From: an uncultured Ruminococcus sp.
Lineage (GTDB): Bacteria; Bacillota; Clostridia; Oscillospirales; CAG-272
DNA length: 64,000 nt
Reading direction: 5' to 3'
Assembly: GCA_905202255.1 (NCBI GenBank)
Contig: CAJKRH010000003.1
Coordinates: forward strand, 2,466-66,465
Shown here: positions 1-64,000 of the stretch, piece by piece
How positions within the stretch are numbered: the stretch's first letter is position 1
Layout: each line of letters opens with the position of its first letter
Position numbers and translations under genes: made by a program
The notes under the pieces: model-generated
Database searches by the model: none
The model's input: the letters and a program-made list of their open reading frames with translations, nothing else
What the model was told of the DNA's origin: nothing

Positions 1-1
1 C

Positions 2-202
2 GAGCAATGCAAGATAGCGCTCCTGCAAAAGAAAGCAGGCAAACTGCAAGCCAACTTTATCGAGGGCATGGCGTGCGTCGGCGGATGTATCGGCGGCGCG
101 GGATGTCTCACCCATGGCGAAAAGAATAAAGCCGAGGTGGATAAATACGGCAAAGAGGCTCTTGAAAAAACCATTAAGGATGCAATCTCTGTTCTGAAAT
201 AA
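2..202 (+). CDS. 3' end of an [FeFe]-hydrogenase-like protein (partial, continues upstream of the window)
   Basis: Frame-2 translation reads ...ANFIEGMACVGGCIGGAGCLTHGEKNKAEVDKYGKEALEKTIKDAISVLK, with stop TAA at 200-202. The MACxGGCxxG cysteine motif resembles the C-terminal H-cluster motif of Fe-only hydrogenase large subunits. Confidence 0.45.
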   Translation, partial: EQCKIALLQKKAGKLQANFIEGMACVGGCIGGAGCLTHGEKNKAEVDKYGKEALEKTIKDAISVLK

Positions 203-284
203 TCAGAAAAATCAAACTATATGAAAATATCCCTGCATAAGGCGGCATGCCTTTATGCAGGGATATTTTATTTGCCGTACTTTT

Positions 285-911
285 TCAGTCCGCATTTTCC
301 AGAGCCGCGATATCTCCCGACTGAATTGCCGCGATATTGCGTTTTATTTTTTCTTCGCCCCAGTTCCACCAGCAAATGGCTTCAAGTTTTTCTATCGTCG
401 CATCGTCAAAACGCTTTCGTATCGGCTTTGCGGGCACACCGCCGACGATGGTGTACGGCGGTACATCCTTTGTCACCACGGCGCGCGTGCCGATGATGGC
501 TCCGTCACCTATCTTAACGCCCGACATAATCACCGCCTCATAGCCTATCCAGACATCGTTTCCGATGACAGTATCTCCCTTGTTGTCCCAAGCCATGCAT
601 ATGTCCTTTTTATCAAGCTCCCATTCGTCAAAAAATATGGGAAATGTATATGTGGAGAGCGACTTCATCGAATGATTTCCGCTTGTGAAAAGGAATTTCG
701 CTCCGCAGGCTATCGAGCAGAACTTCCCTATCTTCAGCTTATCTCCGTTTATGGGATAATGATAAAGCACATTGTTCTTTTCAAAATCGCGCGGGTCATG
801 GACGAAATCGTTGTATATGGTGTATTCGCCAACCTCGATATTCGGGTTTGTGATGACATCGCGCAGATATACTATCTGCCTGTCACCCGTGCGCGGATAA
901 ATCTTTTTCAT
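285..911 (-). CDS. Vat-family streptogramin A / xenobiotic (XAT-class) O-acetyltransferase, hexapeptide-repeat protein
   Basis: ORF 285..917. The second ATG (911) lies 6 nt after AGGAGA. Motifs [45 protein letters not shown] and WWNW match my memory of Vat/SatA-type acetyltransferases. Confidence 0.8.
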
Positions 912-939
912 TTCCATTCTCCTTGTCGTAAATCAAAAA

Positions 940-1401
940 TCACCGAAACGACCGAACAGATACGGTTATATGCGCCGCGCCGAATATAACCATGATTATC
1001 GCTGCGGGAAAATTGTGCATCCATATCGCGGCGCAGAGGAAATACATCACGGGAAAAACGGCAAGCGGCATCGGCACGAAAAGAAACGCTTTTCCAAGGA
1101 GTGCCGTATCGCGCCCGCACGCAAAATAGCGAATCCACGCGATATAATAAAGCACAAGAAAAGCTATGGAAATATAAAACCATGCGCTTTTCAAATCAAG
1201 CGGTTTTTCGCCGACGAGAAATGTAAGCACGATAAGATATGCGATTCGGCTGACCCCCTCAACAGTCTCAAGCCACCGCGCCGAACTTTTAGCCGACGCC
1301 GCTTCACCTGCGGGCGAAAAAATCGCATAGGCGATATTGATGAGTATGGGGAGAGCAAAAATCACAAGCCCCACCCATGAAAAAGACAGCTTCAGATTCA
1401 T
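940..1401 (-). CDS. small polytopic membrane protein, unknown function
   Basis: 153-aa ORF with several hydrophobic segments. It overlaps the upstream tetR stop by 4 bp and ends 23 nt before the vat-like gene, so it lies in the same operon. Confidence 0.6.
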   Translation of the reverse strand: MNLKLSFSWVGLVIFALPILINIAYAIFSPAGEAASAKSSARWLETVEGVSRIAYLIVLTFLVGEKPLDLKSAWFYISIAFLVLYYIAWIRYFACGRDTALLGKAFLFVPMPLAVFPVMYFLCAAIWMHNFPAAIIMVIFGAAHITVSVRSFR

Positions 1402-2003
1402 AGTGTAAGCTCTGCTTTCATGGCAAATTCCGGAGATTTTGGCGGCTTGCCGTAAAGCGAACTTAGCGCACGGAACTCGCGCCGAAACGCTTCGCGAAGC
1501 TCATTGTCCGTAAGATCAAGATGACCGATATTGGCAAGAATCGCCAAGCCGTAAGAATAATACAGCATATCGCGATGGAATTTTTCCGCGGTTTCCCTGT
1601 CGTATCCGAAATCCTCGACTATCACATCGATTATATCATCGTAGAGCATATCGCTCTTATAATGGCTCGTCTGCCCGCCGTCGATATAAAGCCAGCGGAA
1701 AAGCTGCTTTTCCTCCGCCGCAAATCTGACAAAGCCCATACCGTAACTGCTGTATCTTGTGTCGATTCCCACGCAGGCGCGCAGAGAATCGCGCACGCGC
1801 GTTTTGTGCATTTCCGTGGCGCGGTCGGTCAGCGCCTGCTTCAACTCCGACATATTGCGAAAAGAAAAATAGATAGGCTGAGTGGAACAGCCGAGCTTCT
1901 GCGCCACACTTCTCGCATTTACAGCGGAAAATCCCCCCTCGCGCAAAACCTCCACAGCCGCATCTATAATATCCTCTCTCGATACCTTTTTTATTGCCGG
2001 CAT
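1398..2003 (-). CDS. TetR/AcrR-family transcriptional regulator
   Basis: The N-terminal HTH KVSREDIIDAAVEVLREGGFSAVNARSVAQKLGCSTQPIYFSFRNMSEL is typical of TetR_N. Confidence 0.85.
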   Translation of the reverse strand: MPAIKKVSREDIIDAAVEVLREGGFSAVNARSVAQKLGCSTQPIYFSFRNMSELKQALTDRATEMHKTRVRDSLRACVGIDTRYSSYGMGFVRFAAEEKQLFRWLYIDGGQTSHYKSDMLYDDIIDVIVEDFGYDRETAEKFHRDMLYYSYGLAILANIGHLDLTDNELREAFRREFRALSSLYGKPPKSPEFAMKAELTL

Positions 2004-2102
2004 GACTTTTCCTCCTATAATAACATTTTGTTATGCATAACATAGCGTTATTATACGCCAAATCGTACCGTTTGTCAAGAGCTCCGCTGAAAATCGCGCA
2101 AA

Positions 2103-2129
2103 AAAGTCGGGCGAATATCGCCCGACTTT
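2103..2129 (-). terminator. intrinsic terminator downstream of asnA
   Basis: Perfect 11-bp stem AAAGTCGGGCG/CGCCCGACTTT with a 5-nt loop. On the minus strand it is followed by a T-run (plus-strand A-run 2100-2105). Confidence 0.7.
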
Positions 2130-2224
2130 CTTATATATCAATCAAACAGTGTTTCCTTGCTTCTGTTTTCGTTTGACTCTTATCAGCCGAAGGAACCTTT
2201 GCAGTAGTTGACAAATCTGAAAAA

Positions 2225-3232
2225 TCAAAGCAGGATAATTCCGTTTTCGGCGCAGATTTTTCTCGTTTCATCATCCCAGAGCGAAACCTGAACCTCGCCT
2301 ATATGCGCCTTACCGAGCAGGAGCATGGAGAGACGCGACTGACCTATGCCTCCGCCCATGGTAAGCGGGAGCTTGCCTGCCAGAAGCGCACTGTGGAAAG
2401 GAAGCTTTCTCCTGTCGTCCGCGCCTGCGGCACTTAGCTGCCTGTCCATTGCCTCGGGGTCTACGCGTATACCCATAGAAGAAATCTCAAAAGCACAGCC
2501 GAGAATATCATTCCAAAAGAGGATATCTCCGTTGAGCTTCCAGTCATCATAGTCGGGTGCTCTTCCGTCGTGCGGCTTGCCTGATCTCAGCTTGTCGCCT
2601 ATCTGCATGATAAATGCCGTCTTATGCTTGCGAAGATATTCGTTTTCCCTCTCCTTCGGTGTGAGGTCGGGGTACATATCCTCCAGCTCCTGAGTAGTGA
2701 CAAAGCTGACGATACGCTCAAGCTCGACTGTTATCTGCGGATATCTTACCTTAAGCATATCAAGCGTGTCGCATATAGCCCCGACTATTCCCTTCACTGT
2801 ATTTTTGAGATAAGTGACGGTCCTTGTTTCGGGTGTGATTATCTTCTCCCAGTCCCACTGGTCGGTATATATGGAATGAAGATTGTCCAGCTCCTCATCA
2901 CGGCGGATTGCATTCATATCCGTATAGAGACCTTCACCCTCATGGAAGCAGTAAACGCCAAGTGCCATGCGCTTCCATTTTGCGAGGGAATGAACTACCA
3001 CGGCATCTTTTCCCGTATCCTTGATGTCAAAGCGCACAGGGCGCTCAATGCCGTTCAGGTCATCGTTGAGTCCTGTCTCCGGATCTACGAAAAGCGGCGC
3101 GGAAACACGCTTCAAATTCAGAACATTACAAAGCCTCTCCTCAAAAATTCGTTTTAACATACCTATTGCCGTCTGCGTGTCATAAAGCCCGAGAGTCGCT
3201 TTATATCCCTTCGGCACGATAACCTTGCTCAT
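2225..3232 (-). CDS. asnA: aspartate--ammonia ligase (asparagine synthetase A)
   Basis: 335 aa. N-terminus MSKVIVPKGYKATLGLYDTQTAIGMLKRIFE and C-terminal GGGIGQSRLSMLLLGKAHIGEVQVSLW are hallmark AsnA sequences. Confidence 0.93.
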   Translation of the reverse strand: MSKVIVPKGYKATLGLYDTQTAIGMLKRIFEERLCNVLNLKRVSAPLFVDPETGLNDDLNGIERPVRFDIKDTGKDAVVVHSLAKWKRMALGVYCFHEGEGLYTDMNAIRRDEELDNLHSIYTDQWDWEKIITPETRTVTYLKNTVKGIVGAICDTLDMLKVRYPQITVELERIVSFVTTQELEDMYPDLTPKERENEYLRKHKTAFIMQIGDKLRSGKPHDGRAPDYDDWKLNGDILFWNDILGCAFEISSMGIRVDPEAMDRQLSAAGADDRRKLPFHSALLAGKLPLTMGGGIGQSRLSMLLLGKAHIGEVQVSLWDDETRKICAENGIILL

Positions 3233-3336
3233 ATGAAAGCCTCCTTTAATTTTTTTGATATGTCAGTATAAAACAATTTTCACCAAATGTCAATAGAATC
3301 CTGCCATTTTTTCTTTAAAAATATTTTCAAAACCAC

Positions 3337-3365
3337 TTTACAAAAATGTACTTCTATGTTAAAAT
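3337..3365 (+). promoter_or_regulatory. sigma70-type promoter for the decarboxylase-beta leader
   Basis: TTTACA (3337-3342), a 17-nt spacer, then TAAAAT (3360-3365). Confidence 0.55.
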
Positions 3366-3371
3366 ATTATC

Positions 3372-3509
3372 ATCATTTCCCAAAAGGGAGTAGCGTGCGG
3401 GCTTGTCCCGTTGCATCGCCGTCATCACGGTGTTACCACCCGACGATGCATTAAATCGCAAGACTTTCGGGCTACTGTGTTTACAGCGGCTTTGAAAGTC
3501 TGTTTTTTT
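3372..3509 (+). promoter_or_regulatory. structured 5' leader ending in an intrinsic terminator (attenuator / candidate riboswitch)
   Basis: Nested hairpins: TGCATCG...CGATGCA enclosing CCGT-CATC-ACGG, plus GCGGG-CTTGT-CCCGT. A terminator stem AGACTTTC (3461-3468)/GAAAGTCT (3494-3501) and T-run 3503-3509 lie 28 nt before the start codon. Confidence 0.5.
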
Positions 3510-3537
3510 ATACTTTTTTGAAAGGAAGAAACATTTT

Positions 3538-4665
3538 ATGGGAATTTTATCTCAAATTCTTGAGCAGTTACAGGCGATATCCTATAAGCATATCATTATG
3601 TGGGCTATAGGCGCTCTGCTCATCTACCTCGCCATCAAAAAGGATATGGAGCCTGCGCTCCTGCTCCCGATGGGCTTCGGCGCGATACTCGTAAACCTGC
3701 CGTTTTCCGGTGCGCTCACGCAAGGAACGGAAATCGGCGCACTCTCAAAACTTTTCGATATCGGCATCGGGGAGGAAAGCGGTGAGCTTTTCCCTCTGCT
3801 CCTCTTTATCGGCATCGGCGCGATGATTGATTTCGGTCCGCTCCTCTCAAATCCGAAGCTCCTGCTTTTCGGCGCGGCGGCGCAATTCGGCATCTTCTTC
3901 ACGCTCAGCATGGCTCGCCTCTTCGGTTTCGAACTCAATGATGCCGCCTCTATCGCCATAATCGGCGCGGCAGACGGACCCACCTCCATAGTCGTGGCAA
4001 AGCTTCTCAAGTCACAATTTATCGGTGCCATCATGGTAGCGGCATATTCATATATGGCACTCGTGCCGATAATCCAGCCTCCTGTGATAAAGCTGATGAC
4101 GACAAAAAAAGAGCGACTTATCCGCATGCCCTATGAAGCAAAGAATGTTTCCAAGCTCACAAGAATACTTTTCCCGATTATACTCACTATAATCGTCGGC
4201 ATCATAGCGCCGAAGAGTGTTTCGCTCATAGGTTTCCTCATGTTCGGTAATCTGCTCCGTGAATGCGGCGTGCTCGATTCACTCTCGGAAACAGCGCAAA
4301 AGGTTCTTGCAAATCTCATCACGCTTCTGCTCGGCATCACCATAGCAACACAGATGCAGGCAGATAAATTCATTAAGAAAGAGACCCTCCTGATTATCGC
4401 TCTCGGTCTCGTGGCGTTCATATTTGATACAGTCGGCGGTGTGCTTTTTGCAAAGCTTATCAACCTTTTCTCAAAGAAGAAGATAAACCCGATGATAGGT
4501 GCGGCAGGCATTTCGGCTTTCCCGATGTCGGCGCGCGTAATCCACAAGATGGGACTTGCGGAAGATCCGCAGAACTTCCTGCTCATGCATACAGTAGGCG
4601 TAAATGTTTCCGGTCAGATAGCTTCTGTTATAGCCGGCGGTCTTATCGTCGCTCTCGTTTCGTAA
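3538..4665 (+). CDS. sodium ion-translocating decarboxylase beta subunit (OadB/GcdB/MmdB family)
   Basis: 375-aa polytopic membrane protein with good RBS context. The sequence pattern (..AIGALLIYLAIKKDMEPALLLPMGFGAILVNLP.., ..GAADGPTSI.., ..MIGAAGISAFPMSARV..) matches the beta subunit family. Confidence 0.88.
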   Translation: MGILSQILEQLQAISYKHIIMWAIGALLIYLAIKKDMEPALLLPMGFGAILVNLPFSGALTQGTEIGALSKLFDIGIGEESGELFPLLLFIGIGAMIDFGPLLSNPKLLLFGAAAQFGIFFTLSMARLFGFELNDAASIAIIGAADGPTSIVVAKLLKSQFIGAIMVAAYSYMALVPIIQPPVIKLMTTKKERLIRMPYEAKNVSKLTRILFPIILTIIVGIIAPKSVSLIGFLMFGNLLRECGVLDSLSETAQKVLANLITLLLGITIATQMQADKFIKKETLLIIALGLVAFIFDTVGGVLFAKLINLFSKKKINPMIGAAGISAFPMSARVIHKMGLAEDPQNFLLMHTVGVNVSGQIASVIAGGLIVALVS

Positions 4666-4677
4666 GGAGGATTTCAT

Positions 4678-4821
4678 ATGTTTGATGTAAAAGCTTTTCT
4701 CGATAGCCTTCCCATCATGGGAGAAGGAATGCTCGGTATATTCGGCGTCTGCCTGATAATAATCGGGTGCGTCTATCTCATCGCCGCAATAAAGCCGAAA
4801 GATAAAAACAAAAAAGACTGA
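4678..4821 (+). CDS. 47-aa single-TM peptide, OadG-like small subunit candidate
   Basis: Not in the ORF track because it is under 60 aa. AAGGAGG lies 7 nt upstream of ATG 4678. Translation is MFDVKAFLDSLPIMGEGMLGIFGVCLIIIGCVYLIAAIKPKDKNKKD; its position right after the beta subunit is as for gamma subunits. Confidence 0.55.
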   Translation: MFDVKAFLDSLPIMGEGMLGIFGVCLIIIGCVYLIAAIKPKDKNKKD

Positions 4822-4853
4822 GATAAAAATTCTCTGCCTTTCTGATTGCTGAT

Positions 4854-4891
4854 ATAACAGAGCGCCGCGGAAATCCGCGGCGCTCTGTTAT
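4854..4891. terminator. bidirectional intrinsic terminator between convergent genes
   Basis: Perfect 17-bp inverted repeat ATAACAGAGCGCCGCGG-AAAT-CCGCGGCGCTCTGTTAT. Confidence 0.7.
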
Positions 4892-4935
4892 CTGTTTGAT
4901 ATTGACCATGCGAAATCGCAGCATCAATGCAAAAA

Positions 4936-5937
4936 TTACTTTACATATGTGCAGCCCTTGTCAAATTCGATTGTACCGTTGTAGTTCTTGATGATACCTG
5001 TAACGGTAATAACATCGCCGACCTTGAGATCCTCGCCGCCCTTGAGACGGAAGCACTGGATTATTCTTTCGCCTACTTTGATATTGACCGTGATATTTTT
5101 GTAATCTGCACTGTATGCAGAGGGAATCTCAACTATCTCGCCACGGAGAACCTGCGTACCCTTCATTGTTGCGCCGTTCTCAAGAGCATAAGCCTTCTCA
5201 GCTGTCAGAAGCTGCTTCGCCTCTTCTACGCTCATATCCTTGGAATATGTGCAACCCTTGTCAAATTCGATCGTGCCGCCGTAATTCTTGATAGTACCCG
5301 TAACTGTGATGACATCGCCGACCTTGAGGTCCTCGCCGCCTTTGAGACGGAAGCACTGAATTATTCTTTCGCCTATCTTGATGTTGACTGTGATATTCTT
5401 GTAATCTGCGCTGTAGGCGGATGGAATTTCAACAATTTCACCGCGAAGAACCTGTGTGCCCTTCATTGTTGCGCCATCCTCAAGAGCAAATGCCTTCTCT
5501 ACAACTTCTGCGACAATCATATCGGCGGGAGCACCCTCGGGAAGTCTGTGAGCAAAGGAAACGGAAACCGTCTCACCTGCTTCATTCTTGATTGTGGCGA
5601 CGAGATTGTAAAGTGTCTCTGCATCGGCTTCTTCGTTTACGTCTATGACTACCATGCCCTTATCATTGGGTGTGATAACGATGTTCTCGGCAGAGCCACT
5701 TGTAGCATCTACAGTCCACTCTATCGGATATTCAACGCCGTTTATATTGATAGCGGCTACCACCTCGTAATCCTCGGGAGTGGTAACTGTGGCGTTCTTA
5801 TACATTGTATAAAGATATTCCTTTGCGAGGTCTAACGGATTTGCCTTAGGCTTATCGGGATTTGGCTTATCACCGCATCCGACAAACACCGAAAGACAAA
5901 GTGCAAGTGCAAAAACAAAAGCCAAAAATCTTTTCAT
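4936..5937 (-). CDS. secreted lipoprotein with two tandem ~85-aa beta-rich (OB-fold-like?) repeats
   Basis: Signal peptide plus lipobox (LSVFVGCGD). The C-terminal half contains two near-identical units of the form A[FY]ALE[DN]GATMKGTQVLRGEIVEIPSAYSADYKNITVNIK.GERIIQCFRLKGGEDLKVGDVITVTG.IKNY.GTIEFDKGCTY. Confidence 0.8.
   Translation of the reverse strand: MKRFLAFVFALALCLSVFVGCGDKPNPDKPKANPLDLAKEYLYTMYKNATVTTPEDYEVVAAININGVEYPIEWTVDATSGSAENIVITPNDKGMVVIDVNEEADAETLYNLVATIKNEAGETVSVSFAHRLPEGAPADMIVAEVVEKAFALEDGATMKGTQVLRGEIVEIPSAYSADYKNITVNIKIGERIIQCFRLKGGEDLKVGDVITVTGTIKNYGGTIEFDKGCTYSKDMSVEEAKQLLTAEKAYALENGATMKGTQVLRGEIVEIPSAYSADYKNITVNIKVGERIIQCFRLKGGEDLKVGDVITVTGIIKNYNGTIEFDKGCTYVK
4939..5493 (-). 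repeat. intragenic tandem duplication (two ~255-nt units separated by a 45-nt linker)
   Basis: Unit 4939-5193 and unit 5239-5493 are alignable base by base with scattered substitutions, both visibly in the DNA and in the protein. Confidence 0.85.
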
Positions 5938-5958
5938 GGTTTGCCTCCTTGTTATTCT

Positions 5959-7323
5959 TTAATTGTTGAACAAAATGTGTTTGTATGAAAATACCTTTAT
6001 CTGATAATTGCCGGCATAGTAATCGACAATTCCTCTGATATCAATATTTTTGCCGAGTAAATCATCGGGTGTGACAAGCTTTCCTTCCGAATCATTCATC
6101 GCTTCTGTGCGAAGCCTTATCTCAGTGCCGTCGTCTGCCGTGCAGATGAGAGTCATTTCGCCGTATGACGAGGTGCCCTCTTTGCCGACCGATTCGACTT
6201 CCTTAACGGTAAGCCCTTTCATGGAAATCGTAGTGGCAAGAGCAAGCTCGGCATATTTTGCGGTGATACTTCCCTCTTCGCCATCCAGAGTTACCTCGGA
6301 AGCAAATGTCGCGGCGGATGTCTCCCTGTATGCGGGCGTGTGCCCATCGCTTATTTTTTTGAGATTGCTCGGGTCATCGGGGCGCATCATATTGTATGAT
6401 AAGCCCGATACCTGATATACGCCGCCTGCCTCATAATACTGCACAGTGCCGACTATTCTCGAGCGATTGCCGACCGAGATTATATCAAGTCCCGCGCCGC
6501 TCAGCGAAAATCCGTAGTAAACGGAGATACCGTAATACATATCTGTATCGGCATCGTATTCCTCAACAGTTATGCTGTTGCTGTTGTCACTCGAGATTAT
6601 GCCCTCGAAAGCGACCTTTTTGCCGTTGTAAGCCTCGGGATTTGCACGAAGCTCTTTCAGAGTAAGCTCCACAGCGTCGCCGTAGTAGAAATCGGGGTCG
6701 CGCTCGCCGGAATATACATTCAGCTTCTGCGCCTTTGCCTGGTCAAGCGCCGCCATGCATGTTGTGCCGTAGCGGTTGTTTGCCGTGGATGAAGCGATGG
6801 CAAGCCCGTTCTGGAGAATCTCCAGATTCAGATTGCGATATTCGCTCTCGCCTTTCGACTTATACCAGACCCATACAAGATATCTGCCGCCTGTGGAATC
6901 GACATTCCACTTTCCGTCGTCCGATTCTATCATGATAGCATCGGCATTTTCGAGCTTTGAGCGTGTGAAATTCGATGCCGCCTTGCCGTATTCCTCGATT
7001 TTACCCGTGGATTCGGGAGTATTTATCGCGAGATATCTCGCCTTGAGCACTCCGCCGGAGACCACACTCTCGGGAACATGGAAATGCGTCGTATCGCCGT
7101 CCACAAAACTGCGCACAGTCACCTCCTGCTTGAGAGTTTCGGATGTCATATCGAGCTTCAGCATCGATACATAATCCCTTATCTCAATCGGTGCAGGTAC
7201 ATTGGTGCTTTCGGTAGTATTTTCGGCTGGAGTATTGCCGCAGGCGACTGCGAGCGGCAATACCATGCATATCAGAAGAAAGAGCGCCGAGATGCGTATA
7301 AATTTTTCGGATATTTTACTCAT
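5959..7323 (-). CDS. secreted thermonuclease (staphylococcal nuclease, SNase-like) lipoprotein with C-terminal extension
   Basis: Lipobox LAVACG. SNase core motifs are FVDGDTTHFHV, ARYLAINTPES, GGRYLVWVW and NLNLEILQNGLA. Confidence 0.85.
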   Translation of the reverse strand: MSKISEKFIRISALFLLICMVLPLAVACGNTPAENTTESTNVPAPIEIRDYVSMLKLDMTSETLKQEVTVRSFVDGDTTHFHVPESVVSGGVLKARYLAINTPESTGKIEEYGKAASNFTRSKLENADAIMIESDDGKWNVDSTGGRYLVWVWYKSKGESEYRNLNLEILQNGLAIASSTANNRYGTTCMAALDQAKAQKLNVYSGERDPDFYYGDAVELTLKELRANPEAYNGKKVAFEGIISSDNSNSITVEEYDADTDMYYGISVYYGFSLSGAGLDIISVGNRSRIVGTVQYYEAGGVYQVSGLSYNMMRPDDPSNLKKISDGHTPAYRETSAATFASEVTLDGEEGSITAKYAELALATTISMKGLTVKEVESVGKEGTSSYGEMTLICTADDGTEIRLRTEAMNDSEGKLVTPDDLLGKNIDIRGIVDYYAGNYQIKVFSYKHILFNN

Positions 7324-8726
7324 TAATATTCACACTCTGCGATAGCATCCTCAAATGCTTTCTTTATCATAGCATCAACATCGCCGCCGTCGTCAGCTGT
7401 CAGGCACTTTGCAAGAAGCTTGCCGACCTGGTCGCGGGCTGTGGAAGAACCGTTGAATGCGGGAGATGTGTAGTATGCGCTTTCCTGCTCAAGGCAAACC
7501 TTTGCGCTGAGTGCGGAAATATAGTTGCCGCCGTCTGCCTTTTCAACGAATGCCTTGTATGCTTCGTTGTTTGCAACAGACTTGAGAACGGGAACATAGC
7601 CGGAAGCCATGGAGAACTCTGCCTGGAAATCAGTGCTTGTTGTGAGGTACTTCACGAAGAGCCAGGAAGCGACAACTTCCTGAGCATTGTCTTTCTTGAA
7701 GATACATACGCTCGGACCCTGAGAAATAACTTTCTTATTTGACTGGGAAACCTGAGGGATGGTAGCTATGCCTACATCGAAAGGATAAGCGCCGTCTACC
7801 TTATTGGGGCGCTGGTGTGTAGCACCTGCGGAAGAACCGATGGACATGTAGCTCTTTGTACCTGTCTGAGCCGTGAAAAGACCGGATGTGTATGCGCCGA
7901 AGAGCGACTGAGTAGTGAGATAGCCCTTCTGATACCATTCGCGGAACTTCTTTACGAAGTTTCTGTTTGTTTCGTTATCAAAGAGATAATGCTCGCCTTC
8001 AGCACTTGTATAATCGGACTTGTACTGCTCGCACATGGTGATGAACCAGTTGCCTTCACTATCGTATCCGAGAGGAATAGAATTGGGGTCGATTTCCTTT
8101 ATTTTCTTCATTGTCTCTTCCATCTCATCCCATGTTGTGGGAACCTTGAGACCGTTTGCATCGAAGAATGTCTTGTTGTAATAAAGAACTTCTGTGGATT
8201 TCGAGAAAGGCATTGTGTACATGAGTCCGTCGCCGAACTGCATGCCTTCATTGTAGTAACCCTCAATGAAATCGTCCTTCTGCTCCTTTGTGAGACCGAG
8301 CGTTTCCTCTGTGCCGTCTGCTCTCTTTACGGTTATCTTGCTGTCGATAAGATTGTCAAGCGTAGCAACTGCGCCTGCAAGGTTATAGAGAGCAACATGG
8401 TCGGGATAGCAGTAAGCGATGTTCGGCTGATTCTTTACCGTGATTTCCGTGCTTATCTGGTCTCTCACATCATCATAGCTGCCAACCTGAGAATGAACGA
8501 TGTGGATATTCGGATAAAGCTTGTTGAAAGACTCAATGTAGCGGTCAAGAACCTCTGTCAGATTTGAGCCCATCGTGTGGTAAAATGTGATGGTAACCTC
8601 ACTGCCGTCGTATCCGCTTTCGGGAACATCAAAGTTCGGAATGCCTTTTTTCGCATTGCCTCCGCAGGAAGCCATAACAAAAACCATGGCAACCAAAAGC
8701 AGAACAGATAAGATTTTCTTCATCAT
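7323..8726 (-). CDS. ABC transporter extracellular solute-binding lipoprotein (carbohydrate-type, family 1)
   Basis: Signal peptide plus lipobox VMASCGG. Size and composition are typical of sugar SBPs, and it is the last gene of an ABC importer operon. Confidence 0.8.
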   Translation of the reverse strand: MMKKILSVLLLVAMVFVMASCGGNAKKGIPNFDVPESGYDGSEVTITFYHTMGSNLTEVLDRYIESFNKLYPNIHIVHSQVGSYDDVRDQISTEITVKNQPNIAYCYPDHVALYNLAGAVATLDNLIDSKITVKRADGTEETLGLTKEQKDDFIEGYYNEGMQFGDGLMYTMPFSKSTEVLYYNKTFFDANGLKVPTTWDEMEETMKKIKEIDPNSIPLGYDSEGNWFITMCEQYKSDYTSAEGEHYLFDNETNRNFVKKFREWYQKGYLTTQSLFGAYTSGLFTAQTGTKSYMSIGSSAGATHQRPNKVDGAYPFDVGIATIPQVSQSNKKVISQGPSVCIFKKDNAQEVVASWLFVKYLTTSTDFQAEFSMASGYVPVLKSVANNEAYKAFVEKADGGNYISALSAKVCLEQESAYYTSPAFNGSSTARDQVGKLLAKCLTADDGGDVDAMIKKAFEDAIAECEY

Positions 8727-8790
8727 AGTGTGGATTCCTCCTGTTTTTATTTTTTTTGATTTATCCGATAATAGCCTCTCTCGAAGCTTA

Positions 8791-9684
8791 TCATCCTTTG
8801 ATTCCGCTTCGGCTGACGCCCTTCATGATGTATTTGCGAAGGAACACAAACACAAGGAAAAGCGGGAGCGAAACAAGCGCTACAGCCGCCATCTGCACCG
8901 GGTAGTTTACGTCACCGGTGGTATCTGTAAAGGCGTTGCGCAAGCCGTTTGTTATCAGCCGGTGTGCTTCGTCATTTGCAACGAGACGCGGCCATACATA
9001 TGAGTTCCATGCGCCCATCATCTTGAGTATCGTTATGGAGATGAGCGTCGGAAGAGAAAGCGGTATCATTACCTTCCAAAGATATTTGATATCGCTTGTG
9101 CCGTCCACCTTGGCGGCGAGATAAAGCTCGTTTGGTATCTGCAAAAAGTTCTGACGGAGCAGGTAGATGTAGAATACGCTGACGAGGAAAGGAATAATCA
9201 GAACTTTATAGGTTTTCATCCAGCCGAGTGAAGCCACCGTGCTGTAGTTGGTTATCGTAAAAAGCTCGCCCGGAATCATCATCGTGGCAAGGAGCGCGGC
9301 AAAAAGCGTATTTTTGCCTTTGAATTCCAGTCTTGCAAAAGCAAATGCCGAGAGCACCGTTATCACAAGCGAAAGCACCGTGGAAACGATACCGACATAT
9401 GCGGTATTGAGAAAGAGTCTTCCGAGACTTGCCGATTCAAAAGCCGTCTTGTAGTTTGAGAAAAGCATACTGCGCGGCCACATCGTCGGAACATTGAGGC
9501 GGTATTCATCAAGGCTCTTCACTGACGAGATGAGCATCCAGTAAAACGGGAAAAGCACGAATATCGCAACACATATAAGGAAAGCGTATATGAGAAACAT
9601 GACGAGAATCTTCATTATGCGCTGTTTTACCGAAACCTGCTGCAAATCTTTTTCATGCATGGTAGAGGTTTTTGTCTTGTCCAT
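8791..9684 (-). CDS. carbohydrate ABC transporter permease (MalG-like)
   Basis: 6-TM protein with the EAA-like loop LYLAAKVDGTSDIKYLWKVMIPLSLP. Confidence 0.85.
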   Translation of the reverse strand: MDKTKTSTMHEKDLQQVSVKQRIMKILVMFLIYAFLICVAIFVLFPFYWMLISSVKSLDEYRLNVPTMWPRSMLFSNYKTAFESASLGRLFLNTAYVGIVSTVLSLVITVLSAFAFARLEFKGKNTLFAALLATMMIPGELFTITNYSTVASLGWMKTYKVLIIPFLVSVFYIYLLRQNFLQIPNELYLAAKVDGTSDIKYLWKVMIPLSLPTLISITILKMMGAWNSYVWPRLVANDEAHRLITNGLRNAFTDTTGDVNYPVQMAAVALVSLPLFLVFVFLRKYIMKGVSRSGIKG

Positions 9685-9696
9685 ACAGCCGCCTCC

Positions 9697-10650
9697 TTAA
9701 TAATGAACTTTTTTCTTGCTGACATAGAGATTTATCAGTGTGACAACAAGAATTATGCCGAAAAGAATGAGTGCGGCGGCGCTTGCCTGACCCTGCTTGC
9801 TTCGCTCGAGAGACTCGTAAATGTATCCAACCATCGTATTGAGTCTGCCAGGGTCATGCACGGGACCGAGCTTCTCACCGAATATACCAACGATGCTCGT
9901 ATATTCCTTGAATCCGCCGATGAAGCCCGTTATTACAACATAAGCTATCATCGGAGAAAGGAGCGGCACGGTTATTCTCGAGAAAATTCTTATTCTCGAA
10001 GTGCCGTCTACTCTTGCGGCGTCATAATACTGCTTGTTTACGCTCTGGAGTCCGCCGAGGAGTATCAGAATCTTGAAAGGAAGCGCATTCCATACGATAT
10101 ATATAACCATTACAGCTATATTCGCCCCGTATGTCGAGCCGCTGTTTATCCAGCTTATCGGAGTACCACCGAAAAACTCTATAACATTATTCACTATTCC
10201 GACGCTTGTTATGAGGCTTGCCTCGGAATTTACGGAGCCTACAATATTTCCTATTACATTGAACATAGCGGCAAATACCATGCCTATCGCTATGGAGTTT
10301 GTGACATAAGGAAGGAAGAATATCGTCTGCAGAGGCTTCTGCAGGAATTTGATAGAATTAAGGCAGACGGCTATTATCAACGCCAAAAAAGTGGAAATCG
10401 GAACGGTAAGAATACAGAGAAGCGCGGTATTTTTCAGGCACTGCAGGAAGTTGCCGTATTTGACAACCTTAGCAAAATTCCCGAATCCGATTTTGAAGGT
10501 AGCGCCTCCTATGGCTGCGAGTCCGTTATAGTTCTCGAGAAAAGCCATGCGAACCGTATTTATTATAGGCCAAACCGTAAATACGAGCAAAAGGACTATC
10601 GCAGGAGAGAGATACAGCCACGCCTTCCATTGCTGTTTACTTTCAACCAT
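9697..10650 (-). CDS. carbohydrate ABC transporter permease (MalF-like)
   Basis: Polytopic protein with the EAA loop YYDAARVDGTSRIRIFSRITVPLLSP. Confidence 0.85.
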   Translation of the reverse strand: MVESKQQWKAWLYLSPAIVLLLVFTVWPIINTVRMAFLENYNGLAAIGGATFKIGFGNFAKVVKYGNFLQCLKNTALLCILTVPISTFLALIIAVCLNSIKFLQKPLQTIFFLPYVTNSIAIGMVFAAMFNVIGNIVGSVNSEASLITSVGIVNNVIEFFGGTPISWINSGSTYGANIAVMVIYIVWNALPFKILILLGGLQSVNKQYYDAARVDGTSRIRIFSRITVPLLSPMIAYVVITGFIGGFKEYTSIVGIFGEKLGPVHDPGRLNTMVGYIYESLERSKQGQASAAALILFGIILVVTLINLYVSKKKVHY

Positions 10651-10652
10651 AA

Positions 10653-11756
10653 TTATTTTACCTCAAAATAAATTCTTTCTTCGGTTTCTTTATCAAAAAT
10701 AAATGTTTTGTTCAGCTTCAGATTGTAGCGAACCATTTCGGCTGTAGCATCTATCTTATAGTCCGAATTTATTATGGAGCGGATTACGGGATTGCACGAG
10801 AATGTGTTTGTGGAAACGATGCTGACATCGCGTCCCATTACCTCAACGCTCGAAAGCTTGCAGCAGAGTGCGCCCTTTTCGTCGGGAATAAAACCCTCGG
10901 GACGGATAGCGACATAAACTTCCCTGTCATCAAGCCCGGGTACGGAAAGAACGGCATCCTCACCTATGTAAAGCTTGCCTGCGGAGATTCTGCCTTCGAG
11001 AACATTTATCGGAGGAGTTCCGAGAAACTTCGCAACAAAGAGGTTCACGGGATTGTCATATACCTCCTGCGGAGCGCCTACCTGCTGGATAACGCCGAGC
11101 TTCATGACGACTATCATATCGGAGATGCTCATCGCTTCCTCCTGGTCGTGCGTTACGAATACCGTCGTAATCTTCGTTTCGCGCTGGATGCGGCGGATTT
11201 CCTCTCTCGTCTGGAGACGCAGACGCGCGTCAAGGTTAGAGAGCGGCTCGTCAAGCAGGAGCACTCTCGGCATCTTTACGAGTGCGCGGGCAATGGCAAC
11301 TCTCTGCTGCTGACCGCCCGAAAGTTCACTCGGCTTTCTGTCCATGAGATTGTCTATCTGGACAAGTTTAGCCGCCTCGTATGCGCGTTCAAGCATGGTT
11401 TCCTTGTCAAGCTTGTCAGCACCCTTGAGGTTCTGCAGCGGGAAAAGAATATTCTGCTTTACAGTCATATGCGGATAGAGCGCATAGTTCTGGAAAACGA
11501 GACCGACGCCTCTGTTTTCGGGAGAAAGGTCGGTGACATCGTCCTCACCGAAGAAGATTTTGCCGCTTGTCGGCTTCTGAAGTCCGCATATCATATAGAG
11601 TGTTGTGCTCTTTCCGCAGCCGGAGGGTCCGAGAAGACCGACAAGTTTGCCGTCCGGTATGGTGAAGTTGAAATCGCTCACCGCAACGACCTTGTCACCC
11701 GACTTCTTGTTTCGGCTCGGGAAGATTTTTGTCAGATTCTGAAGTTCTACTTTCAT
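10653..11756 (-). CDS. sugar ABC transporter ATP-binding protein (MalK/MsmK/UgpC-like)
   Basis: Walker A GPSGCGKST, signature LSGGQQQRVAIARA, Walker B LLLDEPLSNLD. Start moved to ATG 11756 (MKVELQNL), which is preceded by AAGGAAAGGA. Confidence 0.9.
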   Translation of the reverse strand: MKVELQNLTKIFPSRNKKSGDKVVAVSDFNFTIPDGKLVGLLGPSGCGKSTTLYMICGLQKPTSGKIFFGEDDVTDLSPENRGVGLVFQNYALYPHMTVKQNILFPLQNLKGADKLDKETMLERAYEAAKLVQIDNLMDRKPSELSGGQQQRVAIARALVKMPRVLLLDEPLSNLDARLRLQTREEIRRIQRETKITTVFVTHDQEEAMSISDMIVVMKLGVIQQVGAPQEVYDNPVNLFVAKFLGTPPINVLEGRISAGKLYIGEDAVLSVPGLDDREVYVAIRPEGFIPDEKGALCCKLSSVEVMGRDVSIVSTNTFSCNPVIRSIINSDYKIDATAEMVRYNLKLNKTFIFDKETEERIYFEVK

Positions 11757-11980
11757 ATAAAATCCTTTCCTTAGGTTTAATATACTCATTTAATCGTCTG
11801 CATATTTTTTCACATTTCATTAACAGCGGGAACAAAATCCGGCTTTTGACATGACGAAACGACGCACAGAGTGCGCCTTTCGTGATTTATTTACAGTAGA
11901 TTACCAGCCTGCTCCATTTTGCCCTGCTCCCATGTCATATGCTTATTTGTATTGCTTTTGTCGGTAAAACGGTGCGCCGC

Positions 11981-12733
11981 TCAGTATGGCGATTTTCCCA
12001 CTGATTCGGCATGAATTTTCTTTTCGTATTCTATGAGTTCGCTCTCGGAATCAAAGATTCTCTGGCTCGCCATATCTATTACAACCGTATCGGAAATCAA
12101 ATCGTGAATAAGCGAATTATTGCTCGTAGCAGCCAGCAAAATCAGCTGGAGAAGCAGGATAAGCCCGAGGACCACAGGTCCGATAATGCCTATGCTGCCG
12201 AAATATATCATTATTATAATAAGCACGGGAATCATCGTTTCTATCGTGTATTTCCCGAGCACGGCGCGGATAAAGAGCGCCACGGTTTTTATTTTTATGC
12301 CGCCTGTCATCATTACGCCGATGCCGAAAACTTTTTTGCCGACGGTCTGTCCGTTTTTGAGAATCAAAGGGATGACGAATTCGCCTATCATCACTCCCGA
12401 AAATATACCGAGCGATGTTATCACGAGGGTCAGGTTTATGACACGGCTGTACGCCTTTATCGCTTCTTCATCCTGCGATATGGCTTTGTCCGCCTCTTCG
12501 TATCGCTTTATTTCCTCTTCCGTGAGCGAATCAATGCTTTTTGTCCTGTCTATGCCGTATTTTTCTTCGTATTCGGCATAGATTTCGCTGAGCCTGTCGT
12601 TTGCCTTGTCATAGCCTGTGATAAGCGAAATGAGAGCAGCCATTCCGACGGCTATGGTGGCTATAAGAATAAAATCAAGGAGAGCGGCGGCAAATCTTTT
12701 CCATATACTTGCTTTCTGTATATCGTTTATCAT
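11981..12733 (-). CDS. RDD-family membrane protein
   Basis: WKRFAAALLDFILI..., ...GQTVGKKVFGIGVM... and ...LIHDLISDTVVI match the RDD-family pattern. Start set at ATG 12733 (MINDIQ), preceded by AAGGAGA. Confidence 0.7.
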   Translation of the reverse strand: MINDIQKASIWKRFAAALLDFILIATIAVGMAALISLITGYDKANDRLSEIYAEYEEKYGIDRTKSIDSLTEEEIKRYEEADKAISQDEEAIKAYSRVINLTLVITSLGIFSGVMIGEFVIPLILKNGQTVGKKVFGIGVMMTGGIKIKTVALFIRAVLGKYTIETMIPVLIIIMIYFGSIGIIGPVVLGLILLLQLILLAATSNNSLIHDLISDTVVIDMASQRIFDSESELIEYEKKIHAESVGKSPY

Positions 12734-12883
12734 GCCGCCGCTTCTCCTTTTTAACAAACTGTCTACTTATATAAATAATAACACTTATTCTAATTTTAGT
12801 CAACATATTTGAGCTATCTTTGTCAATTTTGGCAAAATAGCCAAATTTTCGAGCTGTAAATACTGCACCTGATACAACAAGCA

Positions 12884-13588
12884 TTACAGAAATTCCGTTA
12901 TATCGGCAAGCTCTGAAACCACAAAATCGGCAATTTCCGGAGATACGGAACACCTGTTTTTATTATAGTAACATGTTTTCATTCCGTATTCCTTGCCGCC
13001 GGCTATGTCGGATGAGAGAGAATCTCCTATAATAATAGTTTCGTGCGGCAATATCAATTTTCCGCTTCTTCCGTTCTTTCCGTTCAGATGCGAAAACGCA
13101 TAATCAAAAAATCCGTGCGACGGTTTCGATACACCCACCTGCTCGGAAATAAATATATAATCAAAATATTTTGCCATGTCTGCAAGTTCCAGCCGATGCA
13201 TTTGCTGAAGAAAAGGACCGTTGCTTGCGGCGCAGACGATATATTTTTCCGAGAGATATTTCAAAAGCTCATATGCGCCGTTTTCCGGTATCGCGCTTTC
13301 GTTCAGTGCTTTGCGGAAGTAATCTTCAAATACCGTTCCGTCAAAATCTATTCCGAGAGCTTCGAAAATTTTGTTCCATCTGACATTTTCAAGCTCGGCG
13401 AAAGTAAGTTCTCCTCTTTCTATCTCTTTCCAAAGCGCGTTGTTTTTTCTCGTGAAAACATCATACATATACGGCTCATAACGCTTCAATGAAAAAATCT
13501 CAAATCCGCTTTTCATAGTTTGTCTGACATACCCGTCAAAATCAAGAAGCGTATTGTCAATGTCGATAAATACAGCTTTTATTTCCAT
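12884..13588 (-). CDS. HAD-superfamily hydrolase (subfamily IA, YjjG-like)
   Basis: Motif I FIDIDNTLLDF, motif II CAASNG, and C-terminal IIIGDSLSSDIAGG. Confidence 0.8.
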   Translation of the reverse strand: MEIKAVFIDIDNTLLDFDGYVRQTMKSGFEIFSLKRYEPYMYDVFTRKNNALWKEIERGELTFAELENVRWNKIFEALGIDFDGTVFEDYFRKALNESAIPENGAYELLKYLSEKYIVCAASNGPFLQQMHRLELADMAKYFDYIFISEQVGVSKPSHGFFDYAFSHLNGKNGRSGKLILPHETIIIGDSLSSDIAGGKEYGMKTCYYNKNRCSVSPEIADFVVSELADITEFL

Positions 13589-13719
13589 GCTATTTTCCTT
13601 TTAATCCGTAATTTTCAGTCTCTTTTTAAATTATACACCGACTTTTTCATTATGTCAATACGGCTGATACGGCTGACACCGTAACAGAAAAAATTCCTTG
13701 CGAAATTTCTGTTTTGATG

Positions 13720-13748
13720 TTGACAAATGCGCTCAGACATGGTATCCT
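13720..13748 (+). promoter_or_regulatory. candidate promoter of the ABC/DUF1854-like/c-di-AMP-receptor-like operon
   Basis: TTGACA (13720-13725), a 17-nt spacer, and TGgTATCCT as an extended -10 (13740-13748). It lies inside the 5' extension of ORF 13698, which argues for the ATG at 13797. Confidence 0.4.
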
Positions 13749-13796
13749 ACAGAAAATTTATTAAAAACGGGAACGGAAAACGAGAGGAAAAGGATT

Positions 13797-16067
13797 ATGG
13801 ATTTTGCTTTACCGTTGGAAAATAAAAAAATATCTGACAGCTCATTGGAAACAAAAATACGCGAAATGCTCGATGAAAACGAACGCGAGCTTTTCAGGAT
13901 AGTGACAGACCTGCTTCCCTGCGGAAATTACGGTCAGTCGCTTGCAGAGTTTACCGACCGCAGGATAATAACCGCCCATCGCGAGGACGGCGGCGATATC
14001 GTCTGCGATACTGTACCGTACAGTGATGTGGACAGCCTCACGATAAAGCGCATGTACGGAAACGCTTTTCTGCTCGCCGTCAAGAAAAGCGGCGAAAAAA
14101 CACAGATAGCGCGCGCCACATATGCGGTGACGGCTCTTTTCAATTCCGCTGTGCTTTTCATGGACAAGATAAACTCGGAAATGCCGACTGATGAAGCCAT
14201 GGAAAGCGTAATTTCCGCATACAGGAGCTTCTGCACCGTTTGCCCGAAATGCGGCAGAAATCTCGTCCGCCCCGGAGCCGACTGTCTCAACTGCGCCTCC
14301 AAGGGCAAGCTTGTATCGAAGCTTGTGAAATATGTCAGACCCGAGTTTAAAATCATCTGCATATCGGTCATCATGTCCGTGGTAATAACGGCGCTGAGCC
14401 TTGTGCCGCCGTATATCACGAAGATGCTCGTCGACGATGTCATCCCGAGTAAAAACAGGCAGGCGCTCTATATAATTGTCGCGTTTCTGCTCGGAACATA
14501 CATAATTCAGTATCTGCTCGGCGCCATCCGCGGAACACTTCTCCGTCGTGCAGGCGACAGTATCGTTGCCGACCTGCGAAACGATGTTTTTGAAAAGGCA
14601 CAACACCTTCCGATGAAGTTTTACGACAAAACCTCCACAGGCTCCGTCATAAACAGAATCAGTAACGATACAAGCAATCTTCAGGCGTTCATCCTGCGTA
14701 TCACCCAGGATGTCATAACACAGCTTTTCCTGCTCGTCGGCATAGTCATAATAATGATAACAATGAACTGGAAGCTTTCGCTTCTCTCGCTTATTCCGGT
14801 TCCGTTTGTTGTATATGCCTCCCGCAAATTCGGACGGAAAATCCGCCCGTTCTACAGACGAATCTGGAGAAAATGGACGGCGGTTTCCTCTGTGCTCACC
14901 GACTCTATCCCGTGCATACGCGTAGTAAAAGCATTTTCGGGTGAAAAACGCGCCTCAAAGCGCCTCGAAAAGCAGAATAACGAATGGTTCAGGGTGAGTG
15001 TGCGCGCAGGTAAAATGTCCAGCATATTCTCGTCGCTCATTTCATTTGTCGTTGTCTGCGGCTCGCTCATAATATGGGATGTAGGCGGCTTGCAGGTTAT
15101 AAACGGAAGTCCCGATATCTCCCTCGGTCTGCTCGTGTCGTTCATTTCATATACTTCTATGTTCTACGGACCCGTAAACTTTTTTGCGGGACTAAACGAC
15201 TCGTATCAGAGCGCACTTACCTCTGCGGAGCGTGTAATGGATATTCTCGATGCCGAGCCAGAGCATGACGACGGAAAAGGCAATATGCCCGACCATATAA
15301 GCGGCAAGGTGGAATTCCGCCATGTAAGCTTCTCTTTCGATAAGACGAAGAATGTTCTCTCCGATATAAACCTCACGATAGAACCCGGCGAAGCCGTCGG
15401 CATCGTCGGAACGACAGGCTCGGGCAAAACAACGCTGATAAACCTCTTCATGCGCTTCTATGACAACTACGACGGTCAGATTCTGCTCGACGGCAGAGAT
15501 ATCAAGACAATAGACATGAGCTATTTCAGAACAAAGATAGGCTATGTTCAGCAGGAAGCGATGATGTTCTCCGATACTATTTTCAATAATATCGCATATG
15601 CCAAGCCAAATGCCACGATAGAAGAAGTGCTGATGGCAGCCGATATAGCAAATGCGCATGAATTTATCCTGCGCCATCCCGATGCATACGATACCATCCT
15701 CGGTGAGCGCGGTGTCGGTCTCTCGGGCGGCGAACGCCAACGAATATCCATTGCCCGCGCGATACTCAACAATCCGAGCGTGCTTATCTTCGATGAGGCG
15801 ACAAGTGCCGTCGACTCCGAAACGGAAAAGCTCATTCAGGATGCGATAAACAACCTCGTAAAGGGCAGAACTACACTCATGATAGCGCACCGGCTCTCCA
15901 CACTGAAGCAGGCGGACAAGATAGTCGTCATCGACAAGGGCAGAATCGCGGAATTCGGCACACCGGATGAGCTGATGGCAAAGCAGGGCAAGTATTACAG
16001 GCTTGTGAAAATCCAGTCTATGGCGGATCAGGTAAAGCTCGATAAAGAAAAAGAGCATCTCGAATAA
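13797..16067 (+). CDS. ABC exporter (fused TMD-NBD) with ~190-aa N-terminal extension containing a zinc-ribbon
   Basis: Start ATG 13797 after GAGGAAAAGG. The N-terminal region carries CPKCG...CLNC, followed by 6 TM segments. NBD motifs are GTTGSGKTT, LSGGERQRISIARA and LIFDEATSAVD. Confidence 0.88.
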   Translation: MDFALPLENKKISDSSLETKIREMLDENERELFRIVTDLLPCGNYGQSLAEFTDRRIITAHREDGGDIVCDTVPYSDVDSLTIKRMYGNAFLLAVKKSGEKTQIARATYAVTALFNSAVLFMDKINSEMPTDEAMESVISAYRSFCTVCPKCGRNLVRPGADCLNCASKGKLVSKLVKYVRPEFKIICISVIMSVVITALSLVPPYITKMLVDDVIPSKNRQALYIIVAFLLGTYIIQYLLGAIRGTLLRRAGDSIVADLRNDVFEKAQHLPMKFYDKTSTGSVINRISNDTSNLQAFILRITQDVITQLFLLVGIVIIMITMNWKLSLLSLIPVPFVVYASRKFGRKIRPFYRRIWRKWTAVSSVLTDSIPCIRVVKAFSGEKRASKRLEKQNNEWFRVSVRAGKMSSIFSSLISFVVVCGSLIIWDVGGLQVINGSPDISLGLLVSFISYTSMFYGPVNFFAGLNDSYQSALTSAERVMDILDAEPEHDDGKGNMPDHISGKVEFRHVSFSFDKTKNVLSDINLTIEPGEAVGIVGTTGSGKTTLINLFMRFYDNYDGQILLDGRDIKTIDMSYFRTKIGYVQQEAMMFSDTIFNNIAYAKPNATIEEVLMAADIANAHEFILRHPDAYDTILGERGVGLSGGERQRISIARAILNNPSVLIFDEATSAVDSETEKLIQDAINNLVKGRTTLMIAHRLSTLKQADKIVVIDKGRIAEFGTPDELMAKQGKYYRLVKIQSMADQVKLDKEKEHLE

Positions 16068-16081
16068 GGAGGTCGGCGGAA

Positions 16082-16570
16082 ATGATAGGATTTTTTATAA
16101 ACGGCGATGAAGCCCGCATTACAAAAACGGGAAATGTCTCCGTACGTCTTGAAACATATGACGGCAGATGCTTTGAAAATCTCGAGCCTCTGCGGCTTTT
16201 CCCTGTTTCGGGGATATCGAAATACATCTCTCTTATCGATGAAAACGGCAAAGAGGTAGCTATAATACGCGATATAAACCACCTTATGCCGGAATCAAAA
16301 AAGGCAATACAGGAATGTCTTGAATCATATTACATCGTACCGAAAATAAAGAAGATTATTTCCCGTGTGGAAAAATACGGAAACATCACTTGGACCGTGG
16401 CAACGGATCGCGGCGAACACAGCTTCGCGATACTGAATACGAGCATCGATATAAAAACACTCTATGACGGGCGTATACTTATTCGCGATTCAAACGACAA
16501 TCGCTACGAAATAGAGGATGTAAATGCACTCGATAAAGACAGTCTCAATCTTTTGAAATTTGATATGTAG
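16082..16570 (+). CDS. DUF1854-like protein (family usually found next to ABC exporter genes)
   Basis: 162 aa, beginning 14 nt after the ABC gene. The family call rests on remembered similarity and genomic context, not a search. Confidence 0.55.
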   Translation: MIGFFINGDEARITKTGNVSVRLETYDGRCFENLEPLRLFPVSGISKYISLIDENGKEVAIIRDINHLMPESKKAIQECLESYYIVPKIKKIISRVEKYGNITWTVATDRGEHSFAILNTSIDIKTLYDGRILIRDSNDNRYEIEDVNALDKDSLNLLKFDM

Positions 16571-16580
16571 GAGGAAAAAT

Positions 16581-16907
16581 ATGAAACTTGTAATCGCGGT
16601 AATTAACAACGACGACAGCAGAACAGCAATAACTGCACTGACGGGACGCGACTTCTTCGTAACTCAGCTTTCCACCACGGGAGGCTTTCTCATGGTGGGA
16701 AACACCACTCTGCTCATAGGCACGGACGAACAGCGTTTGCCCGAGCTTAAGGAGATACTGAAAAAATACTGCACAACGCGCGAAAAGATTTCTCCGTCGG
16801 TAGAAGCTTTCGGCAGAGGTATGCTCAATCATTCCGTAGAAGAAAAGGTAACTATCGGCGGTGCCGTAATGTTTACTCTTTCCGTAGACGATTTTGAGAA
16901 GATATAA
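16581..16907 (+). CDS. cyclic-di-AMP receptor protein (PII-like, DarA/PstA/YaaQ family)
   Basis: MKLVIAVINNDDSRTAITALTGRDFFVTQLSTTGGFLMVGNTTLLIGTDE...GGAVMFTLSVDDFEKI aligns along its length with my memory of B. subtilis YaaQ. Start set at ATG 16581 after TAGGAGGAAAAAT. Confidence 0.75.
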   Translation: MKLVIAVINNDDSRTAITALTGRDFFVTQLSTTGGFLMVGNTTLLIGTDEQRLPELKEILKKYCTTREKISPSVEAFGRGMLNHSVEEKVTIGGAVMFTLSVDDFEKI

Positions 16908-16918
16908 GAGTGCGGAAA

Positions 16919-17992
16919 ATGGAAAATTTCAATATTGACAAGTTCCCGAGAAGCATAGATGCCGGACTGTGGAAAACAGGACACCTTCAGGGCATCGCCG
17001 TTGATACGGCACACGAATATATTTACTATGCCTTTACAACAGTACTCGTAAAGGCAAGACTCAATGGGGAAACAGTCGGCTGGGTAGGCGGACTTGCGGG
17101 TCATCTCGGGTGTATCGATTTCAATGATGAGGACGGGCGGGTTTATGCTTCGCTTGAGCTCAAGCATGATGCAATAGGTCAGGGCATCATGCAGAATACC
17201 GGAAGTAAAATAGCCGACGAAGATGCATTCTATATTGCCATATTTGATGTAGATAAGATTACACGCCCGAATATGGATGCCGAAACCGACGGTATAATGA
17301 AGACCGTCTATCTTTCCGAGGTCGCGAGAATGTACAGTGCTGTCATGCCGGACGGAACCAAGCATGAATTTGCCTGCAGCGGCATTGACGGTACCGGCAT
17401 CGGTCCGGTATTCGGAGCTCCGAAAAACAGTCCCTCCATGCTCATGGTAGCCTGCGGTATTTACGGCGATATATGCCGAGATGATAATGACTGCAATATA
17501 ATCATGCAGTATGACTGGCGCAAATTCGGCGAAAAGGCAAAACCGCTCTGTCAGCTTGCACCGCACCACAGCGAGGTGAAACCGGACAAGGTCTATTTCA
17601 TTTTCACCGGCAATACGGAGTGGGGTATACAAAATCTCGAATATGACGCTTTCACCGGAGACTGGATAGCTGCTGTATATCGCGGCAAAAAGGAAAAATA
17701 TCCAAACTATCCGATGTTCATAATAGACGGTGCGGCAGCTCCGTATGAAGATTATATCGCCTACGGAAGAAAGGGACTTCACCTCTCACTGAAAAAAGAG
17801 GGCGTCTTTGATGAAGCAACAGGCATATACGGCTGTCTCTTCCGAAAAGGTCAGACGGGTATTTATGCCTTCGGAAACGGGCTCTACTATATATCAAACG
17901 AATATCGTACCGAATCAAAGGAAGACGGCAGTATCATTAAGCTATACCGTCACGCCGACGACCCCTCCGATGGTTTTACCGAAATAGTATAA
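16919..17992 (+). CDS. hypothetical protein (357 aa), last gene of the operon
   Basis: Long ORF with codon usage like its neighbours. I recognise no motifs. The start could be GTG 16910 or ATG 16919. Confidence 0.6.
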   Translation: MENFNIDKFPRSIDAGLWKTGHLQGIAVDTAHEYIYYAFTTVLVKARLNGETVGWVGGLAGHLGCIDFNDEDGRVYASLELKHDAIGQGIMQNTGSKIADEDAFYIAIFDVDKITRPNMDAETDGIMKTVYLSEVARMYSAVMPDGTKHEFACSGIDGTGIGPVFGAPKNSPSMLMVACGIYGDICRDDNDCNIIMQYDWRKFGEKAKPLCQLAPHHSEVKPDKVYFIFTGNTEWGIQNLEYDAFTGDWIAAVYRGKKEKYPNYPMFIIDGAAAPYEDYIAYGRKGLHLSLKKEGVFDEATGIYGCLFRKGQTGIYAFGNGLYYISNEYRTESKEDGSIIKLYRHADDPSDGFTEIV

Positions 17993-18011
17993 GGTTCACC
18001 GCCATGTATGC

Positions 18012-18044
18012 AAAAAAGCTCTGCTTTCGGGCAGAGCTTTTTTT
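18012..18044. terminator. bidirectional intrinsic terminator
   Basis: A-run, GCTCTGC-TTTCGG-GCAGAGC, then T-run, lying between convergent genes. Confidence 0.75.
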
Positions 18045-18056
18045 ATGGAAAAATGT

Positions 18057-21000
18057 TTATTTTGTCAGGATTCTCGGCGAAGTGAGTATACCCGTTCTCT
18101 TTGTTATATACTCGGGGCACCAGAATCTGCCGCCGCGCGTAATCCAGCTTGTGGGACCGCAATAGCTTATATTTTCGTCTACATTATGGAGCGTGCCGAA
18201 TGTATTCGCCCTGTTTCCGTAGAGCGTTATTTCAAGCGTGTGCTCACCTGCGGAGACGGCGCCGAGCTTCAGTCTTGCCGGAGGATAAATCATCGCGCCC
18301 ATCTCTTTTCCGTCCATGCGCACTTTCATGAGCGCGCCGGCATATCTTGTTATCTCGAGCGTCTTTTCGCCGCCGTCAGAAACAAAAGAAGTCTTATAGG
18401 TGAGGTTTCCGCCGTAAAACGGCATGCCCTGCGATACGATGTCCATATATCCTATCTTTTTCGGCATTTCCGTTATCTTTGCGGATGTGCCCGTCAGCTT
18501 CACACCGAATTTACCGAGTATAAAGCAGCTCTCAAGCTGTGTTATATCTCCGAAGCGATAGTTTATCACAAGGCGGTTTTCACCTTTCTTTATTTTCGGC
18601 AAAGCAATTTTGAGCAGTGCGTCCTCGTCTATATAGTAGCCTACGACATCGTGGCTGACCTTTTCGCCGTTGAATATGATATCATCCGTATATTCGAGGC
18701 ATTCGAGTGCCAGTTCCGCGCCCTCATATTCGATATCGCTCTCGAAATCATAGTAAAGCGGGAGTTTATCCTGTGGATTCTTGTCAAGCGGCTCTGCCCA
18801 TGGCTGCTTCATATGGCTTCCGCGACGGCGGATGCCGAGCGCATCGCGAACAGCCATATCCGTATAGAGAATATCGCGTTCGCGCTTTATTTCACCGCCG
18901 TTCAGGCTGTAAGAGGGCTTGTCAAGCAGGAGCACATTCGGCTCGGCAAGAGAAACCTCCGCTTCTCCCGCGAGAATTTCCTCTCCCGAGAAGCTCTCTT
19001 CGCCTATCTCGCCGACCTCTCCTCTTCCCGCTTCCAGCTCAAGCATGAGCGACGAGCAGGCGCCGCTTATCCATTTGACAAGTGTATTGCCGCCCTCATA
19101 TTTTGCAGGCATAGGACTGATTTCACCGGTTTCGGTATCGAGCAAGGTTACCTTCCATTCGCCGCGCAGCTTCACCGTCAATAAATCAAGAAAAGAGATA
19201 TCGAGATCACCCGCACGGTAGAGATGCGCGATGAAAAGATGCTTTTTCTCACCGTCGGTGCGCATTTGATAAACTATGTTGGAATAAGTGTCTCCGGAAC
19301 CCGTGCAAACCTGCACATCCCTGTATTTTTCGAGACTTGCGAGCACTTCATCCTTCAGCGGATTCACATGGATACATGACTTTGCAAATTCCGCCGCATC
19401 GCCGCTCTCCGCTGCGTCGACATGAGTCGGTATATTGCCCATGAACACCACTTCTCCGCCTGCCGTGCGGAAGTTTTTCAGCGCGTCGAGCGTAGTTTTG
19501 CGCAGCGTCACAAGGTTTGGGACGACCACTGCGTCATATTTCATCTCGCCGACGGCAAAGCCGCTCTCCGTCTTTTTATACTGCGAAGGAAGCATCGCCT
19601 CGCATATGAAATCAAAATCCATACCGTTTGTTATCAGCCAACGCGTAAGATCGCAGAAGAGATTGTCCTTCTCGCGAATCGCCGTCGACGAGCGGTCGTT
19701 CGGTCCGTAAGCAAGCCAGAAACTCTCTATCGGATGAATAACAGCGATACGAACATCTGCTTTGCCGCGCGTCATAGCGGTGTTCACTCTCGCAAAGTGA
19801 TCCTCTATGAGTCTGTATTCCTTATACCAAGGTGATTGATGACCTATGGAAGCGGGATAATCGCGCTTTGCCTCGCCGCGCATGGAAGCCCAGTAAAGAT
19901 GCGGCACGCGCACGGTTACGCCCATTGCCGCCTGCCAGTCACCCTGAAGCTTGTGCCCGCGAAAGTCAAATTCCCATCTCGTCACGCCGTAAAGCTCGGA
20001 GAGAACGCCTGGGGCGCCCATCTGACGGCTCATGCTTTGCGCCTGCTTTGCAGTCGTCAGCTCGCGCTTATCGGCAAGCATATCTATGCCCGGGATGCCG
20101 AAGCCGCGATACTGGCGCATGCAGTCGCCGACAGCCCATGTCTGCGTTTTCAGCAGAAATTCATCCATCACATGACCTGCCATGAGTATATTGTTTTCGC
20201 GGCACCAAGCGCCTATATTGTCGGAGTAAGCCTCGGCAAAACGCTCTGCCGCATGGTCAAAGAAGAGATATCTAATCTTCGAAAGTCTGCCGCCCGCGAG
20301 ATTCCATACTACCTCGGGAAAGCTGTCCAGCAGGCTCACACCGTATGCTGTGCGGAATGTATCCTCAAAATCGTTTGTAAAGGGATATGACGCACCGCCC
20401 TTATCCTGCTTTGCGAAGTTCAGCACTGACACATGGGAAAACTGCGGCTCATCCGTGAATATCGCGGGAACAGCCTTTCCGAATTCATCGCCTATCACAG
20501 CCTTGTATCTCTCGTGCGTTACCTTTATAAACTTATCTATCGCTTCTTTTTTCAGTGTGTCGACATACGCCTGACCGTTGAATCGGTCGTCATCCGCGTC
20601 ATATTCAAGATAGGCAAAATACTTTTTACCCTCGGCACGCTCTGATATATCTATGCGCCTGTATGAGAGGAGGTCTCCGCTTTCGTCGAGGGAAACATCA
20701 TATGCGGCAAGGAAAATATATTTCCCTTTCGGCAGACTCGTAATTGCGTTCGCCTTATCGCTGTCGAGAGTCAGCGTGCCGTCGTCATACGGCGTGGGAG
20801 TAAACCACAGCTTTTTTCTGCGCATTTCGATATCTTCCGTAACAAAACCGCCGGCATAGCCCGAGGGCCACTTATCCTCGTCATAGAGCCAAGCATACAT
20901 GCCCTCGCTCTTCCCCTTTTCCACGCAGAAGCGGACAATATCCATAAATTCATCCGAAAGATACGGCGTGGCAAGCCCTATGCGCGGATGCATATCATAG

Positions 21001-21161
21001 CCGCCGAAGCCCATCTCTTTCATATAGCCGATCTGCTTTGCGAGCAAATCCTTTTTCAGCTCGCAGTTCCATGACCAGAATGGCACAGCGCGGTATTCGC
21101 TTGTAGGATTTTCAAAAAGCCCGCGTGAAAGCGCGGCTTCGCTGTTTTTCGGATAAAACAT
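18057..21161 (-). CDS. large putative glycoside hydrolase (FWSWN-type N-terminus; GH106-like / jelly-roll GH-like family)
   Basis: Start set at ATG 21161 (MFYPKNS), preceded by GGGAGG. The N-terminus ...YRAVPFWSWNCELKKD... resembles the PFWxWN signature I associate with GH106-type and related hydrolases. Function remains uncertain. Confidence 0.55.
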   Translation of the reverse strand: MFYPKNSEAALSRGLFENPTSEYRAVPFWSWNCELKKDLLAKQIGYMKEMGFGGYDMHPRIGLATPYLSDEFMDIVRFCVEKGKSEGMYAWLYDEDKWPSGYAGGFVTEDIEMRRKKLWFTPTPYDDGTLTLDSDKANAITSLPKGKYIFLAAYDVSLDESGDLLSYRRIDISERAEGKKYFAYLEYDADDDRFNGQAYVDTLKKEAIDKFIKVTHERYKAVIGDEFGKAVPAIFTDEPQFSHVSVLNFAKQDKGGASYPFTNDFEDTFRTAYGVSLLDSFPEVVWNLAGGRLSKIRYLFFDHAAERFAEAYSDNIGAWCRENNILMAGHVMDEFLLKTQTWAVGDCMRQYRGFGIPGIDMLADKRELTTAKQAQSMSRQMGAPGVLSELYGVTRWEFDFRGHKLQGDWQAAMGVTVRVPHLYWASMRGEAKRDYPASIGHQSPWYKEYRLIEDHFARVNTAMTRGKADVRIAVIHPIESFWLAYGPNDRSSTAIREKDNLFCDLTRWLITNGMDFDFICEAMLPSQYKKTESGFAVGEMKYDAVVVPNLVTLRKTTLDALKNFRTAGGEVVFMGNIPTHVDAAESGDAAEFAKSCIHVNPLKDEVLASLEKYRDVQVCTGSGDTYSNIVYQMRTDGEKKHLFIAHLYRAGDLDISFLDLLTVKLRGEWKVTLLDTETGEISPMPAKYEGGNTLVKWISGACSSLMLELEAGRGEVGEIGEESFSGEEILAGEAEVSLAEPNVLLLDKPSYSLNGGEIKRERDILYTDMAVRDALGIRRRGSHMKQPWAEPLDKNPQDKLPLYYDFESDIEYEGAELALECLEYTDDIIFNGEKVSHDVVGYYIDEDALLKIALPKIKKGENRLVINYRFGDITQLESCFILGKFGVKLTGTSAKITEMPKKIGYMDIVSQGMPFYGGNLTYKTSFVSDGGEKTLEITRYAGALMKVRMDGKEMGAMIYPPARLKLGAVSAGEHTLEITLYGNRANTFGTLHNVDENISYCGPTSWITRGGRFWCPEYITKRTGILTSPRILTK

Positions 21162-21265
21162 AAAAACCTCCCAAAAAAATAATGCAGGCGCTCTTTTAAG
21201 CACCTACATTATAAACTAAACAAAGGTATAAGTCAACATCAAAACCGAAAATAAGGCTCCGATTT

Positions 21266-22075
21266 TTATTTGTCGAAAGCATTGAGAAATGAAGAAAGCC
21301 TTTCGTTCCCGTTTCCCGAGAAAAGCTCCTCCGGAGTTCCGTACGCAGCGGCAATTCCCTCACTCATAAACATAATCTTATCAGAAACCTTGCGGGCAAA
21401 ATCCATTTCGTGAGTGACGATAATCATGGTTCTCTCGCTGTCCCGAAGCTCGCGGATAACCTTTAGCACCTCGCCCGTAAGCTCCGGATCGAGTGCGCTT
21501 GTCGGCTCATCAAAGCAAAGAATATCGGGACTCTGCATCAGAGCTCTCGCAATAGATACCCTCTGCTGCTGTCCCCCCGAAAGCTCGCATGGGTATGAAT
21601 TTCTCTTCTGCAAAAGCCCTACCTTGGAAAGAAGTGCCTCGGCATCCGCATCTACCTTGTCGTAAAGGCTCTTTTTCGCTTCGCCGCTGAGTTTTTCGCG
21701 CTTTGCCGTCTCTGCGGCACGCATTTTCGACGCGAGAGTCAGATTTTCGAAAACCGTATACTGCGGAAAAAGATTGAACGACTGGAAAACAAGCCCGAAA
21801 TGAAGCCTCTTTTCGCGAAGCTCGGAATTTTTCGTGCGCGATGTGTCGTACGCGGAAAAAATCTTCTGCCCATCTATGAAAATTTCGCCTTTATCTGGTG
21901 TCTCGAGGAAGTTGAGACAGCGCAAAAGCGTTGTCTTTCCGCTTCCGGAGGAGCCTATGATGCTCAGCACCTGCCCCTTTTCCAGCGTGAAATCCACACC
22001 GCGCAGAACCTGCGTATCGTTGAAATATTTTTCCAAGCCCTTTACTTCAAGAAATGCCATTTTCTTCTCCATCAT
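21266..22075 (-). CDS. amino-acid ABC transporter ATP-binding protein (GlnQ-like)
   Basis: GSSGSGKTT, LSGGQQQRVSIARA and ILCFDEPTSALD. The start overlaps the permease stop by 4 bp. Confidence 0.9.
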   Translation of the reverse strand: MMEKKMAFLEVKGLEKYFNDTQVLRGVDFTLEKGQVLSIIGSSGSGKTTLLRCLNFLETPDKGEIFIDGQKIFSAYDTSRTKNSELREKRLHFGLVFQSFNLFPQYTVFENLTLASKMRAAETAKREKLSGEAKKSLYDKVDADAEALLSKVGLLQKRNSYPCELSGGQQQRVSIARALMQSPDILCFDEPTSALDPELTGEVLKVIRELRDSERTMIIVTHEMDFARKVSDKIMFMSEGIAAAYGTPEELFSGNGNERLSSFLNAFDK

Positions 22076-22719
22076 ATTTTATAGTAAGCAAGCTTCTTTT
22101 CCAGATAACCGAAAAGGAGCGTGAGCAGTCCGACGAAAATGAGATAGAATACGCCCGCGTAGAAGAGCGGCCATATGAGTCCTCGCATGCTCATCAGATC
22201 CTCGGCGCATTTCAAAACCTCGGCGACGAGAATGACGCGGGCGAGCGCCGTGTCCTTGACAAGGGTTATCACCTCGTTTGACATGGGGGCGAGTATACGC
22301 TTGACTACCTGCATGAGAACAACGCGGAAAAATATCTGCGCCTTTGTCATGCCGAGAACCTGCCCTGCCTCATACTGCCCTGCGGGTATGCTCTCTATTC
22401 CCCCGCGATAGATTTCGGAGAAATAGCAGGCATAATTTATGGCAAAGGCTATTATTACAGCGGTAAAGCGCGATGATACGGGTGCTCCGAACACAAAACC
22501 CGGGACATAGAATACTACAAATATCTGCAGCATCAGCGGCACACCGCGTATTATCCAGACAAAAACCTTTACAAGGTATGAGAGCGGCTTGAAACGCGAC
22601 ATGGAGCCCCATGCTATTATCAAGCCGAGCGGTAACGCTATCACCAGCGTCAACGCGAATATAAGGCAGGTTGTTTTCAGCCCCGAAAGCAGGCTCAGCG
22701 TAACTTCCGCAAAACTCAT
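22072..22719 (-). CDS. amino-acid ABC transporter permease (His/Glu/Gln/Arg/opine family)
   Basis: 215-aa protein with about 5 TM segments and the loop EAGQVLGMTKAQIFFRVVLMQ. Confidence 0.88.
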   Translation of the reverse strand: MSFAEVTLSLLSGLKTTCLIFALTLVIALPLGLIIAWGSMSRFKPLSYLVKVFVWIIRGVPLMLQIFVVFYVPGFVFGAPVSSRFTAVIIAFAINYACYFSEIYRGGIESIPAGQYEAGQVLGMTKAQIFFRVVLMQVVKRILAPMSNEVITLVKDTALARVILVAEVLKCAEDLMSMRGLIWPLFYAGVFYLIFVGLLTLLFGYLEKKLAYYKI

Positions 22720-22738
22720 CTTACTTATCCTTTGTCAA

Positions 22739-23545
22739 TCAATAGTTAATCGTTTCCTGAACGGAAAGGCTGTTTTCGAGTCCGTATTTCTTTGCGATTT
22801 CGAGAAGCTTTCCGTTGTCGCGCAGAGTTTTGATAGCCTCGTTTACCTTGGCTGTGAGGTCACTGCCGCGGCGGAAGCCGATTGCATATATCTCGGATTC
22901 GAGCTCTATTGCGTTCACTATGCAGAGGTCATCGTAGTTGCCCTTGCCGCAGACATTCTGCGCGAGGATAATATCGACTACCGCAAAATCAGCCGCACCG
23001 GATTTTACCTCTGTGAATGTGTTTATCTGAGCCGCCGCCTTGACAACCTTGCCGCTCTCGCCTACAGCTTCGTCGGCATAGCTCTGACCTGCGCTGCCCG
23101 ATTCCACCACAGCCGTCTTGCCGACAAGATCTGCCTCGCTCTTGTAGCTGTCGAGATTTGATTTCTTTACAACAACGCACTGCTGATTGAGCATATAGCC
23201 GTAGGAGAAATCGACAAGCTCTTTTCTCGGCGTGCCGTTATCGGAGCTGTTTGCCGTGAAGCCGTTCCAGATGCAGTCGATGGCACCCGAGGAAAGCTCA
23301 TTGTACTTCTGCTCCCACTGTATCTCCTGAAATTCTACTTTCATTCCGAGGATTTTGCCGACTTCCTTGGCAAAATCGCTGTCGAAGCCGACCCATTCGC
23401 CGTTTTCGTCCTTGTAATTTATGCGGTCGACAAGCGTGACGCCGCAGACGAGTGTGTCATCATCCTTTTTGCCGCATGAAGCAAAAGCAAAAAGCATCAT
23501 CGCCGCCATAGCCGCGGCAAGAATAAGGGAAACAATTCTTTTCAT
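22739..23545 (-). CDS. amino-acid ABC transporter substrate-binding lipoprotein
   Basis: Lipobox FAFASCG. SBP_bac_3-like pattern (..DGEWVGFDSDFAKEVGKILGMKVEFQEIQW..). Confidence 0.85.
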   Translation of the reverse strand: MKRIVSLILAAAMAAMMLFAFASCGKKDDDTLVCGVTLVDRINYKDENGEWVGFDSDFAKEVGKILGMKVEFQEIQWEQKYNELSSGAIDCIWNGFTANSSDNGTPRKELVDFSYGYMLNQQCVVVKKSNLDSYKSEADLVGKTAVVESGSAGQSYADEAVGESGKVVKAAAQINTFTEVKSGAADFAVVDIILAQNVCGKGNYDDLCIVNAIELESEIYAIGFRRGSDLTAKVNEAIKTLRDNGKLLEIAKKYGLENSLSVQETINY

Positions 23546-23669
23546 TTCATTATACCTCTGTTCGATGTGAATTTGTTTTAGCGTTTTACTATGTTAAAAC
23601 GATGATACGATAATATCACAGCTTTCCCGATTTGTCAAGAGGTTTTATGAAAAAAATTTCATATTTTTT

Positions 23670-25274
23670 TCAGTCCGGAAAATCAAATACCACTTCCGTC
23701 GATGGCGGCAGGCGGTTGTAGGTTTTATACCAGTTCCAATGGTAAGGAACATTGTCATACGGCATGATGTATTTATATTCTCCGTTTTTGAGATATTCGA
23801 GATGCAGAGGTGCTGTCTCGTCGCCCTCCGCTTTCCACTGCTCTATGCGCGCCGCGTTCTCTCTGTGTATCGCATAATTTTCGCCGTAGCCGCAGGCAAA
23901 AGAAAGCATGCTGTCAAAGCAGAGCGCACAGAGCGCGGCAAGAAGAAATGCGCAGGATGCCGTTTTCTTCCTTGCAAGTGCGGTTATCACAGCCGCAAGC
24001 GCAAAAACGGATATTGCGGCAAGCACAAAGCGCCCGTATGAGAAAAGAAGCGCCGCCGCGACCGCCGTCGGCACCAATGAAATCTTTCTTTTGCAGATGC
24101 CATCGAGTATAATCGGAAAAAGAAGCACGACGGAGACGAGGGTTGTCCTGCCGCCGTATTCCGGCGAAACAAGCATGCATGCCTGAAGCACTGCGGAAAT
24201 CAGAACGAAGAAAGCTCCGTCGTCGCCCTCGCGGAAAAATGCGATTATCTTTTCCGCGGCGATTTCCGCGAGTGCCACGAGAGCAAAAGCCGCCCTTATT
24301 GCGCCCGAAGTCGTGCCGTCGCCGTTCATGACAATGAGCGCGACGGACGCAGCGCAGAGTGCTATCGGAATCATGCGCCAAAATTCACGCTTCTCTTTTA
24401 TTTTGGCAAGAGAATCACCGATATGGCAGGCAAAGAGAATGGCAAGCGCGGTTCCCATGCCTATCTTCCCCGACATGCTGTTTGCCACCGCGGGAATATT
24501 GTCGGCTATGCGCTCAGTAAGCGACTTCGCATAGAAATCGGGATAGTATGTCATGCGCACGGAGTTTCCCGGGGCAAGGAAAAGAAGCGCCGCTCCGAGC
24601 GCGACCGATACAGCCGCAAAATACATGGCGGCATCGGGCTTTTTCTTTGCTTTAATCCGCAGGATAAAAGCGTAAGCCACCACAGCTATCGCTCCCGCGG
24701 AGCACTGCTCCGTCGAAAACGCGCAGAAAAACGCAAGCACAGGCACGGCGGCACCGCATCTCCATTTTTCCTCGCCGCGCTTTACAAGATAGAAAAGCAA
24801 AAGCAGGAGCAGAATCGGATAAAGATAATTGAGTGCGCCTGTCGCCCAATAGATACTCTGCCGCGCGATGTCAAGCGAAATCGAGGCAAAAAGCAGGCAC
24901 GAAACGACAAGCGCTATGCGAAATTCCTCCGTGTCGATTCCGTTTCTGTATGCCTTGGCTCCGATAAGTGCCGAAAGCAGAGTGACGGCGGCGATGCATA
25001 GCGTGCCGAAAATGCGCCATGCCACCATCTGACCGCCCGCGAGCAGCAACTCATCGAGCAGATGGACGAGCGCGCGCCCGTTGGTTTTCATATAATGAAA
25101 GATGTTTTCGTCTACAAAATGCGAAAATCCCTCGTAGAAAAACGAACCGTAGTAATAATCGTCGCCGTATGCCACGGTAAAACTCATCGTCACCGCGACA
25201 AAAGCGACAAACAGCGCAAAAACCGCTATATGATAATTCCGCCTTGCAAAGCCGAAAATTTTCAAATCATTCAC
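23670..25274 (-). CDS. large polytopic membrane protein (possible GT-C-like / DUF6056-like)
   Basis: 534 aa with at least 10 hydrophobic segments. The N-terminal YGDDYYYGSFFYEG...TNGRALVHLL resembles membrane glycosyltransferase-like DUF proteins. The family call is weak. Confidence 0.5.
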   Translation of the reverse strand: MNDLKIFGFARRNYHIAVFALFVAFVAVTMSFTVAYGDDYYYGSFFYEGFSHFVDENIFHYMKTNGRALVHLLDELLLAGGQMVAWRIFGTLCIAAVTLLSALIGAKAYRNGIDTEEFRIALVVSCLLFASISLDIARQSIYWATGALNYLYPILLLLLLFYLVKRGEEKWRCGAAVPVLAFFCAFSTEQCSAGAIAVVAYAFILRIKAKKKPDAAMYFAAVSVALGAALLFLAPGNSVRMTYYPDFYAKSLTERIADNIPAVANSMSGKIGMGTALAILFACHIGDSLAKIKEKREFWRMIPIALCAASVALIVMNGDGTTSGAIRAAFALVALAEIAAEKIIAFFREGDDGAFFVLISAVLQACMLVSPEYGGRTTLVSVVLLFPIILDGICKRKISLVPTAVAAALLFSYGRFVLAAISVFALAAVITALARKKTASCAFLLAALCALCFDSMLSFACGYGENYAIHRENAARIEQWKAEGDETAPLHLEYLKNGEYKYIMPYDNVPYHWNWYKTYNRLPPSTEVVFDFPD

Positions 25275-25441
25275 CCCTTTTTCTGTATTTTACCAAAAAT
25301 CTGCACGCTTGTCAAACGCCTGCTTGTATTTATCTTAAATAAAATTGTATTTTCATGTTTATTTTCGTTTTTATAATTGATTTTATCCGCGATTTCTGTT
25401 AAACTGTAGCCATAGAAAACAAATCCGAAAGGAAATTTTTT

Positions 25442-28081
25442 ATGAAAATCAAGGAAAATTCGTTAAGAGTCAATAATCAGCTCTCCCCTGTCATCGACAG
25501 TACGCCCTTTTTCTCATGGGAGCTTGATGGTAGCCCCGCCGAGCATCAGAAAAGCTACAAGGTCACGGTGACGCGCGAAAACGGAAGCGTTGTCTGGACA
25601 TCTGGCACGGTAGAGAGCGAAAAGCGCTGTTATATCCATATGGAGGAGAAAAACGAACCGCTTTCCCGCTATCTCTGCCATGTCGAGATAACGGATGAAA
25701 ACGGAAACAAATCTTCTGCCTGCTCGTCCTTTCGTACAGGAAAAATGGGCGGCGAATGGCAGGCAAAGTGGATAACGGGATATTTTCTTCGCAAGCGCGA
25801 CGATGCGCTCGCAGCCCCTTATCTGCGAAAGGATTTTGCGCTCTCTGGAACGGTAAAGGACGCCATGCTCTATATCTGCGGACTCGGATATTTTGTCTGC
25901 ACGATAAACGGCAAGCGCGTAAACGAGGAATTTCTCTCCACACCGTATACCGATTACAGCAAGCATATTTTCTATCGCGCCTTTGATATAAAAGATAAGC
26001 TTGCGGAGAAAAACGCAATAGGCGTTGTGCTCGGAAACGGGTTTTACAATTGCTTTACGGATGATCCGTGGCAATCCCGCTTCGCACCGTGGCGCGATGT
26101 TCCGAAAATGATATGCGAACTTCATATCGAATACGAAAACGGCGAAAAAGAAATAATCTCGAGCGACCCCTCATGGCAGAGCTCGCGCGGTCCCATCACA
26201 TTCAACGGTATACGCCACGGCGAAGAATACAATGCCAACCTCGAGATGCCGGGCTGGGATACATACGGATATACATGCGGCGAAGGCTGGAAAAATGCGC
26301 GTATGGTTCGTCCCGCAGGCGGTGAGCTTTTGCTGATGGAAATGGAACCGATAACAATCCGCATGCGCCGCCCTGCCGTGCGCATGAAAAATTACGACGG
26401 CAAAACGCTCTTTGATATCGGTCAGAATCAGGCGGGTGTATGCCTGCTCACATTGCGCGGCAAGAAGGGCGACAGGATAACGATAAAATACTGCGACCTT
26501 CTCGATAAGGACGGCAAGCTTACCCAGTGGCCGCTCAGCTGCTTCATAAAAAACTATACATTCCAGACCGAGGTTTATACAAAGAAAAGCGACGAACCCG
26601 AGGTATGGCATTCGGAATTTACATATCACGGCTTCCAGTATGCAGAGATAGACGGCGGAGACGAAAACAGACAGCTCTCCGATGTCGTGGCTCTTTCGCT
26701 TTCAAATAATCTGCGCGACAGAGGCGAATTTACCACCTCGGACGAAACGATAAATAAGGTTCAGAAAATGTGCATAGAGTCTACGCGCTCATGTACCATG
26801 AATACGATAGCTTCCGATGCCGTCCGTGAAAAAACATCGTGGATAGGCGATGCGGGCTTCTCGAGCGAACAGATACTCATAAACTTCGCTTCCGAGCAGT
26901 TTATGAACAGATGGCTGCTTGACCTCCGTGATGCACAGACGCCGGCAGGTGCCGTTCCCTGCGTTGTTCCCTCCACGGGATGGGGCTTCAACTCACTCAA
27001 CGGCCCCGACTGGGCAAGCACCATAATCGATTCCACGGCATTTCTCTACCGTGCCACGGGCGACCTTGCATACCTGAGAGAAAACTACGATATGCTCCGC
27101 CGTCACTGCTCACATATTTCGCAGATGGCTATAGACGGCATAGCAAATTACGGACTGGGCGACTGGTGCGCTCCGTTTGAGGGTGAGGCGATAAGCGTGA
27201 ATATGGGCTCATTCAAGTGTCCCGTCACCGTAACCGATACAGGCTACTATCATACCGCCGTGCGCACGCTCGCACGCTGGGCAAAGCTTCTCGGCAAAAC
27301 AGAGGACGAAAAGAAATATACCGCCCTTGCCGACAGCATAAAGAAAGCATTCCGAAGCAAACTCTATGATGAAAGCACGCATACGGTAAAGGGCAATTGC
27401 CAGACGGCAACAGGCGTTATGATATATCACGGGCTTTGCGAAAAGGACGAATATGCACCGCTCATAGCACGCCTTAAGGAACAGATAGCCGAGCAGAACG
27501 GACATCTTGATTTCGGCGTACTCGGAAACAAAGCCGTTTTCAATGCGCTCGGTATGTGCGGCGAGGTACGCACCGCGCTCGACCTCATAAAGAATCCTAC
27601 TTTCCCGAGCTATAAGCACTGGATAGATATGGGCGCAAATACGCTCTGGGAATGCTGGAACGGTCTCGGCTCGCGAAACCACCATATGTTCTCCGATGTT
27701 TCCGCTTTCTTCTATAAATATATCGGCGGTATCTCGGCAGATGATGACATGCCCGCATATGAGCATATCATTCTCCGCCCTGCTGCCGGTTGCGGCATAA
27801 AAAAGGTGCATTGCTCGGTTGAAACTCCGTACGGAAAGGCAGTAAGCGATTTTGAAAATGACGGAAAGACGCTCCGCCTCTCGCTGACTGTTCCCTCCGG
27901 CTCGCATGCGACACTCTTCCTGCCGATGTATCTCGATGATGTTTTCGAGGGCGCTCCGCATACGCCATTTGCCGAAAAGCTCACGGCAAGCGGCAATGCT
28001 GTGAAATTTGCCCCAGGAGATATGTCGGATATAAAAGCCGAACTCCCATCCGGCGAATATACATTTACAGCAAAAATATAA
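25442..28081 (+). CDS. alpha-L-rhamnosidase, glycoside hydrolase family 78
   Basis: 879 aa. Motifs AAPYLRKDF, YICGLGYF..INGKRV, FDIGQNQAG, GDWCAPFEG and WECWNG..HHMFSDVSAFFYKYIGGI are typical of GH78. Confidence 0.9.
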   Translation: MKIKENSLRVNNQLSPVIDSTPFFSWELDGSPAEHQKSYKVTVTRENGSVVWTSGTVESEKRCYIHMEEKNEPLSRYLCHVEITDENGNKSSACSSFRTGKMGGEWQAKWITGYFLRKRDDALAAPYLRKDFALSGTVKDAMLYICGLGYFVCTINGKRVNEEFLSTPYTDYSKHIFYRAFDIKDKLAEKNAIGVVLGNGFYNCFTDDPWQSRFAPWRDVPKMICELHIEYENGEKEIISSDPSWQSSRGPITFNGIRHGEEYNANLEMPGWDTYGYTCGEGWKNARMVRPAGGELLLMEMEPITIRMRRPAVRMKNYDGKTLFDIGQNQAGVCLLTLRGKKGDRITIKYCDLLDKDGKLTQWPLSCFIKNYTFQTEVYTKKSDEPEVWHSEFTYHGFQYAEIDGGDENRQLSDVVALSLSNNLRDRGEFTTSDETINKVQKMCIESTRSCTMNTIASDAVREKTSWIGDAGFSSEQILINFASEQFMNRWLLDLRDAQTPAGAVPCVVPSTGWGFNSLNGPDWASTIIDSTAFLYRATGDLAYLRENYDMLRRHCSHISQMAIDGIANYGLGDWCAPFEGEAISVNMGSFKCPVTVTDTGYYHTAVRTLARWAKLLGKTEDEKKYTALADSIKKAFRSKLYDESTHTVKGNCQTATGVMIYHGLCEKDEYAPLIARLKEQIAEQNGHLDFGVLGNKAVFNALGMCGEVRTALDLIKNPTFPSYKHWIDMGANTLWECWNGLGSRNHHMFSDVSAFFYKYIGGISADDDMPAYEHIILRPAAGCGIKKVHCSVETPYGKAVSDFENDGKTLRLSLTVPSGSHATLFLPMYLDDVFEGAPHTPFAEKLTASGNAVKFAPGDMSDIKAELPSGEYTFTAKI

Positions 28082-28083
28082 CT

Positions 28084-28118
28084 AAAAAGGAATCCGCAGA
28101 TGATGCGGATTCCTTTTT
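28084..28118. terminator. bidirectional intrinsic terminator
   Basis: AAAAAGGAATCCGCA-GATGA-TGCGGATTCCTTTTT. Confidence 0.8.
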
Positions 28119-28133
28119 AGTATTCAAAACATA

Positions 28134-28643
28134 TCAACTGAAAACCTCTTCATATGGGATATTTCCGTCATCGTCCTTGGCATACCAGTGATAATAGAAG
28201 TCGCGCGGTCTTATCCATTTTTTAAAATCAATGTAGTACTCGGTATCTACCGCTTCTTTCAGTTCATCAAGATTGTTGAAATACATATATTCGTCACTGT
28301 CCAAATCAATCACAAGATATTTTATATAAGTTGCACCGACAAGTCCCAAATCTGATGTATCTTTGCCATTATCCCCGTCGCTTATCTGAATAAAGATATA
28401 TTTATCGTTATAGGCAAAATAAGAAATTCTGTCTTTTGTCGGCTCATGAAGTTCCGCACTGCCGTCCTTTGCGCTTAACTGGTCTATGGAAACATAAAAC
28501 GGACCACGATGAATATAATATCTGCCATCAGCAATCTTAAAATTGTAATCGCTCAACCCCGGTCCCGGAATGCATGAAGTCAAGAGCGTAAAACATATTG
28601 CTGCCAGCAAAACAAAGCCTGTTATATTTTTTAGTTTTTTCAT
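28134..28643 (-). CDS. lipoprotein of unknown function, tandem paralogue 1
   Basis: Start set at MKKLKNITGFVLLAAICFTLLTSC (lipobox). It shares its N-terminus, central ISYFAYNDKYIF.QISDG and C-terminus with the upstream paralogue. Confidence 0.7.
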   Translation of the reverse strand: MKKLKNITGFVLLAAICFTLLTSCIPGPGLSDYNFKIADGRYYIHRGPFYVSIDQLSAKDGSAELHEPTKDRISYFAYNDKYIFIQISDGDNGKDTSDLGLVGATYIKYLVIDLDSDEYMYFNNLDELKEAVDTEYYIDFKKWIRPRDFYYHWYAKDDDGNIPYEEVFS

Positions 28644-28650
28644 AATCATA

Positions 28651-29160
28651 TCAACTGAAAACCTCTTCATATGGAACTTTTCCGTTATCATACTTTACAT
28701 ACCATAAATCATAAAAATCACCCGGTCTTATCCATTTTTTAAAATCAATGTAGTGCTCATTATCTACCGCTTCTTTCAGTTCATCAAGACTGTTGAAATA
28801 CATATATTCATCGCTGTCCAAATCAACCACAAGATATTTTATATATGTTGCACCGACAAGCCCGGAATCAGAATCCATTTTTCCCTCACAATTACTGCCA
28901 TCGCTTATCTGAAGAAAAATATATTTATCGTTATAAGCAAAATAAGAAATTCTGTCCTCGGTATCACTGTGATGAGCGGTACCATCTTTCATTTTCTTTT
29001 GTATGAATCGTATATCTCTTGCAACAAGAAGAATTTCATATCTTCCATCAACAATCTTGAAGCTATATTCGCTCAACCCGGGTCCCACACACGAAGCCAA
29101 AAGCGTAAAACATATTGCTGCCAACAAAACAAAGCCTGTTATATTTTTTAGTTTTTTCAT
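28651..29160 (-). CDS. lipoprotein of unknown function, tandem paralogue 2
   Basis: Start set at MKKLKNITGFVLLAAICFTLLASC. It is a paralogue of 28134..28643. Confidence 0.7.
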   Translation of the reverse strand: MKKLKNITGFVLLAAICFTLLASCVGPGLSEYSFKIVDGRYEILLVARDIRFIQKKMKDGTAHHSDTEDRISYFAYNDKYIFLQISDGSNCEGKMDSDSGLVGATYIKYLVVDLDSDEYMYFNSLDELKEAVDNEHYIDFKKWIRPGDFYDLWYVKYDNGKVPYEEVFS

Positions 29161-29177
29161 ATATTTTCCTTTCCGTA

Positions 29178-29657
29178 TCATTCCGCAAGCAGTGGCTTCA
29201 GGTGTTGTCTTTCGCTCTTCTCTTTAGCTTTTGCAAGCAAAATATATCCTGTGGCAAAAGCCAGATTTATAAGCGAGCCATATATGGGATAAGTTTCAAT
29301 TTCACTTTCCATAATTATAACAAAAGGAATAATATACATCGCATAAGAAATTACCGCATCAATAATTACGCCTACTGCAAAGGGTATATATGACTTTTTA
29401 AACACAAGGCAATATGATGCTATACGCCAGATAATGCATATTATGGATAATGCCAAAAATAACGAATTTAATTTTACAGTAGTAATATCCCACTCAACAA
29501 ATCCCTGAAAAAATGCCACATACAGTCTGTCGCCAAAAGGATGTCTGAAAAGCGCCACCCCGAATGCAACAAATAAGACTGACTTAATAGATGCCAAAAG
29601 GTAAATCGTAGATAGCATGATAAGAATTAAGTGTTTTAATTTTTTATTAGTCGACAT
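29178..29657 (-). CDS. polytopic membrane protein, unknown function
   Basis: 159 aa with 4-5 hydrophobic segments, AT-rich, first gene of the three-gene minus-strand cluster. Confidence 0.55.
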   Translation of the reverse strand: MSTNKKLKHLILIMLSTIYLLASIKSVLFVAFGVALFRHPFGDRLYVAFFQGFVEWDITTVKLNSLFLALSIICIIWRIASYCLVFKKSYIPFAVGVIIDAVISYAMYIIPFVIIMESEIETYPIYGSLINLAFATGYILLAKAKEKSERQHLKPLLAE

Positions 29658-29934
29658 ATTTTCATATTGTCACCTTATTATCTTTTCCGAGCATTATATT
29701 GTTTTTATGATATTGTTTGATTTATTATACCATTAAATGGAAGCAAATGCAAGTCTATTTATTATTTTGCATCATTAAAAGTTAAAAAAACAGCGTGTAA
29801 ATTGCCTTTAATTCACATCATAATATGCATTTCCCCATCATTCGTCAAAATTTGAGTGCAAGCTGTTGCAAAAAAGAATGGATAATGGTATAATTGAAAT
29901 ATCGTAAGAATCGGCTTTTAAAGGAGTTTAATAT

Positions 29935-30420
29935 ATGAAAATTTCAGACGCAATCGAAAAGATGATTGTATTTTGCAACGGCAATCTGCACGATATCAAT
30001 CATTTTCTCAAAGTATGGGCATTTACCAAGAATATCGGTGAACTCGAGGGGCTTGATGCGCAAACGCAGGAGACGCTCGAGCTTACTGCGGTAGTGCATG
30101 ATATTTCCTGTCCGCTCTGCCGCGAGAAATACGGCAATGTGGACGGAAGGAATCAGGAAAAAGAGAGTGCTCCGCTTGTTGAAGCATTTTTCGCGGGTGA
30201 GGACTGCAATGCCGATGTTGCACGCATCTCATGGCTTGTTTCCCATCATCATACCTACACGGATGTGGACGGCATCGACCATCGAATCCTGCTCGAAGCG
30301 GATTTCCTTGTCAATGCGGGTGAGAGCGGCTATTCAAGAGCGGCGATTGAAAGCGCAGAAAAGCAATTTTTCCGCACCGCCGCAGGGATTCGTCTTTTGA
30401 ACAGTATATATTTATCATAA
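29935..30420 (+). CDS. HD-domain phosphohydrolase-like protein
   Basis: H..(VVHD)..HHH pattern: NHFLKVW, TAVVHDIS, WLVSHHHTY and EADFLVN. Confidence 0.7.
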   Translation: MKISDAIEKMIVFCNGNLHDINHFLKVWAFTKNIGELEGLDAQTQETLELTAVVHDISCPLCREKYGNVDGRNQEKESAPLVEAFFAGEDCNADVARISWLVSHHHTYTDVDGIDHRILLEADFLVNAGESGYSRAAIESAEKQFFRTAAGIRLLNSIYLS

Positions 30421-30458
30421 CAAGATATTGACAAACGAAATTTGCGGAGGGAATCCAT

Positions 30459-30890
30459 ATGATACGACTTGAAGATATCAATCCCGATAATTGGAGATTA
30501 AGTCTGCATGTCAGTGATGAGCAGAAAACATTTGTAGCAAATTCGACCGTTATGCTGGCAAGAGCCTATGCATACAGAGAAAGCAGAAGTCGCGCTTTCG
30601 TTATATACGATGATGAAACACCCGTCGGAATGGCTCTGTATTATGATATGGAAGATGCATATAATTTCAGCCAGTTTTTCATTGATGAAAGATATCAGGG
30701 CAGAGGGCTTGGATATAAAGCGGCTGAAATGATTATTCATGAAATGGAGAAAGACGGAGTTTATAACAAAGTGGTACTCTGCTATGTCGACGGAGACGAA
30801 GCGGCAAAGCGGCTGTATCTTAAGCTCGGCTTTCATCACACGGGAGAAGCCGAAGAGGACGAAATCGTGATGGAAAAGATTCTTCGGTGA
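30459..30890 (+). CDS. GNAT-family N-acetyltransferase (diamine/spermidine acetyltransferase-like)
   Basis: Acetyl-CoA motif YQGRGLGYKAAE and a GNAT-sized protein of 143 aa. Confidence 0.75.
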   Translation: MIRLEDINPDNWRLSLHVSDEQKTFVANSTVMLARAYAYRESRSRAFVIYDDETPVGMALYYDMEDAYNFSQFFIDERYQGRGLGYKAAEMIIHEMEKDGVYNKVVLCYVDGDEAAKRLYLKLGFHHTGEAEEDEIVMEKILR

Positions 30891-30984
30891 TTTGTAATAT
30901 CGACAATATCCTAAAATAAACAGCCCATTGATTTCAAAAAATCAAGGGGCTGTTTATTCTATTTAAGCCACAGTTAAGCGAAAG

Positions 30985-32637
30985 TTAAATTCCGGTATCG
31001 CGCGTTCCGATTTCCACGGTTCTCCCTCCGAGATTTTCGTAAATGCGGTGCGAAATCGAAAGCACGGTGCGCCCCACGGAAGCGCGGCGCAGTGCTTCAA
31101 GCACGCGCGCTTCCGTCTCGGCATCGAGATTTGCCGTTATCTCGTCCAGCAGGAGCACCGCAGGATTTGCCGCGGCGGCACGCGCGATTGAAAGAAGTTG
31201 CCATTCACCCTGCGAAAACATTCCGTCTGTACATACGGTGGCATATCCCTCGGGAAGCGCACGGATTGTCTCATCGAGTCCCGCAAGCCTTGCGGCATCC
31301 CGCGCCATCTCTTCCGTAATGCCCGCGTCGCCCAGCGTTATCTGGTCGAGCACCGTACCAGGCACACGGGAAAAATGCTGCTCCACACAGCCGATGCAGG
31401 CGCGGCGCTCCCCATCCGTGATATCCGAAACATCCACCCCACCGATTGTGATTCTTCCCTTTTCAGGCTTATAAAGCCCGAGCAGGAGGCGAAAAACAGT
31501 GCTCTTGCCTGCGCCCGTCCTGCCGACGAGCGTGACCTGTTCGCCCTCCTTTACAGTCATGGAAAAGTCCTGAAGTACAGGCTTTTCCCCATATCCGAAT
31601 GTCACATCCGAGAGCACGACATCTCCGCGCGCGGCGCTGTCCCGTTCTCTCGGCAGAGTGCGTTCATCCTGCGCGAGAAAAGCGTCGATGCGCTTTACTC
31701 CCGCCATCGCGGACTGAATGGTCTGTATCTCCATGCCGAGGCTTTCGATGGGCGAGAAAATTCGGGATATGTAATTTATCACGGCGACCGATGTGCCGAC
31801 CGACATGCCGAAAAGCGTAAGAACTTCCGCTTTGCCCGATGACGAAAGAAGCATTACGATGCCGACAACTGCGGCGTTCAGAATGAGAACGACAGGCGAA
31901 TAAATCGCATCATAGAAATTCGTTTTTTCCACGGCGGCATAGCTTTCGCCTATGCGGCGGTCGTATTTCTTCTCCATATAACTTTCCAACCCGAGAACAC
32001 GGATTGTGCGTATATTATGCAGTGTTTCCGGCACCTGCCCCGATACGGAAGCCACCGCGCGGCGGTTTTCAAGCTGTGCGGCAAGCATTTTCTTCTGTAT
32101 ATGACGAGTGAAAACAGCGAAAAGCGGAAGAACCAGCAGCAGAATCAGCGCAAGTCCGGTATTCTTCACCACAATGACCACCAGAATCGAAACGATACGG
32201 CAGGCATCGGCAATCATGCTGATTATGCCGCAGGTAAACAGCGCCTCCACGGTATCGACATCTCCGGAAAAGCGCGCGGCAACCTCACCCGGATTCTGCG
32301 CCACAAGCGTGCTTGCAGGAAGTCGCGTAAGCTTCTGCGACATTTCCGAGCGCAGAGCATGCGTCATTTTCTGCCCGAAAAGCACGAGCAGTGTTTCCTG
32401 CGCCGATGAGAGCACTCCCTCAAGCGCAAGGCTCCCGAAGTAAAGGAGCACCGCCGCAAACGAAAGCGGTATACCGCCTGTCAGGTCGTCTATCACGCGG
32501 GCAAGAAGAAGCGGCGGTATGAGTGATGCACCGACCGATGCCGCCACGCACAGAACCGTACCCAAGGTAAGAAAAAGATGCGTAAGCGCCGCTTCGCGCA
32601 CTGCGGCAAATACTCCGATTTTATTTTTATTCTTCAT
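30985..32637 (-). CDS. ABC exporter permease/ATPase, heterodimer partner with degenerate signature motif
   Basis: TMD followed by an NBD with Walker A GRTGAGKST and Walker B LLLDEITANLD. The signature reads FSQGEWQLLSIARA instead of LSGGQ. Confidence 0.85.
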   Translation of the reverse strand: MKNKNKIGVFAAVREAALTHLFLTLGTVLCVAASVGASLIPPLLLARVIDDLTGGIPLSFAAVLLYFGSLALEGVLSSAQETLLVLFGQKMTHALRSEMSQKLTRLPASTLVAQNPGEVAARFSGDVDTVEALFTCGIISMIADACRIVSILVVIVVKNTGLALILLLVLPLFAVFTRHIQKKMLAAQLENRRAVASVSGQVPETLHNIRTIRVLGLESYMEKKYDRRIGESYAAVEKTNFYDAIYSPVVLILNAAVVGIVMLLSSSGKAEVLTLFGMSVGTSVAVINYISRIFSPIESLGMEIQTIQSAMAGVKRIDAFLAQDERTLPRERDSAARGDVVLSDVTFGYGEKPVLQDFSMTVKEGEQVTLVGRTGAGKSTVFRLLLGLYKPEKGRITIGGVDVSDITDGERRACIGCVEQHFSRVPGTVLDQITLGDAGITEEMARDAARLAGLDETIRALPEGYATVCTDGMFSQGEWQLLSIARAAAANPAVLLLDEITANLDAETEARVLEALRRASVGRTVLSISHRIYENLGGRTVEIGTRDTGI

Positions 32638-34372
32638 GATGCTCGCCTCCTGTCTGGCTTTCGTAAAGCTTTCTGTAAGCGGGAACGGAAGCCATCAGCT
32701 CCGCATGCGTGCCGACAAATGTTTTTCCGTCCTCCATGAATATCACTTTCCGCATCTGCGGGAAGTGATAAAGCCGAAGCGAAATCAGAAATACAACTTT
32801 ATCTTTCGCGTAATTTTGCAGGTTTGCAAATACGGTATCTTCCGTATTGCGGTCGAGCGCCGAAAAGGGGTCGTCCAGTACCATCACAGGGCGCGGATGC
32901 GCAAGCGTCCTCGCCAGAGCCAGTCTCTGTGCCTGCCCGCCCGAGAGACGCACGCCGCCCGTGCCGATTACCGTATCAACACCGTTTTCCATTGCAAGTG
33001 CTTCGTCGTTCAGAGCCACGGCAGAAAGATAAGGTACCGCCTCCTCTTCCGCGCCGCAAAGCACATTATTTTGCACCGTATCGGAGAAAAGCTCGGGGTC
33101 ATGCCCGAGATAGCCGACCGTAGCGGAAATTTCGCGCGGCGTCATAGCCGAGAACTCCTTTCTGCCGTAGCGCGCAGAGCCGCCATACGGTTCTTCGCAG
33201 ATAAATACGCGCCCAAGAGTCGATTTTCCGCAGGCGACGGGACCTGTAACGCCGATTATATCCCCCGGATGCGCTGTGAGCGAAAGCCCCGAAAAAATCG
33301 GTTCGTCGCCATAGGCAAAAGAAAGATTCTCAAGCGTTACATCCGCAGGCGCGGGGATTGTGAGCGCTTCAAGCGGCTCGGGAGATTTCATCAGCGGCTG
33401 AATCCTGCGCCATGAAACCTCGGCTTTCTGCACGGAATTGAAAAGTTTCGCCACCTTTGAGGATTTGACAGTCAGCTTTGTAAAACACGAGAGAAAAGTG
33501 GTGAAAGCCGCGATATCCCATGCATTCCATCCTGTGCCGAGCACATTTTTTGCGCCGAGCCACAAAATGAATATCGTTCCCGCGCCCGATGCCGCGAGAT
33601 AAAGCGGCGGGAGCGCCGATTGCCATACATTGCTTTTTACAGCGGTTTTTTCATAGTTTTGAAGCGCTTCTTCATATCGCTCCGCTCTTGCGTCCTCGCA
33701 GCCGTATATGCGATATGTCACGGCGTTTTCCGCGCGGTCGAGCGTAGCACCGCTAAGAGCACCCGCCGCTTTCTTATATGCCGCTCCCGCGCGCTGAACG
33801 GGCTTTTTCATTCTCGCCGCACATAAATACGAAACCGGTGTGAAAAGCAGGCTGAGAATCGCCAGCCGCCAATCGTAAATAAAGAGCATGACCGCATAGC
33901 CGAGCAGGGCTACACCCGTATCGAATACCTCGGTCGTGAATTTCCGCATTCCCTCGACGCAGCCGTCCACATCCGAGATAGCCTTTGTCATCAGCTCTCC
34001 CGAGCCCTCCTTTTCAAGCGCCGTGCGGCTCTGCCTGATAAGATTTGCATAGAGAATGCCTTTCATGCGCCGATTTATATTGTTGGCAAAGCGGCGGACA
34101 TAGAATCGCTTGATAAACCGCGCCGCCTGCACCGCCAGTGTGACGGCGATATAGGCAAGCACAAGCATCGCCATCGCCGCGGCTGTCTCACTCCCGCCGA
34201 GAATATCGGCAAGGCACTGCGCGAGCCTGCCCTCAAACCACGGCGTCGCGAGCAGACCGATATTATAAAAGAGACCCGAGAGGGTTATAAATGTCAGCGA
34301 CAGCCACTCGATACGAAAATAAGAAGCGATTCTGTCGGGACGAAAAATCTTTTTGTTTTTCATATGTATCAT
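32627..34372 (-). CDS. ABC exporter permease/ATPase, heterodimer partner with canonical motifs
   Basis: Walker A GPVACGKST, signature LSGGQAQRLALAR, Walker B MVLDDPFSALD. It overlaps the downstream partner by 11 nt. Confidence 0.85.
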   Translation of the reverse strand: MIHMKNKKIFRPDRIASYFRIEWLSLTFITLSGLFYNIGLLATPWFEGRLAQCLADILGGSETAAAMAMLVLAYIAVTLAVQAARFIKRFYVRRFANNINRRMKGILYANLIRQSRTALEKEGSGELMTKAISDVDGCVEGMRKFTTEVFDTGVALLGYAVMLFIYDWRLAILSLLFTPVSYLCAARMKKPVQRAGAAYKKAAGALSGATLDRAENAVTYRIYGCEDARAERYEEALQNYEKTAVKSNVWQSALPPLYLAASGAGTIFILWLGAKNVLGTGWNAWDIAAFTTFLSCFTKLTVKSSKVAKLFNSVQKAEVSWRRIQPLMKSPEPLEALTIPAPADVTLENLSFAYGDEPIFSGLSLTAHPGDIIGVTGPVACGKSTLGRVFICEEPYGGSARYGRKEFSAMTPREISATVGYLGHDPELFSDTVQNNVLCGAEEEAVPYLSAVALNDEALAMENGVDTVIGTGGVRLSGGQAQRLALARTLAHPRPVMVLDDPFSALDRNTEDTVFANLQNYAKDKVVFLISLRLYHFPQMRKVIFMEDGKTFVGTHAELMASVPAYRKLYESQTGGEHHEE

Positions 34373-34380
34373 CGCTTTCG

Positions 34381-34827
34381 TTATTTTATCAGATGAGGAA
34401 ATCCCGCGCGGCTCTCGGTTTTCGATGCCGCATAGAGTTTATCGAGCAGCGCGGCAAATGTCGCAGTTTCTTCGTCGGTCAGCGACGAAGTAATGTATTC
34501 GTAAAACGACGCCTCTATCTCCGCTTTTGACGATTTCAGATTTTCCGCCTGCTCTGTGGGATAGAGCAATTGACTGCGCTTGTCGCTCGGGTCATCGCGA
34601 CGGATAAGATAGCCTTTCGCTTCGAGATTTTTTGTCCTCCTTGCAATGGCGGCTTTGTCCGCGTGCAGGATTTCCGCGAGTTTCGCCTGCGTGCACCCGG
34701 GATTGTGGCGCAGCGCGTGAATCAGGTCAATTTCCGCCGTGCCTACTCCGTCATCGCGCAGAGAAACGAGAACAAGTTTCTCCGCCTCCCGCGCGATTTT
34801 TGTGATTTTTCTCTCTGTTATATCCAT
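34381..34827 (-). CDS. MarR-family transcriptional regulator
   Basis: Start ATG 34827 after GGAGGA. Winged-HTH region ..CTQAKLAEILHADKAAIARRTKNLEAKGYLIRRDDPSDKR.. Confidence 0.85.
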   Translation of the reverse strand: MDITERKITKIAREAEKLVLVSLRDDGVGTAEIDLIHALRHNPGCTQAKLAEILHADKAAIARRTKNLEAKGYLIRRDDPSDKRSQLLYPTEQAENLKSSKAEIEASFYEYITSSLTDEETATFAALLDKLYAASKTESRAGFPHLIK

Positions 34828-35073
34828 ATATTTTCCTCCGTAGCGCAATATAGTTGTATATACATCGTTGTATCTGCATCTATTATAGCACGCAAAAATA
34901 AAATGTCAAGAGGAGAGCGCGAAAAAAATGCGTCGCTATTCTCTGCATGAAAATATTCTCTACTTAAGGTTGCAAAAATACAAATACAGGCTGTTTGACC
35001 TGCCTGCAAATATATGCTATAATAAACTTAAGCGAAGGATCCGCGCCAAATCAAACTTACAGGAGGAGACAAT

Positions 35074-36141
35074 ATGAATCTTTCAAATAAAATACGCGAG
35101 CTGCGCAAAAGCCGAAATCTGACGCAGGAACAGCTTGCCGAGGCGCTTTGCGTTTCGCCTCAGGCTGTCTCAAAGTGGGAGCTCGGCACCTGCTATCCCG
35201 ATATGGGACTTATCCCGACACTTGCTTACTATTTCAATGTGTCGCTCGATACCTTATTTGATTTTGACGCCGAGCGCATGGGCAAAGAGATAGAGGAAAT
35301 ACGCGTTGAATCGGGTAAATTTTTCTGGAACGATTTTGAAAAAGCGGAGCGGATTTTGCTCGATGGTCTGAAATCCTATTCCGCATCGCTGACTCTGAAA
35401 ACAGAACTTTTTGAGCTTTATGCCTACAATGCCGACCGCGGCGATGCCCACATCCGAAAGGCACTGGCGCTGGCGGAACAGATACTTGCGGTCTCTCAGG
35501 ATGTTTTCTGCACCTGCCGCACAAAGAGCAATATAATTCATATATATGAGTATCTTGACACGGAAAAAGGCGAAAATCACACAGCGGAAATCGAAGAAAT
35601 CATTCATTCCCTGCCATATATGTTTCCGTATATGCTGCAAGACAGAATGCGCCTCGCAGCTCAATCGTTCCATAACGAAGAGGGACTGCGTGAAGCGAAA
35701 CTGCTCAAAAATATCGAATGGCAGGAACTTTTTATTGCCTGCCAGACAGAGGGAAACCGATACTGTGACCTCGGCGATTATGAACATGCGCTCTCATCAT
35801 ATACGGAGAGTGTAGATGTCATCGAGCGATTCATGTATCCCGACAAGAATGGCTACGACGCCTACCCTATCGGCGGAACCCACGCGAACCACGCAATGAC
35901 ACTGCTCGATATTGCCGCCTGCAAACTCCACCTGAATGAGCCCGACGGAATTGATGAACTTATTGCGCGCGCCAAGCGCATCTATTTCGGCACATATGAC
36001 AATATTAAGCTGAAAAATCCCAAGGATATATATAACCATATGCGTGAATACTTTGCGAAGGAATATCAGGAAAAGGGACTTGATGCATATGCGACGCTGG
36101 ATTTATCAGAAATAGATAAACGCATTGCAGACATGAAATAG
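35074..36141 (+). CDS. XRE-family HTH regulator with long helical (TPR-like) C-terminal domain
   Basis: N-terminus IRELRKSRNLTQEQLAEALCVSPQAVSKWELG, followed by a ~290-aa helical repeat-like region. Confidence 0.8.
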   Translation: MNLSNKIRELRKSRNLTQEQLAEALCVSPQAVSKWELGTCYPDMGLIPTLAYYFNVSLDTLFDFDAERMGKEIEEIRVESGKFFWNDFEKAERILLDGLKSYSASLTLKTELFELYAYNADRGDAHIRKALALAEQILAVSQDVFCTCRTKSNIIHIYEYLDTEKGENHTAEIEEIIHSLPYMFPYMLQDRMRLAAQSFHNEEGLREAKLLKNIEWQELFIACQTEGNRYCDLGDYEHALSSYTESVDVIERFMYPDKNGYDAYPIGGTHANHAMTLLDIAACKLHLNEPDGIDELIARAKRIYFGTYDNIKLKNPKDIYNHMREYFAKEYQEKGLDAYATLDLSEIDKRIADMK

Positions 36142-36180
36142 AGCCAAAGCACCGCCATGTGCGACCGTCTATAGCTAAAA

Positions 36181-36210
36181 AATAGCAGATGCCGCAAAGC
36201 ATCTGCTATT
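36181..36210. terminator. terminator hairpin between convergent genes
   Basis: AATAGCAGATGC-CGCAAA-GCATCTGCTATT, with an A-run on the left flank (a T-run on the minus strand). Confidence 0.7.
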
Positions 36211-36227
36211 CTGTAATTCTCATTTTT

Positions 36228-36968
36228 TTACTGAAATTCAACAATAAGAATTCCCTCGCTTCCGGCAGGCAATTCCTCTTTTACGGAGCCTTTATCAAAC
36301 AAAACGGCACCGCCTTTGGCGATTTCATCGCAGTCGGATTTATCGATACACAGAGAGCTGACATAAAGAACAGGCGCCTTTATTTTCCCCGCCTGTTCGG
36401 CATATTCAAACTTCACCGCGTTGTTCCATTCCGAATAATTATAGTCCGTATAGACAGGCCACCAGACAATATCCGGTTTCAGCTCATTTATGCGGGCGAT
36501 GTTTTCTTCATACAACAAATCTCCGCACAGACCGACAGCGACTTTTTTACCAAGGAAATCAAATGTGTGAAATCCGTCACCCTCGCAGTATTCTCTGCCC
36601 GCAGACGGTTCTTTCCAGCCGGGCGATACTCTGCGATATAAATCTGCTATTCTGCCGTTCTTATCTATGGTCATCTGCGAACTGAAAAATGCATCGCCGT
36701 CCTTTTCGGCGAAACCAAATGACACAGCGACGGAATATTCTTTTGTCATGCTGCATATTTCGCGGATGACAATATCGTCGCGGGAAAGTACTATCTCCCT
36801 GTCATGTTGAACCGCAAAATTCAAGCTATAAAAACCTTGAAGAAACGCTTCTCCGAAGATAGCGACATCCGCCTTGCCTGCGCACTTTTCAAGTACATCG
36901 GCAAGTACCGCTTTGTTATGCCCCGTGTCCCCGTCGATAAAGCCAACGGCTGCAAGAGCATATTTCAT
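36228..36968 (-). CDS. carbon-nitrogen hydrolase (nitrilase superfamily) protein
   Basis: Start ATG 36968 after GGAGGTG. The E-K-C triad context is plausible: ..IFGEAFLQGF.. and ..VAVGLCGDLLYE.. Confidence 0.7.
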   Translation of the reverse strand: MKYALAAVGFIDGDTGHNKAVLADVLEKCAGKADVAIFGEAFLQGFYSLNFAVQHDREIVLSRDDIVIREICSMTKEYSVAVSFGFAEKDGDAFFSSQMTIDKNGRIADLYRRVSPGWKEPSAGREYCEGDGFHTFDFLGKKVAVGLCGDLLYEENIARINELKPDIVWWPVYTDYNYSEWNNAVKFEYAEQAGKIKAPVLYVSSLCIDKSDCDEIAKGGAVLFDKGSVKEELPAGSEGILIVEFQ

Positions 36969-37021
36969 TCTCATCACCTCCGCAAATCACTGCCTGTAAA
37001 ATCAGTATAACACATCAGTAT

Positions 37022-37056
37022 AGTCATAACCACCGGCTCAGTCGGTGGTTATGACT
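37022..37056. repeat. perfect 14-bp inverted repeat at the left edge of the mobile region
   Basis: AGTCATAACCACCG-GCTCAGT-CGGTGGTTATGACT. It lies about 40 nt before the point (37095) where homology to the 45583 module starts. Confidence 0.6.
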
Positions 37057-37082
37057 TATATATTTAGAAATCCCATTCTCCG

Positions 37083-37598
37083 ATGTCGCCATCATACCTG
37101 CATATATCCAAGCGAAAATTCCTGTATATGCTTCAAAACGGCTATATCCGCTACGAGGACAACGGCAACAAAACGCATCGGTACTCCTTGCGAATGTGCG
37201 ATGTGGAAGCCCTGCGGAAGGAAATGACCAACCATCCCGAACGCTTTGCCGACCTTAACGGGCGGTTTACGGCGCAAAGAAACAAACCACCGACACCGAC
37301 CATTGTACTGTCGCAGGACGAGGCAAAGAAACTGCGTGAGTACATAACCAAACAGTGGGCAAAACATCCCGATGCCTTGCCAAGTAATAGGGCGGCTGAG
37401 CTGACCGGCTTGACCGTCGGAACGCTCAACCGCCATGTGGCAAAAGGCAACATCTTCGGCGCGGTAGTCGGTGGGAAGGTACTCATCAGCAAGCAAAGTC
37501 TGATCGGATACCTCGCCGCGCCGGATGGTGTGAGGAAAACAACGATAGTACAGATGAAAAAACTACTTGCGGGGTACAAGCAGGTAGGAAAGCAATAA
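37083..37598 (+). CDS. double-HTH (excisionase-family-like) DNA-binding protein, 5'-truncated paralogue of 45547..46083
   Basis: From residue Y5 (YLHISKRKF...) it aligns with residues 13 onward of the 178-aa copy. The native N-terminus (MEQIISADAARA) is replaced by MSPS from unrelated sequence. Confidence 0.6.
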   Translation: MSPSYLHISKRKFLYMLQNGYIRYEDNGNKTHRYSLRMCDVEALRKEMTNHPERFADLNGRFTAQRNKPPTPTIVLSQDEAKKLREYITKQWAKHPDALPSNRAAELTGLTVGTLNRHVAKGNIFGAVVGGKVLISKQSLIGYLAAPDGVRKTTIVQMKKLLAGYKQVGKQ

Positions 37599-37649
37599 AA
37601 AGCAAAGGAATGGTCTCAAGATGTGCTTGAGGCTCTTCCTTTGCTCTTT
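37095..37649 (+). repeat. ~555-bp direct repeat, copy A (HTH gene plus its compound terminator hairpin)
   Basis: Alignable with 45583-46134. Homology starts at TACCTGCATATATCCAA and ends at CCTTTGCTCTTT. By eye, most positions are identical in the first ~420 nt and more diverged toward the 3' end. Confidence 0.85.
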
Positions 37650-37723
37650 TAGGTTATGTATCCAAATAAAAAGTCGAAAAGTGGTTTGCGTTACAAGCAT
37701 AATACAAACCACTTTTCAGTAAC

Positions 37724-38275
37724 TCACTTCATAACTTTTTCAAAGCGGAACATTTCATCCGGCCCCTCGCCGGGGAATGATTGTTCGTCTTTCTCCGGCG
37801 GATTCGGATCCGGGTGCATGGCGGAGAAAAACTCAACGGCGTGAAAACCGCATTTGTTGATATAAAAATGGATATTGCGCTTTTCAAAATATGGCGTGCA
37901 GGTCTCCCAGACCTTAGTTTCGGGGTGCAGAGCTTCCACGGCAAGCCAAGCGCCATAGCCGATGCCTTTGCTGTGTTCCTTCGGCGAAACGAAAAGAAGC
38001 TCCAGCTCATTGTGATGTGTCTCTTTGTCGATTTTCAGCACCACACCGCCAACCTTTCTGCCTTCATACAGAATCCGGTATGCTTCGCTGCCTGGTGCAT
38101 CAATACTTTGCTCAATGGTTGCGCGGGAGATGATCTCTCCATCCTCATCAAAATGGTCGTCCCGCAACCCGAATTCTTCCACTGCGCCATACTTGAAAGA
38201 CGCCTGATTATCAAGGATGAACTGCTCGCGGTCGCCCGCTTCCAGCGGGGCAAGGGTTACTTTTGTGTTGTTCAT
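37724..38275 (-). CDS. GNAT-family N-acetyltransferase (cargo of the older element remnant)
   Basis: Start ATG 38275 after GGAGGT. The ..VSPEHSKGIGYGAWL.. acetyl-CoA-binding-like motif, in a protein of 183 aa. Confidence 0.7.
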   Translation of the reverse strand: MNNTKVTLAPLEAGDREQFILDNQASFKYGAVEEFGLRDDHFDEDGEIISRATIEQSIDAPGSEAYRILYEGRKVGGVVLKIDKETHHNELELLFVSPKEHSKGIGYGAWLAVEALHPETKVWETCTPYFEKRNIHFYINKCGFHAVEFFSAMHPDPNPPEKDEQSFPGEGPDEMFRFEKVMK

Positions 38276-38284
38276 ATGTACCTC

Positions 38285-38420
38285 CAAAAAAATAAAAAAT
38301 ACCCGGTCATTACTAAGTAATAACCGAGCGCACTCGACACCTAATCCGGTATGCGGCCTGCAAGGCTTGCGCCTTACGATCCCCGAGCGTTACGACGCTC
38401 TACCTCCGGTGACATGATAT
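38285..38420 (-). promoter_or_regulatory. structured leader with intrinsic terminator upstream of the GNAT gene (candidate riboswitch/attenuator)
   Basis: Minus-strand hairpins are GAGCG-TCGTAA-CGCTC, AAGGC-GCAA-GCCTT and CGAG-TGCG-CTCG, with a possible closing CACC/GGTG pair. Then comes terminator GGTTATTAC-TTA-GTAATGACC (38305-38325) plus TATTTTTTATTTTTT, directly before the RBS. Confidence 0.45.
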
Positions 38421-38461
38421 GAATCAGCCGAACCCGGAAAACCGGAATCCGGCTGATTATT

Positions 38462-38482
38462 TGGCGGAGAGGAAGGGATTCG
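38462..38482 (-). repeat. 21-nt copy of the tRNA-Ser 3' end (att-like remnant, break in the T-loop)
   Basis: TGGCGGAGAGGAAGGGATTCG is identical to 58349-58369 and 40217-40237. It is preceded (downstream on the minus strand) by its own hairpin AATCAGCCG...CGGCTGATT. Confidence 0.75.
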
Positions 38483-38700
38483 CTCTCGCCTACGGGCTCC
38501 GGCGCAGCGAGGCTCTAGGCCTGAGATGGGACGCCATCGACTTTGAGCGCAATACCATCACCATCAGACACATCGTAACAAATGCCAAGATAGACGGCAA
38601 GTATGAGATCGTCCGCGAGGATCGCGCCAAGACGAAATCCAGTCTGCGCTCTCTTCCTCTGGTCGACAATATCCGGGAGAAGCTGCTGGCCTTGAAGAAA
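38483..38700 (+). pseudogene. internal fragment of a tyrosine recombinase gene
   Basis: Translation ..GLRRSEALGLRWDAIDFERNTITIRH...SLRSLPL.. parallels residues ~215-285 of the intact integrase at 44311. There is no N-terminal domain and no HxxR/Y catalytic C-terminus. Confidence 0.7.
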
Positions 38701-38939
38701 TTGATGATATGGATGTGCGCTATTTCACTCCGACAGAATTCGAGATGCAGCTCTACCAGCGTGTTTACGACAATCTGACCACAGAGATGGTGAAGCGTTA
38801 TCAGGAGCAGTCGGAATCAATCAAGGCTTATAATCGCAGAAAGATCGAGAACTGGGAGCGCATCCAGATGGAACAACTGATAGCGACATATATTCACATC
38901 CAGTGCAATGCAATCCGCATCTTGAATCAATCATATGTA

Positions 38940-39398
38940 TTACCTCCGTTTCTTGTACACGATGATTTCGGCATCGGAACCGTTATCCCCATACTCACAG
39001 ACCAAAAGATAGTTCTCATCAGCTGTGAGGCCATAACATCTGTTGCTGTTTTTCTTACAAATCTGATTACCAAGATAAATTCTGTCATCGTCCCAGAATT
39101 TAATTTTCTGTCCACCGGGAAGTGAATATTGCAGGTTTATATAAGCACCATGCAGTGCATTGAGACCTGTAACTTCATCCATATCCTCGATTCCGAGCGC
39201 ATTGAACTCTGCTATCAGCTGCTTTTTTAATTTGCAAGGAGCCTCAAAAGATCTGCCGCAATTTTCACACCCCTTATCTTTACAACATACGGCAATCATG
39301 CAAGAACCACCAAACGGATGCCCATTCGTTTCTGTACATCCTCCGCATTCATTTCTCAATCCGCATTCGCTGCAGTCTAATCCGCATAACGTTTTCAT
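38940..39398 (-). CDS. DUF3795-like cysteine-rich protein
   Basis: Start set at MKTLCGLDCSECGLRNECGGC; the CGLDCxxC...C.GC pattern is typical of DUF3795. Confidence 0.65.
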   Translation of the reverse strand: MKTLCGLDCSECGLRNECGGCTETNGHPFGGSCMIAVCCKDKGCENCGRSFEAPCKLKKQLIAEFNALGIEDMDEVTGLNALHGAYINLQYSLPGGQKIKFWDDDRIYLGNQICKKNSNRCYGLTADENYLLVCEYGDNGSDAEIIVYKKRR

Positions 39399-39414
39399 TA
39401 TACTACCTCCATTT

Positions 39415-39618
39415 TTATAAAAACAGCAACTCATTGCCTTCAGGATCGCGCAGTATAAGCTCTCTACCGCCCCAAGCCGCTGTAAATGGCGGATTGCACT
39501 CTATTCCTGCAGCAACAATGTTTTCGTACACCTCATCCATCTTTCCGTTTGTAGAAAAGACAAAGTGGTTACAGACAACACTATTATCCTCATCGCCCTG
39601 ACGCCAAATCCAGATCAT
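39415..39618 (-). pseudogene. C-terminal fragment of a glyoxalase/bleomycin-resistance (VOC) family gene
   Basis: ..FSTNGKMDEVYENIVAAGIECNPPFTAAWGGRELILRDPEGNELLFL is a VOC C-terminal half. The upstream reading frame is interrupted by an in-frame TGA and the candidate N-terminus lies in another frame. Confidence 0.5.
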
Positions 39619-40180
39619 CGGCTCATCGGATCCATCCTGCAGAGCCAGCGTAAGCTCAGTCTGACATTGAGGTCAGCGCGACTTCTGAGCAACTCCTGTA
39701 TTTCGCTATATTGTACTGCCATTGCAGTTCCTCCTTTTGGGGAACAATTCTTTCAATTATTATATCAGAATATTCCCCAACAGTCAACAAGTATTGGGGA
39801 ACAATTCCGAGAAATATTATTTAATATTTCTTCCCAATCTTGCAAATACACATTGAAAGATGCGATTACATTATGGCAAGAAATAAAGAGGGCGCAAAGT
39901 ACATTTTCTTTCTGCCGATTTGAACCCCGAGCACTAAAACCCACACATGACTTTTGGTGCGGTTGCCCGCAACCGGGTGTTTTGAAAATCGGCAAATTTC
40001 CGTTCGAAAAAAATTATTCTAATGCACCAAAAAGTAGGCAAGCCTTAAAAAGCCTTATTTCATGCGGTATTCGGAGATTTTTTATTCTAATATTCACGAA
40101 CGAAAAAGAGCATAAAATCGGCTCGAAAAAGCGACAGAAATGCAAAAAATCAGGGTCGGAGAATTTTCACCAAATAGAAA

Positions 40181-40213
40181 GAACCCTTGAAAACACTGGG
40201 TTTTCAAGGGTTC
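40181..40213 (-). terminator. terminator hairpin following the orphan tRNA-Ser 3' portion (probable original tRNA terminator)
   Basis: Perfect 14-bp stem GAACCCTTGAAAAC-ACTGG-GTTTTCAAGGGTTC, with TTTCTATTT after it on the minus strand. Confidence 0.6.
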
Positions 40214-40273
40214 CGTTGGCGGAGAGGAAGGGATTCGAACCCTTGTGCGCTTTCGCGCAAACTGATTTCGAGT
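40214..40273 (-). pseudogene. orphan 3' portion of tRNA-Ser(CGA), from the 3' end to the anticodon loop; left att-like junction
   Basis: 60 nt identical to 58346-58405. Identity ends after TGATTTCGAGT. The next ~25 nt (GTCATCACTTCCCGATACCTTGCGG) resemble only a degenerate tRNA 5' part (CACTTC..GATACCT). Confidence 0.85.
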
Positions 40274-40598
40274 GTCATCACTTCCCGATACCTTGCGGTA
40301 TTTTATGAGAAGATAAGAGAACCTGAAATCCCCCGCCATAGACGAATTGACCGGGCATTTTGATTGCTTTTGCGAAAAATTACGAAAAAAGCTGATGTCG
40401 CGGTGTTTTTCGTCATCGACCAACTTCTAACAAAAATCTAACGGCTTTTTTAGAAATTTCATTAGAAGTCCGCGAAAAAAGCCTTTTTGAATTGCGATTT
40501 GGCAGTCCGCCGACTGTGTCTGCACGGAGTGATACAAAAGCAAAAATCATCTGTATCTCTGTGCATACAGTCCGAAGCTCGGACTGCTTTTTTGCGAA

Positions 40599-41798
40599 TT
40601 ACAGCTGCTCCGAAAGCAGAAAATCCGCCAGATGAACGATCCGGATACCGTTCTCAATTCCCGTGTCCATTTCGTTCAGCGTCACCACATATTTCGGATA
40701 ATGATCCTTGATCTCCATCAGATTCCCGACCTCGCGGTCGGAATTTTCCGGCAGCTGCACGCAGACCTGCACATACACCCGCTCGTCGCGGCGGTTGGCA
40801 ACAAAGTCGATCTCTTTCGTGTTGTTCTTCCCGATGAACACCTCATATCCACGCCGTTTCAGCTCCAGATAAACAATGTTCTCCAACACCCCGTCCAGCA
40901 TTTTTCTGTTGTATCCGAGCAGAGCGTATTTGAGGGACACATCCGAAAGGTAATATTTTTCCTGCGTTTTCAGAATGCTTTTCCCCTGCAGATCATACCG
41001 TTCGCACGGATAGATGATAAACGCCTGCTCCAGCCAGCGCAGATAGTTATAAATGCTCTCCACTGAAATCGTGCGATGCTCGCTTTTCAGAAAGGTCGAG
41101 ATGGAGTTTGCGGAAAAGGTCTTGCCCATGTTTTCCACGACAAATTTCACCACGCGGTCGAACAAGTCCTGCCGGTTGATACGATGGCGTTTGACAATAT
41201 CGCGCGACACCACCGTATGATAAATGCCGTCCACAATCTGATAGGCAGACTGTGCATCGTAGTTGCCGAGAGCAACAATCGGGAATCCGCCGAAGCGGAT
41301 ATATTCGTCCAATAACTCATTCCGTGACAGCTTACTGTCTGTCTTAAAATCAAGATATTCGCAGAATGACAAGGTATAGACCGGAATCAGAATATACCGC
41401 CCGGTCAGATAGGTGGAGATTTCGCTTGACATCAGCTTGGAATTGGAACCGGTCACATAAATATCGGCGCGCCCGCCCTCCAATAGACTATTGACCGCCT
41501 TCTCCCAGCCGGGAACCTCCTGAATCTCGTCAAGCAGCAGGTAATAACGCCCCTCGCCGGTCATTGCAAAAGTCAACTCGTCGTACATCTGCTTTGCCGT
41601 GATATTTTCGGGGACATCCATTTCGGTGTATTTTTTCAAAATGATGCGGTCGTCACCGACACCGCGCTGTTTAAGCTCTTCTCGGATCATCTCAAAAATC
41701 GTGGATTTCCCGCTGCGGCGCACTCCCGCAAGGATTTTCACAAGTGGCTGATCGATAAAAGGTCTTACCGCTTCCACATAATCGGGTCTGAATATCAT
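40599..41798 (-). CDS. AAA-family ATPase with DUF4143-like C-terminal domain
   Basis: The N-terminus ..KILAGVRRSGKSTIFEMI.. contains a Walker A. The 399-aa architecture is typical of ATP-binding proteins of the AAA_14/DUF4143 type. Confidence 0.8.
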   Translation of the reverse strand: MIFRPDYVEAVRPFIDQPLVKILAGVRRSGKSTIFEMIREELKQRGVGDDRIILKKYTEMDVPENITAKQMYDELTFAMTGEGRYYLLLDEIQEVPGWEKAVNSLLEGGRADIYVTGSNSKLMSSEISTYLTGRYILIPVYTLSFCEYLDFKTDSKLSRNELLDEYIRFGGFPIVALGNYDAQSAYQIVDGIYHTVVSRDIVKRHRINRQDLFDRVVKFVVENMGKTFSANSISTFLKSEHRTISVESIYNYLRWLEQAFIIYPCERYDLQGKSILKTQEKYYLSDVSLKYALLGYNRKMLDGVLENIVYLELKRRGYEVFIGKNNTKEIDFVANRRDERVYVQVCVQLPENSDREVGNLMEIKDHYPKYVVTLNEMDTGIENGIRIVHLADFLLSEQL

Positions 41799-41958
41799 AA
41801 AATCGCCCCCTTTCTTTTATAGTATACCATAAAAAATGAAAATAATCAAGTAGTTTTTCGGTTTTGACCTTAAAAACATATAGACATAAAGCACTTTATA
41901 AAATTCCCGATTTTTTTGCGGTTTGCCGCATTTATTTCTTGCAGGAGGTGTTTTGACC

Positions 41959-42051
41959 ATGAAAATCATGCGCTCGCAGTACTTGATTCAGCTTATCAAA
42001 AAGATGCACAACGGTCGTGTAAAAATCATCACGGGAATCCGCAGGCGTTGA
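41959..42051 (+). pseudogene. 30-codon N-terminal stub of a second AAA/DUF4143-type ATPase gene
   Basis: MKIMRSQYLIQLIKKMHNGRVKIITGIRRR-stop. It ends exactly where the Walker A (GKS) should follow, and GGAGG lies upstream. Confidence 0.6.
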
Positions 42052-42998
42052 AACCTATTTTTCGTATTTTGAAGATGCTTTCTTGCTACAAAATCCCTAC
42101 GGTAAAGAAAGTGTTTATCCCATCACCACCTGAAACAAATTAAATAACTAACGATAACGCCACACAGCCCCTTGATTCAAAAAGGATCAAGGGGCTGTTG
42201 TTATCTCGCCACACGCCCCAAATTCGGGCGCGTGACGGCTTTCTGATTTGCGTGCGGGAAAACGCTCCTCCGAGCCATTCAAAGCAGACACAGGCGATTC
42301 CAGCGGGCGTGCGAGGGGGATGCGGCACATAGTATGATTTCAATGTGTTGCGCCTCAGACTTGAATCGATTATCGGCAGTTATACAATGGATTTCACGAG
42401 TATTTTCAAGGGTCGATTTTCAAGCGGGAGAAAGGCAGTGCGTCAAACGCCCTGCCGGATTCACAGCGGACGGCAGAGCCGACCGCATTTTCTCGCGTTT
42501 TGACCGCATTTGCTCGTTTTTTTGCGCATATCGGTTAGAAGAAGGCAGTGTGTCAAGCACGCGTATAATCGCGGAATCGGTGTGTCAACCATACGCATGA
42601 TTCCGCAAAACAGGCGGATTTTTCGCTTGGTTGCGGGCGTTTCCCGTGTGTCAGGTATACACACAAAAAAATCAATATCTCTGCAACCAAGGGGGTAGTG
42701 TTTGTATCAGGTGAACCATGGGTGGGTTCACCATGAACCCCCAATGTAAACTATACAAGAGAAAGAATATATAGAAAAACAGAAAAAGAACAACAAAGAG
42801 AACGCCCGTTTCTCCGTTGCGCCGCGAATCGTTTCCTGAGTGCGCCGACGGGAATCGGCCGATCCGGTTTTCTTTTTCTGCTTTTTCTTTGTCCGAAAAA
42901 AGATTTCGTGAAAGATATTTTTTGATTCGATTATCAAAGCTAAGAGAGTGCCGACCGTTTTTCTGCAAAAAAGTTTGATAATTTTTTCGTCCAAACGC

Positions 42999-43230
42999 GA
43001 AAAAAGTGTGGAATATAGGGTGAGAGGAACTTTCCCTGAAAAAAAGTTTCCGCCGACAGGTTGTAAAATCTGAAAAAAGTGTGGAATACAGGGTGAGGAA
43101 GTTTTTTCAAAAAACTTTTCGCTCAAACCACAAAAAAGTGTGGAATACAGGGTGAGAGGACTTTCCCTGAAAAAAAGTTCCCACTGAAGGGCTATCAAAC
43201 CCGAAAAAAGTGTGGAATACAGGGTGAGGG
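42999..43230 (+). repeat. four iteron-like direct repeats (~28 nt) spaced 60-73 bp apart
   Basis: GAAAAAAGTGTGGAATA[T/C]AGGGTGAG(A)GG occurs at 42999, 43072, 43131 and 43203. Units 1 and 3 also share the following ACTTTCCCTGAAAAAAAGTT. Confidence 0.85.
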
Positions 43231-43675
43231 GAAAAATAATCCTCCGGGTTCATTGACAACCGAATAAAGGGATACCGAGGTAGCATCCCGCCTTGCCCGA
43301 AAGGGCGAGCCGCCGGGACCGGGCGCCATGACCTCACCTATCGGGTGAGCGAGCGATCAACCGTGTTGCCGGACCGACCGATAAACAGCATCGGCGGCAG
43401 GCGATGACAGAGGTGCGGAACAATGATACTTCTGCGAAAGCAGCCCGCGATTTGCATGCGGGATACGGGGGTTACGGGCTGGAACTCTTATGTCCGCGAC
43501 ACTGTATATGATCCTCGTTTCCGTGAAAATAGTCACGGAATAGATGCTGCGAGGTACTCGGTATCTCCCCTGTGGGCAACGGTCTGCGCCGTCTGACGAC
43601 TGCGCTCTCCGTTGCCCCATCGCCGGGGCTGATATAAATACGGCGATACAAAAAATAAGTTGGGAGGACAAAAGT

Positions 43676-43984
43676 ATGATCTCCGAAAAAAACAGAACAC
43701 GAAACCTGACCATCACCCTGCGCGTTACATCGTCGGAGCGAGAACTTTTCCTCCGCGGCGCAGAGAAAAGAAACATGACGCTGACGGATTTTCTCGTCAG
43801 TGCCGCGCTCTATAAACCAAGTCACGCCATCAAAGAATGCAAAGCCATTCTCAAAAAACTGAATGAAGTGCAGGCAGAATTGCTCCGAGCCGAGTCCGAC
43901 CATCCCGATTATGCGGATGTGCTGGCGGCGCAAAAGGAGCTGTATCAGTTGCTTTTTCTGCTTGCAAGAAAGGAAACGATATGA
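43676..43984 (+). CDS. MobC-like ribbon-helix-helix protein (relaxosome accessory / RHH family)
   Basis: Start ATG 43676 after GGGAGGA. RNLTITLRVTSSERELFLRGAEKRNMTLTDFLVSAAL is the RHH pattern seen in MobC-type proteins. Confidence 0.6.
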   Translation: MISEKNRTRNLTITLRVTSSERELFLRGAEKRNMTLTDFLVSAALYKPSHAIKECKAILKKLNEVQAELLRAESDHPDYADVLAAQKELYQLLFLLARKETI

Positions 43985-44283
43985 ACATACAAACCGAAAT
44001 CAAGCCCTGCCTTGCGGATTATCCCGACGCTCTCACCGTGGTTGAAGTCATCGCTATCCTTCGCGTCAGTCGGAAAACGGTGTACGAGTTGATCAAAGAC
44101 GGGCGCATCAAAGCGGTCAAGGTCGGACGCAGTCACCGCATCGCAAAGGAGAATCTCATCGAATTTCTGAACCCCGCCGCGGCACATTCGAACCCCGGTT
44201 GTGTTCTTTCTGATAACAATCGGGAAAAGGTCTGGACTTGCGAACAACAGTGTGGTATGTTGTGTGTTGCGCGGACAGCGTAA
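43981..44283 (+). CDS. excisionase-family HTH protein (Xis-like)
   Basis: ATGA overlap with the upstream gene. LTVVEVIAILRVSRKTVYELIKDGRIKAVKVGRSHRIAKENLIEFL matches the HTH_17/excisionase pattern. Confidence 0.7.
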   Translation: MNIQTEIKPCLADYPDALTVVEVIAILRVSRKTVYELIKDGRIKAVKVGRSHRIAKENLIEFLNPAAAHSNPGCVLSDNNREKVWTCEQQCGMLCVARTA

Positions 44284-44310
44284 AACCAAAAGCACAAGGA
44301 GAAAAGCATC

Positions 44311-45513
44311 ATGCCACAAGCAAAAAATCATCTGACCGCCAGCACGCAAGCCAAGAACGGAAGCCTCTATGCGGTCATCCAGTACAAGGACGAGAACGGA
44401 AAGCGGAAAAACAAATGGAAGTCCCTCGGGCTGAAAGAAGGAGCTTCCAAAGCCAAAATCAACGCCGCCATGCGCGAGGCGGTCAATGACTTCGAGAAAG
44501 AGCTGACCGAAATTCTTACGCGCTCACAGAATCCAGATGCGGATATGCCGGTCTTCGAGTACATGGTCAAATGGCTCGGCAGCGTCCAGCCGAGCCTGCA
44601 AATCAACACCTATCGCAGTTACCACAACATGATCTACGGCAGAATCAAACGCTACTTCGGTCCGAAACCCATCACCATCGCAAGCCTGCGCCCGAACCAG
44701 ATCGACGAGTTCTATCAGTCCATCTTCGATGAAGGCATGGTCGCCAACACGGTCATTCACTATCACGCAGTCATGCGCCGCGCGTTCCAGCAGGCGTACA
44801 AGAAAGAAATCCTCTCTGCCAATCCCTTTGACCGCGTGGAACGCCCAAAGAAAAACAAATTCTTCGGTCAGAATCTCTCGGAAGAAGAACTGCTGACACT
44901 GCTCAGTCTCGCAAGATCGGAAGCCATCTACCCGGCAATCATCCTTGCAGGGTGCATGGGACTGCGACGGAGTGAAGCACTCGGCATGCGGTGGTCACGC
45001 ATTGACATGGAGAAGCGCGAGGTTCTGCTCGACACCAAGGTTGTAGAAGTCGAGATTGACGGCGAGAAAATTCTCAAACCGATTGAGGAAATGAAGAACT
45101 CCAGCAGTCGCAGAAGCCTGCCGATCCCCGCGCCGGTCTATGAAATGCTGGTCGAACAAAAGGCACAACAGGACCTCTACCGCCGTATGTTCAAGGGCAG
45201 TTACAACCGCGCATACGACGATTATGTGTGCACGGACAAGCTGGGCAACCTTCTGACACCGCGATATGTCACGCTCCGCTTCTCGCAGGTGCTTGAGAAG
45301 AACGGCATGCGGCACATCCGCTTCCACGACCTGCGACACACCTTCGCCAGCATTCTCATCAACAAGGACATCCCGCTGTTCAATGTATCGAAATACCTTG
45401 GTCACTCGGACATCAGTACAACGGCAAATATCTATGCGCACCTGGACAAGAGCGGAAAAGACATCAGTGCGGAAACCATCAGCGCGCTGTTTGATGATCG
45501 GCATCACGACTAA
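44311..45513 (+). CDS. tyrosine-type site-specific recombinase/integrase
   Basis: N-terminal arm-binding-like SLYAVIQYKDENGKRKNKWKSLGL. Catalytic residues in GLRRSEALGMRW, HDLRHTFAS and LGHSDISTTANIYAHL. Confidence 0.92.
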   Translation: MPQAKNHLTASTQAKNGSLYAVIQYKDENGKRKNKWKSLGLKEGASKAKINAAMREAVNDFEKELTEILTRSQNPDADMPVFEYMVKWLGSVQPSLQINTYRSYHNMIYGRIKRYFGPKPITIASLRPNQIDEFYQSIFDEGMVANTVIHYHAVMRRAFQQAYKKEILSANPFDRVERPKKNKFFGQNLSEEELLTLLSLARSEAIYPAIILAGCMGLRRSEALGMRWSRIDMEKREVLLDTKVVEVEIDGEKILKPIEEMKNSSSRRSLPIPAPVYEMLVEQKAQQDLYRRMFKGSYNRAYDDYVCTDKLGNLLTPRYVTLRFSQVLEKNGMRHIRFHDLRHTFASILINKDIPLFNVSKYLGHSDISTTANIYAHLDKSGKDISAETISALFDDRHHD

Positions 45514-45546
45514 TCGTGGTGCCGATTTCTGATAGGGGGTGAGTGC

Positions 45547-46083
45547 ATGGAACAGATCATCAGCGCGGATGCGGCAAGAGCGTACCTGCATATATCCAAA
45601 CGAAAATTCCTGTTTATGCTGCAAAACGGCTATATCCGATACGAGGACAACGGCAACAAAACGCATCGGTACTCATTGCGGATGTGCGATGTGGAAGCCC
45701 TGCGGAAGGAAATGACCGATCATCCCGAACGCTTTGCCGACCTGAATGGGCGGTTTACGGCGCAAAGAAACAAGCCGCCGACACCGACCATTGTACTGTC
45801 GCAGGAGGAAGCGAGAAAGTTACGCGAATACATAGCAAAATGTTGGAGCAAATATCCCGATGCCTTGCCAAGCAAGCTGGCGGCAGAGCTGACCGGCTTG
45901 ACGGTGGGAACGCTCAATCGCTACGTGGCAAGAGGCAACATCTTCGGTGCGGTGGTCGGCGGAAAAGTGCTGATCAGCAAGCAAAGCCTGATCGGACATA
46001 TCGCCTCTCCGGAGACGGCGCGCAAAGTCGGGACAGAGCAACTGCGAAATTTGCTTGCAGGGTATAAAAAAGAGAAAAAATAA
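45547..46083 (+). CDS. double-HTH (excisionase-family-like) DNA-binding protein, full-length copy
   Basis: 178 aa. Two HTH_17-like segments: ..AARAYLHISKRKFLFMLQNGYIRY.. and ..AAELTGLTVGTLNRYVARGNIFGAVVGGKVLISKQSL.. Confidence 0.75.
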   Translation: MEQIISADAARAYLHISKRKFLFMLQNGYIRYEDNGNKTHRYSLRMCDVEALRKEMTDHPERFADLNGRFTAQRNKPPTPTIVLSQEEARKLREYIAKCWSKYPDALPSKLAAELTGLTVGTLNRYVARGNIFGAVVGGKVLISKQSLIGHIASPETARKVGTEQLRNLLAGYKKEKK

Positions 46084-46134
46084 AGAGCAAAGGAATGGTC
46101 TTGAGATGTTCTCAAGGTTGTTCCTTTGCTCTTT
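45583..46134 (+). repeat. ~555-bp direct repeat, copy B (HTH gene plus compound terminator hairpin)
   Basis: Pairs with 37095-37649. It ends with hairpin AGCAAAGGAA...TTCCTTTGCT, which encloses CTTGAG..CTCAAG. Confidence 0.85.
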
Positions 46135-46241
46135 GCCAGCAACTTGACAAAAACAAACCACTTACTAAACCTTGTGTCTTCAATTTCGAACATGAATTTC
46201 GCATTTGCAAAGTCAAATTTCGACATTATGCTTTCCACCAC

Positions 46242-46270
46242 TTGTTTTTCTGCAGCAAATATGATATAAT
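46242..46270 (+). promoter_or_regulatory. sigma70-type promoter of the defence operon
   Basis: TTGTTT (46242-46247), a 17-nt spacer, and TATAAT (46265-46270), 30 nt upstream of ATG 46301. Confidence 0.55.
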
Positions 46271-46300
46271 ATAATGAGTCTATTGGGTTAGGAGTAAAAC

Positions 46301-46528
46301 ATGAGTGTGAGTTACAAAAAGCTGTGGAAGCTATTGATTGATAAGGACATGAAGAAAAAAGATCTCCAGTTGGCTACCGGTCTCAGTTCTTCAACCATTG
46401 CAAAAATGACAAAGAACGAATCGGTCAATACAGAAGTGCTTGTCAAAGTCTGCACGGCGCTCGGCTGCGATATAGGCGACATTATGGAAGTGATTCCGGA
46501 TATCAAATCTGACACGGAGAAACGCTAA
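46301..46528 (+). CDS. XRE-family HTH protein (controller-like, 75 aa)
   Basis: LLIDKDMKKKDLQLATGLSSSTIAKMTKNESVNTEVLVKVCTALGCDIGDIMEV is a Cro/C1-type HTH. Its stop overlaps the next start (TAATG). Confidence 0.8.
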   Translation: MSVSYKKLWKLLIDKDMKKKDLQLATGLSSSTIAKMTKNESVNTEVLVKVCTALGCDIGDIMEVIPDIKSDTEKR

Positions 46529-49500
46529 TGGAACTTATCGATAATATCAACAAAACATTGAAAGATGACCTGGCAGATTCGATACACAGCGGGAGTAAAA
46601 TATCCATTGCCGCAGCTTGCTTTTCGATATACGCCTTTCAAGCGTTAAAAGATCAACTTACACAAATAGATGAGCTGCGTTTTATTTTCACCTCCCCGAC
46701 ATTCATCGCCGAGAAAGCCAAAAAAGAACGCCGGGAGTTTTATATTCCTCGCCTTACGCGAGAAAGAAGCCTTTATGGAACGGAGTTTGAAATAAGGCTA
46801 CGCAATGAGTTGACTCAAAAAGCCATTGCTAAAGAATGTGCAGATTGGATCCGAGCGAAAGTTACTTTCAAATCCAACATCAGTGATAAATCCATCCAAG
46901 GGCAATTAGTGGTTGACGATGCAGGCTATACACCAATCAATGGCTTTACGACAGTTGAACTCGGCTGCGAAAAAGGAAACGCAATGAACACAACCATCGT
47001 AAAAGATGCTTCTCTTGCTAAAACGCTCTTGGCAGGATTTAATGATATTTGGTCTGACAGCAAATTGCTTCAAAATGTGACAGACGAAATTATCGATAGC
47101 ATCTCCACTGCTTACAACGAGAATTCACCCGAATTCATCTACTTTGTAACGCTCTATAATATCTTCAACGAATTCCTTGAAGATATTTCAGAAGATGTTT
47201 TGCCGAATGAAGCGACCGGATTTAAGGAAAGTAAAATCTGGGGAATGCTTTATAACTTCCAAAGGGATGCTGCATTGGCGATTATCAATAAACTTGAAAA
47301 GTTCAACGGATGCATCCTGGCAGACAGCGTGGGATTGGGCAAAACCTTCACCGCACTGGCGGTTATTAAGTACTACGAAAACCGCAACAAATCGGTTCTC
47401 GTCCTCTGCCCTAAAAAACTGGCGAACAACTGGAACACCTATAAGGATAACTATGTCAATAATCCAATCGCCGCTGACCGTCTTCGCTATGATGTGCTTT
47501 ATCATACTGACCTGTCGAGAAACCACGGTTCCTCCAATGGTTTAGACTTGGATCGCTTGAACTGGGGCAATTATGATCTGGTCGTAATCGATGAATCACA
47601 CAACTTCAGAAACGGCGGGAAATCCGGCGGCGATTCGGAAAAAGAAAACAGATATCTCCGACTTTTGAACAAAGTCATCAGAACAGGTGTAAAGACCAAG
47701 GTTTTAATGCTCTCGGCAACGCCGGTAAACAATCGTTTTAATGATTTGAAAAATCAGCTTGCGCTTGCTTATGAGGGTAATTCAAACCTGATCAACGAAA
47801 AACTGAACACCAAAAGCACAATTGAGGAAATATTCCGTCAGGCTCAGCGGGCGTTTAACACATGGAGCAAACAAGATCCTCGCAGCAGAACCACCGAAAG
47901 CCTCCTGAAAATGCTGGACTTCGATTTCTTTGAGGTACTGGATTCTGTTACGATTGCCCGTTCAAGAAAGCACATTGAAAAATACTATGATACCGCAGAT
48001 ATCGGTTCTTTTCCGGAAAGGCTTAAGCCAATTTCCTTGTATCCGCCACTGACAGATCTGCGCAGTGCGATCAACTATAACGAAATATTTGAGCAGCTGA
48101 TGCTTTTGAATCTTGCAATTTATACTCCATCCCACTACATTCTCGACAGCAAAAAAAGCAAATACGCTGATTTGTTTGACGATGAAAAGGTTAATGTGGG
48201 CTTTACACAGGCGAACCGAGAGCAAGGCATCAGGCGTTTGATGGCAATCAACCTGATGAAACGAATGGAAAGCTCCGTCGCATCGTTCAGACTCACATTG
48301 AGCCGGATTGACAATCTGCTGAAAACAACGATATCAACCATTGACAGCTTCAATCAGTATTCCGATACCAACGTCAATCTGGAAGACATCTCTCAGCTGA
48401 ACGATTTTGATCTTGATGACCAAAACGATGATGAACTCTTTTCTTTCGGGAAAAAGGTCAAAATCAATCTGAGCGATATGGACTATACATCATGGCGCAG
48501 AGATCTTGCAAAGGACAAAGAAACCATTGAACTTTTGACTGTCATGGTTGCTGATATTACACCGGAGCATGACAGCAAATTGCAGGAGCTTTTCAGAGTT
48601 CTCTCAAATAAGATTGAGCATCCCATCAATGACAATAATCGAAAGGTTATTATTTTCACCGCATTTTCTGATACCGCAGAGTACCTTTATGAGAATGTGA
48701 GCAGGTTTGTTCTCCAAAACTATCATTTGAACACCGCAATGGTAACAGGCTCGGTTGACGGCCGTTCAACCGTTCCTCGTCTGCACTGCGATATGAATAC
48801 CGTGCTGACTTGCTTCTCTCCGATCTCTAAAGATAAAGAACTGCTGATGCCCGGTGATACGACAGAAATAGATGTGCTGATTGCAACCGACTGTATTTCC
48901 GAAGGTCAGAACCTGCAGGATTGCGACTATCTCATCAATTACGATATTCACTGGAATCCCGTTCGCATCATTCAGCGGTTCGGGCGTATCGACCGTATCG
49001 GAAGCCGCAATAAAGTCATTCAGCTGGTAAACTTCTGGCCAAATGTTACACTTGACGAATATATAGACCTCAAGGCACGTGTTGAAACCCGTATGAAGAT
49101 CGTTGATATGACCGCAACCGGAGACGACAACATATTGCAAGAAGAAAAGTCCGATCTGGAATACAGGAAAGCACAATTGAAGCGCCTCCAGGAAGAAGTC
49201 GTTGATATCGAGGAAATGTCCTCCGGCATCTCCATCATGGATCTGGGCTTAAATGAATTCCGGCTCGACCTGCTGGAATATGTCAAAGCAAATCCCAATC
49301 TTGACAAAACACCGTTCGGACTTCACGCCGTAGCCGCTTCAAATGATGAATGCCCTCCGGGCGTTGTGTTCGTGCTGAAGAACCGATCAAACAGCATCAA
49401 TATCGACCACCAGAATCGGCTGCATCCGTTCTATATGGTGTATATTGCCGATGATGGCGAAGTTGTTTGCGACCACCTTTCGCCCAAAGCAATGCTGGAC

Positions 49501-49755
49501 AAGCTCCGCTATTTGTGCAAAGGTAAAGCCACGCCGATTCCGGAACTGTACCGTCGGTTCAATAAGGAAACGAAAGACGGACGCAATATGCAAGCAACCT
49601 CCGCATTGCTTGGAGATGCGATTGCATCCATTATCGAAACCAAAGAAGAAAGCGAGATTGATACATTCCTTGGCGGTGGTCAGATGAGCTTTTTGTCAAA
49701 CGAAATCAAGGGGCTGGATGATTTTGAACTGATCTGCTTCTTGGTCGTAAAATAA
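46528..49755 (+). CDS. SNF2-family helicase with ~230-aa N-terminal extension (possibly an inactivated PLD-like N-domain)
   Basis: Motif I ILADSVGLGKT, motif II VVIDESHNFRN, and C-terminal lobe ATDCISEGQNLQDCDYLINYDIHWNPVRIIQRFGRIDRIGS. I could not find an HxK..D motif in the N-terminal region. Confidence 0.85.
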   Translation: MELIDNINKTLKDDLADSIHSGSKISIAAACFSIYAFQALKDQLTQIDELRFIFTSPTFIAEKAKKERREFYIPRLTRERSLYGTEFEIRLRNELTQKAIAKECADWIRAKVTFKSNISDKSIQGQLVVDDAGYTPINGFTTVELGCEKGNAMNTTIVKDASLAKTLLAGFNDIWSDSKLLQNVTDEIIDSISTAYNENSPEFIYFVTLYNIFNEFLEDISEDVLPNEATGFKESKIWGMLYNFQRDAALAIINKLEKFNGCILADSVGLGKTFTALAVIKYYENRNKSVLVLCPKKLANNWNTYKDNYVNNPIAADRLRYDVLYHTDLSRNHGSSNGLDLDRLNWGNYDLVVIDESHNFRNGGKSGGDSEKENRYLRLLNKVIRTGVKTKVLMLSATPVNNRFNDLKNQLALAYEGNSNLINEKLNTKSTIEEIFRQAQRAFNTWSKQDPRSRTTESLLKMLDFDFFEVLDSVTIARSRKHIEKYYDTADIGSFPERLKPISLYPPLTDLRSAINYNEIFEQLMLLNLAIYTPSHYILDSKKSKYADLFDDEKVNVGFTQANREQGIRRLMAINLMKRMESSVASFRLTLSRIDNLLKTTISTIDSFNQYSDTNVNLEDISQLNDFDLDDQNDDELFSFGKKVKINLSDMDYTSWRRDLAKDKETIELLTVMVADITPEHDSKLQELFRVLSNKIEHPINDNNRKVIIFTAFSDTAEYLYENVSRFVLQNYHLNTAMVTGSVDGRSTVPRLHCDMNTVLTCFSPISKDKELLMPGDTTEIDVLIATDCISEGQNLQDCDYLINYDIHWNPVRIIQRFGRIDRIGSRNKVIQLVNFWPNVTLDEYIDLKARVETRMKIVDMTATGDDNILQEEKSDLEYRKAQLKRLQEEVVDIEEMSSGISIMDLGLNEFRLDLLEYVKANPNLDKTPFGLHAVAASNDECPPGVVFVLKNRSNSINIDHQNRLHPFYMVYIADDGEVVCDHLSPKAMLDKLRYLCKGKATPIPELYRRFNKETKDGRNMQATSALLGDAIASIIETKEESEIDTFLGGGQMSFLSNEIKGLDDFELICFLVVK

Positions 49756-49774
49756 AATCAAAGGAGGCATGGAT

Positions 49775-50380
49775 ATGCTTGGATTCCCACAGAAAACAGA
49801 ATTACGAAAACCACTACATAAAAAAGTGATTTTTGAAAAGCTTCAACTGAACACCTTACAGCAAGATCGTGTGGATGCAGACATTTCACGCCTCTATTTT
49901 GTCAATGAGATCTCGCCTTACAGCGTAGGGATTACAGATGGAGAAGCCGTCAAGGCGTTTTATGTGATCCTGGTCTGCCTCAAGCGGAAGGATTATGACG
50001 ATAAAACGATCTCGATGCTCTTTCGCTTGATCGACAACAAAATGATTCTCGTTCTGCAATATGAAACCGAAAGCCGGGTGGCGATCTTTCATGGGAAACT
50101 CATTCAAACGGATTGGAAGCCAACAGACGCATTTTCCTTCTCCCTGCAAGGGCTGAACCTTGATTCAGTATGGAACAACCTAATCATTCAAATCGGGGAT
50201 ATTCACCCTGAAAGCGGACGCTCCATTGAAGAACAGATTGCACTTGACGAACAACGAAAAAAGATAGAAAAGGAAATTGCGTCTCTCGAAAAAATGGCAC
50301 GAGCGGAAAAACAGCCGAAAAAGAAGTTTGAACTGGTGCAACGGATTAGAGCTTTAAAAGAAAATCAAAATTCACCATAA
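49775..50380 (+). CDS. DUF4391-like protein
   Basis: MLGFPQKTELRKPLHKKVIFEK... and ...SLQGLNLDSVWNNLIIQIGDI match my memory of DUF4391 proteins (LP..T...IPK..F; L.GLN.D.VY.N...QI), followed by a C-terminal coiled-coil tail. Start set at the second ATG, 7 nt after AAGGAGG. Confidence 0.6.
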   Translation: MLGFPQKTELRKPLHKKVIFEKLQLNTLQQDRVDADISRLYFVNEISPYSVGITDGEAVKAFYVILVCLKRKDYDDKTISMLFRLIDNKMILVLQYETESRVAIFHGKLIQTDWKPTDAFSFSLQGLNLDSVWNNLIIQIGDIHPESGRSIEEQIALDEQRKKIEKEIASLEKMARAEKQPKKKFELVQRIRALKENQNSP

Positions 50381-50393
50381 GGAGGTTGTCGTT

Positions 50394-50912
50394 ATGTTTC
50401 TATATAAATTGCTACTCACTCTAAACGCAACATCATGGATGGCGATCATATATGTAATAAAAGAAGGTTGGACAATTGGGAAAGTGCCAAATCATTTGTT
50501 TGGAATACTGCTTTTGATAATTCCGATCTTTCTGTCATGGATTTCGCTTATTATGACTCGTTTTTTAGGAATTGAATCTTTAGTTGGTAATTGCAAAGAG
50601 TTTAGCCTTGCAGATGGGGAGTTTCTACCGATATATTTGGGGTATTTCTTTGTTTCCGTGGGAGTTTCTGACCTCTTTACAATGGCAGTGGTATACCTCA
50701 TAGTATTTGTCTTTACCTTTTTATCACAAACACAATACTATAATCCCATATATCTGCTTTTTGGCTATCATTACTACCACGTCACGACTGAAAATGGTAC
50801 AAGTATTTTTATTATCAGAAAAGGTCCAGTTATTCGAAATTCCGCAGAGCTAAGATTCGATCATTTGCATCGTTTGAACAATACAACTTTTATTGAGAGG
50901 AAGACAAAATGA
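50394..50912 (+). CDS. small ~4-TM membrane protein (KwaA-like candidate)
   Basis: 172 aa with AAGGAGG 8 nt upstream. Hydrophobic segments lie at about residues 3-24, 34-57, 76-92 and 96-112, followed by a ~60-aa soluble tail. About 33% GC by hand count of the first 60 nt. Confidence 0.6.
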   Translation: MFLYKLLLTLNATSWMAIIYVIKEGWTIGKVPNHLFGILLLIIPIFLSWISLIMTRFLGIESLVGNCKEFSLADGEFLPIYLGYFFVSVGVSDLFTMAVVYLIVFVFTFLSQTQYYNPIYLLFGYHYYHVTTENGTSIFIIRKGPVIRNSAELRFDHLHRLNNTTFIERKTK

Positions 50913-51754
50913 GTAATATATGTGTAAAATTAAAGCAACGTGAAAACAGCAAGTATCGACTGATGCTTTCATCAGATGAAACTATCTTTCCGGTATTTGA
51001 TCCGGAAAGTGCTTCAACATCACCATACACTCCGGGAGCAACGCTTGAAGATGATGATTGGTTTTGCATTCAGAATGTTCGGGATACTGAATATAGCATA
51101 GATTTGCTTTCTGAAACCTTTACCACCGTAGACTTGGCTTTACTCACTCATGCAGAATTTGAAAGGATAGATTACCTGTTTGCATTTGATGATAGATTCA
51201 TCTTCTTTCAGAATATATCCAAGTCAAATTTGATTGCACAAAAAAGAATTTTCCGCTTTGGAGAAGAATTCAAATACAGAACCAACTGCTCGGAAATTGT
51301 TATCAGAGAAATTCCGGATGCAATTTATGATAAAACCACCGACAGCCTATATTTCCGTAAACTCGAATCTATCACCAGTATATTCAGGGGGATAGATATG
51401 CTTTATCGCGAAGCCACGCAAGAAGAAACAGATTCTTTTCTTGCAAATGATTTTATCAACTTAAAGGATGACTATTCCGGCAGCAAAGTAAAAACCGCCA
51501 ACAGAAAAAGGATTGCTCTTGCAGCAAAAACCCTGTCGGAGCTTGGAGAAACCGATCGAAAGAACATCTTTGCCTACATAGGCGAATACTGTCCCGAATT
51601 GAAAGTTTCAGAAAATGCTTTTGAAGTTGGTTCTGAAAATGAATTGAAAATGCTGCTGTATGGTATCGAGCAGAGGTTTTATACTACTCCGGTTGGTGGA
51701 GAGAAACGCCTTGCCAATTCGGTTATTACATTGAATCAAGGAGGACAAGCATAA
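50909..51754 (+). CDS. 281-aa soluble protein, DUF4868/KwaB-like candidate
   Basis: ATGA overlap with the 4-TM gene. The segment ..IREIPDAIYDKTTDSLYFRKLESITSIFRGIDMLYREATQEETDSFL.. resembles the DUF4868 core as I remember it. Not verified. Confidence 0.5.
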   Translation: MSNICVKLKQRENSKYRLMLSSDETIFPVFDPESASTSPYTPGATLEDDDWFCIQNVRDTEYSIDLLSETFTTVDLALLTHAEFERIDYLFAFDDRFIFFQNISKSNLIAQKRIFRFGEEFKYRTNCSEIVIREIPDAIYDKTTDSLYFRKLESITSIFRGIDMLYREATQEETDSFLANDFINLKDDYSGSKVKTANRKRIALAAKTLSELGETDRKNIFAYIGEYCPELKVSENAFEVGSENELKMLLYGIEQRFYTTPVGGEKRLANSVITLNQGGQA

Positions 51755-53736
51755 TGGATAAACTGAAAATGCAAACGGCGAACAAAGCCGATGAGAACTA
51801 CAGAAAGCTGGCGGAGATGTTCCCGAACGCCGTGACGGAGACGATTGACGAGAACGGCGAGGTTGTTCGTGCCATTGACAAGGATGTGCTGATGCAGGAA
51901 ATCAACACAAAGGTCGTTGACGGAAAAGAGGAACGCTATCAGTTCACCTGGCCGGACAAGAAGAAATCTGTCCTGCTGGCGAACGCTCCCATTTCCAAAA
52001 CGCTGCGTCCAGTTCGTGATGATGAAACAAAACCCACCGGTGCGGACAGTGAGGGAAAACCTTATTGTAGCACTGGCAGCGTGGACTTTGATACCACCGA
52101 AAACCTCTATATCGAGGGTGATAACCTTGAAGTGCTGAAGCTCCTGCAGGAAACCTATCTCGGCAAAATCAAGATGATTTACATAGACCCGCCGTACAAT
52201 ACGGGAAATGACTTTGTGTATGAGGATGATTTTGCCCAAAGCACTGATGAGTACCTTGCAAATAGCGGACAGTTTGACGAGTACGGCAACCGTATGGTGC
52301 AGAACACCGAGAGCAACGGTCGTTTCCATACGGACTGGCTTAATATGATGTACACCCGTTTGCGAATTGCTAAAGATTTGCTTGCAGATGATGGTGTTAT
52401 TTTCATATCGATTGATGATAACGAGATTGCTAATCTCAGCAAAATGTGCGATGAAATATTTGGTAGTGATAACGCCATAGCTGTGTTTCCAAGACTTGCG
52501 ACAAAGAGTGGTAAGACCCCTCTAACATTTATGGTGAGTCACGATTATGTTCTTTGCTATACGAAATCCAGGCATGATATTTTTGTCGGACAAGCATTTG
52601 AGGACGATAGTTATAAATACTCCGATGAATACGAGGCGGAAAGAGGAAGGTATAATCTCAAGCAACCTCTGGATTGTAATTCGATAAGTTACTCAGCTTC
52701 TCTTGACTATCCAATTACACATGAAGGAGTCACTTATTATCCGGGTAGTGATTATAACAAATATCTTGAGAGACAAAGCGGTAAACATCTACCCAAAGAT
52801 TACGCATGGCGATGGTCAAAAGAGTTGTTCGAGTTTGGCTTGAAAAACGGATGGATTGTTTTTCAAAACGGGCGAATCTATACAAAGGGGTATCTTAACG
52901 CTGCGATTGAAAAACAGCCGAACGGGTCTTATGCTGTCGTAAAGAGAGAAAAAACACGAAAAATGTCTACCATTGATTTTATATCAAACGATTATTCTAA
53001 CGACATTGCCAAGAAGCAACTTGCTTCTCATAAAATTTCTGCTCGATTTGATTTTCCAAAACCAGTGGATTTAATTAAGGCATTGTTGGCTACGCACTAT
53101 GATAAAGATGCTTTGGTTGTAGATTTTTTCAGCGGATCTGCTACTACCGCCGAAGCTGTTTTTAAGCAGAACATAACAGATGGTGGCAATCGAAGGTTTA
53201 TTCTTGTCCAGTTGCCCGAGGAAACACAAGATAGTACATACAAAAACATCTGTGAAATCGGCAAGGAACGCATCCGTCGTGCCGGTAAGAAAATCAAAGA
53301 AGAAGCGGGACTTACTGCACAAAACCTCGACATCGGTTTCCGTGTTCTGAAGTGCGATACCTCCAACATGAAAGATGTGTATTACAATCCCGACGATTAT
53401 GAAATCGGTATGTTCGATCAGCTGACTGACAACATAAAGGAAGACAGAACTCCCGAAGATTTGCTTTTCCAGGTTATGCTCGATCTTGGCGTTCTTCTGT
53501 CAAGCAAAATTGAGGAAACCACCATTGCCGGTAAGAAGGTGTTCAATGTGGAGGGTAACTACCTGATCGCCTGCTTTGATGACAATGTAACCGACGAAGT
53601 CATTACGGCAATTGCAAAACAAGAACCGTACTACTTTGTCATGCGCGATAGCTCCATGGCTTCCGACAGCGTGGCAACCAACTTCGATCAGATTTTCGCT
53701 ACCTATAGTCCGACCACGATAAGGAAGGTGCTATGA
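51754..53736 (+). CDS. type III-like N6-adenine DNA methyltransferase (Mod, beta-class, DPPY)
   Basis: Motif IV MIYIDPPYNTGNDFVY precedes motif I VVDFFSGSATTAEAV. This order, with a variable middle region, is typical of Mod subunits. Confidence 0.88.
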   Translation: MDKLKMQTANKADENYRKLAEMFPNAVTETIDENGEVVRAIDKDVLMQEINTKVVDGKEERYQFTWPDKKKSVLLANAPISKTLRPVRDDETKPTGADSEGKPYCSTGSVDFDTTENLYIEGDNLEVLKLLQETYLGKIKMIYIDPPYNTGNDFVYEDDFAQSTDEYLANSGQFDEYGNRMVQNTESNGRFHTDWLNMMYTRLRIAKDLLADDGVIFISIDDNEIANLSKMCDEIFGSDNAIAVFPRLATKSGKTPLTFMVSHDYVLCYTKSRHDIFVGQAFEDDSYKYSDEYEAERGRYNLKQPLDCNSISYSASLDYPITHEGVTYYPGSDYNKYLERQSGKHLPKDYAWRWSKELFEFGLKNGWIVFQNGRIYTKGYLNAAIEKQPNGSYAVVKREKTRKMSTIDFISNDYSNDIAKKQLASHKISARFDFPKPVDLIKALLATHYDKDALVVDFFSGSATTAEAVFKQNITDGGNRRFILVQLPEETQDSTYKNICEIGKERIRRAGKKIKEEAGLTAQNLDIGFRVLKCDTSNMKDVYYNPDDYEIGMFDQLTDNIKEDRTPEDLLFQVMLDLGVLLSSKIEETTIAGKKVFNVEGNYLIACFDDNVTDEVITAIAKQEPYYFVMRDSSMASDSVATNFDQIFATYSPTTIRKVL

Positions 53737-53737
53737 G

Positions 53738-55036
53738 TTGAAGCAAATAACAGAAATAACACGAAGAGATATCTTCGCTTTGTTTCAATATGGCATGGAT
53801 ATAGACGAATTGTGGGAAACCAAACGAGTACGCTATGGCTATTATGGCAACCTAAGCGAGATTGATTTTCTCAAACGGATTTATGACCTCAAAGAACTTC
53901 CGAGTTATGATAATCGTTTTGAAGATGCCGAGGGCGACATATGGCAGCACACGATAAATAACGACGATTATGAAAATGGTTGGATTTTTGAGGACGATAG
54001 ATTTGAACTCTTGAATGGCGACGATGAAGTTCTGCTGAAGTTCTTATGTGCTGTTTTTCATCCTGCGGTTAGGTATGAAAAAGGTTATTGGAAAGAAATT
54101 CTTGATGCAGTAAACGGACTGCTTCACAACGACGGCTATGAGCTTTATCCGGAAAGCAAAATATCCGGACGAGATGTGTATGGTTGGCGTAAATACGACC
54201 AGGAGGAAAGTTCTTTGTTTGTCCCTTTCTCACAAAGGCACGAAAAGGCAATAAAGGCAAAAGAGCTTAAACTCTCGTTGAGTATGAAAATCCGAAACCA
54301 AATTTACAAACTTATCGAAAGATACTCAACCGTATATCGTGAAACCGATGATACTGGATGGAACTATGATATTACTACGAGTGAATGTATCTTTAGAGAT
54401 ATTTCACAGTTCTATAAGCCGAAGTGCTTTGACGCAAGCAATAATTATGTTGAAACCTCGGATATGGAGCAATTTATTCTGCATAATTCACCATTCTGCG
54501 TTCTTGATGTGATTGAGTTGTGCGAAAAGTACAATGCCGAAAGTGATTATTCGTCTCAGATGAATACACTTTTTAAGTTAAATTCGGTTGGATACAGATT
54601 AGAACAAGGGAGAGTTGTAAGTACCTTCGAAGTCCCTATTGACAAAAAGGTTGTATCGGATATTTCCGAACAAGGTTTGAAGGAACTTATAGAAGAAGCA
54701 GATAACTATTATCGAGCAGGCAATAAACAGATTGCAGTAGAGAAAATATGGGATGCTTTTGAGAGACTGAAAACCTTTTATTCTCCGGCACTTAATAAGG
54801 CATCATCTGCGAACAAAATAATTGATGATATGAGTTCTTCAGACCCTCACTATAAGGCTATGTATGAAGACGAGTTCAAGGCACTAACGAACATTGGCAA
54901 TGGGTTCAGAATTCGCCATCACGAAACGACCAAGGTTGATATTACGGACAATCGACAATACGACTATTTTTACAAGCGTTGTCTTGCCTTGATTTCTGTC
55001 GCTATCCTATACTTGGAAGGAGGAAGTCACAAATGA
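53738..55036 (+). CDS. 432-aa AbiJ-like protein: conserved N-terminal module plus HEPN-like C-terminus (candidate)
   Basis: TTG start 8-10 nt after AAGGAAGGTG. The N-terminus reads ..FLKRIYDLKELPSYDNRFEDAEGDIWQHTINNDDYENGWIFEDDRFELLNGDDEVLLKFLCAVFHPAVR.. The C-terminus reads ..IWDAFERLKTFY...LTNIGNGFRIRHHETTK.. About 33% GC in the first 60 nt. Confidence 0.5.
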   Translation: MKQITEITRRDIFALFQYGMDIDELWETKRVRYGYYGNLSEIDFLKRIYDLKELPSYDNRFEDAEGDIWQHTINNDDYENGWIFEDDRFELLNGDDEVLLKFLCAVFHPAVRYEKGYWKEILDAVNGLLHNDGYELYPESKISGRDVYGWRKYDQEESSLFVPFSQRHEKAIKAKELKLSLSMKIRNQIYKLIERYSTVYRETDDTGWNYDITTSECIFRDISQFYKPKCFDASNNYVETSDMEQFILHNSPFCVLDVIELCEKYNAESDYSSQMNTLFKLNSVGYRLEQGRVVSTFEVPIDKKVVSDISEQGLKELIEEADNYYRAGNKQIAVEKIWDAFERLKTFYSPALNKASSANKIIDDMSSSDPHYKAMYEDEFKALTNIGNGFRIRHHETTKVDITDNRQYDYFYKRCLALISVAILYLEGGSHK

Positions 55037-58000
55037 AATTCAAATTCAAGATACAGGGGTACCAAACCGATGCGGTAGACGCAGTGGTGAAAGTATTTGG
55101 CGGACAACCGTTTCAGGAAAGAACAAATTTCCGTCGGGATGTCGGCAAACTGTCGGCTCCGCAGCAAATTGCTTTGGAAATCGATGAGGACGGCGAAGCG
55201 CTTAACAGCGAGGTCGGCTATAAAAACGCCGCCGTGGAACTTTCCGACGATCAACTGCTTCGCAATATCAATGAGATTCAGTCACAGAACAATATTAAAC
55301 TTTCTTCCGCTTTAACCAGCGGAAGCAACTGCGGAAGATGCAGTCTTGATATTGAAATGGAAACCGGCACGGGCAAAACCTATGTCTACATCAAGACGAT
55401 GTTTGAGCTGAACAAGCGGTATGGCTGGAGCAAGTTCATTGTGGTCGTACCGTCAATCGCAATCCGTGAAGGCGTCAAAAAGTCGTTTGAAATCACCGAA
55501 GATCACTTCATGGAGAACTACGGCAAGAAAGCAAGATACTTTATCTACAACAGCTCAAATCTGGAGCAGCTCGATACTTTTTCTTCAAGCTCCGGCATCA
55601 ATGTCATGATCATCAATACACAGGCATTTGCCGCTTCACTGAAAGAGGACGGTAAGAGCAAGGAGGCGAAGATAATTTTCTCTCCGCGCGATACCTTTGG
55701 CTCCCGCAAGCCGATTGATGTTATTGCAGCTAACCATCCGATTCTCATTATGGATGAGCCGCAGAAAATGGGCGGCGAAGTGACGCAGAATGCACTCAAG
55801 AACTTTCATCCGCTGTTCACGATCAACTATTCTGCAACGCATAAAACGCAGCACAATCTTGTCTATGTATTGGATGCGTTGGATGCTTTCAACAAACGCC
55901 TGGTCAAGAAGATTGAGGTCAAGGGCTTTGAGGTAAAGAATTTCAGAGGAACAGACCATTATCTCTACTTTGAGAGCATTATTCTTTCCCAAAAGAAGCC
56001 TCCTATGGCTCGGATCGAGCTTGAAATCGGCTACAACAAATCGGTCAACCGGGAAACCCGTGTTCTCGGTGTCGGCGACGATCTGTTCTACATTTCGCAG
56101 GAAATGGGGCAATACAAAGGCTATACCATTTCGGAAATTGATCCGATTCAGAATACCATAACCTTCACAAACGGTGTTGTTCTGAAAGCCGGCGAGATCG
56201 TAGGAGATATTTCAGAACGGGATATGCGCCGAATCCAGATCAGAGAAACCATTCTTTCACATTTTGAGAAAGAAGAAAAACTCTTTAATATGGGCATCAA
56301 GTGCCTCTCATTGTTTTTCATCGATGAAGTATCAAAATATCGCCAGTACGATGAAAACGGAGACGAGAAACTCGGCGAGTACGGACAGATGTTCGAGCAG
56401 GAGTATATCAGCGTCCTCAACGACTATGTAACCTTGCTCGATACGCCTTATCAACGGTATCTGAAATCGACTTGCTCCGATGTATCCGCCGTACATAAAG
56501 GCTACTTCAGCATCGATAAGAAGACCGGCAGAAGCATCGACAGCGAGTTGAAGCGCGGCAGTGAATTCTCAGATGATATTTCTGCCTACGATCTGATCCT
56601 CAAAAACAAGGAGCGTCTGCTGTCATTTGAAGAACCGACACGGTTTATTTTCTCTCATTCCGCATTGCGTGAAGGTTGGGATAATCCGAATGTATTTCAG
56701 ATCTGCACATTGAAGCATTCAGACAGTCAAACAGCAAAACGCCAAGAGGTCGGACGAGGGCTTCGCCTTTGCGTCAATCAAACCGGAAGTCGTATGGATT
56801 CCGAGACGCTCGGTTCTTCGGTGCAGGATGTAAATCTCTTGACGGTTGTGGCAAGCGAAAGCTACCGTGATTTTGTCGGAGCCTTACAGTCAGACATTAA
56901 GACGGTTCTTTATGACAGACCGACTACCGCAACAAGCGAGTATTTCAACGGCAAGTATGTGAAAGTCAACGATGTCCCGACCCTGATCGATAAAAACGCA
57001 GCAGATACAATTGAATTCTATCTCATCAGTAACGGCTATGTAAATATGCAGCGTAAGGTCACGGACAAGTACCGCATGGATGTGCAAATGGGAACAATCG
57101 CTCCGCTTCCGGCAGAACTTGAACCTATGAGCGGTGGGATTCATACATTGATTCAATCGGTATATGATGATACCGTCATTGATGATATGTTCACCGACGG
57201 ACATGAATCTGCCATTAAAGAAAATCCGCTGAATGATAACTGGGCAAAGAAGGAATTCCAAGCCCTTTGGAATCAGATCAACCACAAGTACGCATACACT
57301 GTATCTTTTGACAGCAATGAATTGATCGCCAAGGCAATCGCTCATATTGATGACAAATTATTCGTTTCCGAACTGCAATACACAACTTCTATCGGCAGAC
57401 AGAAAACAGAAATGAATGAGTATGAGGTCGACAGAGGTGAATCGTTCGGTTCTGTAAAAACGAGAACGCAGACTCTCAGGCACGCAGAAACCAGTCAGGT
57501 CAAGTATGACCTGATCGGTAAAATAGCCGGTGGGACGACTCTGACAAGAAAAACCGTGGCGGCAATTCTGAAAGGAATACGCCAGGACAAACTTTATATG
57601 TTCAGGAATAACCCGGAGGAATTCATTTCAAAGGTTATTCGGTTGATCAACGAGCAAAAGGCAACCATGATTGTGGAGCATATCTCCTATAACTCAATCG
57701 AAGGCGGATTTGACAGTGGTATTTTTACTGCGGATAAGAGCAAACAAGCCTTTGATAAAGCATTCAGAGCCGAAAAGGCGATTCAGGATTATGTTTTCAC
57801 AGATGGCTCCGCCGAGCAAAGCATCGAACGCAAATTCGCACAGGATCTCGATGCTGCCGCAGAAGTCTGCGTATATGCAAAACTGCCGAAGGGCTTCCAC
57901 ATTCCAACTCCTGTTGGCAATTACTCTCCCGACTGGGCGATTGCTTTCTATGAGGGGACAGTGAAGCACATATTCTTTGTTGCCGAAACAAAGGGAACGA

Positions 58001-58146
58001 TGGAAAGTCTGAATCTCCGTCCAATCGAGCAAGCCAAAATTTCTTGCGCAAAGAAACTGTTCAATGAGATGTCCAACAGCCAAGTTCGCTATCATGATGT
58101 GGATAGCTATCAGAGTCTGTTAGACATTATGAACTCAATGGTTTAA
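55033..58146 (+). CDS. type III restriction enzyme Res subunit (SF2 helicase plus C-terminal PD-(D/E)xK-like nuclease)
   Basis: Start ATG 55033 (MKFKFKIQGYQTDAV) after GGAAGGAGGAAG, with an ATGA overlap. Motifs METGTGKTY and ILIMDEPQKM, and a C-terminal ..YSPDWAIAF...IFFVAETKG. Confidence 0.88.
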   Translation: MKFKFKIQGYQTDAVDAVVKVFGGQPFQERTNFRRDVGKLSAPQQIALEIDEDGEALNSEVGYKNAAVELSDDQLLRNINEIQSQNNIKLSSALTSGSNCGRCSLDIEMETGTGKTYVYIKTMFELNKRYGWSKFIVVVPSIAIREGVKKSFEITEDHFMENYGKKARYFIYNSSNLEQLDTFSSSSGINVMIINTQAFAASLKEDGKSKEAKIIFSPRDTFGSRKPIDVIAANHPILIMDEPQKMGGEVTQNALKNFHPLFTINYSATHKTQHNLVYVLDALDAFNKRLVKKIEVKGFEVKNFRGTDHYLYFESIILSQKKPPMARIELEIGYNKSVNRETRVLGVGDDLFYISQEMGQYKGYTISEIDPIQNTITFTNGVVLKAGEIVGDISERDMRRIQIRETILSHFEKEEKLFNMGIKCLSLFFIDEVSKYRQYDENGDEKLGEYGQMFEQEYISVLNDYVTLLDTPYQRYLKSTCSDVSAVHKGYFSIDKKTGRSIDSELKRGSEFSDDISAYDLILKNKERLLSFEEPTRFIFSHSALREGWDNPNVFQICTLKHSDSQTAKRQEVGRGLRLCVNQTGSRMDSETLGSSVQDVNLLTVVASESYRDFVGALQSDIKTVLYDRPTTATSEYFNGKYVKVNDVPTLIDKNAADTIEFYLISNGYVNMQRKVTDKYRMDVQMGTIAPLPAELEPMSGGIHTLIQSVYDDTVIDDMFTDGHESAIKENPLNDNWAKKEFQALWNQINHKYAYTVSFDSNELIAKAIAHIDDKLFVSELQYTTSIGRQKTEMNEYEVDRGESFGSVKTRTQTLRHAETSQVKYDLIGKIAGGTTLTRKTVAAILKGIRQDKLYMFRNNPEEFISKVIRLINEQKATMIVEHISYNSIEGGFDSGIFTADKSKQAFDKAFRAEKAIQDYVFTDGSAEQSIERKFAQDLDAAAEVCVYAKLPKGFHIPTPVGNYSPDWAIAFYEGTVKHIFFVAETKGTMESLNLRPIEQAKISCAKKLFNEMSNSQVRYHDVDSYQSLLDIMNSMV

Positions 58147-58163
58147 TTCAATAGCAACTCAAA

Positions 58164-58199
58164 AACCGCCTGCGATTCAATCACGAACCGTAGGCGGTT
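58164..58199 (+). terminator. hairpin downstream of res (weak terminator)
   Basis: AACCGCCTGCG...CGTAGGCGGTT, an 11-bp stem with one G-U pair and a 14-nt loop. The T-tail is poor. Confidence 0.4.
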
Positions 58200-58314
58200 A
58201 TCTTCGCTCAACTATTGTTAAAGAAAGCGGAGAGATCATTTTATCTCTGCGTTATTTCTTTGAAGTTTTGATGCTCCATCGGCATCACTGTCAACTCGTT
58301 CGTATCCTATCGGT

Positions 58315-58344
58315 AAAAACAAAAAGGACACCTTTCGGTGTCCT
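58315..58344 (-). terminator. intrinsic terminator of the intact tRNA-Ser
   Basis: AGGACACC-TTTC-GGTGTCCT, followed on the minus strand by TTTTTGTTTTT. Confidence 0.8.
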
Positions 58345-58348
58345 GCGT

Positions 58349-58437
58349 TGGCGGAGAGGAAGGGATTCGAACCCTTGTGCGCTTTCGCGCAAACTGATTT
58401 CGAGTCAGCCCCGTTATGACCACTTCGATACCTCTCC
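58349..58437 (-). tRNA. tRNA-Ser (anticodon CGA), class II with long variable arm, CCA encoded
   Basis: The minus strand reads GGAGAGGTATCGAAGTGGTCATAACGGGGCTGACTCGAAATCAGTTTGCGCGAAAGCGCACAAGGGTTCGAATCCCTTCCTCTCCGCCA. It has a 7-bp acceptor stem GGAGAGG/CCTCTCC, anticodon loop CTCGAAA, T-loop GGTTCGAATCC and a hairpin variable arm. Confidence 0.92.
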
Positions 58438-58596
58438 ATATATGTTCACCCTCAAAAACAAGGGAAACAATCATTATTCAATTTTTTAGAAAACCCGTTA
58501 GATAAGTCGGTCAGAAAAATCATCAACCGAGCGAAAACCCAACAAAATCAAGGCTTTCCGGCGGTTTTCAGTGGCACAACTACTCAAATGTGTACA

Positions 58597-58639
58597 TGAT
58601 TTCGAGTCAGCCCCGTTATGACCACTTCGATACCTCTCC
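58597..58639 (-). repeat. orphan 5' portion of tRNA-Ser, from the 5' end to the anticodon loop; right att-like junction
   Basis: 43 nt identical to 58395-58437. Identity begins at TGATTTCGAGT. It lies about 50 nt downstream (minus strand) of a consensus promoter. Confidence 0.85.
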
Positions 58640-58689
58640 GTATATAAGAATGAGGCAAAACCGATTTATGCGCCTCACTTTGCTAAAGC

Positions 58690-58718
58690 ATTATAGCACA
58701 TAAAATCGGTTTTGTCAA
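58690..58718 (-). promoter_or_regulatory. consensus sigma70-type promoter of the ancestral tRNA-Ser gene
   Basis: On the minus strand: TTGACA (58718-58713), a 17-nt spacer, and TATAAT (58695-58690). Confidence 0.75.
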
Positions 58719-58753
58719 CGGGAAAAGTCCATACTTGAAAAAATTATTTTCTT

Positions 58754-60739
58754 TTATCTTTTTCCGTGCGGGTTACTGCTTCTTTTTTGCGGCTTTTTCG
58801 CATCATTTTTATCAGAATAACCTTTTGCGGGCGATTTTCCGTTCCTCTCATTTTTGCGCGGCGGTTTGCCGTCGTTTGCGGGATTTCCGCGCTTCGCGCT
58901 TCCCTGCTTTGCGCCGACCTGTTTATATCCGCGCGTACCTGCGCTGTCAGGACGCACGAGACATTTTTCGCCATAGCCGATGAGGTCGCTTCTGCCTGCC
59001 TCGCGGAGCGCACGAAGCACTATAACGCGGTTTTCGGGGCGGAAATATTGCAGGAGTGCTCTCTGCTCCGCCTTTTCCGCAGGCGTTTTCGGCACATAAA
59101 TCGGCTTCATCGTATATGGGTCAAGCCCCGTATAGAACATACAGGTCGACACCGTCCCGGGAGTCGGATAAAAATCCTGAACCTGCTCGGGATGTATTCC
59201 CTCCTCCTTGAGAAACTGCGCAAGTATTATCGCATCTTTTATAGTGCTTCCCGGATGACTCGACATGAGATACGGCACGAGATATTGTTTCTTATCCATG
59301 CTTTTTGTCAGCTCATAGAAGCGCGCACGGAATTTCTTATAAACGGAAATATCAGGCTTGCCCATGGCAGTCAGCACTCCTGCCGAGCAATGCTCGGGTG
59401 CGACCTTAAGCTGTCCGCTGACATGATAACGCACGAGGTCCTTGAAGAAATCATCGTTTTTATCGAGAAGCATATAATCAAATCTGATTCCCGAGCGTAT
59501 GAAAATTTTCTTTATTCCCTTTATTTCGCGCAGGCGGCGAAGAAGATGCAGATATTCGCTTTCGTCTACCACAAGATTCTTGCATGGCGTAGGCGCAAGG
59601 CACTTTTTGCCCTTGCACATGCCGCGCTTTTCCTGCCCGTTGCAGGAGGGGCGGCGGAAATTTGCCGTAGGTCCGCCGACATCATGGATATATCCCTTGA
59701 AATCGGGCATAGCGGCAAGCATTTTTGCCTCGCGGACAACGGAATCCTCGCTGCGGCAGGTAATATATCTTCCCTGATGATAAGCTATGGAGCAGAAATT
59801 GCAGGCGCCGAAGCAACCGCGCACATGAGTTATCGAAAATTTCACCTCTTCTATCGCGGGAACTCCTCCCTGCGCTTCATATGACGGATGATAATTTCTC
59901 ATATACGGCAGTTCATATACCGCGTCAAGCTCCTCCTGCGAAAGAGGAAGCGCAGGAGGATTCTGAACAACAATCCTGTCTCCGTGCCGCTGAATTACGG
60001 TTTTGCCGCGGAAAGCATCGGATTCATCCTGCTGAATACGGCAGGATTTCGCATATGCCGCCTTTCCTGCAGGCGTATTTTCCTTTACCTGCTCAAATGA
60101 GGGACATTCCTCGCAGGGGCGATATGTATATTCGCTTGTTTTAACGGAATATGATGTGCCGCGTATATCGGTGAGCATAGAAATATGCTCGCCCTCATCG
60201 AGCCGCTTCGCTATCTCAACGCAGGAATGCTCACCCATGCCGAACATGAGCAGATCGGCATCACATTCTGTCAGTATCGAAGGGCGCACGCGGTCATCCC
60301 AGTAATCATAATGGGCAAATCGGCGAAGCGAAGCCTCCAGCCCGCCTATACAGAGCGGAATATCGCCGTAGAGACGGCGGATATTTTTGCAGTAAACCTC
60401 CGTTGCGCGGTCGGGACGCTTCCCTGCCTTGCCGCCGGCCGTATAATAATCGTTACTGCGCTTTCTCTTTGCGGCGGTATAATGCGCCACCATGGAATCT
60501 ATATTTCCACCCGAGACGAAAAAGGCAAGACGCGGGCGACCGAACTGCATATAGTCGGCATCGCACTGCGGCTGTGAACATATGCATATTTTTAAGCCCG
60601 CGGCTTCAAGCACACGGGAGATTATTGCTATACCGAAGCTCGGATGGTCTACATAGGCATCGCCCGTGACGCAGACTATATCCGGCGCGTCCCAGCCGCG
60701 CTCAAGCATTTCTTTTTTACTTAACGGAAGAAAATGCAT
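58754..60739 (-). CDS. ygiQ: YgiQ-family radical SAM protein (UPF0313)
   Basis: N-terminus MHFLPLSKKEMLERGWDAPDIVCVTGDAYVDHPSFG, radical SAM cluster motif GCFGACNFCSI, and a long basic C-terminal tail. Confidence 0.88.
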   Translation of the reverse strand: MHFLPLSKKEMLERGWDAPDIVCVTGDAYVDHPSFGIAIISRVLEAAGLKICICSQPQCDADYMQFGRPRLAFFVSGGNIDSMVAHYTAAKRKRSNDYYTAGGKAGKRPDRATEVYCKNIRRLYGDIPLCIGGLEASLRRFAHYDYWDDRVRPSILTECDADLLMFGMGEHSCVEIAKRLDEGEHISMLTDIRGTSYSVKTSEYTYRPCEECPSFEQVKENTPAGKAAYAKSCRIQQDESDAFRGKTVIQRHGDRIVVQNPPALPLSQEELDAVYELPYMRNYHPSYEAQGGVPAIEEVKFSITHVRGCFGACNFCSIAYHQGRYITCRSEDSVVREAKMLAAMPDFKGYIHDVGGPTANFRRPSCNGQEKRGMCKGKKCLAPTPCKNLVVDESEYLHLLRRLREIKGIKKIFIRSGIRFDYMLLDKNDDFFKDLVRYHVSGQLKVAPEHCSAGVLTAMGKPDISVYKKFRARFYELTKSMDKKQYLVPYLMSSHPGSTIKDAIILAQFLKEEGIHPEQVQDFYPTPGTVSTCMFYTGLDPYTMKPIYVPKTPAEKAEQRALLQYFRPENRVIVLRALREAGRSDLIGYGEKCLVRPDSAGTRGYKQVGAKQGSAKRGNPANDGKPPRKNERNGKSPAKGYSDKNDAKKPQKRSSNPHGKR

Positions 60740-60897
60740 AATTTTGATTCTCCTTATTTGATAAAGTAATTATACATTAAATTTCCGCTTCTGTCAACCG
60801 AGGAGATAATATAAAAATATTTTTATTTATTATTGTAAAAGCGAAATATTTGTGATATAATTAACCTGAAATATTAGTTTTTTTCTAAGGAGAAAAC

Positions 60898-63528
60898 ATG
60901 GAAAATCTGAAAATCTATGACCTCACCGTAAATTATCTGAAAAATCCCTGCGGGATAGACACCGTGCCGCGTTTTTCTTTCAAGGCGCAAAGCGGCATAC
61001 GCGGCGATAAACTCGCGGAATTTACCGTAACGGTCAGTGCAAACCCCGATTTTTCCTCGCCCGTATGGCAGAGGCATTTCGGCTCGGAGGATGAAAGCGT
61101 CCTCATCAGATACGAGGGAGAAGCGCTCTCCCCGGTCACGCGGTACTATTTTTCCGTTGCGGCAAAGAGCGCGGCGGGTGCCGTGGGCAAAAACGAAAGC
61201 GGCACATTCGTCACAGGCAAGCTCTCCGAGCGTTGGAGCGGAAAATGGATAACTGCAAACTTCATCCGAAAGGAAGATTCGGCTTTTGCCGCACCTTATC
61301 TGCGCAAGACCTTTGATATTTCCGCGCCGGTAAAGGAAGCATATCTCACTATATGCGGACTCGGATATTTCGAGAGCTATATAAACGGCGAAAAGACAGG
61401 CGATGATATGCTCTCCCCTGCCTTTACGCGATATGACGCGACAGATATGTATATGGTATACGATGTGAAGCGCCTGCTCACCGTCGGCAAAAACGCGCTC
61501 TCCGCCGTCCTCGGAAACGGCTGGTACAACTGCTTTGCCGAGGACCCGTGGAATACCCGCGCTGCTTCATGGCGCCATTGGCCGAAGCTCATCTGCGAAC
61601 TGAAAATAACATACGAAAACGGCGAAACCGAGATTATCCCCTCCGATACATCATGGAAAAGCTCGCACGGACCCATCATCTTCAACGGAATCCGAAACGG
61701 CGAGCATTACGATGCGCGCCTTGAACTTGACGGATGGACGGAAGCCGACTATGACGACAGCGCATGGGAAGGCACAAAGATAATGAAAAGCCCCGGCGGA
61801 CTTCTCCGCGCCATGGAGATGGAGCCTATCCGCGTGCGCACCGTCATCGATGCAAAGAAAATGTGGAAAACGCCGGGCGGCGCCTATGTTTTCGATATCG
61901 GGCAGAATCAGGCGGGCATAGGCAAATTCGTTTTCCGCGGCAAGGCGGGAACGGAAATCACCATAAGATATTCCGATGTGCTGAAGGATGACGGCGAGAT
62001 AGATACAAGCGCGATAGGCGGATTTGTGCGCAGTCACGGCTTCCAGACGGACAAGTATATCAAAAAGAGCGATGAACCGGAATGCTGGCATCCGATATTC
62101 GTTTACCACGGCTTCCAGTATATCGAGATTACAGGCATAGATTACGAACCCGAGCTTTCCGATGTCAAGGCGATGACGCTCTGCACCGCCGTCGACGATA
62201 CAGGCAGATTCTCCTGCTCGGACGAGCTTCTCAATAAAGTTCAGCATATGTGCCGCTGGTCCACCATCTCGAATATGCATTCCATACCGACCGACTGCCC
62301 CCACAGAGAGAAAAACGGCTGGACAGGCGATACAAGCCTCTCCTGCGAGCAGATGCTGACAAACTTCGGCACGCGCGCTTTCCTCTCCAAGTGGAATGAC
62401 GATATGATAACCTCCCAGCGCCCCGCAGGTCAGATTCCCTGCGTTGTCCCCTCCACGGGATGGGGCTACTACGGGCTGATGGGACCCGACTGGTCGAGCG
62501 CACTGATAAATGTTCCGTATAATATCTATATCTACAACGGCGATAAGGATATCCTCGCAAAAAGCTACGAGGCTATAAAGAAAAACTGCGATTTCATGGA
62601 GAGCATGACAACGGATTATACCCTTGATTACGGCACGGGCGACTGGTGTCCGCCTTTTGAGGGTCCCGCCATCTCCAAGAATATGGGCGCATACAAGTGC
62701 CCGACAAGAGTTTCCGATACGGCATTCTTCTATAACGCCGCAAGGACTGTTGTCAAGATGGCAGACATTCTCGGCTACGGCGACGATGCGGAATACTACA
62801 GAAACCTCGCCGAGAAGATACGCACGGTTTTCCGCGAGAAATTCTACGATGCCGAGCATCATACAGTCATGGGCGATTGTCAGACGGCAACGGCGGCAAT
62901 GCTTTATTTCGACCTCTGCACGGAGGAGGAGCGCCGTCCGCTCATAGATACGCTCATTTCGCAGATAGAGCGCAATGACTGGCATCTCGATTTCGGCGTT
63001 CTCGGCTGTAAATTCGTTATGCATTCGCTCGGCAGAGCCGGCGAGGGCAATGTCGGTCACCGTATGCTCGCGCAGAGGACTTTTCCCGGTTGCCGCAGAT
63101 GGATAGACCTCGGCGCCACCACTCTCTGGGAATGCTGGAACGGCGGCGGCTCGCATAACCATCATATGTTCTCCGACCTTTCTTCATTTATGTATAAATA
63201 TGTCGGCGGTATCTCACCCGATGAAAACGACCCCGGCTTCCGCCATACGATATTCCGCCCCGCAGTGGACTGCGGCATGGAAAGCGCCGCCGCATCGCAT
63301 GAGAGCATGTACGGCGAGGTCAAGTGCTACTGGGCAAACCGCGACGGAAAGCTTACGGTAAATCTGACCGTTCCTTTCGGCTGCAGCGGAACGCTCTACC
63401 TGCCCTCGAAATATTTCGATGCGCTCACGGAAAGCGGCGTCAAGGCAAGGGATATGCTTCCCTGCACGGTCATCGGAAACGAAGTCGGCTTTGAGCTCTG
63501 CGGCGGTGAATACAGCTTCACGGCATGA
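60898..63528 (+). CDS. alpha-L-rhamnosidase, glycoside hydrolase family 78 (paralogue of 25442..28081)
   Basis: Same motif set as the first copy: AAPYLRKTF, TICGLGYF, FDIGQNQAG, GDWCPPFEG and WECWNGGGSHNHHMFSDLSSFMYKYVGGI. Confidence 0.9.
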   Translation: MENLKIYDLTVNYLKNPCGIDTVPRFSFKAQSGIRGDKLAEFTVTVSANPDFSSPVWQRHFGSEDESVLIRYEGEALSPVTRYYFSVAAKSAAGAVGKNESGTFVTGKLSERWSGKWITANFIRKEDSAFAAPYLRKTFDISAPVKEAYLTICGLGYFESYINGEKTGDDMLSPAFTRYDATDMYMVYDVKRLLTVGKNALSAVLGNGWYNCFAEDPWNTRAASWRHWPKLICELKITYENGETEIIPSDTSWKSSHGPIIFNGIRNGEHYDARLELDGWTEADYDDSAWEGTKIMKSPGGLLRAMEMEPIRVRTVIDAKKMWKTPGGAYVFDIGQNQAGIGKFVFRGKAGTEITIRYSDVLKDDGEIDTSAIGGFVRSHGFQTDKYIKKSDEPECWHPIFVYHGFQYIEITGIDYEPELSDVKAMTLCTAVDDTGRFSCSDELLNKVQHMCRWSTISNMHSIPTDCPHREKNGWTGDTSLSCEQMLTNFGTRAFLSKWNDDMITSQRPAGQIPCVVPSTGWGYYGLMGPDWSSALINVPYNIYIYNGDKDILAKSYEAIKKNCDFMESMTTDYTLDYGTGDWCPPFEGPAISKNMGAYKCPTRVSDTAFFYNAARTVVKMADILGYGDDAEYYRNLAEKIRTVFREKFYDAEHHTVMGDCQTATAAMLYFDLCTEEERRPLIDTLISQIERNDWHLDFGVLGCKFVMHSLGRAGEGNVGHRMLAQRTFPGCRRWIDLGATTLWECWNGGGSHNHHMFSDLSSFMYKYVGGISPDENDPGFRHTIFRPAVDCGMESAAASHESMYGEVKCYWANRDGKLTVNLTVPFGCSGTLYLPSKYFDALTESGVKARDMLPCTVIGNEVGFELCGGEYSFTA

Positions 63529-63563
63529 GCGACCGTTCAAAACAATGTGAAAGGAGCGCTTAA

Positions 63564-64000
63564 ATGGCAAAAATACTTCACATAGCGGATGTGCATCTCG
63601 ATTCCCCTTTCTCGCTTCTCGACCCGCAGAAATCGCAGGCGCGAAGAAACGAGCTACGCGGAACATTCACCTCCGCCATGATGTATGCGAAGATAGAAAA
63701 ATATGATATAGTCATCATCGCGGGCGACCTTTTTGACTGTGAGTTTGTAACAAGGGAGACTATGGAACTCATCACCTCGCAGTTCGCGGCAAATCCCGAC
63801 TGCAAATTCGTGATAGCCCCGGGAAATCATGATTTCTACTCTTCCACATCTCCTTATTCCAAGACAAAATTCCCCGAAAATGTATACATCTTCACTTCCG
63901 AAACGCTGACCTGCTTCCGATTTGACGATATCGGAGTTGATGTCTACGGCTACGCATTCACAGGCGAAAAAATGGAGAAAAATCCGCTTGCCGCGGCGGT
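63564..64000 (+). CDS. metallophosphoesterase / DNA repair exonuclease SbcD-like (partial, runs off the 3' edge)
   Basis: ATG 63564 after AAAGGAG. Motifs ILHIADVHLD, IIAGDLFD and APGNHD of calcineurin-like phosphoesterases. Confidence 0.75.
   Translation, partial: MAKILHIADVHLDSPFSLLDPQKSQARRNELRGTFTSAMMYAKIEKYDIVIIAGDLFDCEFVTRETMELITSQFAANPDCKFVIAPGNHDFYSSTSPYSKTKFPENVYIFTSETLTCFRFDDIGVDVYGYAFTGEKMEKNPLAAA

Follow-up and report, generated by a model that had tools for sequence, protein, structure and literature searches.

Gene content of the island

The island at positions 40274-58596 of the window (the whole 64-kb stretch of DNA that was analysed) combines a backbone of mobility and regulatory genes with a cargo of defence genes (Table 1). 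It holds its own integration/excision module, a trait of IMEs, which consists of a tyrosine integrase (Int) and an excisionase-family protein. The latter is recognised by TIGR01764 (48.8 bits vs. 28.8) and also matches PHROGs excisionase families. Int is encoded 4 kb from one island end and 13 kb from the other, and hence does not adjoin an att site. Across the collection, 50 blocks encode the identical Int protein along with cargo that varies, and its 90% cluster comprises 1047 member sequences, while the exact AAA_14 protein is found in 25 blocks. The NikA-like gene, the product of which has a weak NCBIfam match to MobA, is called in all related contigs, and the dinG motif is kept in the backbones of L090, L094, and L095. 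Both this motif and the repeats that precede nikA are no more than candidates for an oriT. No relaxase, replication, or T4SS genes were found among the island proteins with Pfam and NCBIfam, and these profiles agree with a preliminary description of this DNA, which had listed int, xis-like, and mobC-like genes without a relaxase or replication gene. Mobilisation would presumably occur in trans, by a relaxase encoded elsewhere.

The defence cargo (type III R-M, Kiwa, AbiJ, and SNF2), in which PADLOC also gives PDC-S32, is swappable, as it varies among islands with identical Int. Pfam and PHROGs revealed no phage genes in the island (no capsid, tail, terminase, or lysis genes). A prophage identity was rejected, the content being int, xis, nikA, and defence systems without phage structural genes.

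Table 1. Features of the island and of its two junctions (positions in the window).
Feature	Position	Strand	Evidence
Terminator hairpin downstream of orphan 3' portion	40180-40214	-	15-bp stem, then T-rich tail
Orphan 3' portion of tRNA-Ser(CGA), attL-side junction	40214-40273	-	60 nt, 100% vs. 58346-58405
Core on attL side	40263-40273		
Island left end, proposed P' arm of attP	40274-40598	.	96-99% identity in every context
ATCTAACGG and TTTTTTAGAAA in left end	40436-40444 and 40446		
AAA_14/DUF4143 ATPase, conserved backbone gene, PADLOC candidate PDC-S01	40599-41798	-	Pfam E = 2e-28; PDC-S01 E = 2.5e-148
Four iteron-like repeats GAAAAAAGTGTGGAATAYAGGGTGAGRGG	42984-43250	+	Repeat families D1, D2
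dinG RNA motif (RF03082), upstream of nikA-like gene	43422-43507	+	63.1 bits vs. gathering score 46.9
NikA-like/MobA-like ribbon-helix-helix mobilisation accessory protein	43676-43984	+	Pfam NikA-like 28.1 bits vs. cut-off 27
Excisionase-family HTH_17 protein, 100 aa	43981-44283	+	Pfam HTH_17 E = 7.8e-15
Tyrosine integrase, 400 aa	44311-45513	+	Pfam Phage_integrase E = 2.9e-27, plus SAM-like N-terminal domains
HTH_17 backbone regulator, 178 aa	45547-46083	+	Pfam
HTH_26 Cro/CI-type backbone regulator, 75 aa	46301-46528	+	Pfam
Defence cargo as a whole	46528-58146	+	Pfam, PADLOC
SNF2 helicase	46528-49755	+	PADLOC HKD+Snf2
DUF4391	49769-50380	+	Pfam
KwaA-like	50394-50912	+	PADLOC KwaA
KwaB-like	50909-51754	+	PADLOC KwaB
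Type III methyltransferase	51754-53736	+	PADLOC MTase_III E = 2.8e-204
AbiJ	53738-55036	+	Pfam
Type III restriction enzyme	55033-58146	+	PADLOC REase_III E = 3.3e-290
Island tRNA terminator	58325-58344	-	8-bp stem, then TTTTTGTTTTT
Intact island-borne tRNA-Ser(CGA), encoded CCA	58349-58437	-	ARAGORN; Rfam 54 bits vs. gathering score 29
Spacer, proposed P arm of attP and island tRNA leader	58438-58596	-	159 nt; 95% identity in L108
ATCTAACGG in spacer	58495-58503	-	Motif search
Orphan 5' portion of host tRNA-Ser(CGA), attR-side junction	58597-58639	-	43 nt, identical to 58395-58437
Core on attR side	58597-58607		
Host tRNA promoter TTGACA-17-TG-TATAAT	58690-58718 (58718->58690)	-	12/12 matches, TG extension

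The split tRNA gene and the island-borne tRNA

The two orphan portions of tRNA-Ser(CGA), 40214-40273 (3') and 58597-58639 (5'), overlap by the 11 nt TGATTTCGAGT, of which the 64-kb window holds only three perfect copies (at 40263, 58395, and 58597). In tRNA sense, this core spans nt 33-43: the 7-nt anticodon loop, preceded by 1 nt on its 5' side and followed by 3 nt on its 3' side. A repeat search of the window paired 40214-40273 with 58346-58405 (60 nt, 100% identity) and 58597-58645 with 58395-58443 (49 nt, 98%), the sole mismatch of the latter pair falling immediately before the tRNA 5' end. Chance is far from explaining exact repeats as long as 60 and 43 nt in 64 kb. When the 5' and 3' portions are fused via TGATTTCGAGT, they match the internal gene, CCA, and 3 more nt at 92 of 92 positions. 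The repeats and the core thus confirm that an 18.3-kb island splits the tRNA-Ser gene at the anticodon loop, as had been proposed in the preliminary description, and that the joined portions correspond exactly to the intact gene at 58349-58437. The alignment of the two junctions, a check suggested there, gives TGATTTCGAGT (tRNA nt 33-43) as the candidate crossover core.

The preliminary description had also stated that neither junction regenerates the tRNA. ARAGORN indeed detects 58349-58437 as the only tRNA of the window, and none at the left or right junction; past the core, the island DNA is loosely tRNA-like on the left side and unrelated to tRNA on the right side. The right-hand arrangement is base-identical in contigs of 7 independent samples and is therefore no assembly artefact of this window.

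Several of these features are those of tRNA-dependent integration: the common core of 11 nt falls within the range of about 8-17 bp, neither attL nor attR restores a functional tRNA, tRNA halves flank at both ends an island that encodes its own tyrosine integrase, and the element bears a tRNA (tRNA-Ser(CGA) 58349-58437, the element origin of which is shown by contigs L108 and L053, see below). The displaced tRNA 3' fragment at the distal boundary (40214-40273, with equivalents in L090, L112, and L113) is a feature of classical islands. A classical tRNA-regenerating boundary was rejected, given that the promoter-proximal end consists of a dead 43-nt fragment, with the intact gene 159 nt farther in. 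In the host, contigs built from short reads break off at the orphan 5' portion 58597-58639.

The host promoter, which had been placed about 50 nt from the orphan 5' portion, has a -10 element ending 51 nt ahead of it, and 58100-58800 contains no other promoter-like site; ahead of the island tRNA there is no consensus promoter in this region, and the spacer contains no promoter-like or terminator-like site. The claim that the complete copy lies 159 bp inside the right end and has a different terminator also holds (spacer 58438-58596, terminator 58325-58344). Since the island tRNA has no consensus promoter and is co-oriented with the host fragment, 202 nt downstream of the start of that fragment, it is probably transcribed by read-through from the host tRNA promoter.

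At the opposite end, the hairpin reported at 40181 is present, but it is not necessarily the original host terminator, because 28087-40213, to the left of the island, is older accreted mobile DNA. This region contains a third tRNA 3' fragment (38461-38482), fused to another integrase fragment, and the locus is 12 kb longer than its counterpart in L113. In L139, other elements recombine within the T-arm of the same tRNA.

The left end of the island starts immediately after the core in all the contexts compared. This end (gtcatc...) follows the core and the tRNA 3' part in four flanks (window type, L090, L112, and L113), and both the window and L108 have the right end (...tgtaca) adjoining a host 5' fragment. 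ATCTAACGG has only two copies in the 64 kb, one in the spacer and the other in the left end, mutually inverted and at distances of 96 and 163 nt on either side of the proposed attP core.

Related contigs, proposed mechanism, and alternatives

In L108, the 95% identical spacer is found behind a different upstream flank, together with an Int gene that is 95% identical in DNA; Int and a truncated HTH_17 gene are left, and the left part of the island is gone. The tRNA behind this spacer is only 82% identical to the host-type fragment. This tRNA-Ser(CGA) has its own matching acceptor and anticodon stems, with a 5' half that differs from the adjacent host fragment, and in a chimera of host 5' and element 3' parts the acceptor stem would contain 2 mismatches and 1 wobble, and the anticodon stem 1 mismatch. 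The presence of the same 159-nt spacer with a different tRNA-Ser(CGA) indicates that spacer and tRNA belong to the element. L053 holds a diverged element with the same layout. L108 and L053 share homologous upstream host DNA, but the spacers that follow it (159 and 158 nt) are unrelated and the tRNA-Ser(CGA) genes differ, and therefore spacer and tRNA are the variable, inserted part. According to these comparisons, the intact tRNA is a gene that travels with the element.

A comparison with related genomes, in which an empty site had been anticipated, showed the island ends meeting the core in at least four flanks, but not the empty site: neither an empty attB in the same or closely related species nor an attP or excised circle was found in the collection searched. 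Every contig of this species carries the island, which may be fixed in it.

The sequences themselves document the anatomy of the junctions, its recurrence in different flanks, the gene content, and the fact that spacer and tRNA are borne by the element. In the reading that we consider likely, the segment 40274-58596 is a non-phage defence island that integrates and can probably be mobilised, and that has its own tRNA-Ser(CGA) as a replacement for the split host gene. At the attP core TGATTTCGAGT, which consists of the anticodon loop and 4 adjoining nt, the tyrosine integrase would recombine the element with the same loop of the host tRNA-Ser(CGA) gene; the attP junction would be CAAATGTGTACA-TGATTTCGAGT-GTCATCACTTCC (spacer-core-left end). 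As only about 11 nt would be common to attP and host, neither junction would rebuild the tRNA; the host 5' portion would remain behind its promoter (right), and the host-side 3' portion with the terminator (left). The element would compensate with a complete tRNA-Ser(CGA) 159 nt within the right junction, beyond the proposed P arm and in the orientation of the host gene. After integration, the captured host promoter would transcribe the orphan fragment, the spacer, and the tRNA, and this transcript would be matured by RNase P and 3' processing, so that the island tRNA could functionally complement the split gene. Bearing a whole tRNA would also make tRNA-Ser(CGA) genes with differing stems usable as targets, because a host/element chimera there would have mismatched stems. 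In addition, the island tRNA would offer a fresh attB within the island, favouring tandem accretion. Points against this reading are that neither an empty attB nor an attP circle was found in the collection searched, that every contig of this species carries the island, that Int is not next to an att site, and that tRNA-Ser(CGA) may be dispensable if a UGA isoacceptor reads UCG.

The strongest competing explanation, although an unlikely one, is a classical tRNA-regenerating island next to an older scar. The mobile unit would then be 40274-58405, with an attP carrying the core, the tRNA 3' half, and the terminator; 58349-58437 would be the regenerated target, and the 5' fragment and spacer (58438-58639) would have been left by an earlier, unrelated insertion that brought the whole tRNA. 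Contig L115, in which the island left end is followed by the core, the island tRNA 3' half, its terminator, and Res, is exactly what a classical attP would look like, and the internal tRNA of the window, identical to both fragments, would also fit a regenerated host gene. The several insertions at the locus (the third 3' fragment and the 12 kb of extra DNA) and the T-arm recombination of the L139 elements agree with such a history. However, L115 is a single k-mer-graph contig running through the 60-nt repeat, and could equally be a mis-join or a tandem second copy in the island's own tRNA, or else an alternative recombination product; no attP of either kind was recovered. Moreover, the inverted ATCTAACGG pair ties the spacer to the island left end, and in L108, where the upstream flank is another one, the spacer again accompanies this Int type, together with a tRNA 5' half unlike the adjacent fragment. 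The scar itself would still require an earlier element with a whole tRNA 159 nt from the same core, which moves the mechanism back one step.

Even less probable is that the architecture is right but the island is an immobile, fixed relic, the tRNA arrangement of which persists only because the island copy is now the sole functional tRNA-Ser(CGA) gene of the locus. All contigs with identical flanking radical-SAM or rhamnosidase proteins do carry the island, and L108 illustrates decay in place with the tRNA kept. Against this, the ORFs of int, xis, and nikA are unbroken, neither att core has a mismatch, and the identical Int and AAA_14 proteins, with 96-99% identical ends in several unrelated flanks, point to recent movement of the lineage; the island is presumably active in this genome. 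Finally, a local tandem duplication or assembly artefact, without site-specific recombination, would account for direct repeats (5' fragment and intact gene) merely 202 nt apart, but this origin, of which the preliminary description had named the duplication as refuting, is itself effectively refuted and highly improbable, since both partial copies stop exactly at the same 11-nt core, the arrangement is base-identical across the 7 samples, and the same spacer recurs behind the different flank of L108.

Comparison with known systems

The island that brings its own tRNA has a precedent in the tRNA-dependent lysogeny of actinobacteriophages (Fionnbharth K4, cluster L, Gaia, and others; Guerrero-Bustamante and Hatfull, mBio 2024, PMC10865867), alongside which prophage Lj965 of Lactobacillus johnsonii is mentioned; phage-related sequences of Sinorhizobium meliloti are mentioned in PMC11476347. 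The arrangement had been called unusual, but its strategy has been seen before. In those phages, a tyrosine integrase uses an attB in a host tRNA gene with a common core of 8-17 bp (PMC10865867). The island shares with them the tyrosine integrase, the attB within a tRNA gene, the short core (11 nt here), the absence of a rebuilt tRNA at the junctions, an element tRNA of matching anticodon as a potential substitute for the disrupted gene, and putative arm-type sites flanking the core. It differs from them in being a relaxase-less island of gut Clostridia (Acutalibacteraceae-like) with a NikA-like gene and anti-phage defence cargo. The tRNA of Fionnbharth is located elsewhere in the phage genome, where it overlaps an oppositely oriented protein gene, and a promoter of its own has been demonstrated, whereas 159 nt separate the island tRNA from the core, and this tRNA shares the orientation of the host tRNA promoter and has no recognisable promoter of its own. 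In addition, the requirement for the element tRNA has been demonstrated experimentally in the phages (PMC10865867), while the island is known from sequence.

In classical tRNA/tmRNA-targeting islands and prophages, attP bears the tRNA 3' portion and the target is regenerated at the junction. The tyrosine integrase, the crossover in the anticodon loop, and the displaced 3' fragment at the far end are common to this island and to the classical ones of the anticodon-loop sublocation class (Williams 2002; Islander database, PMC4383910); in contrast to the classical case, here a dead 5' fragment occupies the promoter-proximal junction and the complete gene lies farther in.

The nearest relatives found are the islands L125-L132, IMEs of Firmicutes type with an Int about 61% identical. 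They have the same backbone order (NikA/MobC-like, xis (HTH_17), int, and an HTH_17 protein of 178-179 aa) and a restriction-modification/defence cargo. Unlike the present island, they have genes for a PF03432 relaxase and for an AAA_25 protein, and within 10 kb of their int no tRNA was found, whereas the island lacks the relaxase and combines the AAA_14 ATPase with the dinG motif and the tRNA-replacement att module. So far, the tRNA-replacement strategy has been described for temperate phages, and in the literature searched not for a non-phage island; the known principle of tRNA-dependent lysogeny would thereby be extended to a mobile anti-phage defence island of gut Clostridia.

The split tRNA gene and its promoter

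The only tRNA gene detected in the window by ARAGORN is a tRNA-Ser(CGA) located at 58349-58437 on the minus strand, which scores 54 bits against an Rfam gathering score of 29. The features reported around it in the preliminary description were all found at their stated positions. The repeat search of the window revealed that 40214-40273 is identical to 58346-58405 over 60 nt, and that 58597-58645 matches 58395-58443 over 49 nt with 98% identity. The 11-mer TGATTTCGAGT, shared by the two orphan portions, has mismatch-free copies in the window only at 40263, 58395, and 58597, and the cores on the two sides of the island are separated by 18,323 bp. When the 5' and 3' portions are fused through this overlap, the product matches the internal gene at all 92 of 92 nt, CCA included, as had been claimed. 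In the tRNA sense, the core reads ACTCGAAATCA and corresponds to nt 33-43, that is, the 7-nt anticodon loop with one stem nucleotide on its 5' side and three on its 3' side. Neither junction rebuilds the tRNA, and a complete cognate gene with its own terminator sits just inside the right end of the island, an arrangement pointed out beforehand that the sequence bears out. A third att copy near int, which would mean two tandem elements, was rejected, since no further core-like sequence appears inside the island even when one mismatch is allowed.

The promoter described ahead of the orphan 5' portion is likewise confirmed. It is the only promoter-like site in 58100-58800, and its -10 ends 51 nt ahead of the portion. 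In the same region, the spacer holds no promoter-like site, and no terminator was found between the host promoter and the island tRNA, which is why this tRNA is probably transcribed from the captured host promoter and then processed. Its leader would measure approximately 245 nt, made up of a 5' leader of about 44 nt, the 43-nt fragment, and the 159-nt spacer. The stretch from the host promoter to the orphan 5' fragment (58640-58690) also carries an inverted repeat, AAACCGATTTTATG...CATAAATCGGTTT, which overlaps the promoter spacer.

Features of the island and of its borders, in window coordinates
Feature	Position	Strand	Remarks
Orphan 3' portion of tRNA-Ser(CGA)	40214-40273		left side
Terminator hairpin after orphan 3' portion	40214-40180		
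Island left end	40274-40598		proposed P' arm
AAA_14/DUF4143 ATPase	40599-41798	minus	backbone
Four iteron-like direct repeats GAAAAAAGTGTGGAATAYAGGGTGAGRGG	42984-43250		backbone; ~60-72 nt apart, between ATPase gene and dinG motif
dinG RNA motif (RF03082)	43422-43507	plus	backbone; 63 bits, gathering score 46.9
NikA-like ribbon-helix-helix gene	43676-43984		backbone
Excisionase-family HTH_17 gene	43981-44283		backbone
Tyrosine integrase (Int)	44311-45513		backbone
HTH_17 protein of 178 aa and Cro/CI-type HTH protein			backbone
SNF2 helicase and DUF4391 protein; KwaA-like and KwaB-like proteins (Kiwa); type III methyltransferase and type III restriction enzyme (Res); AbiJ			defence cargo
Terminator hairpin after intact tRNA	58344-58325		
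Spacer	58438-58596		proposed P arm
Orphan 5' portion of tRNA-Ser(CGA)	58597-58639		right side
Host tRNA promoter TTGACA-17-TATAAT with TG extension	58718->58690	minus	12/12 consensus matches

Island content, lineage and neighbouring insertions

The int, xis-like, and mobC-like genes mentioned in the preliminary description are present (the last of them NikA-like), and searches of the gene content of the island revealed no phage structural genes and, in agreement with that description, neither a relaxase nor a replication gene. An identical Int is encoded in 50 blocks of the collection, where the same backbone is accompanied by differing cargo (e.g., DISARM-like, TIR, SieB, or other R-M sets), and its 90% cluster comprises 1047 member sequences. 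The next relatives, with approximately 61% identity, belong to IMEs holding AAA_25, a NikA/MobC-like protein, a PF03432 relaxase, xis, and int, followed by R-M cargo. Because of this gene content, the varied cargo associated with an identical Int, and these IME relatives, the island is considered a relaxase-less representative of an IME-like lineage by which defence systems are shuttled. It resides in an uncultured gut bacterium of the Clostridia, and the best relatives of the flanking genes come from MAGs labelled Ruminococcaceae, Clostridia, and Acutalibacteraceae, with 70-77% identity.

The dinG motif precedes the nikA-like gene by about 170 nt, a position that it keeps in three other islands (L090, L094, and L095), and two other IME types that were examined lack it. 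It could act within the backbone as a structure related to oriT or to regulation. Several short-read contigs of related islands stop between the ATPase gene and nikA. As for the cargo, the set formed by SNF2, DUF4391, a variable insert, the type III methyltransferase, and Res (46528-58146) recurs in a different IME type (contigs L133, L134, and L136), which encodes Peptidase_S24, a NikA-like protein, a PF03432 relaxase, and a 404-aa Int, with Res 91-95% identical. Two slots vary: the one that follows DUF4391 and precedes the methyltransferase (Kiwa, TIR, or DUF2971) and the gene just before Res (AbiJ, Abi_C, or a 341-aa protein). This cargo looks like a modular defence cassette swapped between element families.

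Other fragments of tRNA-Ser genes are found at this and related loci. A third 3'-end fragment, of 22 nt and extending from the T-loop to the 3' end (38461-38482), is joined in frame to a C-terminal piece (38494-38697) of another tyrosine integrase that shares 41% identity with the island Int, and a paralogue of the 178-aa HTH_17 protein (83.5% identical) is located 1 kb further left (37083-37598). The 12 kb between 28087 and 40213, whose G+C content is 33-36% in one stretch and which contain an ABC transporter/MarR block, are missing in L113, a contig from a 92% relative of the host in which the island adjoins a DUF1003 gene and a rhamnosidase; this region looks like older elements accreted at the same tRNA. 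Contig L112, from another host, contains at 2765-2912 a second 21-nt 3'-end fragment with its own terminator, about 110 nt past the first displaced 3' part; it is a counterpart of the 22-nt piece at 38461 and speaks for an earlier insertion of the T-loop type there too. Contig L139 (5825-6921) carries the same Res gene and terminator, but of its tRNA only the last 33 nt are left, with 2 variants, and these are joined inside the T-arm to unrelated DNA with TTTTTAGAAAT repeats, suggesting that another element type recombines in the T-arm of the island-borne tRNA.

Related contigs and the proposed replacement of the tRNA

The left end of the island, gtcatc(a/g)cttcccgatacc..., comes after the core and the tRNA 3' part in four settings: that of the window; L090, where they adjoin a Rep/serine-recombinase element; L112, with a T-loop variant and adjoining sigK and glycosyltransferase genes; and L113, next to the DUF1003 gene and the 879-aa rhamnosidase. 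On the right side, contig L108, the only metagenome match to that junction, shows an upstream flank unlike that of the window. The 43-nt 5' fragment behind this flank is the same and also stops at the core, and the next 159 nt are again the spacer, at 95% identity. The intact tRNA-Ser(CGA) behind this spacer is only 82% identical to the host type, and its acceptor stem (GGAAGCG/CGCTTCC) and anticodon stem pair with themselves and not with the adjacent fragment. The int gene of L108 is 95% identical in DNA, and its island is decayed. In L053, a GTDB species representative that lies next to rnpB and whose upstream DNA is homologous to that of L108, a 40-nt 5' fragment ending ...ACTCGAAA is followed by a spacer of 158 nt, unrelated to the other one, and by an intact tRNA-Ser(CGA) of yet a third kind. 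Since at one chromosomal locus in related hosts the fragment is constant and the spacer and tRNA differ, the last two are the inserted parts. The 9-mer ATCTAACGG occurs only twice in the window, in inverted orientation, at 40436 and 58495 (at distances of 163 and 96 nt, respectively, from the proposed attP core, one on either side), which lends weak further support to the spacer and the island left end forming the arms of a single attP. Only this exact 9-mer pair is notable; a longer candidate motif for the arms, ACTTNTCTAACGG, was discarded because with two mismatches allowed it performed no better than chance.

L108 (1-190) and L053 (375-523, minus strand) hold a further relic upstream of the 5' fragment, in which approximately 125 nt are inserted between tRNA nt 1-18 and tRNA nt 20-30. 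The insert is approximately 80% alike in the two hosts and matches no Rfam family; the relic may stem from an earlier cycle of tRNA replacement or from the insertion of a small element.

In the model proposed, Int and Xis would act at the 11-nt core, on a predicted attP of the form ...CTCAAATGTGTACA TGATTTCGAGT GTCATCACTTCCCGATACC..., and the repaired attB would consist of the 58640-side leader, a single intact tRNA, and then CGGAACCCTTGAAAAC... Importing a whole tRNA gene would make the element independent of a matching host tRNA, because in L108 and L053 a host 5' half joined to an element 3' half would give acceptor and anticodon stems with mismatches. Such chimeras are still called by ARAGORN, which is too lenient to grade them, so this argument rests on the reading of the sequences themselves. 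Moreover, the island tRNA would itself be an attB, so that tandem accretion is predicted.

A wider reading, which is tentative and held with slightly less than even confidence, is that of a widespread gut-Clostridia family of relaxase-less mobilisable defence islands that replace the tRNA instead of repairing it. The near-invariant anticodon loop of tRNA-Ser(CGA) would be the sole attB requirement, insertion would kill the resident gene and place the island copy under the captured host promoter, and stem compatibility would no longer restrict the host range. Serial foreign swaps would leave relic 5' and 3' fragments on each side, and each island would offer a fresh site for the build-up of defence-island arrays.

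The main alternative, which is unlikely, is a classical island in which the intact gene is the regenerated target, with the 5' fragment and the spacer as the scar of an earlier event. It is favoured by the identity of all tRNA copies in the window, by the clear record of repeated insertions to the left, and by contig L115, where 1611-2169 runs from the left end through the core into the island tRNA (3' half), its terminator, and Res, in the form left end-core-GTTTGCGCG...CGCAGGACACC. This junction could also come from a second, tandem copy lodged in the tRNA of the island itself, from an alternative recombination or excision product, or from a mis-join across the 60-nt repeat. However, such a scar needs an earlier element of exactly the design proposed here, and it fits L108 and L053 less simply than tRNA replacement does.

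Very improbable, although conceivable because no empty site was found, is that the island is a relic fixed in the present genome. Neither an empty site nor an excised circle appeared across the protein look-ups and the searches of genome contigs, viral contigs, metagenomes, and plasmids. Exact-protein look-ups of the radical SAM protein (right flank), the rhamnosidase (far left flank), Res, and a 67-aa ORF over the tRNA returned only island-bearing contigs of the same species. Among genome contigs, the relatives of the radical SAM protein (at most 77% identity) are non-syntenic, and none has a tRNA-Ser(CGA) downstream of that gene. For SigK of the L112 host, the only contig with an identical protein ends inside a distal tRNA fragment, short of the island junction, and an 83% relative is non-syntenic. 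The exact patterns of both junctions had no match in viral contigs, and the junction scan of metagenomes matched L108 alone. In plasmids, the reconstructed attP matched tRNA genes only and Int reached at most 36% identity; Int had no match in viral contigs. Finally, Res homologues P0130 and P0127 led to the different IME type with the same cargo and no tRNA module, and P0121 to contigs ending in the tRNA and to L139.

The right-hand arrangement is genuine, given that it is base-identical across contigs of seven independent samples; a local duplication or an assembly artefact is effectively excluded.

Relation to known systems

If tRNA replacement is correct, a tRNA-dependent strategy shown experimentally only for actinobacteriophages, in 2024, would reach non-phage defence islands of abundant human-gut Firmicutes, with the addition of a compact design: a core, a 159-nt arm, and a promoter-less tRNA positioned to be driven by the host promoter. 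It would also explain how one integrase lineage (the 1047-member cluster, with its identical protein in 50 blocks) enters hosts with differing tRNA-Ser(CGA) genes, and it would point to a turnover of host tRNA genes by mobile elements, which would also seed island arrays. Island finders that rely on a regenerated tRNA as boundary would then place such ends wrongly, and the int-attP-tRNA cassette could be useful for integrating DNA into gut Clostridia that are hard to manipulate.

In the literature searched, the coverage of which was incomplete, no description was found of a tRNA-replacement strategy for ICEs, IMEs, or defence islands. The closest system is tRNA-dependent lysogeny, in which the cores (8-17 bp) are situated within tRNA genes, no reconstruction of the tRNA takes place, and lysogens are viable only with a phage-borne tRNA of the same isotype (Guerrero-Bustamante and Hatfull 2024, PMC10865867). 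Lj965 is also mentioned in that study, and similar phage-related sequences have been reported in S. meliloti (PMC11476347). The underlying principle is alike, but the element described here is a non-phage defence island in Firmicutes, and its tRNA adjoins attP under an apparently captured promoter, whereas that of Fionnbharth lies elsewhere with its own demonstrated promoter.

Follow-up and report, generated by a model that had tools for sequence, protein, structure and literature searches.

A SNF2-family ATPase and a DUF4391 protein form a conserved four-gene unit with type III Mod and Res on a genomic island of a gut Ruminococcus

The genes for a SNF2-family ATPase and a DUF4391 protein, together with those for a type III methyltransferase (Mod) and endonuclease (Res), constitute a conserved, vertically coherent, and widespread four-gene restriction-modification (R-M) unit. 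The window analyzed here, i.e., the whole stretch of 64,000 nt from an uncultured Ruminococcus sp. (GCA_905202255.1 CAJKRH010000003.1:2466-66465), carries this unit on an island with an integrase gene, in a bacterium of the human gut. The operon has the gene order HTH, SNF2, DUF4391, KwaA-like, KwaB-like, Mod, AbiJ-like, and Res, all on the plus strand (Table 1), and its seven large genes, from SNF2 to Res, either overlap or are separated by no more than ~40 nt, as judged from the called gene starts. The GC content is 0.40 to 0.46 across the 46- to 58-kb region versus about 0.47 to 0.53 in the flanks. The XRE-type HTH protein encoded at the start of the operon is a candidate controller or regulator. 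In 23 of 93 loci, a homologue immediately precedes SNF2, and an identical gene in loci L170 to L173 shows a Pfam HTH_3/HTH_26 match; on plasmids of E. faecium and V. vulnificus, other small HTH genes occupy the position before SNF2. The original prediction had placed the SNF2 and DUF4391 genes upstream of a type III R-M system. The Mod and Res genes do lie downstream, but not in direct adjacency, as the KwaA/KwaB-like genes intervene.

Table 1. Features of the island and the operon (positions in the window)
Feature	Position	Strand	Evidence or context
Tyrosine integrase	44311-45513	+	Pfam; island context upstream of operon
HTH_17 excisionase-like protein	45547-46083	+	Pfam; island context upstream of operon
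XRE-type HTH protein, 75 aa	46301-46528	+	ORF; stop overlaps SNF2 start
SNF2-family ATPase, 1075 aa	46528-49755	+	ORF, Pfam, motifs, PADLOC
SNF2 N-terminal domain, PLD-like candidate	46528-47232	+	hhalign vs PLD alignment
DUF4391 protein, 201 aa from conserved MLGFP start	49775-50380 (ORF from 49769)	+	Pfam PF14335
KwaA-like membrane protein, 172 aa, slot 1 gene 1	50394-50912	+	PADLOC KwaA, E=1.2e-11
KwaB-like protein, 281 aa, slot 1 gene 2	50909-51754	+	PADLOC KwaB, E=1.1e-14
Type III Mod, N6-adenine methyltransferase, 660 aa	51754-53736	+	Pfam N6_N4_Mtase, PADLOC, PDB
AbiJ-like protein, slot 2, between mod and res	53780-55036	+	AbiJ_NTD3 + AbiJ_NTD4
Type III Res, 1037 aa	55033-58146	+	Pfam ResIII + RE_endonuc, PADLOC, PDB

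Judged by its sequence, the ATPase is a member of the SNF2 family, with helicase motifs in two RecA-like lobes and inserts specific to SNF2 proteins. The three motif strings on which the family had originally been called were all located: ILADSVGLGKT at aa 263-273 (nt 47314-47346), DESHNFRN at aa 355-362 (nt 47590-47613), and QRFGRIDRIGS at aa 816-826 (nt 48973-49005). Pfam assigns SNF2-rel_dom to residues 254-407 and Helicase_C to residues 696-825, and PDB sequence matches include ISWI, SNF2, RapA, and CHD1L. Motifs I, II, III, and VI (GLGKT, DESH, SATP, and QRFGRIDRIG) are invariant in 72 of 72 relatives, with the single exception of I821, which is kept in 69. Lobe 1 (~236-420) and lobe 2 (~691-845) flank a long insert (~421-690), with the N-terminal domain (aa 1-235) before them and a family-specific C-terminal domain (aa 846-1075) after them. 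The best full-length match of the protein is the PADLOC profile C3a139, “HKD+Snf2” (E=3.6e-129).

When scanned alone, the first ~235 aa of this protein yield no match in Pfam, PDB sequences, or PADLOC, and no score against C3a139. The earlier observation that this region lacks an HKD nuclease motif was borne out: none of the 67 family members has HxK at the expected place, where His is replaced by M or Q and Lys by F or Q (Q124 and Q126, respectively, in the window protein). Other residues are strictly or almost strictly conserved, namely G146, F171, and W175 (67/67) and N151 (65/67). In an hhalign comparison, residues 125-176 align with the HKD...F..W segment of PLD with a local score of 28.7 (P=8.5e-4), compared with 12.1 +/- 2.4 for shuffled controls, 0 of 200 of which reach the observed score, and 13.1 for the reversed sequence. 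The assignment comes from this single comparison of profiles, in which the PLD alignment was small and the hhalign probability is 24%; the AF2 model of the domain has a pLDDT of 37. The N-terminal region, which had been described as unexplained, is thus not simply so: it is probably a catalytically dead PLD-like domain that has lost the His and Lys of HxK.

The next gene encodes, as predicted, a DUF4391 protein: residues 4-198 span positions 1-230 of the 232-position PF14335 profile with 93.5 bits (gathering cutoff, 29.9; E=2.3e-26). The literature gave no paper assigning a function to this family, in line with the original prediction. Clustering at 50% identity divides DUF4391 into about 1,650 clusters; the family spans at least four phyla and is encoded on 117 PLSDB plasmids. 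The AF2 model (pLDDT 83.8; pTM 0.73) shows an alpha/beta domain (residues ~12-145, counted in the 203-aa ORF) that is followed by a hairpin of two helices at the C terminus; a stretch conserved in family alignments, ARAEKQPKKKFE, lies at the turn of this hairpin. A Foldseek search with this model produced no match in PDB or BFVD. The family alignments contain no conserved catalytic residues, which is why we refer to the protein as an adaptor. In one subfamily, DUF4391 is fused to the PUA-like ASCH domain, and such fusions are found inside complete operons; the fused domain suggests that the adaptor is positioned on nucleic acid, whose modification state it may check.

Mod and Res are homologues of the EcoP15I subunits, which places the four-gene unit in the type III lineage. 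Mod matches PADLOC MTase_III (E=2.8e-204), EcoP15I Mod (4zcf_A; E=2.5e-50), and 6k0w_B (E=1.8e-56), and contains a hypervariable target-recognition region (TRD) at approximately aa 245-445. The sequence specificity of the unit resides only in this swappable TRD. Res matches PADLOC REase_III (E=3.5e-290) and EcoP15I Res (4zcf_C; E=3.6e-72) and combines SF2 ATPase motifs (GTGKT at aa 130 and DEPQ at aa 259 in the long ORF numbering) with a C-terminal PD-(D/E)xK endonuclease domain, in which the PD...ETK motif is present. Its alignment with the NCBIfam type III endonuclease model is end to end, with 387 bits, under the equivalog cutoff of 564; the PADLOC MTase_III and REase_III models are likewise covered over their full length. 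Hallmarks of type III enzymes are hemimethylation of asymmetric sites and cleavage that needs ATP and two inversely oriented unmethylated sites, and these enzymes are also the classic example of one-dimensional diffusion, triggered by ATP, from one site to another. EcoP15I Mod binds and methylates DNA without helpers, and classical type III enzymes in general require none.

The recurrence of SNF2, DUF4391, adenine methyltransferase, and Res, which had been proposed in the original prediction, is strongly supported with both DUF4391 and Res as anchors, across phyla and on plasmids, and is far above chance. In species genomes anchored on DUF4391, SNF2 is found upstream in 62 to 63 of 64 loci, and Mod and Res are found downstream in 52 of 56. 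In the reverse direction, 34 of 35 informative metagenome loci with this Res clade (locus L169 resolved) also encode both SNF2 and DUF4391, so that this lineage does not consist of mod and res only. The order SNF2-DUF4391-...-Mod-...-Res is kept in at least about 90% of loci from either anchor and holds across Bacillota, Pseudomonadota, Bacteroidota, and Spirochaetota, down to 23% identity. The cassette occurs bare and contiguous on plasmids of E. coli (pHS30-1), Paraburkholderia, V. vulnificus, Enterococcus (E. faecium), and Weissella, even at 23% identity of the N-terminal domain. Several loci deviate from this pattern. In two independent deletion derivatives (L120 and L166), Mod and Res are intact but a stub of SNF2 is left next to them, and hence Mod and Res may work alone. 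L010 encodes DUF4391, Mod, and Res without SNF2; in L079, DUF4391 lies beside a kinase, with no SNF2 seen; and L030 and L035 keep SNF2 and DUF4391 without Mod or Res. Our literature search found no published characterization of the four-gene unit.

Pairwise identities are strongly correlated for SNF2-Res (Spearman coefficient, 0.83), SNF2-DUF4391 (0.82), and Mod-Res (0.72), a co-variation of the four genes that could come from linkage alone. Given Res, the partial correlation of DUF4391 is 0.62 with SNF2 and 0.05 with the Mod core; that of SNF2 with the Mod core is modest (0.29). The TRD shows no correlation with any partner (rho of about 0), and among 11 DUF4391 pairs that are more than 90% identical, 8 come with TRDs that are less than 50% identical. 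The partner with which DUF4391 co-evolves is therefore SNF2 rather than the specificity region of Mod. Because the TRD varies independently of both SNF2 and DUF4391, any reading of methylation by these two must pass through Mod.

The gaps between DUF4391 and Mod and between Mod and Res are insertion slots for unrelated defense genes. Unlike the four core genes, the cargo in these slots is freely replaced among loci; elsewhere it includes members of the RhuM, AbiJ, Abi_C, YhcG/DUF1016, 23S_rRNA_IVP, and TIR families. The Kiwa-like pair and the AbiJ-like gene embedded in the operon of the window were absent from the original prediction. The KwaA-like protein has hydrophobic segments and scores just 17.5 bits against the NCBIfam KwaA model (cutoff, 100); the KwaB-like protein has no match in Pfam, DUF4868 included. 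The same pair is also found in slot 1 of locus L001, and the C-terminal part of the AbiJ-like protein matches PDC-S32. Unrelated defense genes are known inside R-M operons, such as PrrC in EcoprrI and RhuM, Abi, and YhcG in type I hsd loci, where they likewise lie between the R-M subunit genes, and the RhuM, AbiJ, Abi_C, YhcG/DUF1016, and 23S_rRNA_IVP families recur here. For PrrC, functional coupling of the cargo to the host restriction system has reportedly been shown. Unlike EcoprrI and hsd, the operon that hosts the cargo here derives from a type III system and has two defined slots. Automated tools would split the window into three systems (“type III R-M,” “Kiwa,” and “AbiJ”), overlooking both the SNF2 and DUF4391 core genes and the organization as a single operon.

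Our main reading, to which we assign a probability of roughly 50%, is that SNF2 and DUF4391 act as a motor and adaptor that assist Mod and Res on unmodified DNA. The two proteins would form a complex, in which SNF2 may dimerize via its dead PLD-like domains, by analogy with MtsD and SauUSI, and which would be recruited to Mod2Res where this is bound to unmethylated sites of incoming DNA. By translocating on double-stranded DNA with the energy of ATP, SNF2 could help the passively sliding type III enzyme, either by driving or extending site-site communication or by clearing bound proteins. Cutting would be left to Res, and methylation by Mod would keep the complete machinery from attacking the host. 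In the ASCH subfamily, the adaptor might sit on nucleic acid and check its modification state. A further-reaching and tentative proposal is that the four-gene unit is a distinct dual-motor restriction class, in which a PLD-dimerized SNF2 translocase, coupled by DUF4391 (in some cases with ASCH as a reader of modification), would make a passively diffusing type III enzyme that strictly needs two sites translocate actively, or would provide a modification-state checkpoint. The two fixed slots would then hold backup defenses (Kiwa, TIR, AbiJ, RhuM, and others), perhaps triggered by phage inhibition of the restriction complex.

Three other explanations were weighed against this motor-adaptor role. 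SNF2 and DUF4391 might constitute a second, nuclease-free arm in the style of BREX and DISARM, which would share the Mod mark and block replication of unmethylated DNA independently of Res. SNF2 helicases do pair with adenine methyltransferases in class 1 DISARM, type 3 BREX, and ARMADA; on B. cereus plasmids and in metagenome locus L134, the cassette is immediately preceded by DrmA and DrmB genes; an SNF2 protein with a dead PLD-like head cannot be the cutter; and a few loci (L030 and L035) keep SNF2 and DUF4391 without Mod and Res. However, loci that lack Mod and Res look truncated, and the same DUF4391-ASCH subfamily is normally found in complete operons. Given also that SNF2-Res co-variation is at least as tight as that of Mod and Res and that neither protein tracks the TRD, a Res-independent arm appears unlikely.

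Control of the methyltransferase, rather than of cleavage, seems more doubtful still. Here, SNF2 and DUF4391 would load or activate Mod or gate modification versus restriction, a role that MtsA and MtsB play toward MtsC in MANTIS, where an ATPase and a small protein are both required for hemimethylation by the site-specific adenine methyltransferase MtsC (bioRxiv 10.64898/2026.09.23.753747). Besides this precedent, SNF2 and DUF4391 precede Mod in the operon, and the modest SNF2-Mod core correlation also fits. On the other side stand the near absence of a DUF4391-Mod core correlation and the fact that SNF2 is not an AAA+ loader; moreover, Mod is a full-length homologue of the helper-independent EcoP15I Mod. 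The deletion derivatives L120 and L166 also count against a dependence of methylation on the two proteins, because with such a dependence their loss would be lethal while Res stayed active. Finally, SNF2 and DUF4391 could be an unrelated two-gene system, or a maintenance function of a mobile element, that hitch-hikes beside a type III R-M system; defense genes do cluster in islands, and the operon itself gathers unrelated defense cargo. This is already disfavored by the data and highly improbable, as the core order persists in four phyla and all four genes co-diverge, whereas true slot cargo is replaced freely.

Should the motor-adaptor role prove true, it would provide the first function for DUF4391, and assistance of a type III enzyme by SNF2 would show how the ATP-triggered diffusion mechanism gets extended or regulated. 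The new elements here are the probably dead PLD-like head, the co-evolution of DUF4391 with SNF2, the ASCH fusion, and the two defense-cargo slots.

The unit resembles type III R-M systems such as EcoP15I, EcoP1I, and StyLTI in the homology of Mod and Res, the SF2 ATPase and PD-(D/E)xK domains, and the central variable specificity region. However, those are two-gene systems, whereas the present lineage almost always has SNF2 and DUF4391 upstream, and its mod and res are commonly split by inserted defense genes. The closest studied architecture to that of the SNF2 protein is MtsD: in both, as in the SauUSI-type PLD-helicase nucleases, an SF2/SNF2-like ATPase comes after an N-terminal domain of PLD type (a probable one in the SNF2 protein). 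MtsD has its catalytic His at residue 122 (bioRxiv 10.64898/2026.09.23.753747), close to position 124, its counterpart in the SNF2 protein; unlike in these nucleases, the HxK catalytic residues are absent in 67 of 67 relatives. MANTIS (Gao_RL, a BREX-related type 2 system) is likewise a methyltransferase-directed, multi-ATPase system with a small accessory protein, but in the present unit the methyltransferase is a type III Mod and a separate Res provides the nuclease; Pfam and PADLOC searches of the operon proteins revealed neither a DUF499 AAA+ ATPase (MtsA) nor an MtsB-type protein (DUF3780/DUF3870).

DrmD of class 1 DISARM is also a SNF2-family ATPase that stands beside an N6-adenine methyltransferase in a methylation-based defense, and the pair had been likened to it conceptually. 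This analogy finds only loose support. DrmA and DrmB (DUF1998) abut the cassette in the B. cereus plasmids and in L134, the only one of 158 related loci to have them. Identity with class 1 DISARM was rejected, as the window contains no DrmA, DrmB, or DrmC, the NCBIfam DrmD model scores 160 bits (cutoff, 610) and covers the second ATPase lobe only, and DISARM has no DUF4391 or Res. The four-gene lineage joins BREX, DISARM, MANTIS, and ARMADA among the methylation-based multi-ATPase defenses, whose restriction steps are poorly understood; its 9-kb cassette, which occurs naturally on plasmids of E. coli, makes a compact test case for them.

The SNF2 ATPase gene and the DUF4391 gene directly following it lie in an island (44.3 to 58.1 kb, all genes on the plus strand) with a G+C content of 0.40 to 0.46, compared to approximately 0.47 to 0.53 in its flanks. 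From the small helix-turn-helix (HTH) gene through the type III Res gene, neighbors either overlap or, by the called gene starts, are separated by no more than ~40 nt and are therefore assigned to one operon; a promoter and terminator scan returned counts no higher than the shuffle level. The SNF2 motifs quoted in the original prediction, ILADSVGLGKT, DESHNFRN, and QRFGRIDRIGS, are found at amino acid (aa) positions 263 to 273, 355 to 362, and 816 to 826, and its assignment of the next gene to DUF4391 was correct. The pair was also said to lie upstream of a type III restriction-modification (R-M) system; Mod and Res are indeed encoded downstream, but three other defense-type genes are interleaved with them. 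Human-gut metagenome contigs encode an identical SNF2 protein in an unchanged gene order, and a megablast search of the island against Escherichia coli genomes produced no match. A homolog of the small XRE-type HTH gene is found just before SNF2 in 23 of the 93 related loci, and on plasmids this place can be taken by other small HTH genes; the HTH protein of the window may be a controller of the operon.

Features of the window and loci encoding DUF4391-ASCH fusions
Feature	Position	Strand	Remarks
Low-G+C stretch	28000-30000		G+C 0.345 (remaining window, ~0.48)
Repeats of a ~70-nt unit	42956-43229		Intergenic; three direct copies, 63-86% identity
dinG RNA motif match (Rfam RF03082)	43422-43507	+	63.1 bits (gathering score, 46.9)
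Tyrosine integrase	44311-45513	+
HTH_17 excisionase-like protein	45547-46083	+
XRE-type HTH protein	46301-46528	+	75 aa; overlaps SNF2 start codon
SNF2 ATPase	46528-49755	+	1075 aa
DUF4391 protein	49775-50380	+	Pfam, 93.5 bits (cutoff, 29.9)
KwaA-like membrane protein	50394-50912	+	Between DUF4391 and Mod
KwaB-like protein	50909-51754	+	Between DUF4391 and Mod
Type III Mod	51754-53736	+
AbiJ-like protein	53780-55036	+	Between Mod and Res
Type III Res	55033-58146	+
tRNA-Ser(CGA)	58349-58437	-	200 nt past res end
Partial tRNA-Ser(CGA) copy	58597-58645		98% identical to 5' half
DUF4391-ASCH, locus L030	9998-11110
DUF4391-ASCH, locus L035	5070-6194
DUF4391-ASCH, loci L174-L178 and L076

Several other features of the window deserve mention. 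The partial tRNA-Ser copy, ~200 nt beyond the tRNA gene, may have been left behind by an integration or a deletion; close to the integrase side of the island, no second copy of the tRNA 3' end was detected. The match to the dinG RNA motif is located just 5' of the small genes preceding the integrase, and the repeats upstream of the island share the common core GAAAAAAGTGTGGAATA(C/T)AGGGTGAG. The sharp drop in G+C content well upstream may mark another acquired segment.

The recurrence of SNF2, DUF4391, Mod, and Res, stated in the original prediction, holds from two independent anchors and on plasmids. Scanning one genome per GTDB species for DUF4391 yielded 78 loci (29 to 76% identity), which were annotated using the window proteins as queries. 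SNF2 is encoded directly upstream of DUF4391 in 62 of the 64 loci with enough upstream sequence (63 if a locus with overlapping open reading frame calls, L039, is included), and Mod and Res are encoded downstream in 52 of 56, the exceptions having a truncated or decayed appearance. A metagenome scan anchored on Res yielded 80 loci (52 to 81% identity); both SNF2 and DUF4391 are present in 33 of the 35 with at least 7.5 kb of upstream sequence, and a 34th (L169) has a divergent DUF4391 confirmed by Pfam. The N-terminal domain of the SNF2 protein (N-domain, the first ~235 aa) is found in 117 PLSDB plasmid records; in the annotated regions, genes for a helicase-related protein, DUF4391, a methyltransferase, and a type III endonuclease follow one another as a bare, contiguous cassette. 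Its hosts include E. coli, Paraburkholderia (with an N-domain identity of 23%), Vibrio vulnificus, Enterococcus faecium, and Weissella. In E. coli, the cassette is rare (10 of 5,426 complete genomes) and chiefly plasmid borne; one bare copy is that of pHS30-1 (NZ_CP029493.1, 151905-160933; L083:12001-21029). The DUF4391 family as a whole comprises ~1,650 clusters at 50% identity. One related locus (L130:1805-8971) is a deletion derivative in which only the 5' part of SNF2 is left, with unrelated genes after it. In another (L079:228-4417), with no SNF2, Mod, or Res detected, a DUF4391 gene (Pfam E = 1.2e-53) has a different context, next to a Ser/Thr protein kinase similar to PADLOC mad6/PD-T4-6 and a sigma-70 region 2 protein.

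By sequence comparison, the four-gene unit derives from type III systems: Res is similar to EcoP15I Res (E = 3.6e-72) and retains the Walker A, DEPQ, and PD...ExK nuclease motifs, and Mod is similar to EcoP15I Mod (E = 2.5e-50). In a sample of 72 complete loci, pairwise identities of the components are correlated (rho = 0.83 for SNF2-Res, 0.82 for SNF2-DUF4391, and 0.72 for Mod-Res), which indicates that the four genes are inherited as one unit. The target-recognition region (TRD) of Mod (about aa 245 to 445; mean identity, 0.23) shows a rho of about 0 with every other component. In 8 of 11 pairs, near-identical DUF4391 proteins accompany unrelated TRDs, so the idea that DUF4391 reads sequence in step with the specificity of Mod was rejected. 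When Res is controlled for, the partial correlation of DUF4391 is 0.62 with SNF2 and 0.05 with the Mod core. This co-variation, whose values may be inflated by linkage alone, provides the strongest evidence available for DUF4391 being the partner of SNF2.

Apart from one position (69 of 72), motifs I, II, III, and VI of the SNF2 protein are the same in all 72 relatives, and its nearest solved relatives are the double-stranded DNA translocases ISWI, SNF2, RapA, and CHD1L. Among families, PADLOC C3a139, “HKD+Snf2,” fits the whole protein best (E = 3.6e-129); this model matches the C-terminal domain alone (2.4e-19) but not the N-domain alone. Both terminal domains are family specific; 60 gut relatives share at least 58% identity over the N-domain. 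HMMER searches of Pfam, PDB sequences, and PADLOC gave no match, whether the query was the N-domain itself or a profile of its family, and AlphaFold2, run with 25 close homologs, gave no usable model (pLDDT, 36.7). The domain was called unexplained in the original prediction; profile comparison points to a phospholipase D (PLD)-like domain. When an alignment of PLD domains, made from real PDB-search sequences, was compared with the N-domain family alignment by hhalign, aa 125 to 176 of the SNF2 protein paired with the PLD segment HxK...D...GSxN...F..W. This pairing scored 28.7. None of 200 column shuffles scored as high (12.1 ± 2.4), and reversing the alignment gave 13.1; for control domains from the same protein, P was 0.05 to 0.3. 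Asn151 is kept in 65 of 67 sequences, and Gly146, Phe171, and Trp175 in all 67, whereas the catalytic His is replaced by Met or Gln and Lys by Phe or Gln. As predicted originally, the HKD motif is missing: HxK is absent from all 67 N-domain sequences. With moderate confidence, the N-domain can be regarded as a PLD-like domain that is no longer able to cut. The closest studied architecture is that of MtsD of MANTIS (formerly Gao_RL), a dimeric PLD-SF2 effector that structurally resembles SauUSI and in which both PLD domains build a single active site around His122 (bioRxiv 10.64898/2026.09.23.753747).

DUF4391 evolves faster than SNF2, Res, and Mod: its pairwise identity averages 0.44, compared with 0.70, 0.69, and 0.57, respectively. 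Its confident AlphaFold2 model (pLDDT, 83.8) consists of an alpha/beta domain with a two-helix hairpin C-terminal to it, and a Foldseek search with it retrieved no relative from PDB or BFVD. Three features are conserved throughout the family: the peptide (L/F)P..T....(P)K near the N terminus, a strand with IPxP, and E-(K/R)-Q where the hairpin turns; no enzyme-like set of acidic or basic residues is conserved. A PD-(D/E)xK nuclease assignment was rejected, as Asp36, Asp38, Glu47, and Lys72 are not conserved across the wider family. Some loci contain two tandem DUF4391 genes. In a diversified subfamily, whose members are 354 to 389 aa long and make up at least 38 clusters (90% identity), DUF4391 is fused at its C terminus to an ASCH (PUA-like) domain, a type of domain that binds nucleic acids; restriction systems use related PUA-like domains to read modified bases. 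These fusions are found within complete SNF2-...-Mod-...-Res operons, and a stand-alone SNF2 plus DUF4391-ASCH system, considered for L030 and L035, was rejected as a general variant because the subfamily normally resides inside full operons and the downstream genes of these two loci are mutually unrelated.

The gaps on both sides of Mod serve as insertion slots for unrelated defense genes. The slot between DUF4391 and Mod is filled in 80 of 113 loci and that between Mod and Res in 88 of 129 (about 70% of loci), with typical defense genes that are unrelated between loci. Cargo of the former includes TIR/ThsB-like proteins, PDC-S66, PDC-S20, QatA, PifA, SpbK, AbiH, KAP NTPases, SMODS with SLATT, SieB, and Kiwa-like pairs; that of the latter includes RhuM/PDC-S05, AbiJ, Abi_C, Schlafen-type ATPases, 23S_rRNA_IVP, SduA_C, GmrSD, and YhcG. 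In the window, these slots hold a Kiwa-like pair, assigned by PADLOC only and below the NCBIfam and Pfam thresholds, and the AbiJ-like gene, respectively.

The four genes form a coherent unit with specificity confined to the recognition region of Mod, ATPase motifs intact in SNF2 and Res, an intact nuclease motif in Res only, an SNF2 head domain devoid of catalytic residues, and a DUF4391 protein evolutionarily coupled to SNF2. We infer that SNF2 and DUF4391 would form a motor-adaptor complex working with Mod2Res on unmethylated DNA. ATP-driven translocation would support the long-range step that is elsewhere performed by passive sliding of type III enzymes, with cutting by Res and protection of the host by Mod methylation. 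Alternatively, by analogy with MtsA/MtsB, SNF2 and DUF4391 might load the methyltransferase, or they might constitute a separate arm, without a nuclease, that shares the methylation mark. Mod and Res are able to persist alone, since they are kept intact directly behind an SNF2 stub (5' part of the gene) in two independent deletion derivatives (L120:200-5943 and L166:300-6093). Mere hitch-hiking of SNF2 and DUF4391 is disfavored by the data.

A full-text literature search for DUF4391 or PF14335 gave no paper discussing either in a functional context. Annotation pipelines already name all four genes side by side, so their adjacency is visible in databases; no description of them as a system was found, and subscription journals, supplementary tables, or REBASE might mention the unit. 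The likeness to DrmD of DISARM, proposed originally, is limited: the SNF2 protein scores 160 bits against a cutoff of 610, with the second lobe alone aligned, and is thus not a DrmD equivalog. The original observation is confirmed and its interpretation partly supported. On Bacillus cereus plasmids, including pMRY14-0057_1 (L086:6143-19876), and in a metagenome locus (L134:2132-13147), DrmA and its DUF1998 partner are encoded directly upstream of the cassette, which suggests a hybrid of the DISARM core and the four-gene system. BREX-related systems, ARMADA, Hma, AbiR, and MANTIS have gene sets different from that of this unit. Classical type III systems consist of two genes, whereas this clade is almost never found without SNF2 and DUF4391. 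The unit is not categorically new but a variant that extends a classical enzyme family, type III R-M; it is widespread, uncharacterized, and amenable to experiments, and the mechanism given for it here is inferred.

Follow-up and report, generated by a model that had tools for sequence, protein, structure and literature searches.

Kiwa has been described in Escherichia coli (O55:H7 and ECOR strains; structures 9mrg, 9mrx, 9nyu and 9mtn), where kwaA is followed by kwaB and where the published layout of KwaA comprises four transmembrane (TM) helices, with an intracellular loop and the C-terminus forming beta strands (PMC11785009). Anti-phage activity of Kiwa in a Gram-positive host has been shown experimentally for the PADLOC-called system of Streptococcus thermophilus 90730, which lies in a defence island with restriction-modification (R-M) systems (PMC11514479; PMC12322248). 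The E. coli system stands alone and that of S. thermophilus neighbours R-M systems within an island, whereas the gene pair analysed here, found in a 64,000-nucleotide stretch of DNA (the window), is nested between the genes of a single operon, in what is probably, judging from its relatives, a gut Clostridia bacterium (a monoderm).

PrrC, an anticodon nuclease regulated by R-M proteins, is likewise an additional defence gene located inside an R-M operon, the EcoprrI type I locus; unlike PrrC, Kiwa has its own sensor and needs no such dependence. PrrC is almost always embedded, as cited in a study that has already described defence genes embedded co-oriented in R-M, BREX, DISARM and Hma operons (bioRxiv 10.1101/2024.01.29.577857). 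The embedded cargo of that study likewise lies co-oriented between DNA-modification genes, with many alternative cassettes per place. The combination of a membrane-sensor pair with an R-M/helicase operon, which the first-pass annotation had regarded as an unusual coupling, is therefore less unusual than supposed; the pair is a further example of the known nesting of defence genes inside other defence operons. The carrier found here differs from those of the study in being an SNF2-DUF4391-type III operon with two slots and non-overlapping repertoires; the main text mentions neither type III R-M, DUF4391 nor Kiwa, and this carrier type is absent from it.

The pair is very probably a self-contained, divergent Kiwa module occupying slot 1 of this operon, on a tRNA-Ser island of approximately 18 kb. 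The backbone has the order HTH-SNF2-DUF4391-[slot 1]-Mod-[slot 2]-Res, and the features of the island are, in window positions:

40215..40273, no strand: direct repeat, left copy, 59 nt, 3' part of tRNA-Ser, island boundary (exact 25-mer match and alignment)
44311..45513, + strand: tyrosine integrase of the island (Pfam Phage_integrase, E 2.9e-27)
46301..46528, + strand: HTH_26 gene (Cro/C1-type), first gene of the operon (Pfam E 3.2e-21)
46528..49755, + strand: SNF2-family helicase, 1075 aa, backbone (Pfam SNF2-rel_dom and Helicase_C; PADLOC 'HKD+Snf2', E 3.6e-129)
49769..50380, + strand: DUF4391 protein, backbone, left border of slot 1 (Pfam PF14335, E 2.3e-26)
50363..51739, no strand: slot 1 cargo; this exchanged segment has no homology to the sister island L010, where a TIR gene takes its place
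50379..50385, + strand: ribosome-binding site of kwaA, AAGGAGG (Shine-Dalgarno), read from the sequence and overlapping the DUF4391 stop codon
50394..50912, + strand: kwaA-like gene, 172 aa; four predicted transmembrane helices and a cytoplasmic beta-strand domain built from the TM2-TM3 loop and the C-terminus
50909..51754, + strand: kwaB-like gene, 281 aa; soluble, with an alpha/beta domain predicted at the N-terminus and a helical DUF4868-like domain at the C-terminus
51740..51756, + strand: conserved junction GGAGGacaagcaTAATG, with the mod ribosome-binding site and the stop/start overlap
51754..53736, + strand: type III Mod methyltransferase, backbone (PADLOC MTase_III, E 2.8e-204)
53738..55036, + strand: slot 2 cargo, AbiJ_NTD3/NTD4 protein (Pfam E 1.2e-54; PADLOC candidate PDC-S32, E 4.2e-52)
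55033..58146, + strand: type III Res endonuclease, backbone (PADLOC REase_III, E 3.5e-290; Pfam ResIII and RE_endonuc)
58347..58405, no strand: direct repeat, right copy, inside tRNA-Ser(CGA) (58349-58437, - strand)

The presence in one operon of Mod (an N6/N4 methyltransferase), recognised by PADLOC, and Res (a helicase-type ATPase with an endonuclease domain), recognised by PADLOC and Pfam, identifies a type III R-M system; against the NCBIfam type III endonuclease model Res scored 387 bits, under the cut-off of 564. The HTH_26 protein, whose gene heads related operons too, is probably the regulator of the operon. The central part of mod (approximately 52465-53100/53238) is swapped and variable, with homology breaks relative to alleles L010, L012, L001 and L032, and is probably the target-recognition domain. 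The conserved start of res is the ATG at 55033: in allele L008 slot 2 holds an SLFN_AlbA_2/HATPase_c_4 gene instead, extending exactly from the mod stop to the res ATG, and homology resumes at 55033. Megablast of the island against plasmids matched nothing except the tRNA, and megablast of the whole operon against E. coli genomes gave no match.

Both open reading frames (ORFs) of the pair were found where the first-pass annotation had placed them, with the lengths it gave, between a DUF4391-like gene and mod (neighbours that the Pfam and PADLOC matches bear out), and joined by the ATGA overlap in which the kwaB ATG (50909) shares bases with the kwaA TGA. The junctions with the flanking genes are also tight: the gap from the DUF4391 stop to the start codon of kwaA is only 13 nt, and the kwaB TAA overlaps the mod ATG as TAATG (51752-51756). 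The form of the mod junction, GGAGG...TAATG, is kept with small base differences in alleles that have other cargo (alignment of the window with L008, L010, L012, L001, L094 and L096). A scan of 44000-58800 identified no convincing internal promoter or terminator near the cassette, with counts equal to those of shuffled sequence; this says no more than that there is no obvious operon break.

The difference in composition reported by the first-pass annotation was reproduced exactly: the 172-aa gene opens with 60 nt at 33.3% GC, and the first and second 60-nt blocks of mod have 45% and 60%, respectively. Whole-gene GC3 values of the pair are 0.335 and 0.351, below the 0.45-0.53 of SNF2, DUF4391, Mod and Res; it is 0.54-0.70 in the flanking chromosomal and integrase genes. 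Low GC as a local accident was considered and rejected, as both cargo slots have low GC3 and the borders of the cassette are exactly where homology breaks.

Searches revealed many homologues, 2239 for the 281-aa protein and 693 for the 172-aa one, whose alignment columns are strongly conserved, and the order kwaA-then-kwaB is the same in relatives from three phyla. As the homologues are many, with conserved columns, and distant phyla retain the two genes as a pair, the two ORFs are real genes.

Nine PADLOC KwaA profiles match the 172-aa protein, the best (E 1.2e-11) aligning residues 3-168 with positions 5-170 of the 173-position model, and many homologues of 60-80% identity carry the precomputed Pfam assignment PF28043 (KwaA). 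Against the NCBIfam KwaA equivalog the protein scores 17.5 bits, far under the cut-off of 100, and it is therefore not an E. coli-type KwaA equivalog. In the AlphaFold2 (AF2) model (pLDDT 87), helices span residues 2-23, 33-57, 77-90/94-110 and 112-123 and strands 67-72 and 125-168, a secondary structure that agrees with the published KwaA layout. The only significant Foldseek matches of the model in the PDB are chains of the KwaA tetramer 9mrg (E 1.7e-4, probability 1.0, TM 0.53); the next match has an E value of 0.74. The four-helix membrane topology claimed in the first-pass annotation is thus supported by the predicted structure and the KwaA match. As a caveat to this count, simple hydropathy gives two broad hydrophobic blocks (residues 28-60 and 82-113) and a less hydrophobic N-terminal helix. 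A PHROGs search with the 172-aa protein returned one weak match, to a family of unknown function.

Three PADLOC KwaB ('DUF4868 domain') profile matches were obtained for the 281-aa protein (E 1.1e-14, 4.1e-13 and 5.3e-9), the best aligning residues 30-271 with positions 39-287 of the 292-position model. Pfam, including PF16162 (DUF4868/KwaB), gave no match to it at E values up to 1; PF16162 does match 6/59 diverse members of the family to which this protein belongs (best E 2.2e-5). Residues N198 and R199 are nearly invariant and, together with the adjoining basic K and R, make up the stretch NRKR (198-201), a candidate for DNA binding. Its AF2 model (pLDDT 93) has six significant PDB matches, all of them KwaB (9nyu, 9mrx and 9mtn), with the full length aligned, E values of 4e-7 to 3e-5 and TM-scores of 0.59-0.63; the next match has an E value of 0.72. 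No match to the 281-aa protein was found in PHROGs or, by tblastn, in phage genomes.

Together these profile matches, which are nearly full length for both proteins (E 1e-11 and 1e-14), and the matches to the solved KwaA and KwaB folds uphold the Kiwa call of the first-pass annotation, including the DUF4868/KwaB similarity whose absence it had taken to count against that call. The identity of the pair to solved KwaA and KwaB is 8-16%, the TM-scores are moderate (0.53-0.63) and the rmsd is approximately 6 Å. When the PDB was searched by sequence and by profile, neither the two proteins nor their two family alignments gave a meaningful match, such that the link to the PDB Kiwa structures came from fold comparison only. 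Pfam finds nothing on the products of either gene and NCBIfam makes no call; as neither gives a name, this Kiwa clade is divergent, and the pair is a real but very divergent copy of Kiwa, the known anti-phage pair of a membrane sensor (KwaA) and a DNA-binding protein (KwaB). The gene order is that of E. coli Kiwa, and according to the models so is the architecture: a small protein with four TM helices and a beta domain on the cytoplasmic side, then a soluble protein of two domains whose C-terminal half is of the DUF4868 type. KwaB has 281 aa here, compared with approximately 315 aa in E. coli.

Given the low identity and the lack of PDB sequence, Pfam and NCBIfam matches, the E. coli mechanism is transferred by analogy (PMC11785009): KwaA tetramers in the membrane would hold KwaB dimers, and KwaB would bind incoming DNA without cutting it, with replication and late transcription being blocked. 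The pair would be transcribed with the R-M genes from the operon promoter and may act without depending on them, providing a second layer of defence that is sequence-independent.

The comparison of related alleles that the first-pass annotation had proposed revealed that the Kiwa genes of slot 1 are replaced or absent among related backbones, and the suggested cassette insertion was supported, since near-identical backbones hold other genes, or none, at the same junction. In the sister island L010, SNF2 and Res are 98% and 99% identical to those of the window; by blastn, identity is 94.5% up to 50362, no homology is detected across the exchanged segment and homology begins again from 51740. 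In L012, a 598-aa DUF4365 gene takes the position of slot 1. Slot 1 is empty in 8/73 surveyed loci (68 of which are GTDB representatives), and alleles L048 and L087 consist of the bare four-gene system. DUF4391 loci number 192 in the set of species representatives and run to thousands in metagenomes. The pair as a core component of the SNF2-DUF4391 system, the outcome that the first-pass annotation had set against an insertion, was rejected, as this Kiwa is missing from all 80 backbones of GTDB species representatives (0/80). The pair thus behaves as embedded cargo does: it lies on the same strand between DUF4391 and mod, and the carrier exists without cargo or with other cargo. The cassette may have arrived by homologous recombination in the conserved flanks, namely the 3' end of DUF4391 and the ribosome-binding site and 5' end of mod.

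Alternatively, the pair is not autonomous and serves the R-M/SNF2 system as an accessory module coupled to its function, for example acting as a back-up when restriction is inhibited (compare PrrC-EcoprrI) or stalling phage DNA for cutting by Res. We consider this unlikely. It is favoured by the contexts of the KwaB clade of the window (62% identity or more), which in 9/10 distinct contexts sampled is encoded directly ahead of a methyltransferase gene of an R-M system (an SNF2-DUF4391-type III backbone in seven cases and a DUF4357-type I operon in two), an adjacency that could be more than passive carriage. The tight translational-coupling signals with both neighbours point the same way, as does the finding that, among 78 cargo clusters in about 70 loci, no family is common to slots 1 and 2. 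Such slot fidelity is, however, expected from exchange via flanking homology. The pair also occurs alone, in the same gene order, on one Clostridia contig and on Roseivivax and Apilactobacillus plasmids, while most backbones are without Kiwa and have unrelated cargo or none. Furthermore, Kiwa is 77-86% identical across backbones in which Mod is only 53-56% and DUF4391 only 37-50% identical; the latter value argues against a specific protein partnership between DUF4391 and Kiwa. Kiwa also has its own sensor, and in E. coli deletion of either kwa gene abolishes defence, with no R-M partner (PMC11785009).

A bolder form of coupling, in which the operon is a dedicated two-slot carrier whose conserved junctions (GGAGG...TAATG before mod) plug any cargo into its translation and this Kiwa clade, which almost always directly precedes R-M methyltransferase genes, has become functionally coupled to restriction, is unlikely. 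If it were so, KwaB might retain incoming DNA where it enters the cell during Res action, or take over when restriction is inhibited, and the locus would be a composite membrane-sensor/R-M system and not two independent layers.

It is very improbable that the Kiwa folds serve the mobile island and not host immunity, by excluding competing elements or by entry exclusion in transfer. The operon does sit on an integrase/NikA-like island between tRNA-Ser repeats, and E. coli Kiwa also lowers conjugation efficiency (PMC11785009), but this is not a distinct mechanism, as the Kiwa phenotype described so far already includes activity against plasmids, and across alleles the neighbours in both slots are anti-phage genes. 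Least credible is a decaying or silent passenger, to which the GC3 below that of its surroundings and the lack of a promoter of its own in the scan of 44000-58800 would correspond, whereas both are intact ORFs that share 98-99% identity with kwaA and kwaB of L008, their columns are strongly conserved over thousands of homologues and their ribosome-binding sites are good.

The self-contained Kiwa module extends the system to a divergent clade common in gut Clostridia metagenomes, which standard annotation calls 'hypothetical protein', the label also of the plasmid copies of the pair that were examined. The carrier is more useful than the Kiwa call, as the two-slot operon is a ready candidate source for defence discovery by embedding. 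Both slots are hypervariable and precisely bounded; slot 2 is empty in 7/64 loci, and the ORFs are co-oriented with the operon in 88/88 cases for slot 1 and 68/69 for slot 2. The occupants include known or candidate defence genes, among them TIR, SIR2-HerA, Septu, AbiE and RhuM and the candidates PDC-S05, PDC-S32 and PDC-S66, which were defined in the embedding study (bioRxiv 10.1101/2024.01.29.577857), together with many genes of unknown type. Recurrent cargo includes the 598-aa DUF4365 protein (10 loci) and unannotated proteins of approximately 280 aa (10 loci), 351-420 aa (8 loci) and approximately 214 aa (5 loci).

The two open reading frames described in the first-pass annotation, joined by an ATGA overlap and lying between a DUF4391 gene and mod, were confirmed within a tightly packed operon on the + strand (46301-58146). 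The families of the flanking genes were assigned unambiguously. The features of the region are as follows.

44311-45513, tyrosine integrase
46301-46528, +, HTH_26 regulator
46528-49755, +, SNF2-family helicase
49769-50380, +, DUF4391
50394-50912, +, 172-aa ORF
50909-51754, +, 281-aa ORF
51754-53736, +, type III Mod
53738-55036, +, AbiJ_NTD3/NTD4 protein (PADLOC candidate PDC-S32), cargo of the Mod-to-Res interval
55033-58146, +, type III Res
58349-58437, -, tRNA-Ser(CGA)

The 172-aa ORF starts 13 nt past the DUF4391 stop and is preceded by an AAGGAGG site, while a TAATG overlap joins the 281-aa ORF to mod. The longest res ORF starts at a TTG (54979); called genes and homology to other alleles both start at the ATG at 55033, which is likely the true start. 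PADLOC's top model for the SNF2 protein bears the name 'HKD+Snf2'. In the protein's N-terminal 230 residues Pfam matched no PLD domain and no HxK motif was seen by eye; this N-terminal region (46528-47200) may be an inactivated PLD-like domain.

Neither protein of the pair had a match in Pfam, and PDB searches by sequence and by profile failed to match either one. The NCBIfam KwaA equivalog scored far under its cut-off on the 172-aa protein. In PADLOC, a collection with many clade-specific models, nine KwaA models matched the 172-aa protein (best E 1.2e-11, model positions 5-170 of 173) and three KwaB ('DUF4868 domain') models matched the 281-aa protein (best E 1.1e-14, positions 39-287 of 292). 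Precomputed Pfam KwaA annotation (PF28043) is present on many close homologues of the former. The family of the latter is large, with 2239 matches when clustered at 90% and 655 representatives when clustered at 50%, and 6 of 59 diverse members reach Pfam KwaB (PF16162) unaided.

AlphaFold models built with family alignments as input were confident (172-aa protein, pLDDT 87, pTM 0.81; 281-aa protein, pLDDT 93, pTM 0.81). Foldseek searches of the PDB gave three significant matches for the first, each of them a chain from the KwaA tetramer 9mrg (best E 1.7e-4, TM 0.53; next match E 0.74), and six for the second, all KwaB (9nyu, 9mrx and 9mtn; E 4e-7 to 3e-5, probability 1.0, full-length TM about 0.6; next match E 0.72). 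The model of the 172-aa protein has helices at residues 2-23, 33-57, 77-110 and 112-123, with strands in the TM2-TM3 loop and over the last 45 residues, the same arrangement as the published KwaA layout. The C-terminus of the 281-aa model is poorly predicted (pLDDT 72 at residues 271-280 and 44 at the last residue), and these last residues are encoded by the pre-mod junction. The PADLOC models, the Pfam families on homologues, the Foldseek matches and the KwaA layout together lead us to accept the two proteins as genuine, though distant, homologues of KwaA and KwaB (8-16% identity), so the earlier Kiwa call stands. This homology is directly supported, as are the gene order and the coupling signals with both neighbours.

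It had also been proposed that the pair was inserted as a cassette of lower GC content than its flanks. The hand-counted GC figures were exact on recount. Measured along complete genes, GC3 comes to 0.335 and 0.351 in the pair and to 0.386 in the AbiJ-like gene; the four backbone genes lie at 0.45-0.53 and the chromosomal and integrase genes at 0.54-0.70. Relatives of the DUF4391 and 281-aa proteins were followed back to their own contigs (related loci carry L-numbers), and these alleles bear out the insertion. In L010, a sister island with SNF2 98% and Res 99% identical to the window, the AbiJ-like gene is shared and a 291-aa TIR protein (PADLOC PDC-S66) replaces the pair in the DUF4391-to-Mod interval (slot 1); homology is lost at 50362, 18 nt ahead of the DUF4391 stop, and regained at 51740, the GGAGG serving mod. 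In the sister island L008 (96% nucleotide identity) the same Kiwa pair is present and a SLFN_AlbA_2/HATPase_c_4 gene replaces the AbiJ-like gene in the Mod-to-Res interval (slot 2), with homology lost precisely at the mod stop (53736) and regained at the res ATG (55033). In L012, slot 1 holds a 598-aa DUF4365 protein. The design of the pre-mod junction, GGAGG...TAATG, is constant across cargo with small base differences, and alleles with an empty slot 1 have the same GGAGG at the end of DUF4391. Homology is broken a third time inside mod, at about 52465-53100/53238, in L010, L012, L001 and L032, alleles that are otherwise near-identical. Because of what is known of type III Mod proteins, this central region is most simply read as a swapped putative target-recognition domain; such swapping, if true, would alter the specificity of the R-M system.

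To survey the slots, 80 loci that encode relatives of DUF4391 in species-representative genomes, nearly all from gut or rumen Clostridia, were fetched and annotated with local profiles made from the window's proteins. This Kiwa family was found in none of the 80, so the pair is not a core component. Slot counts refer to 73 loci (68 of the representatives, the window and four metagenome contigs). Slot 1 spans -38 to 6215 nt (median 981) and is empty in 8/73 loci; slot 2 spans -4 to 3633 nt and is empty in 7/64; the bare SNF2-DUF4391-Mod-Res system is seen in L048 and L087. The 157 cargo ORFs, all but one oriented as the operon (156/157), form 78 clusters, none of them common to both slots. Slot 1 cargo includes TIR/ThsB-like proteins, SIR2-HerA, SpbK, AbiH, KAP NTPase, RES, SieB, mad3/mad8 and the candidate families PDC-S02, S06, S66, M38 and M50. 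Slot 2 cargo includes RhuM (PDC-S05), PDC-S19, S23, S32, Septu PtuA/PtuB, AbiE and Abi_C/AbiJ. Several slot 1 families recur, of about 280 aa (L015, L016, L026), 351-420 aa (L019, L024, L034), about 214 aa (L020, L025, L074) and 598 aa (DUF4365; L012, L017, L022). These have no PADLOC match and little or no Pfam annotation, and their embedding makes them candidates for new defence genes.

Homologues of the 281-aa protein (67-81% identity) occupy slot 1 of five further, diverged SNF2-DUF4391-Mod-Res backbones (L001, L094, L096, L100, L101), where slot 2 cargo varies wherever the contig extends that far. In L001, L094 and L096 the Kiwa proteins are 77-86% identical to those of the window, compared with 37-50% for DUF4391 and 53-56% for Mod, which favours movement of the cassette from one backbone to another and counts against DUF4391 and Kiwa being specific partners. 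In type I R-M operons (L005, L006, L102) a pair of 62% identity is flanked by a DUF4357 gene and hsdM; these operons have a similar HTH_26 gene at their head, and Kiwa is again directly upstream of the methyltransferase gene. Pairs of 67-68% identity are solitary amid unrelated genes, and more distant ones are solitary on Roseivivax and Apilactobacillus plasmids, labelled hypothetical proteins. The solitary and the R-M-embedded occurrences together indicate that the pair is an autonomous two-gene module. This Kiwa clade usually lies just upstream of an R-M methyltransferase gene, a position that functional coupling of Kiwa to the R-M system would fit; set beside the solitary pairs, such coupling is improbable.

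A divergent Kiwa carried as exchangeable cargo is very probably what the window encodes. In E. coli, KwaA tetramers assemble with KwaB dimers into a supercomplex in the membrane that reacts to membrane disturbance during phage attachment or DNA entry, and KwaB binds DNA non-specifically without cleavage, blocking replication and late transcription but leaving the cell alive (PMC11785009). Kiwa is active in Gram-positive hosts. By analogy, and with only fair confidence in the details, KwaA tetramers would hold KwaB dimers in a membrane supercomplex that responds when the membrane is disturbed as a phage attaches or DNA enters, and KwaB would bind the incoming DNA uncut and block replication and late transcription, the cell surviving. 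The pair would be expressed from the operon promoter and work independently of restriction; no internal promoter or terminator stood out in a scan that performed no better than chance.

The pair thus belongs to two already known kinds, divergent Kiwa and embedded cargo. [quoted passage not shown] A full-text literature search for DUF4391 returned only unrelated papers. The two-slot carrier is a by-product more useful than the Kiwa call itself.

An exact direct repeat, about 59 nt long, of the 3' part of tRNA-Ser(CGA) (58347-58405) lies at 40215-40273, and the two copies delimit an island of about 18 kb carrying the whole operon together with an AAA_14/DUF4143 ATPase, a NikA-like gene, HTH_17 genes and the tyrosine integrase. 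This mobility context, like the cassette borders and the slot polymorphism, is directly supported. An ORF weakly similar to integrases (38419-38778) contains a degenerate third copy of the repeat (38463-38487, 25 nt with 3 mismatches), which suggests that an older tandem island has left a remnant here. The 5' half of the tRNA gene is also duplicated exactly over 42 nt (58598-58639). This duplicate, 200 nt upstream of the intact gene and just downstream of a perfect TTGACA-17-TATAAT promoter (minus strand, 58718-58690), may be a scar from another integration event. Three direct repeats of about 70 nt (42956-43248; common core AAAAAAGTGTGGAATACAGGGTGAG) precede the NikA-like, HTH_17 and integrase genes, at the point where related metagenome contigs stop, and may be binding sites of island recombination or transfer proteins. 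Just upstream of the NikA-like gene is a 'dinG RNA' motif (Rfam RF03082; 43422-43507, +), scoring 63 bits (gathering score 46.9).
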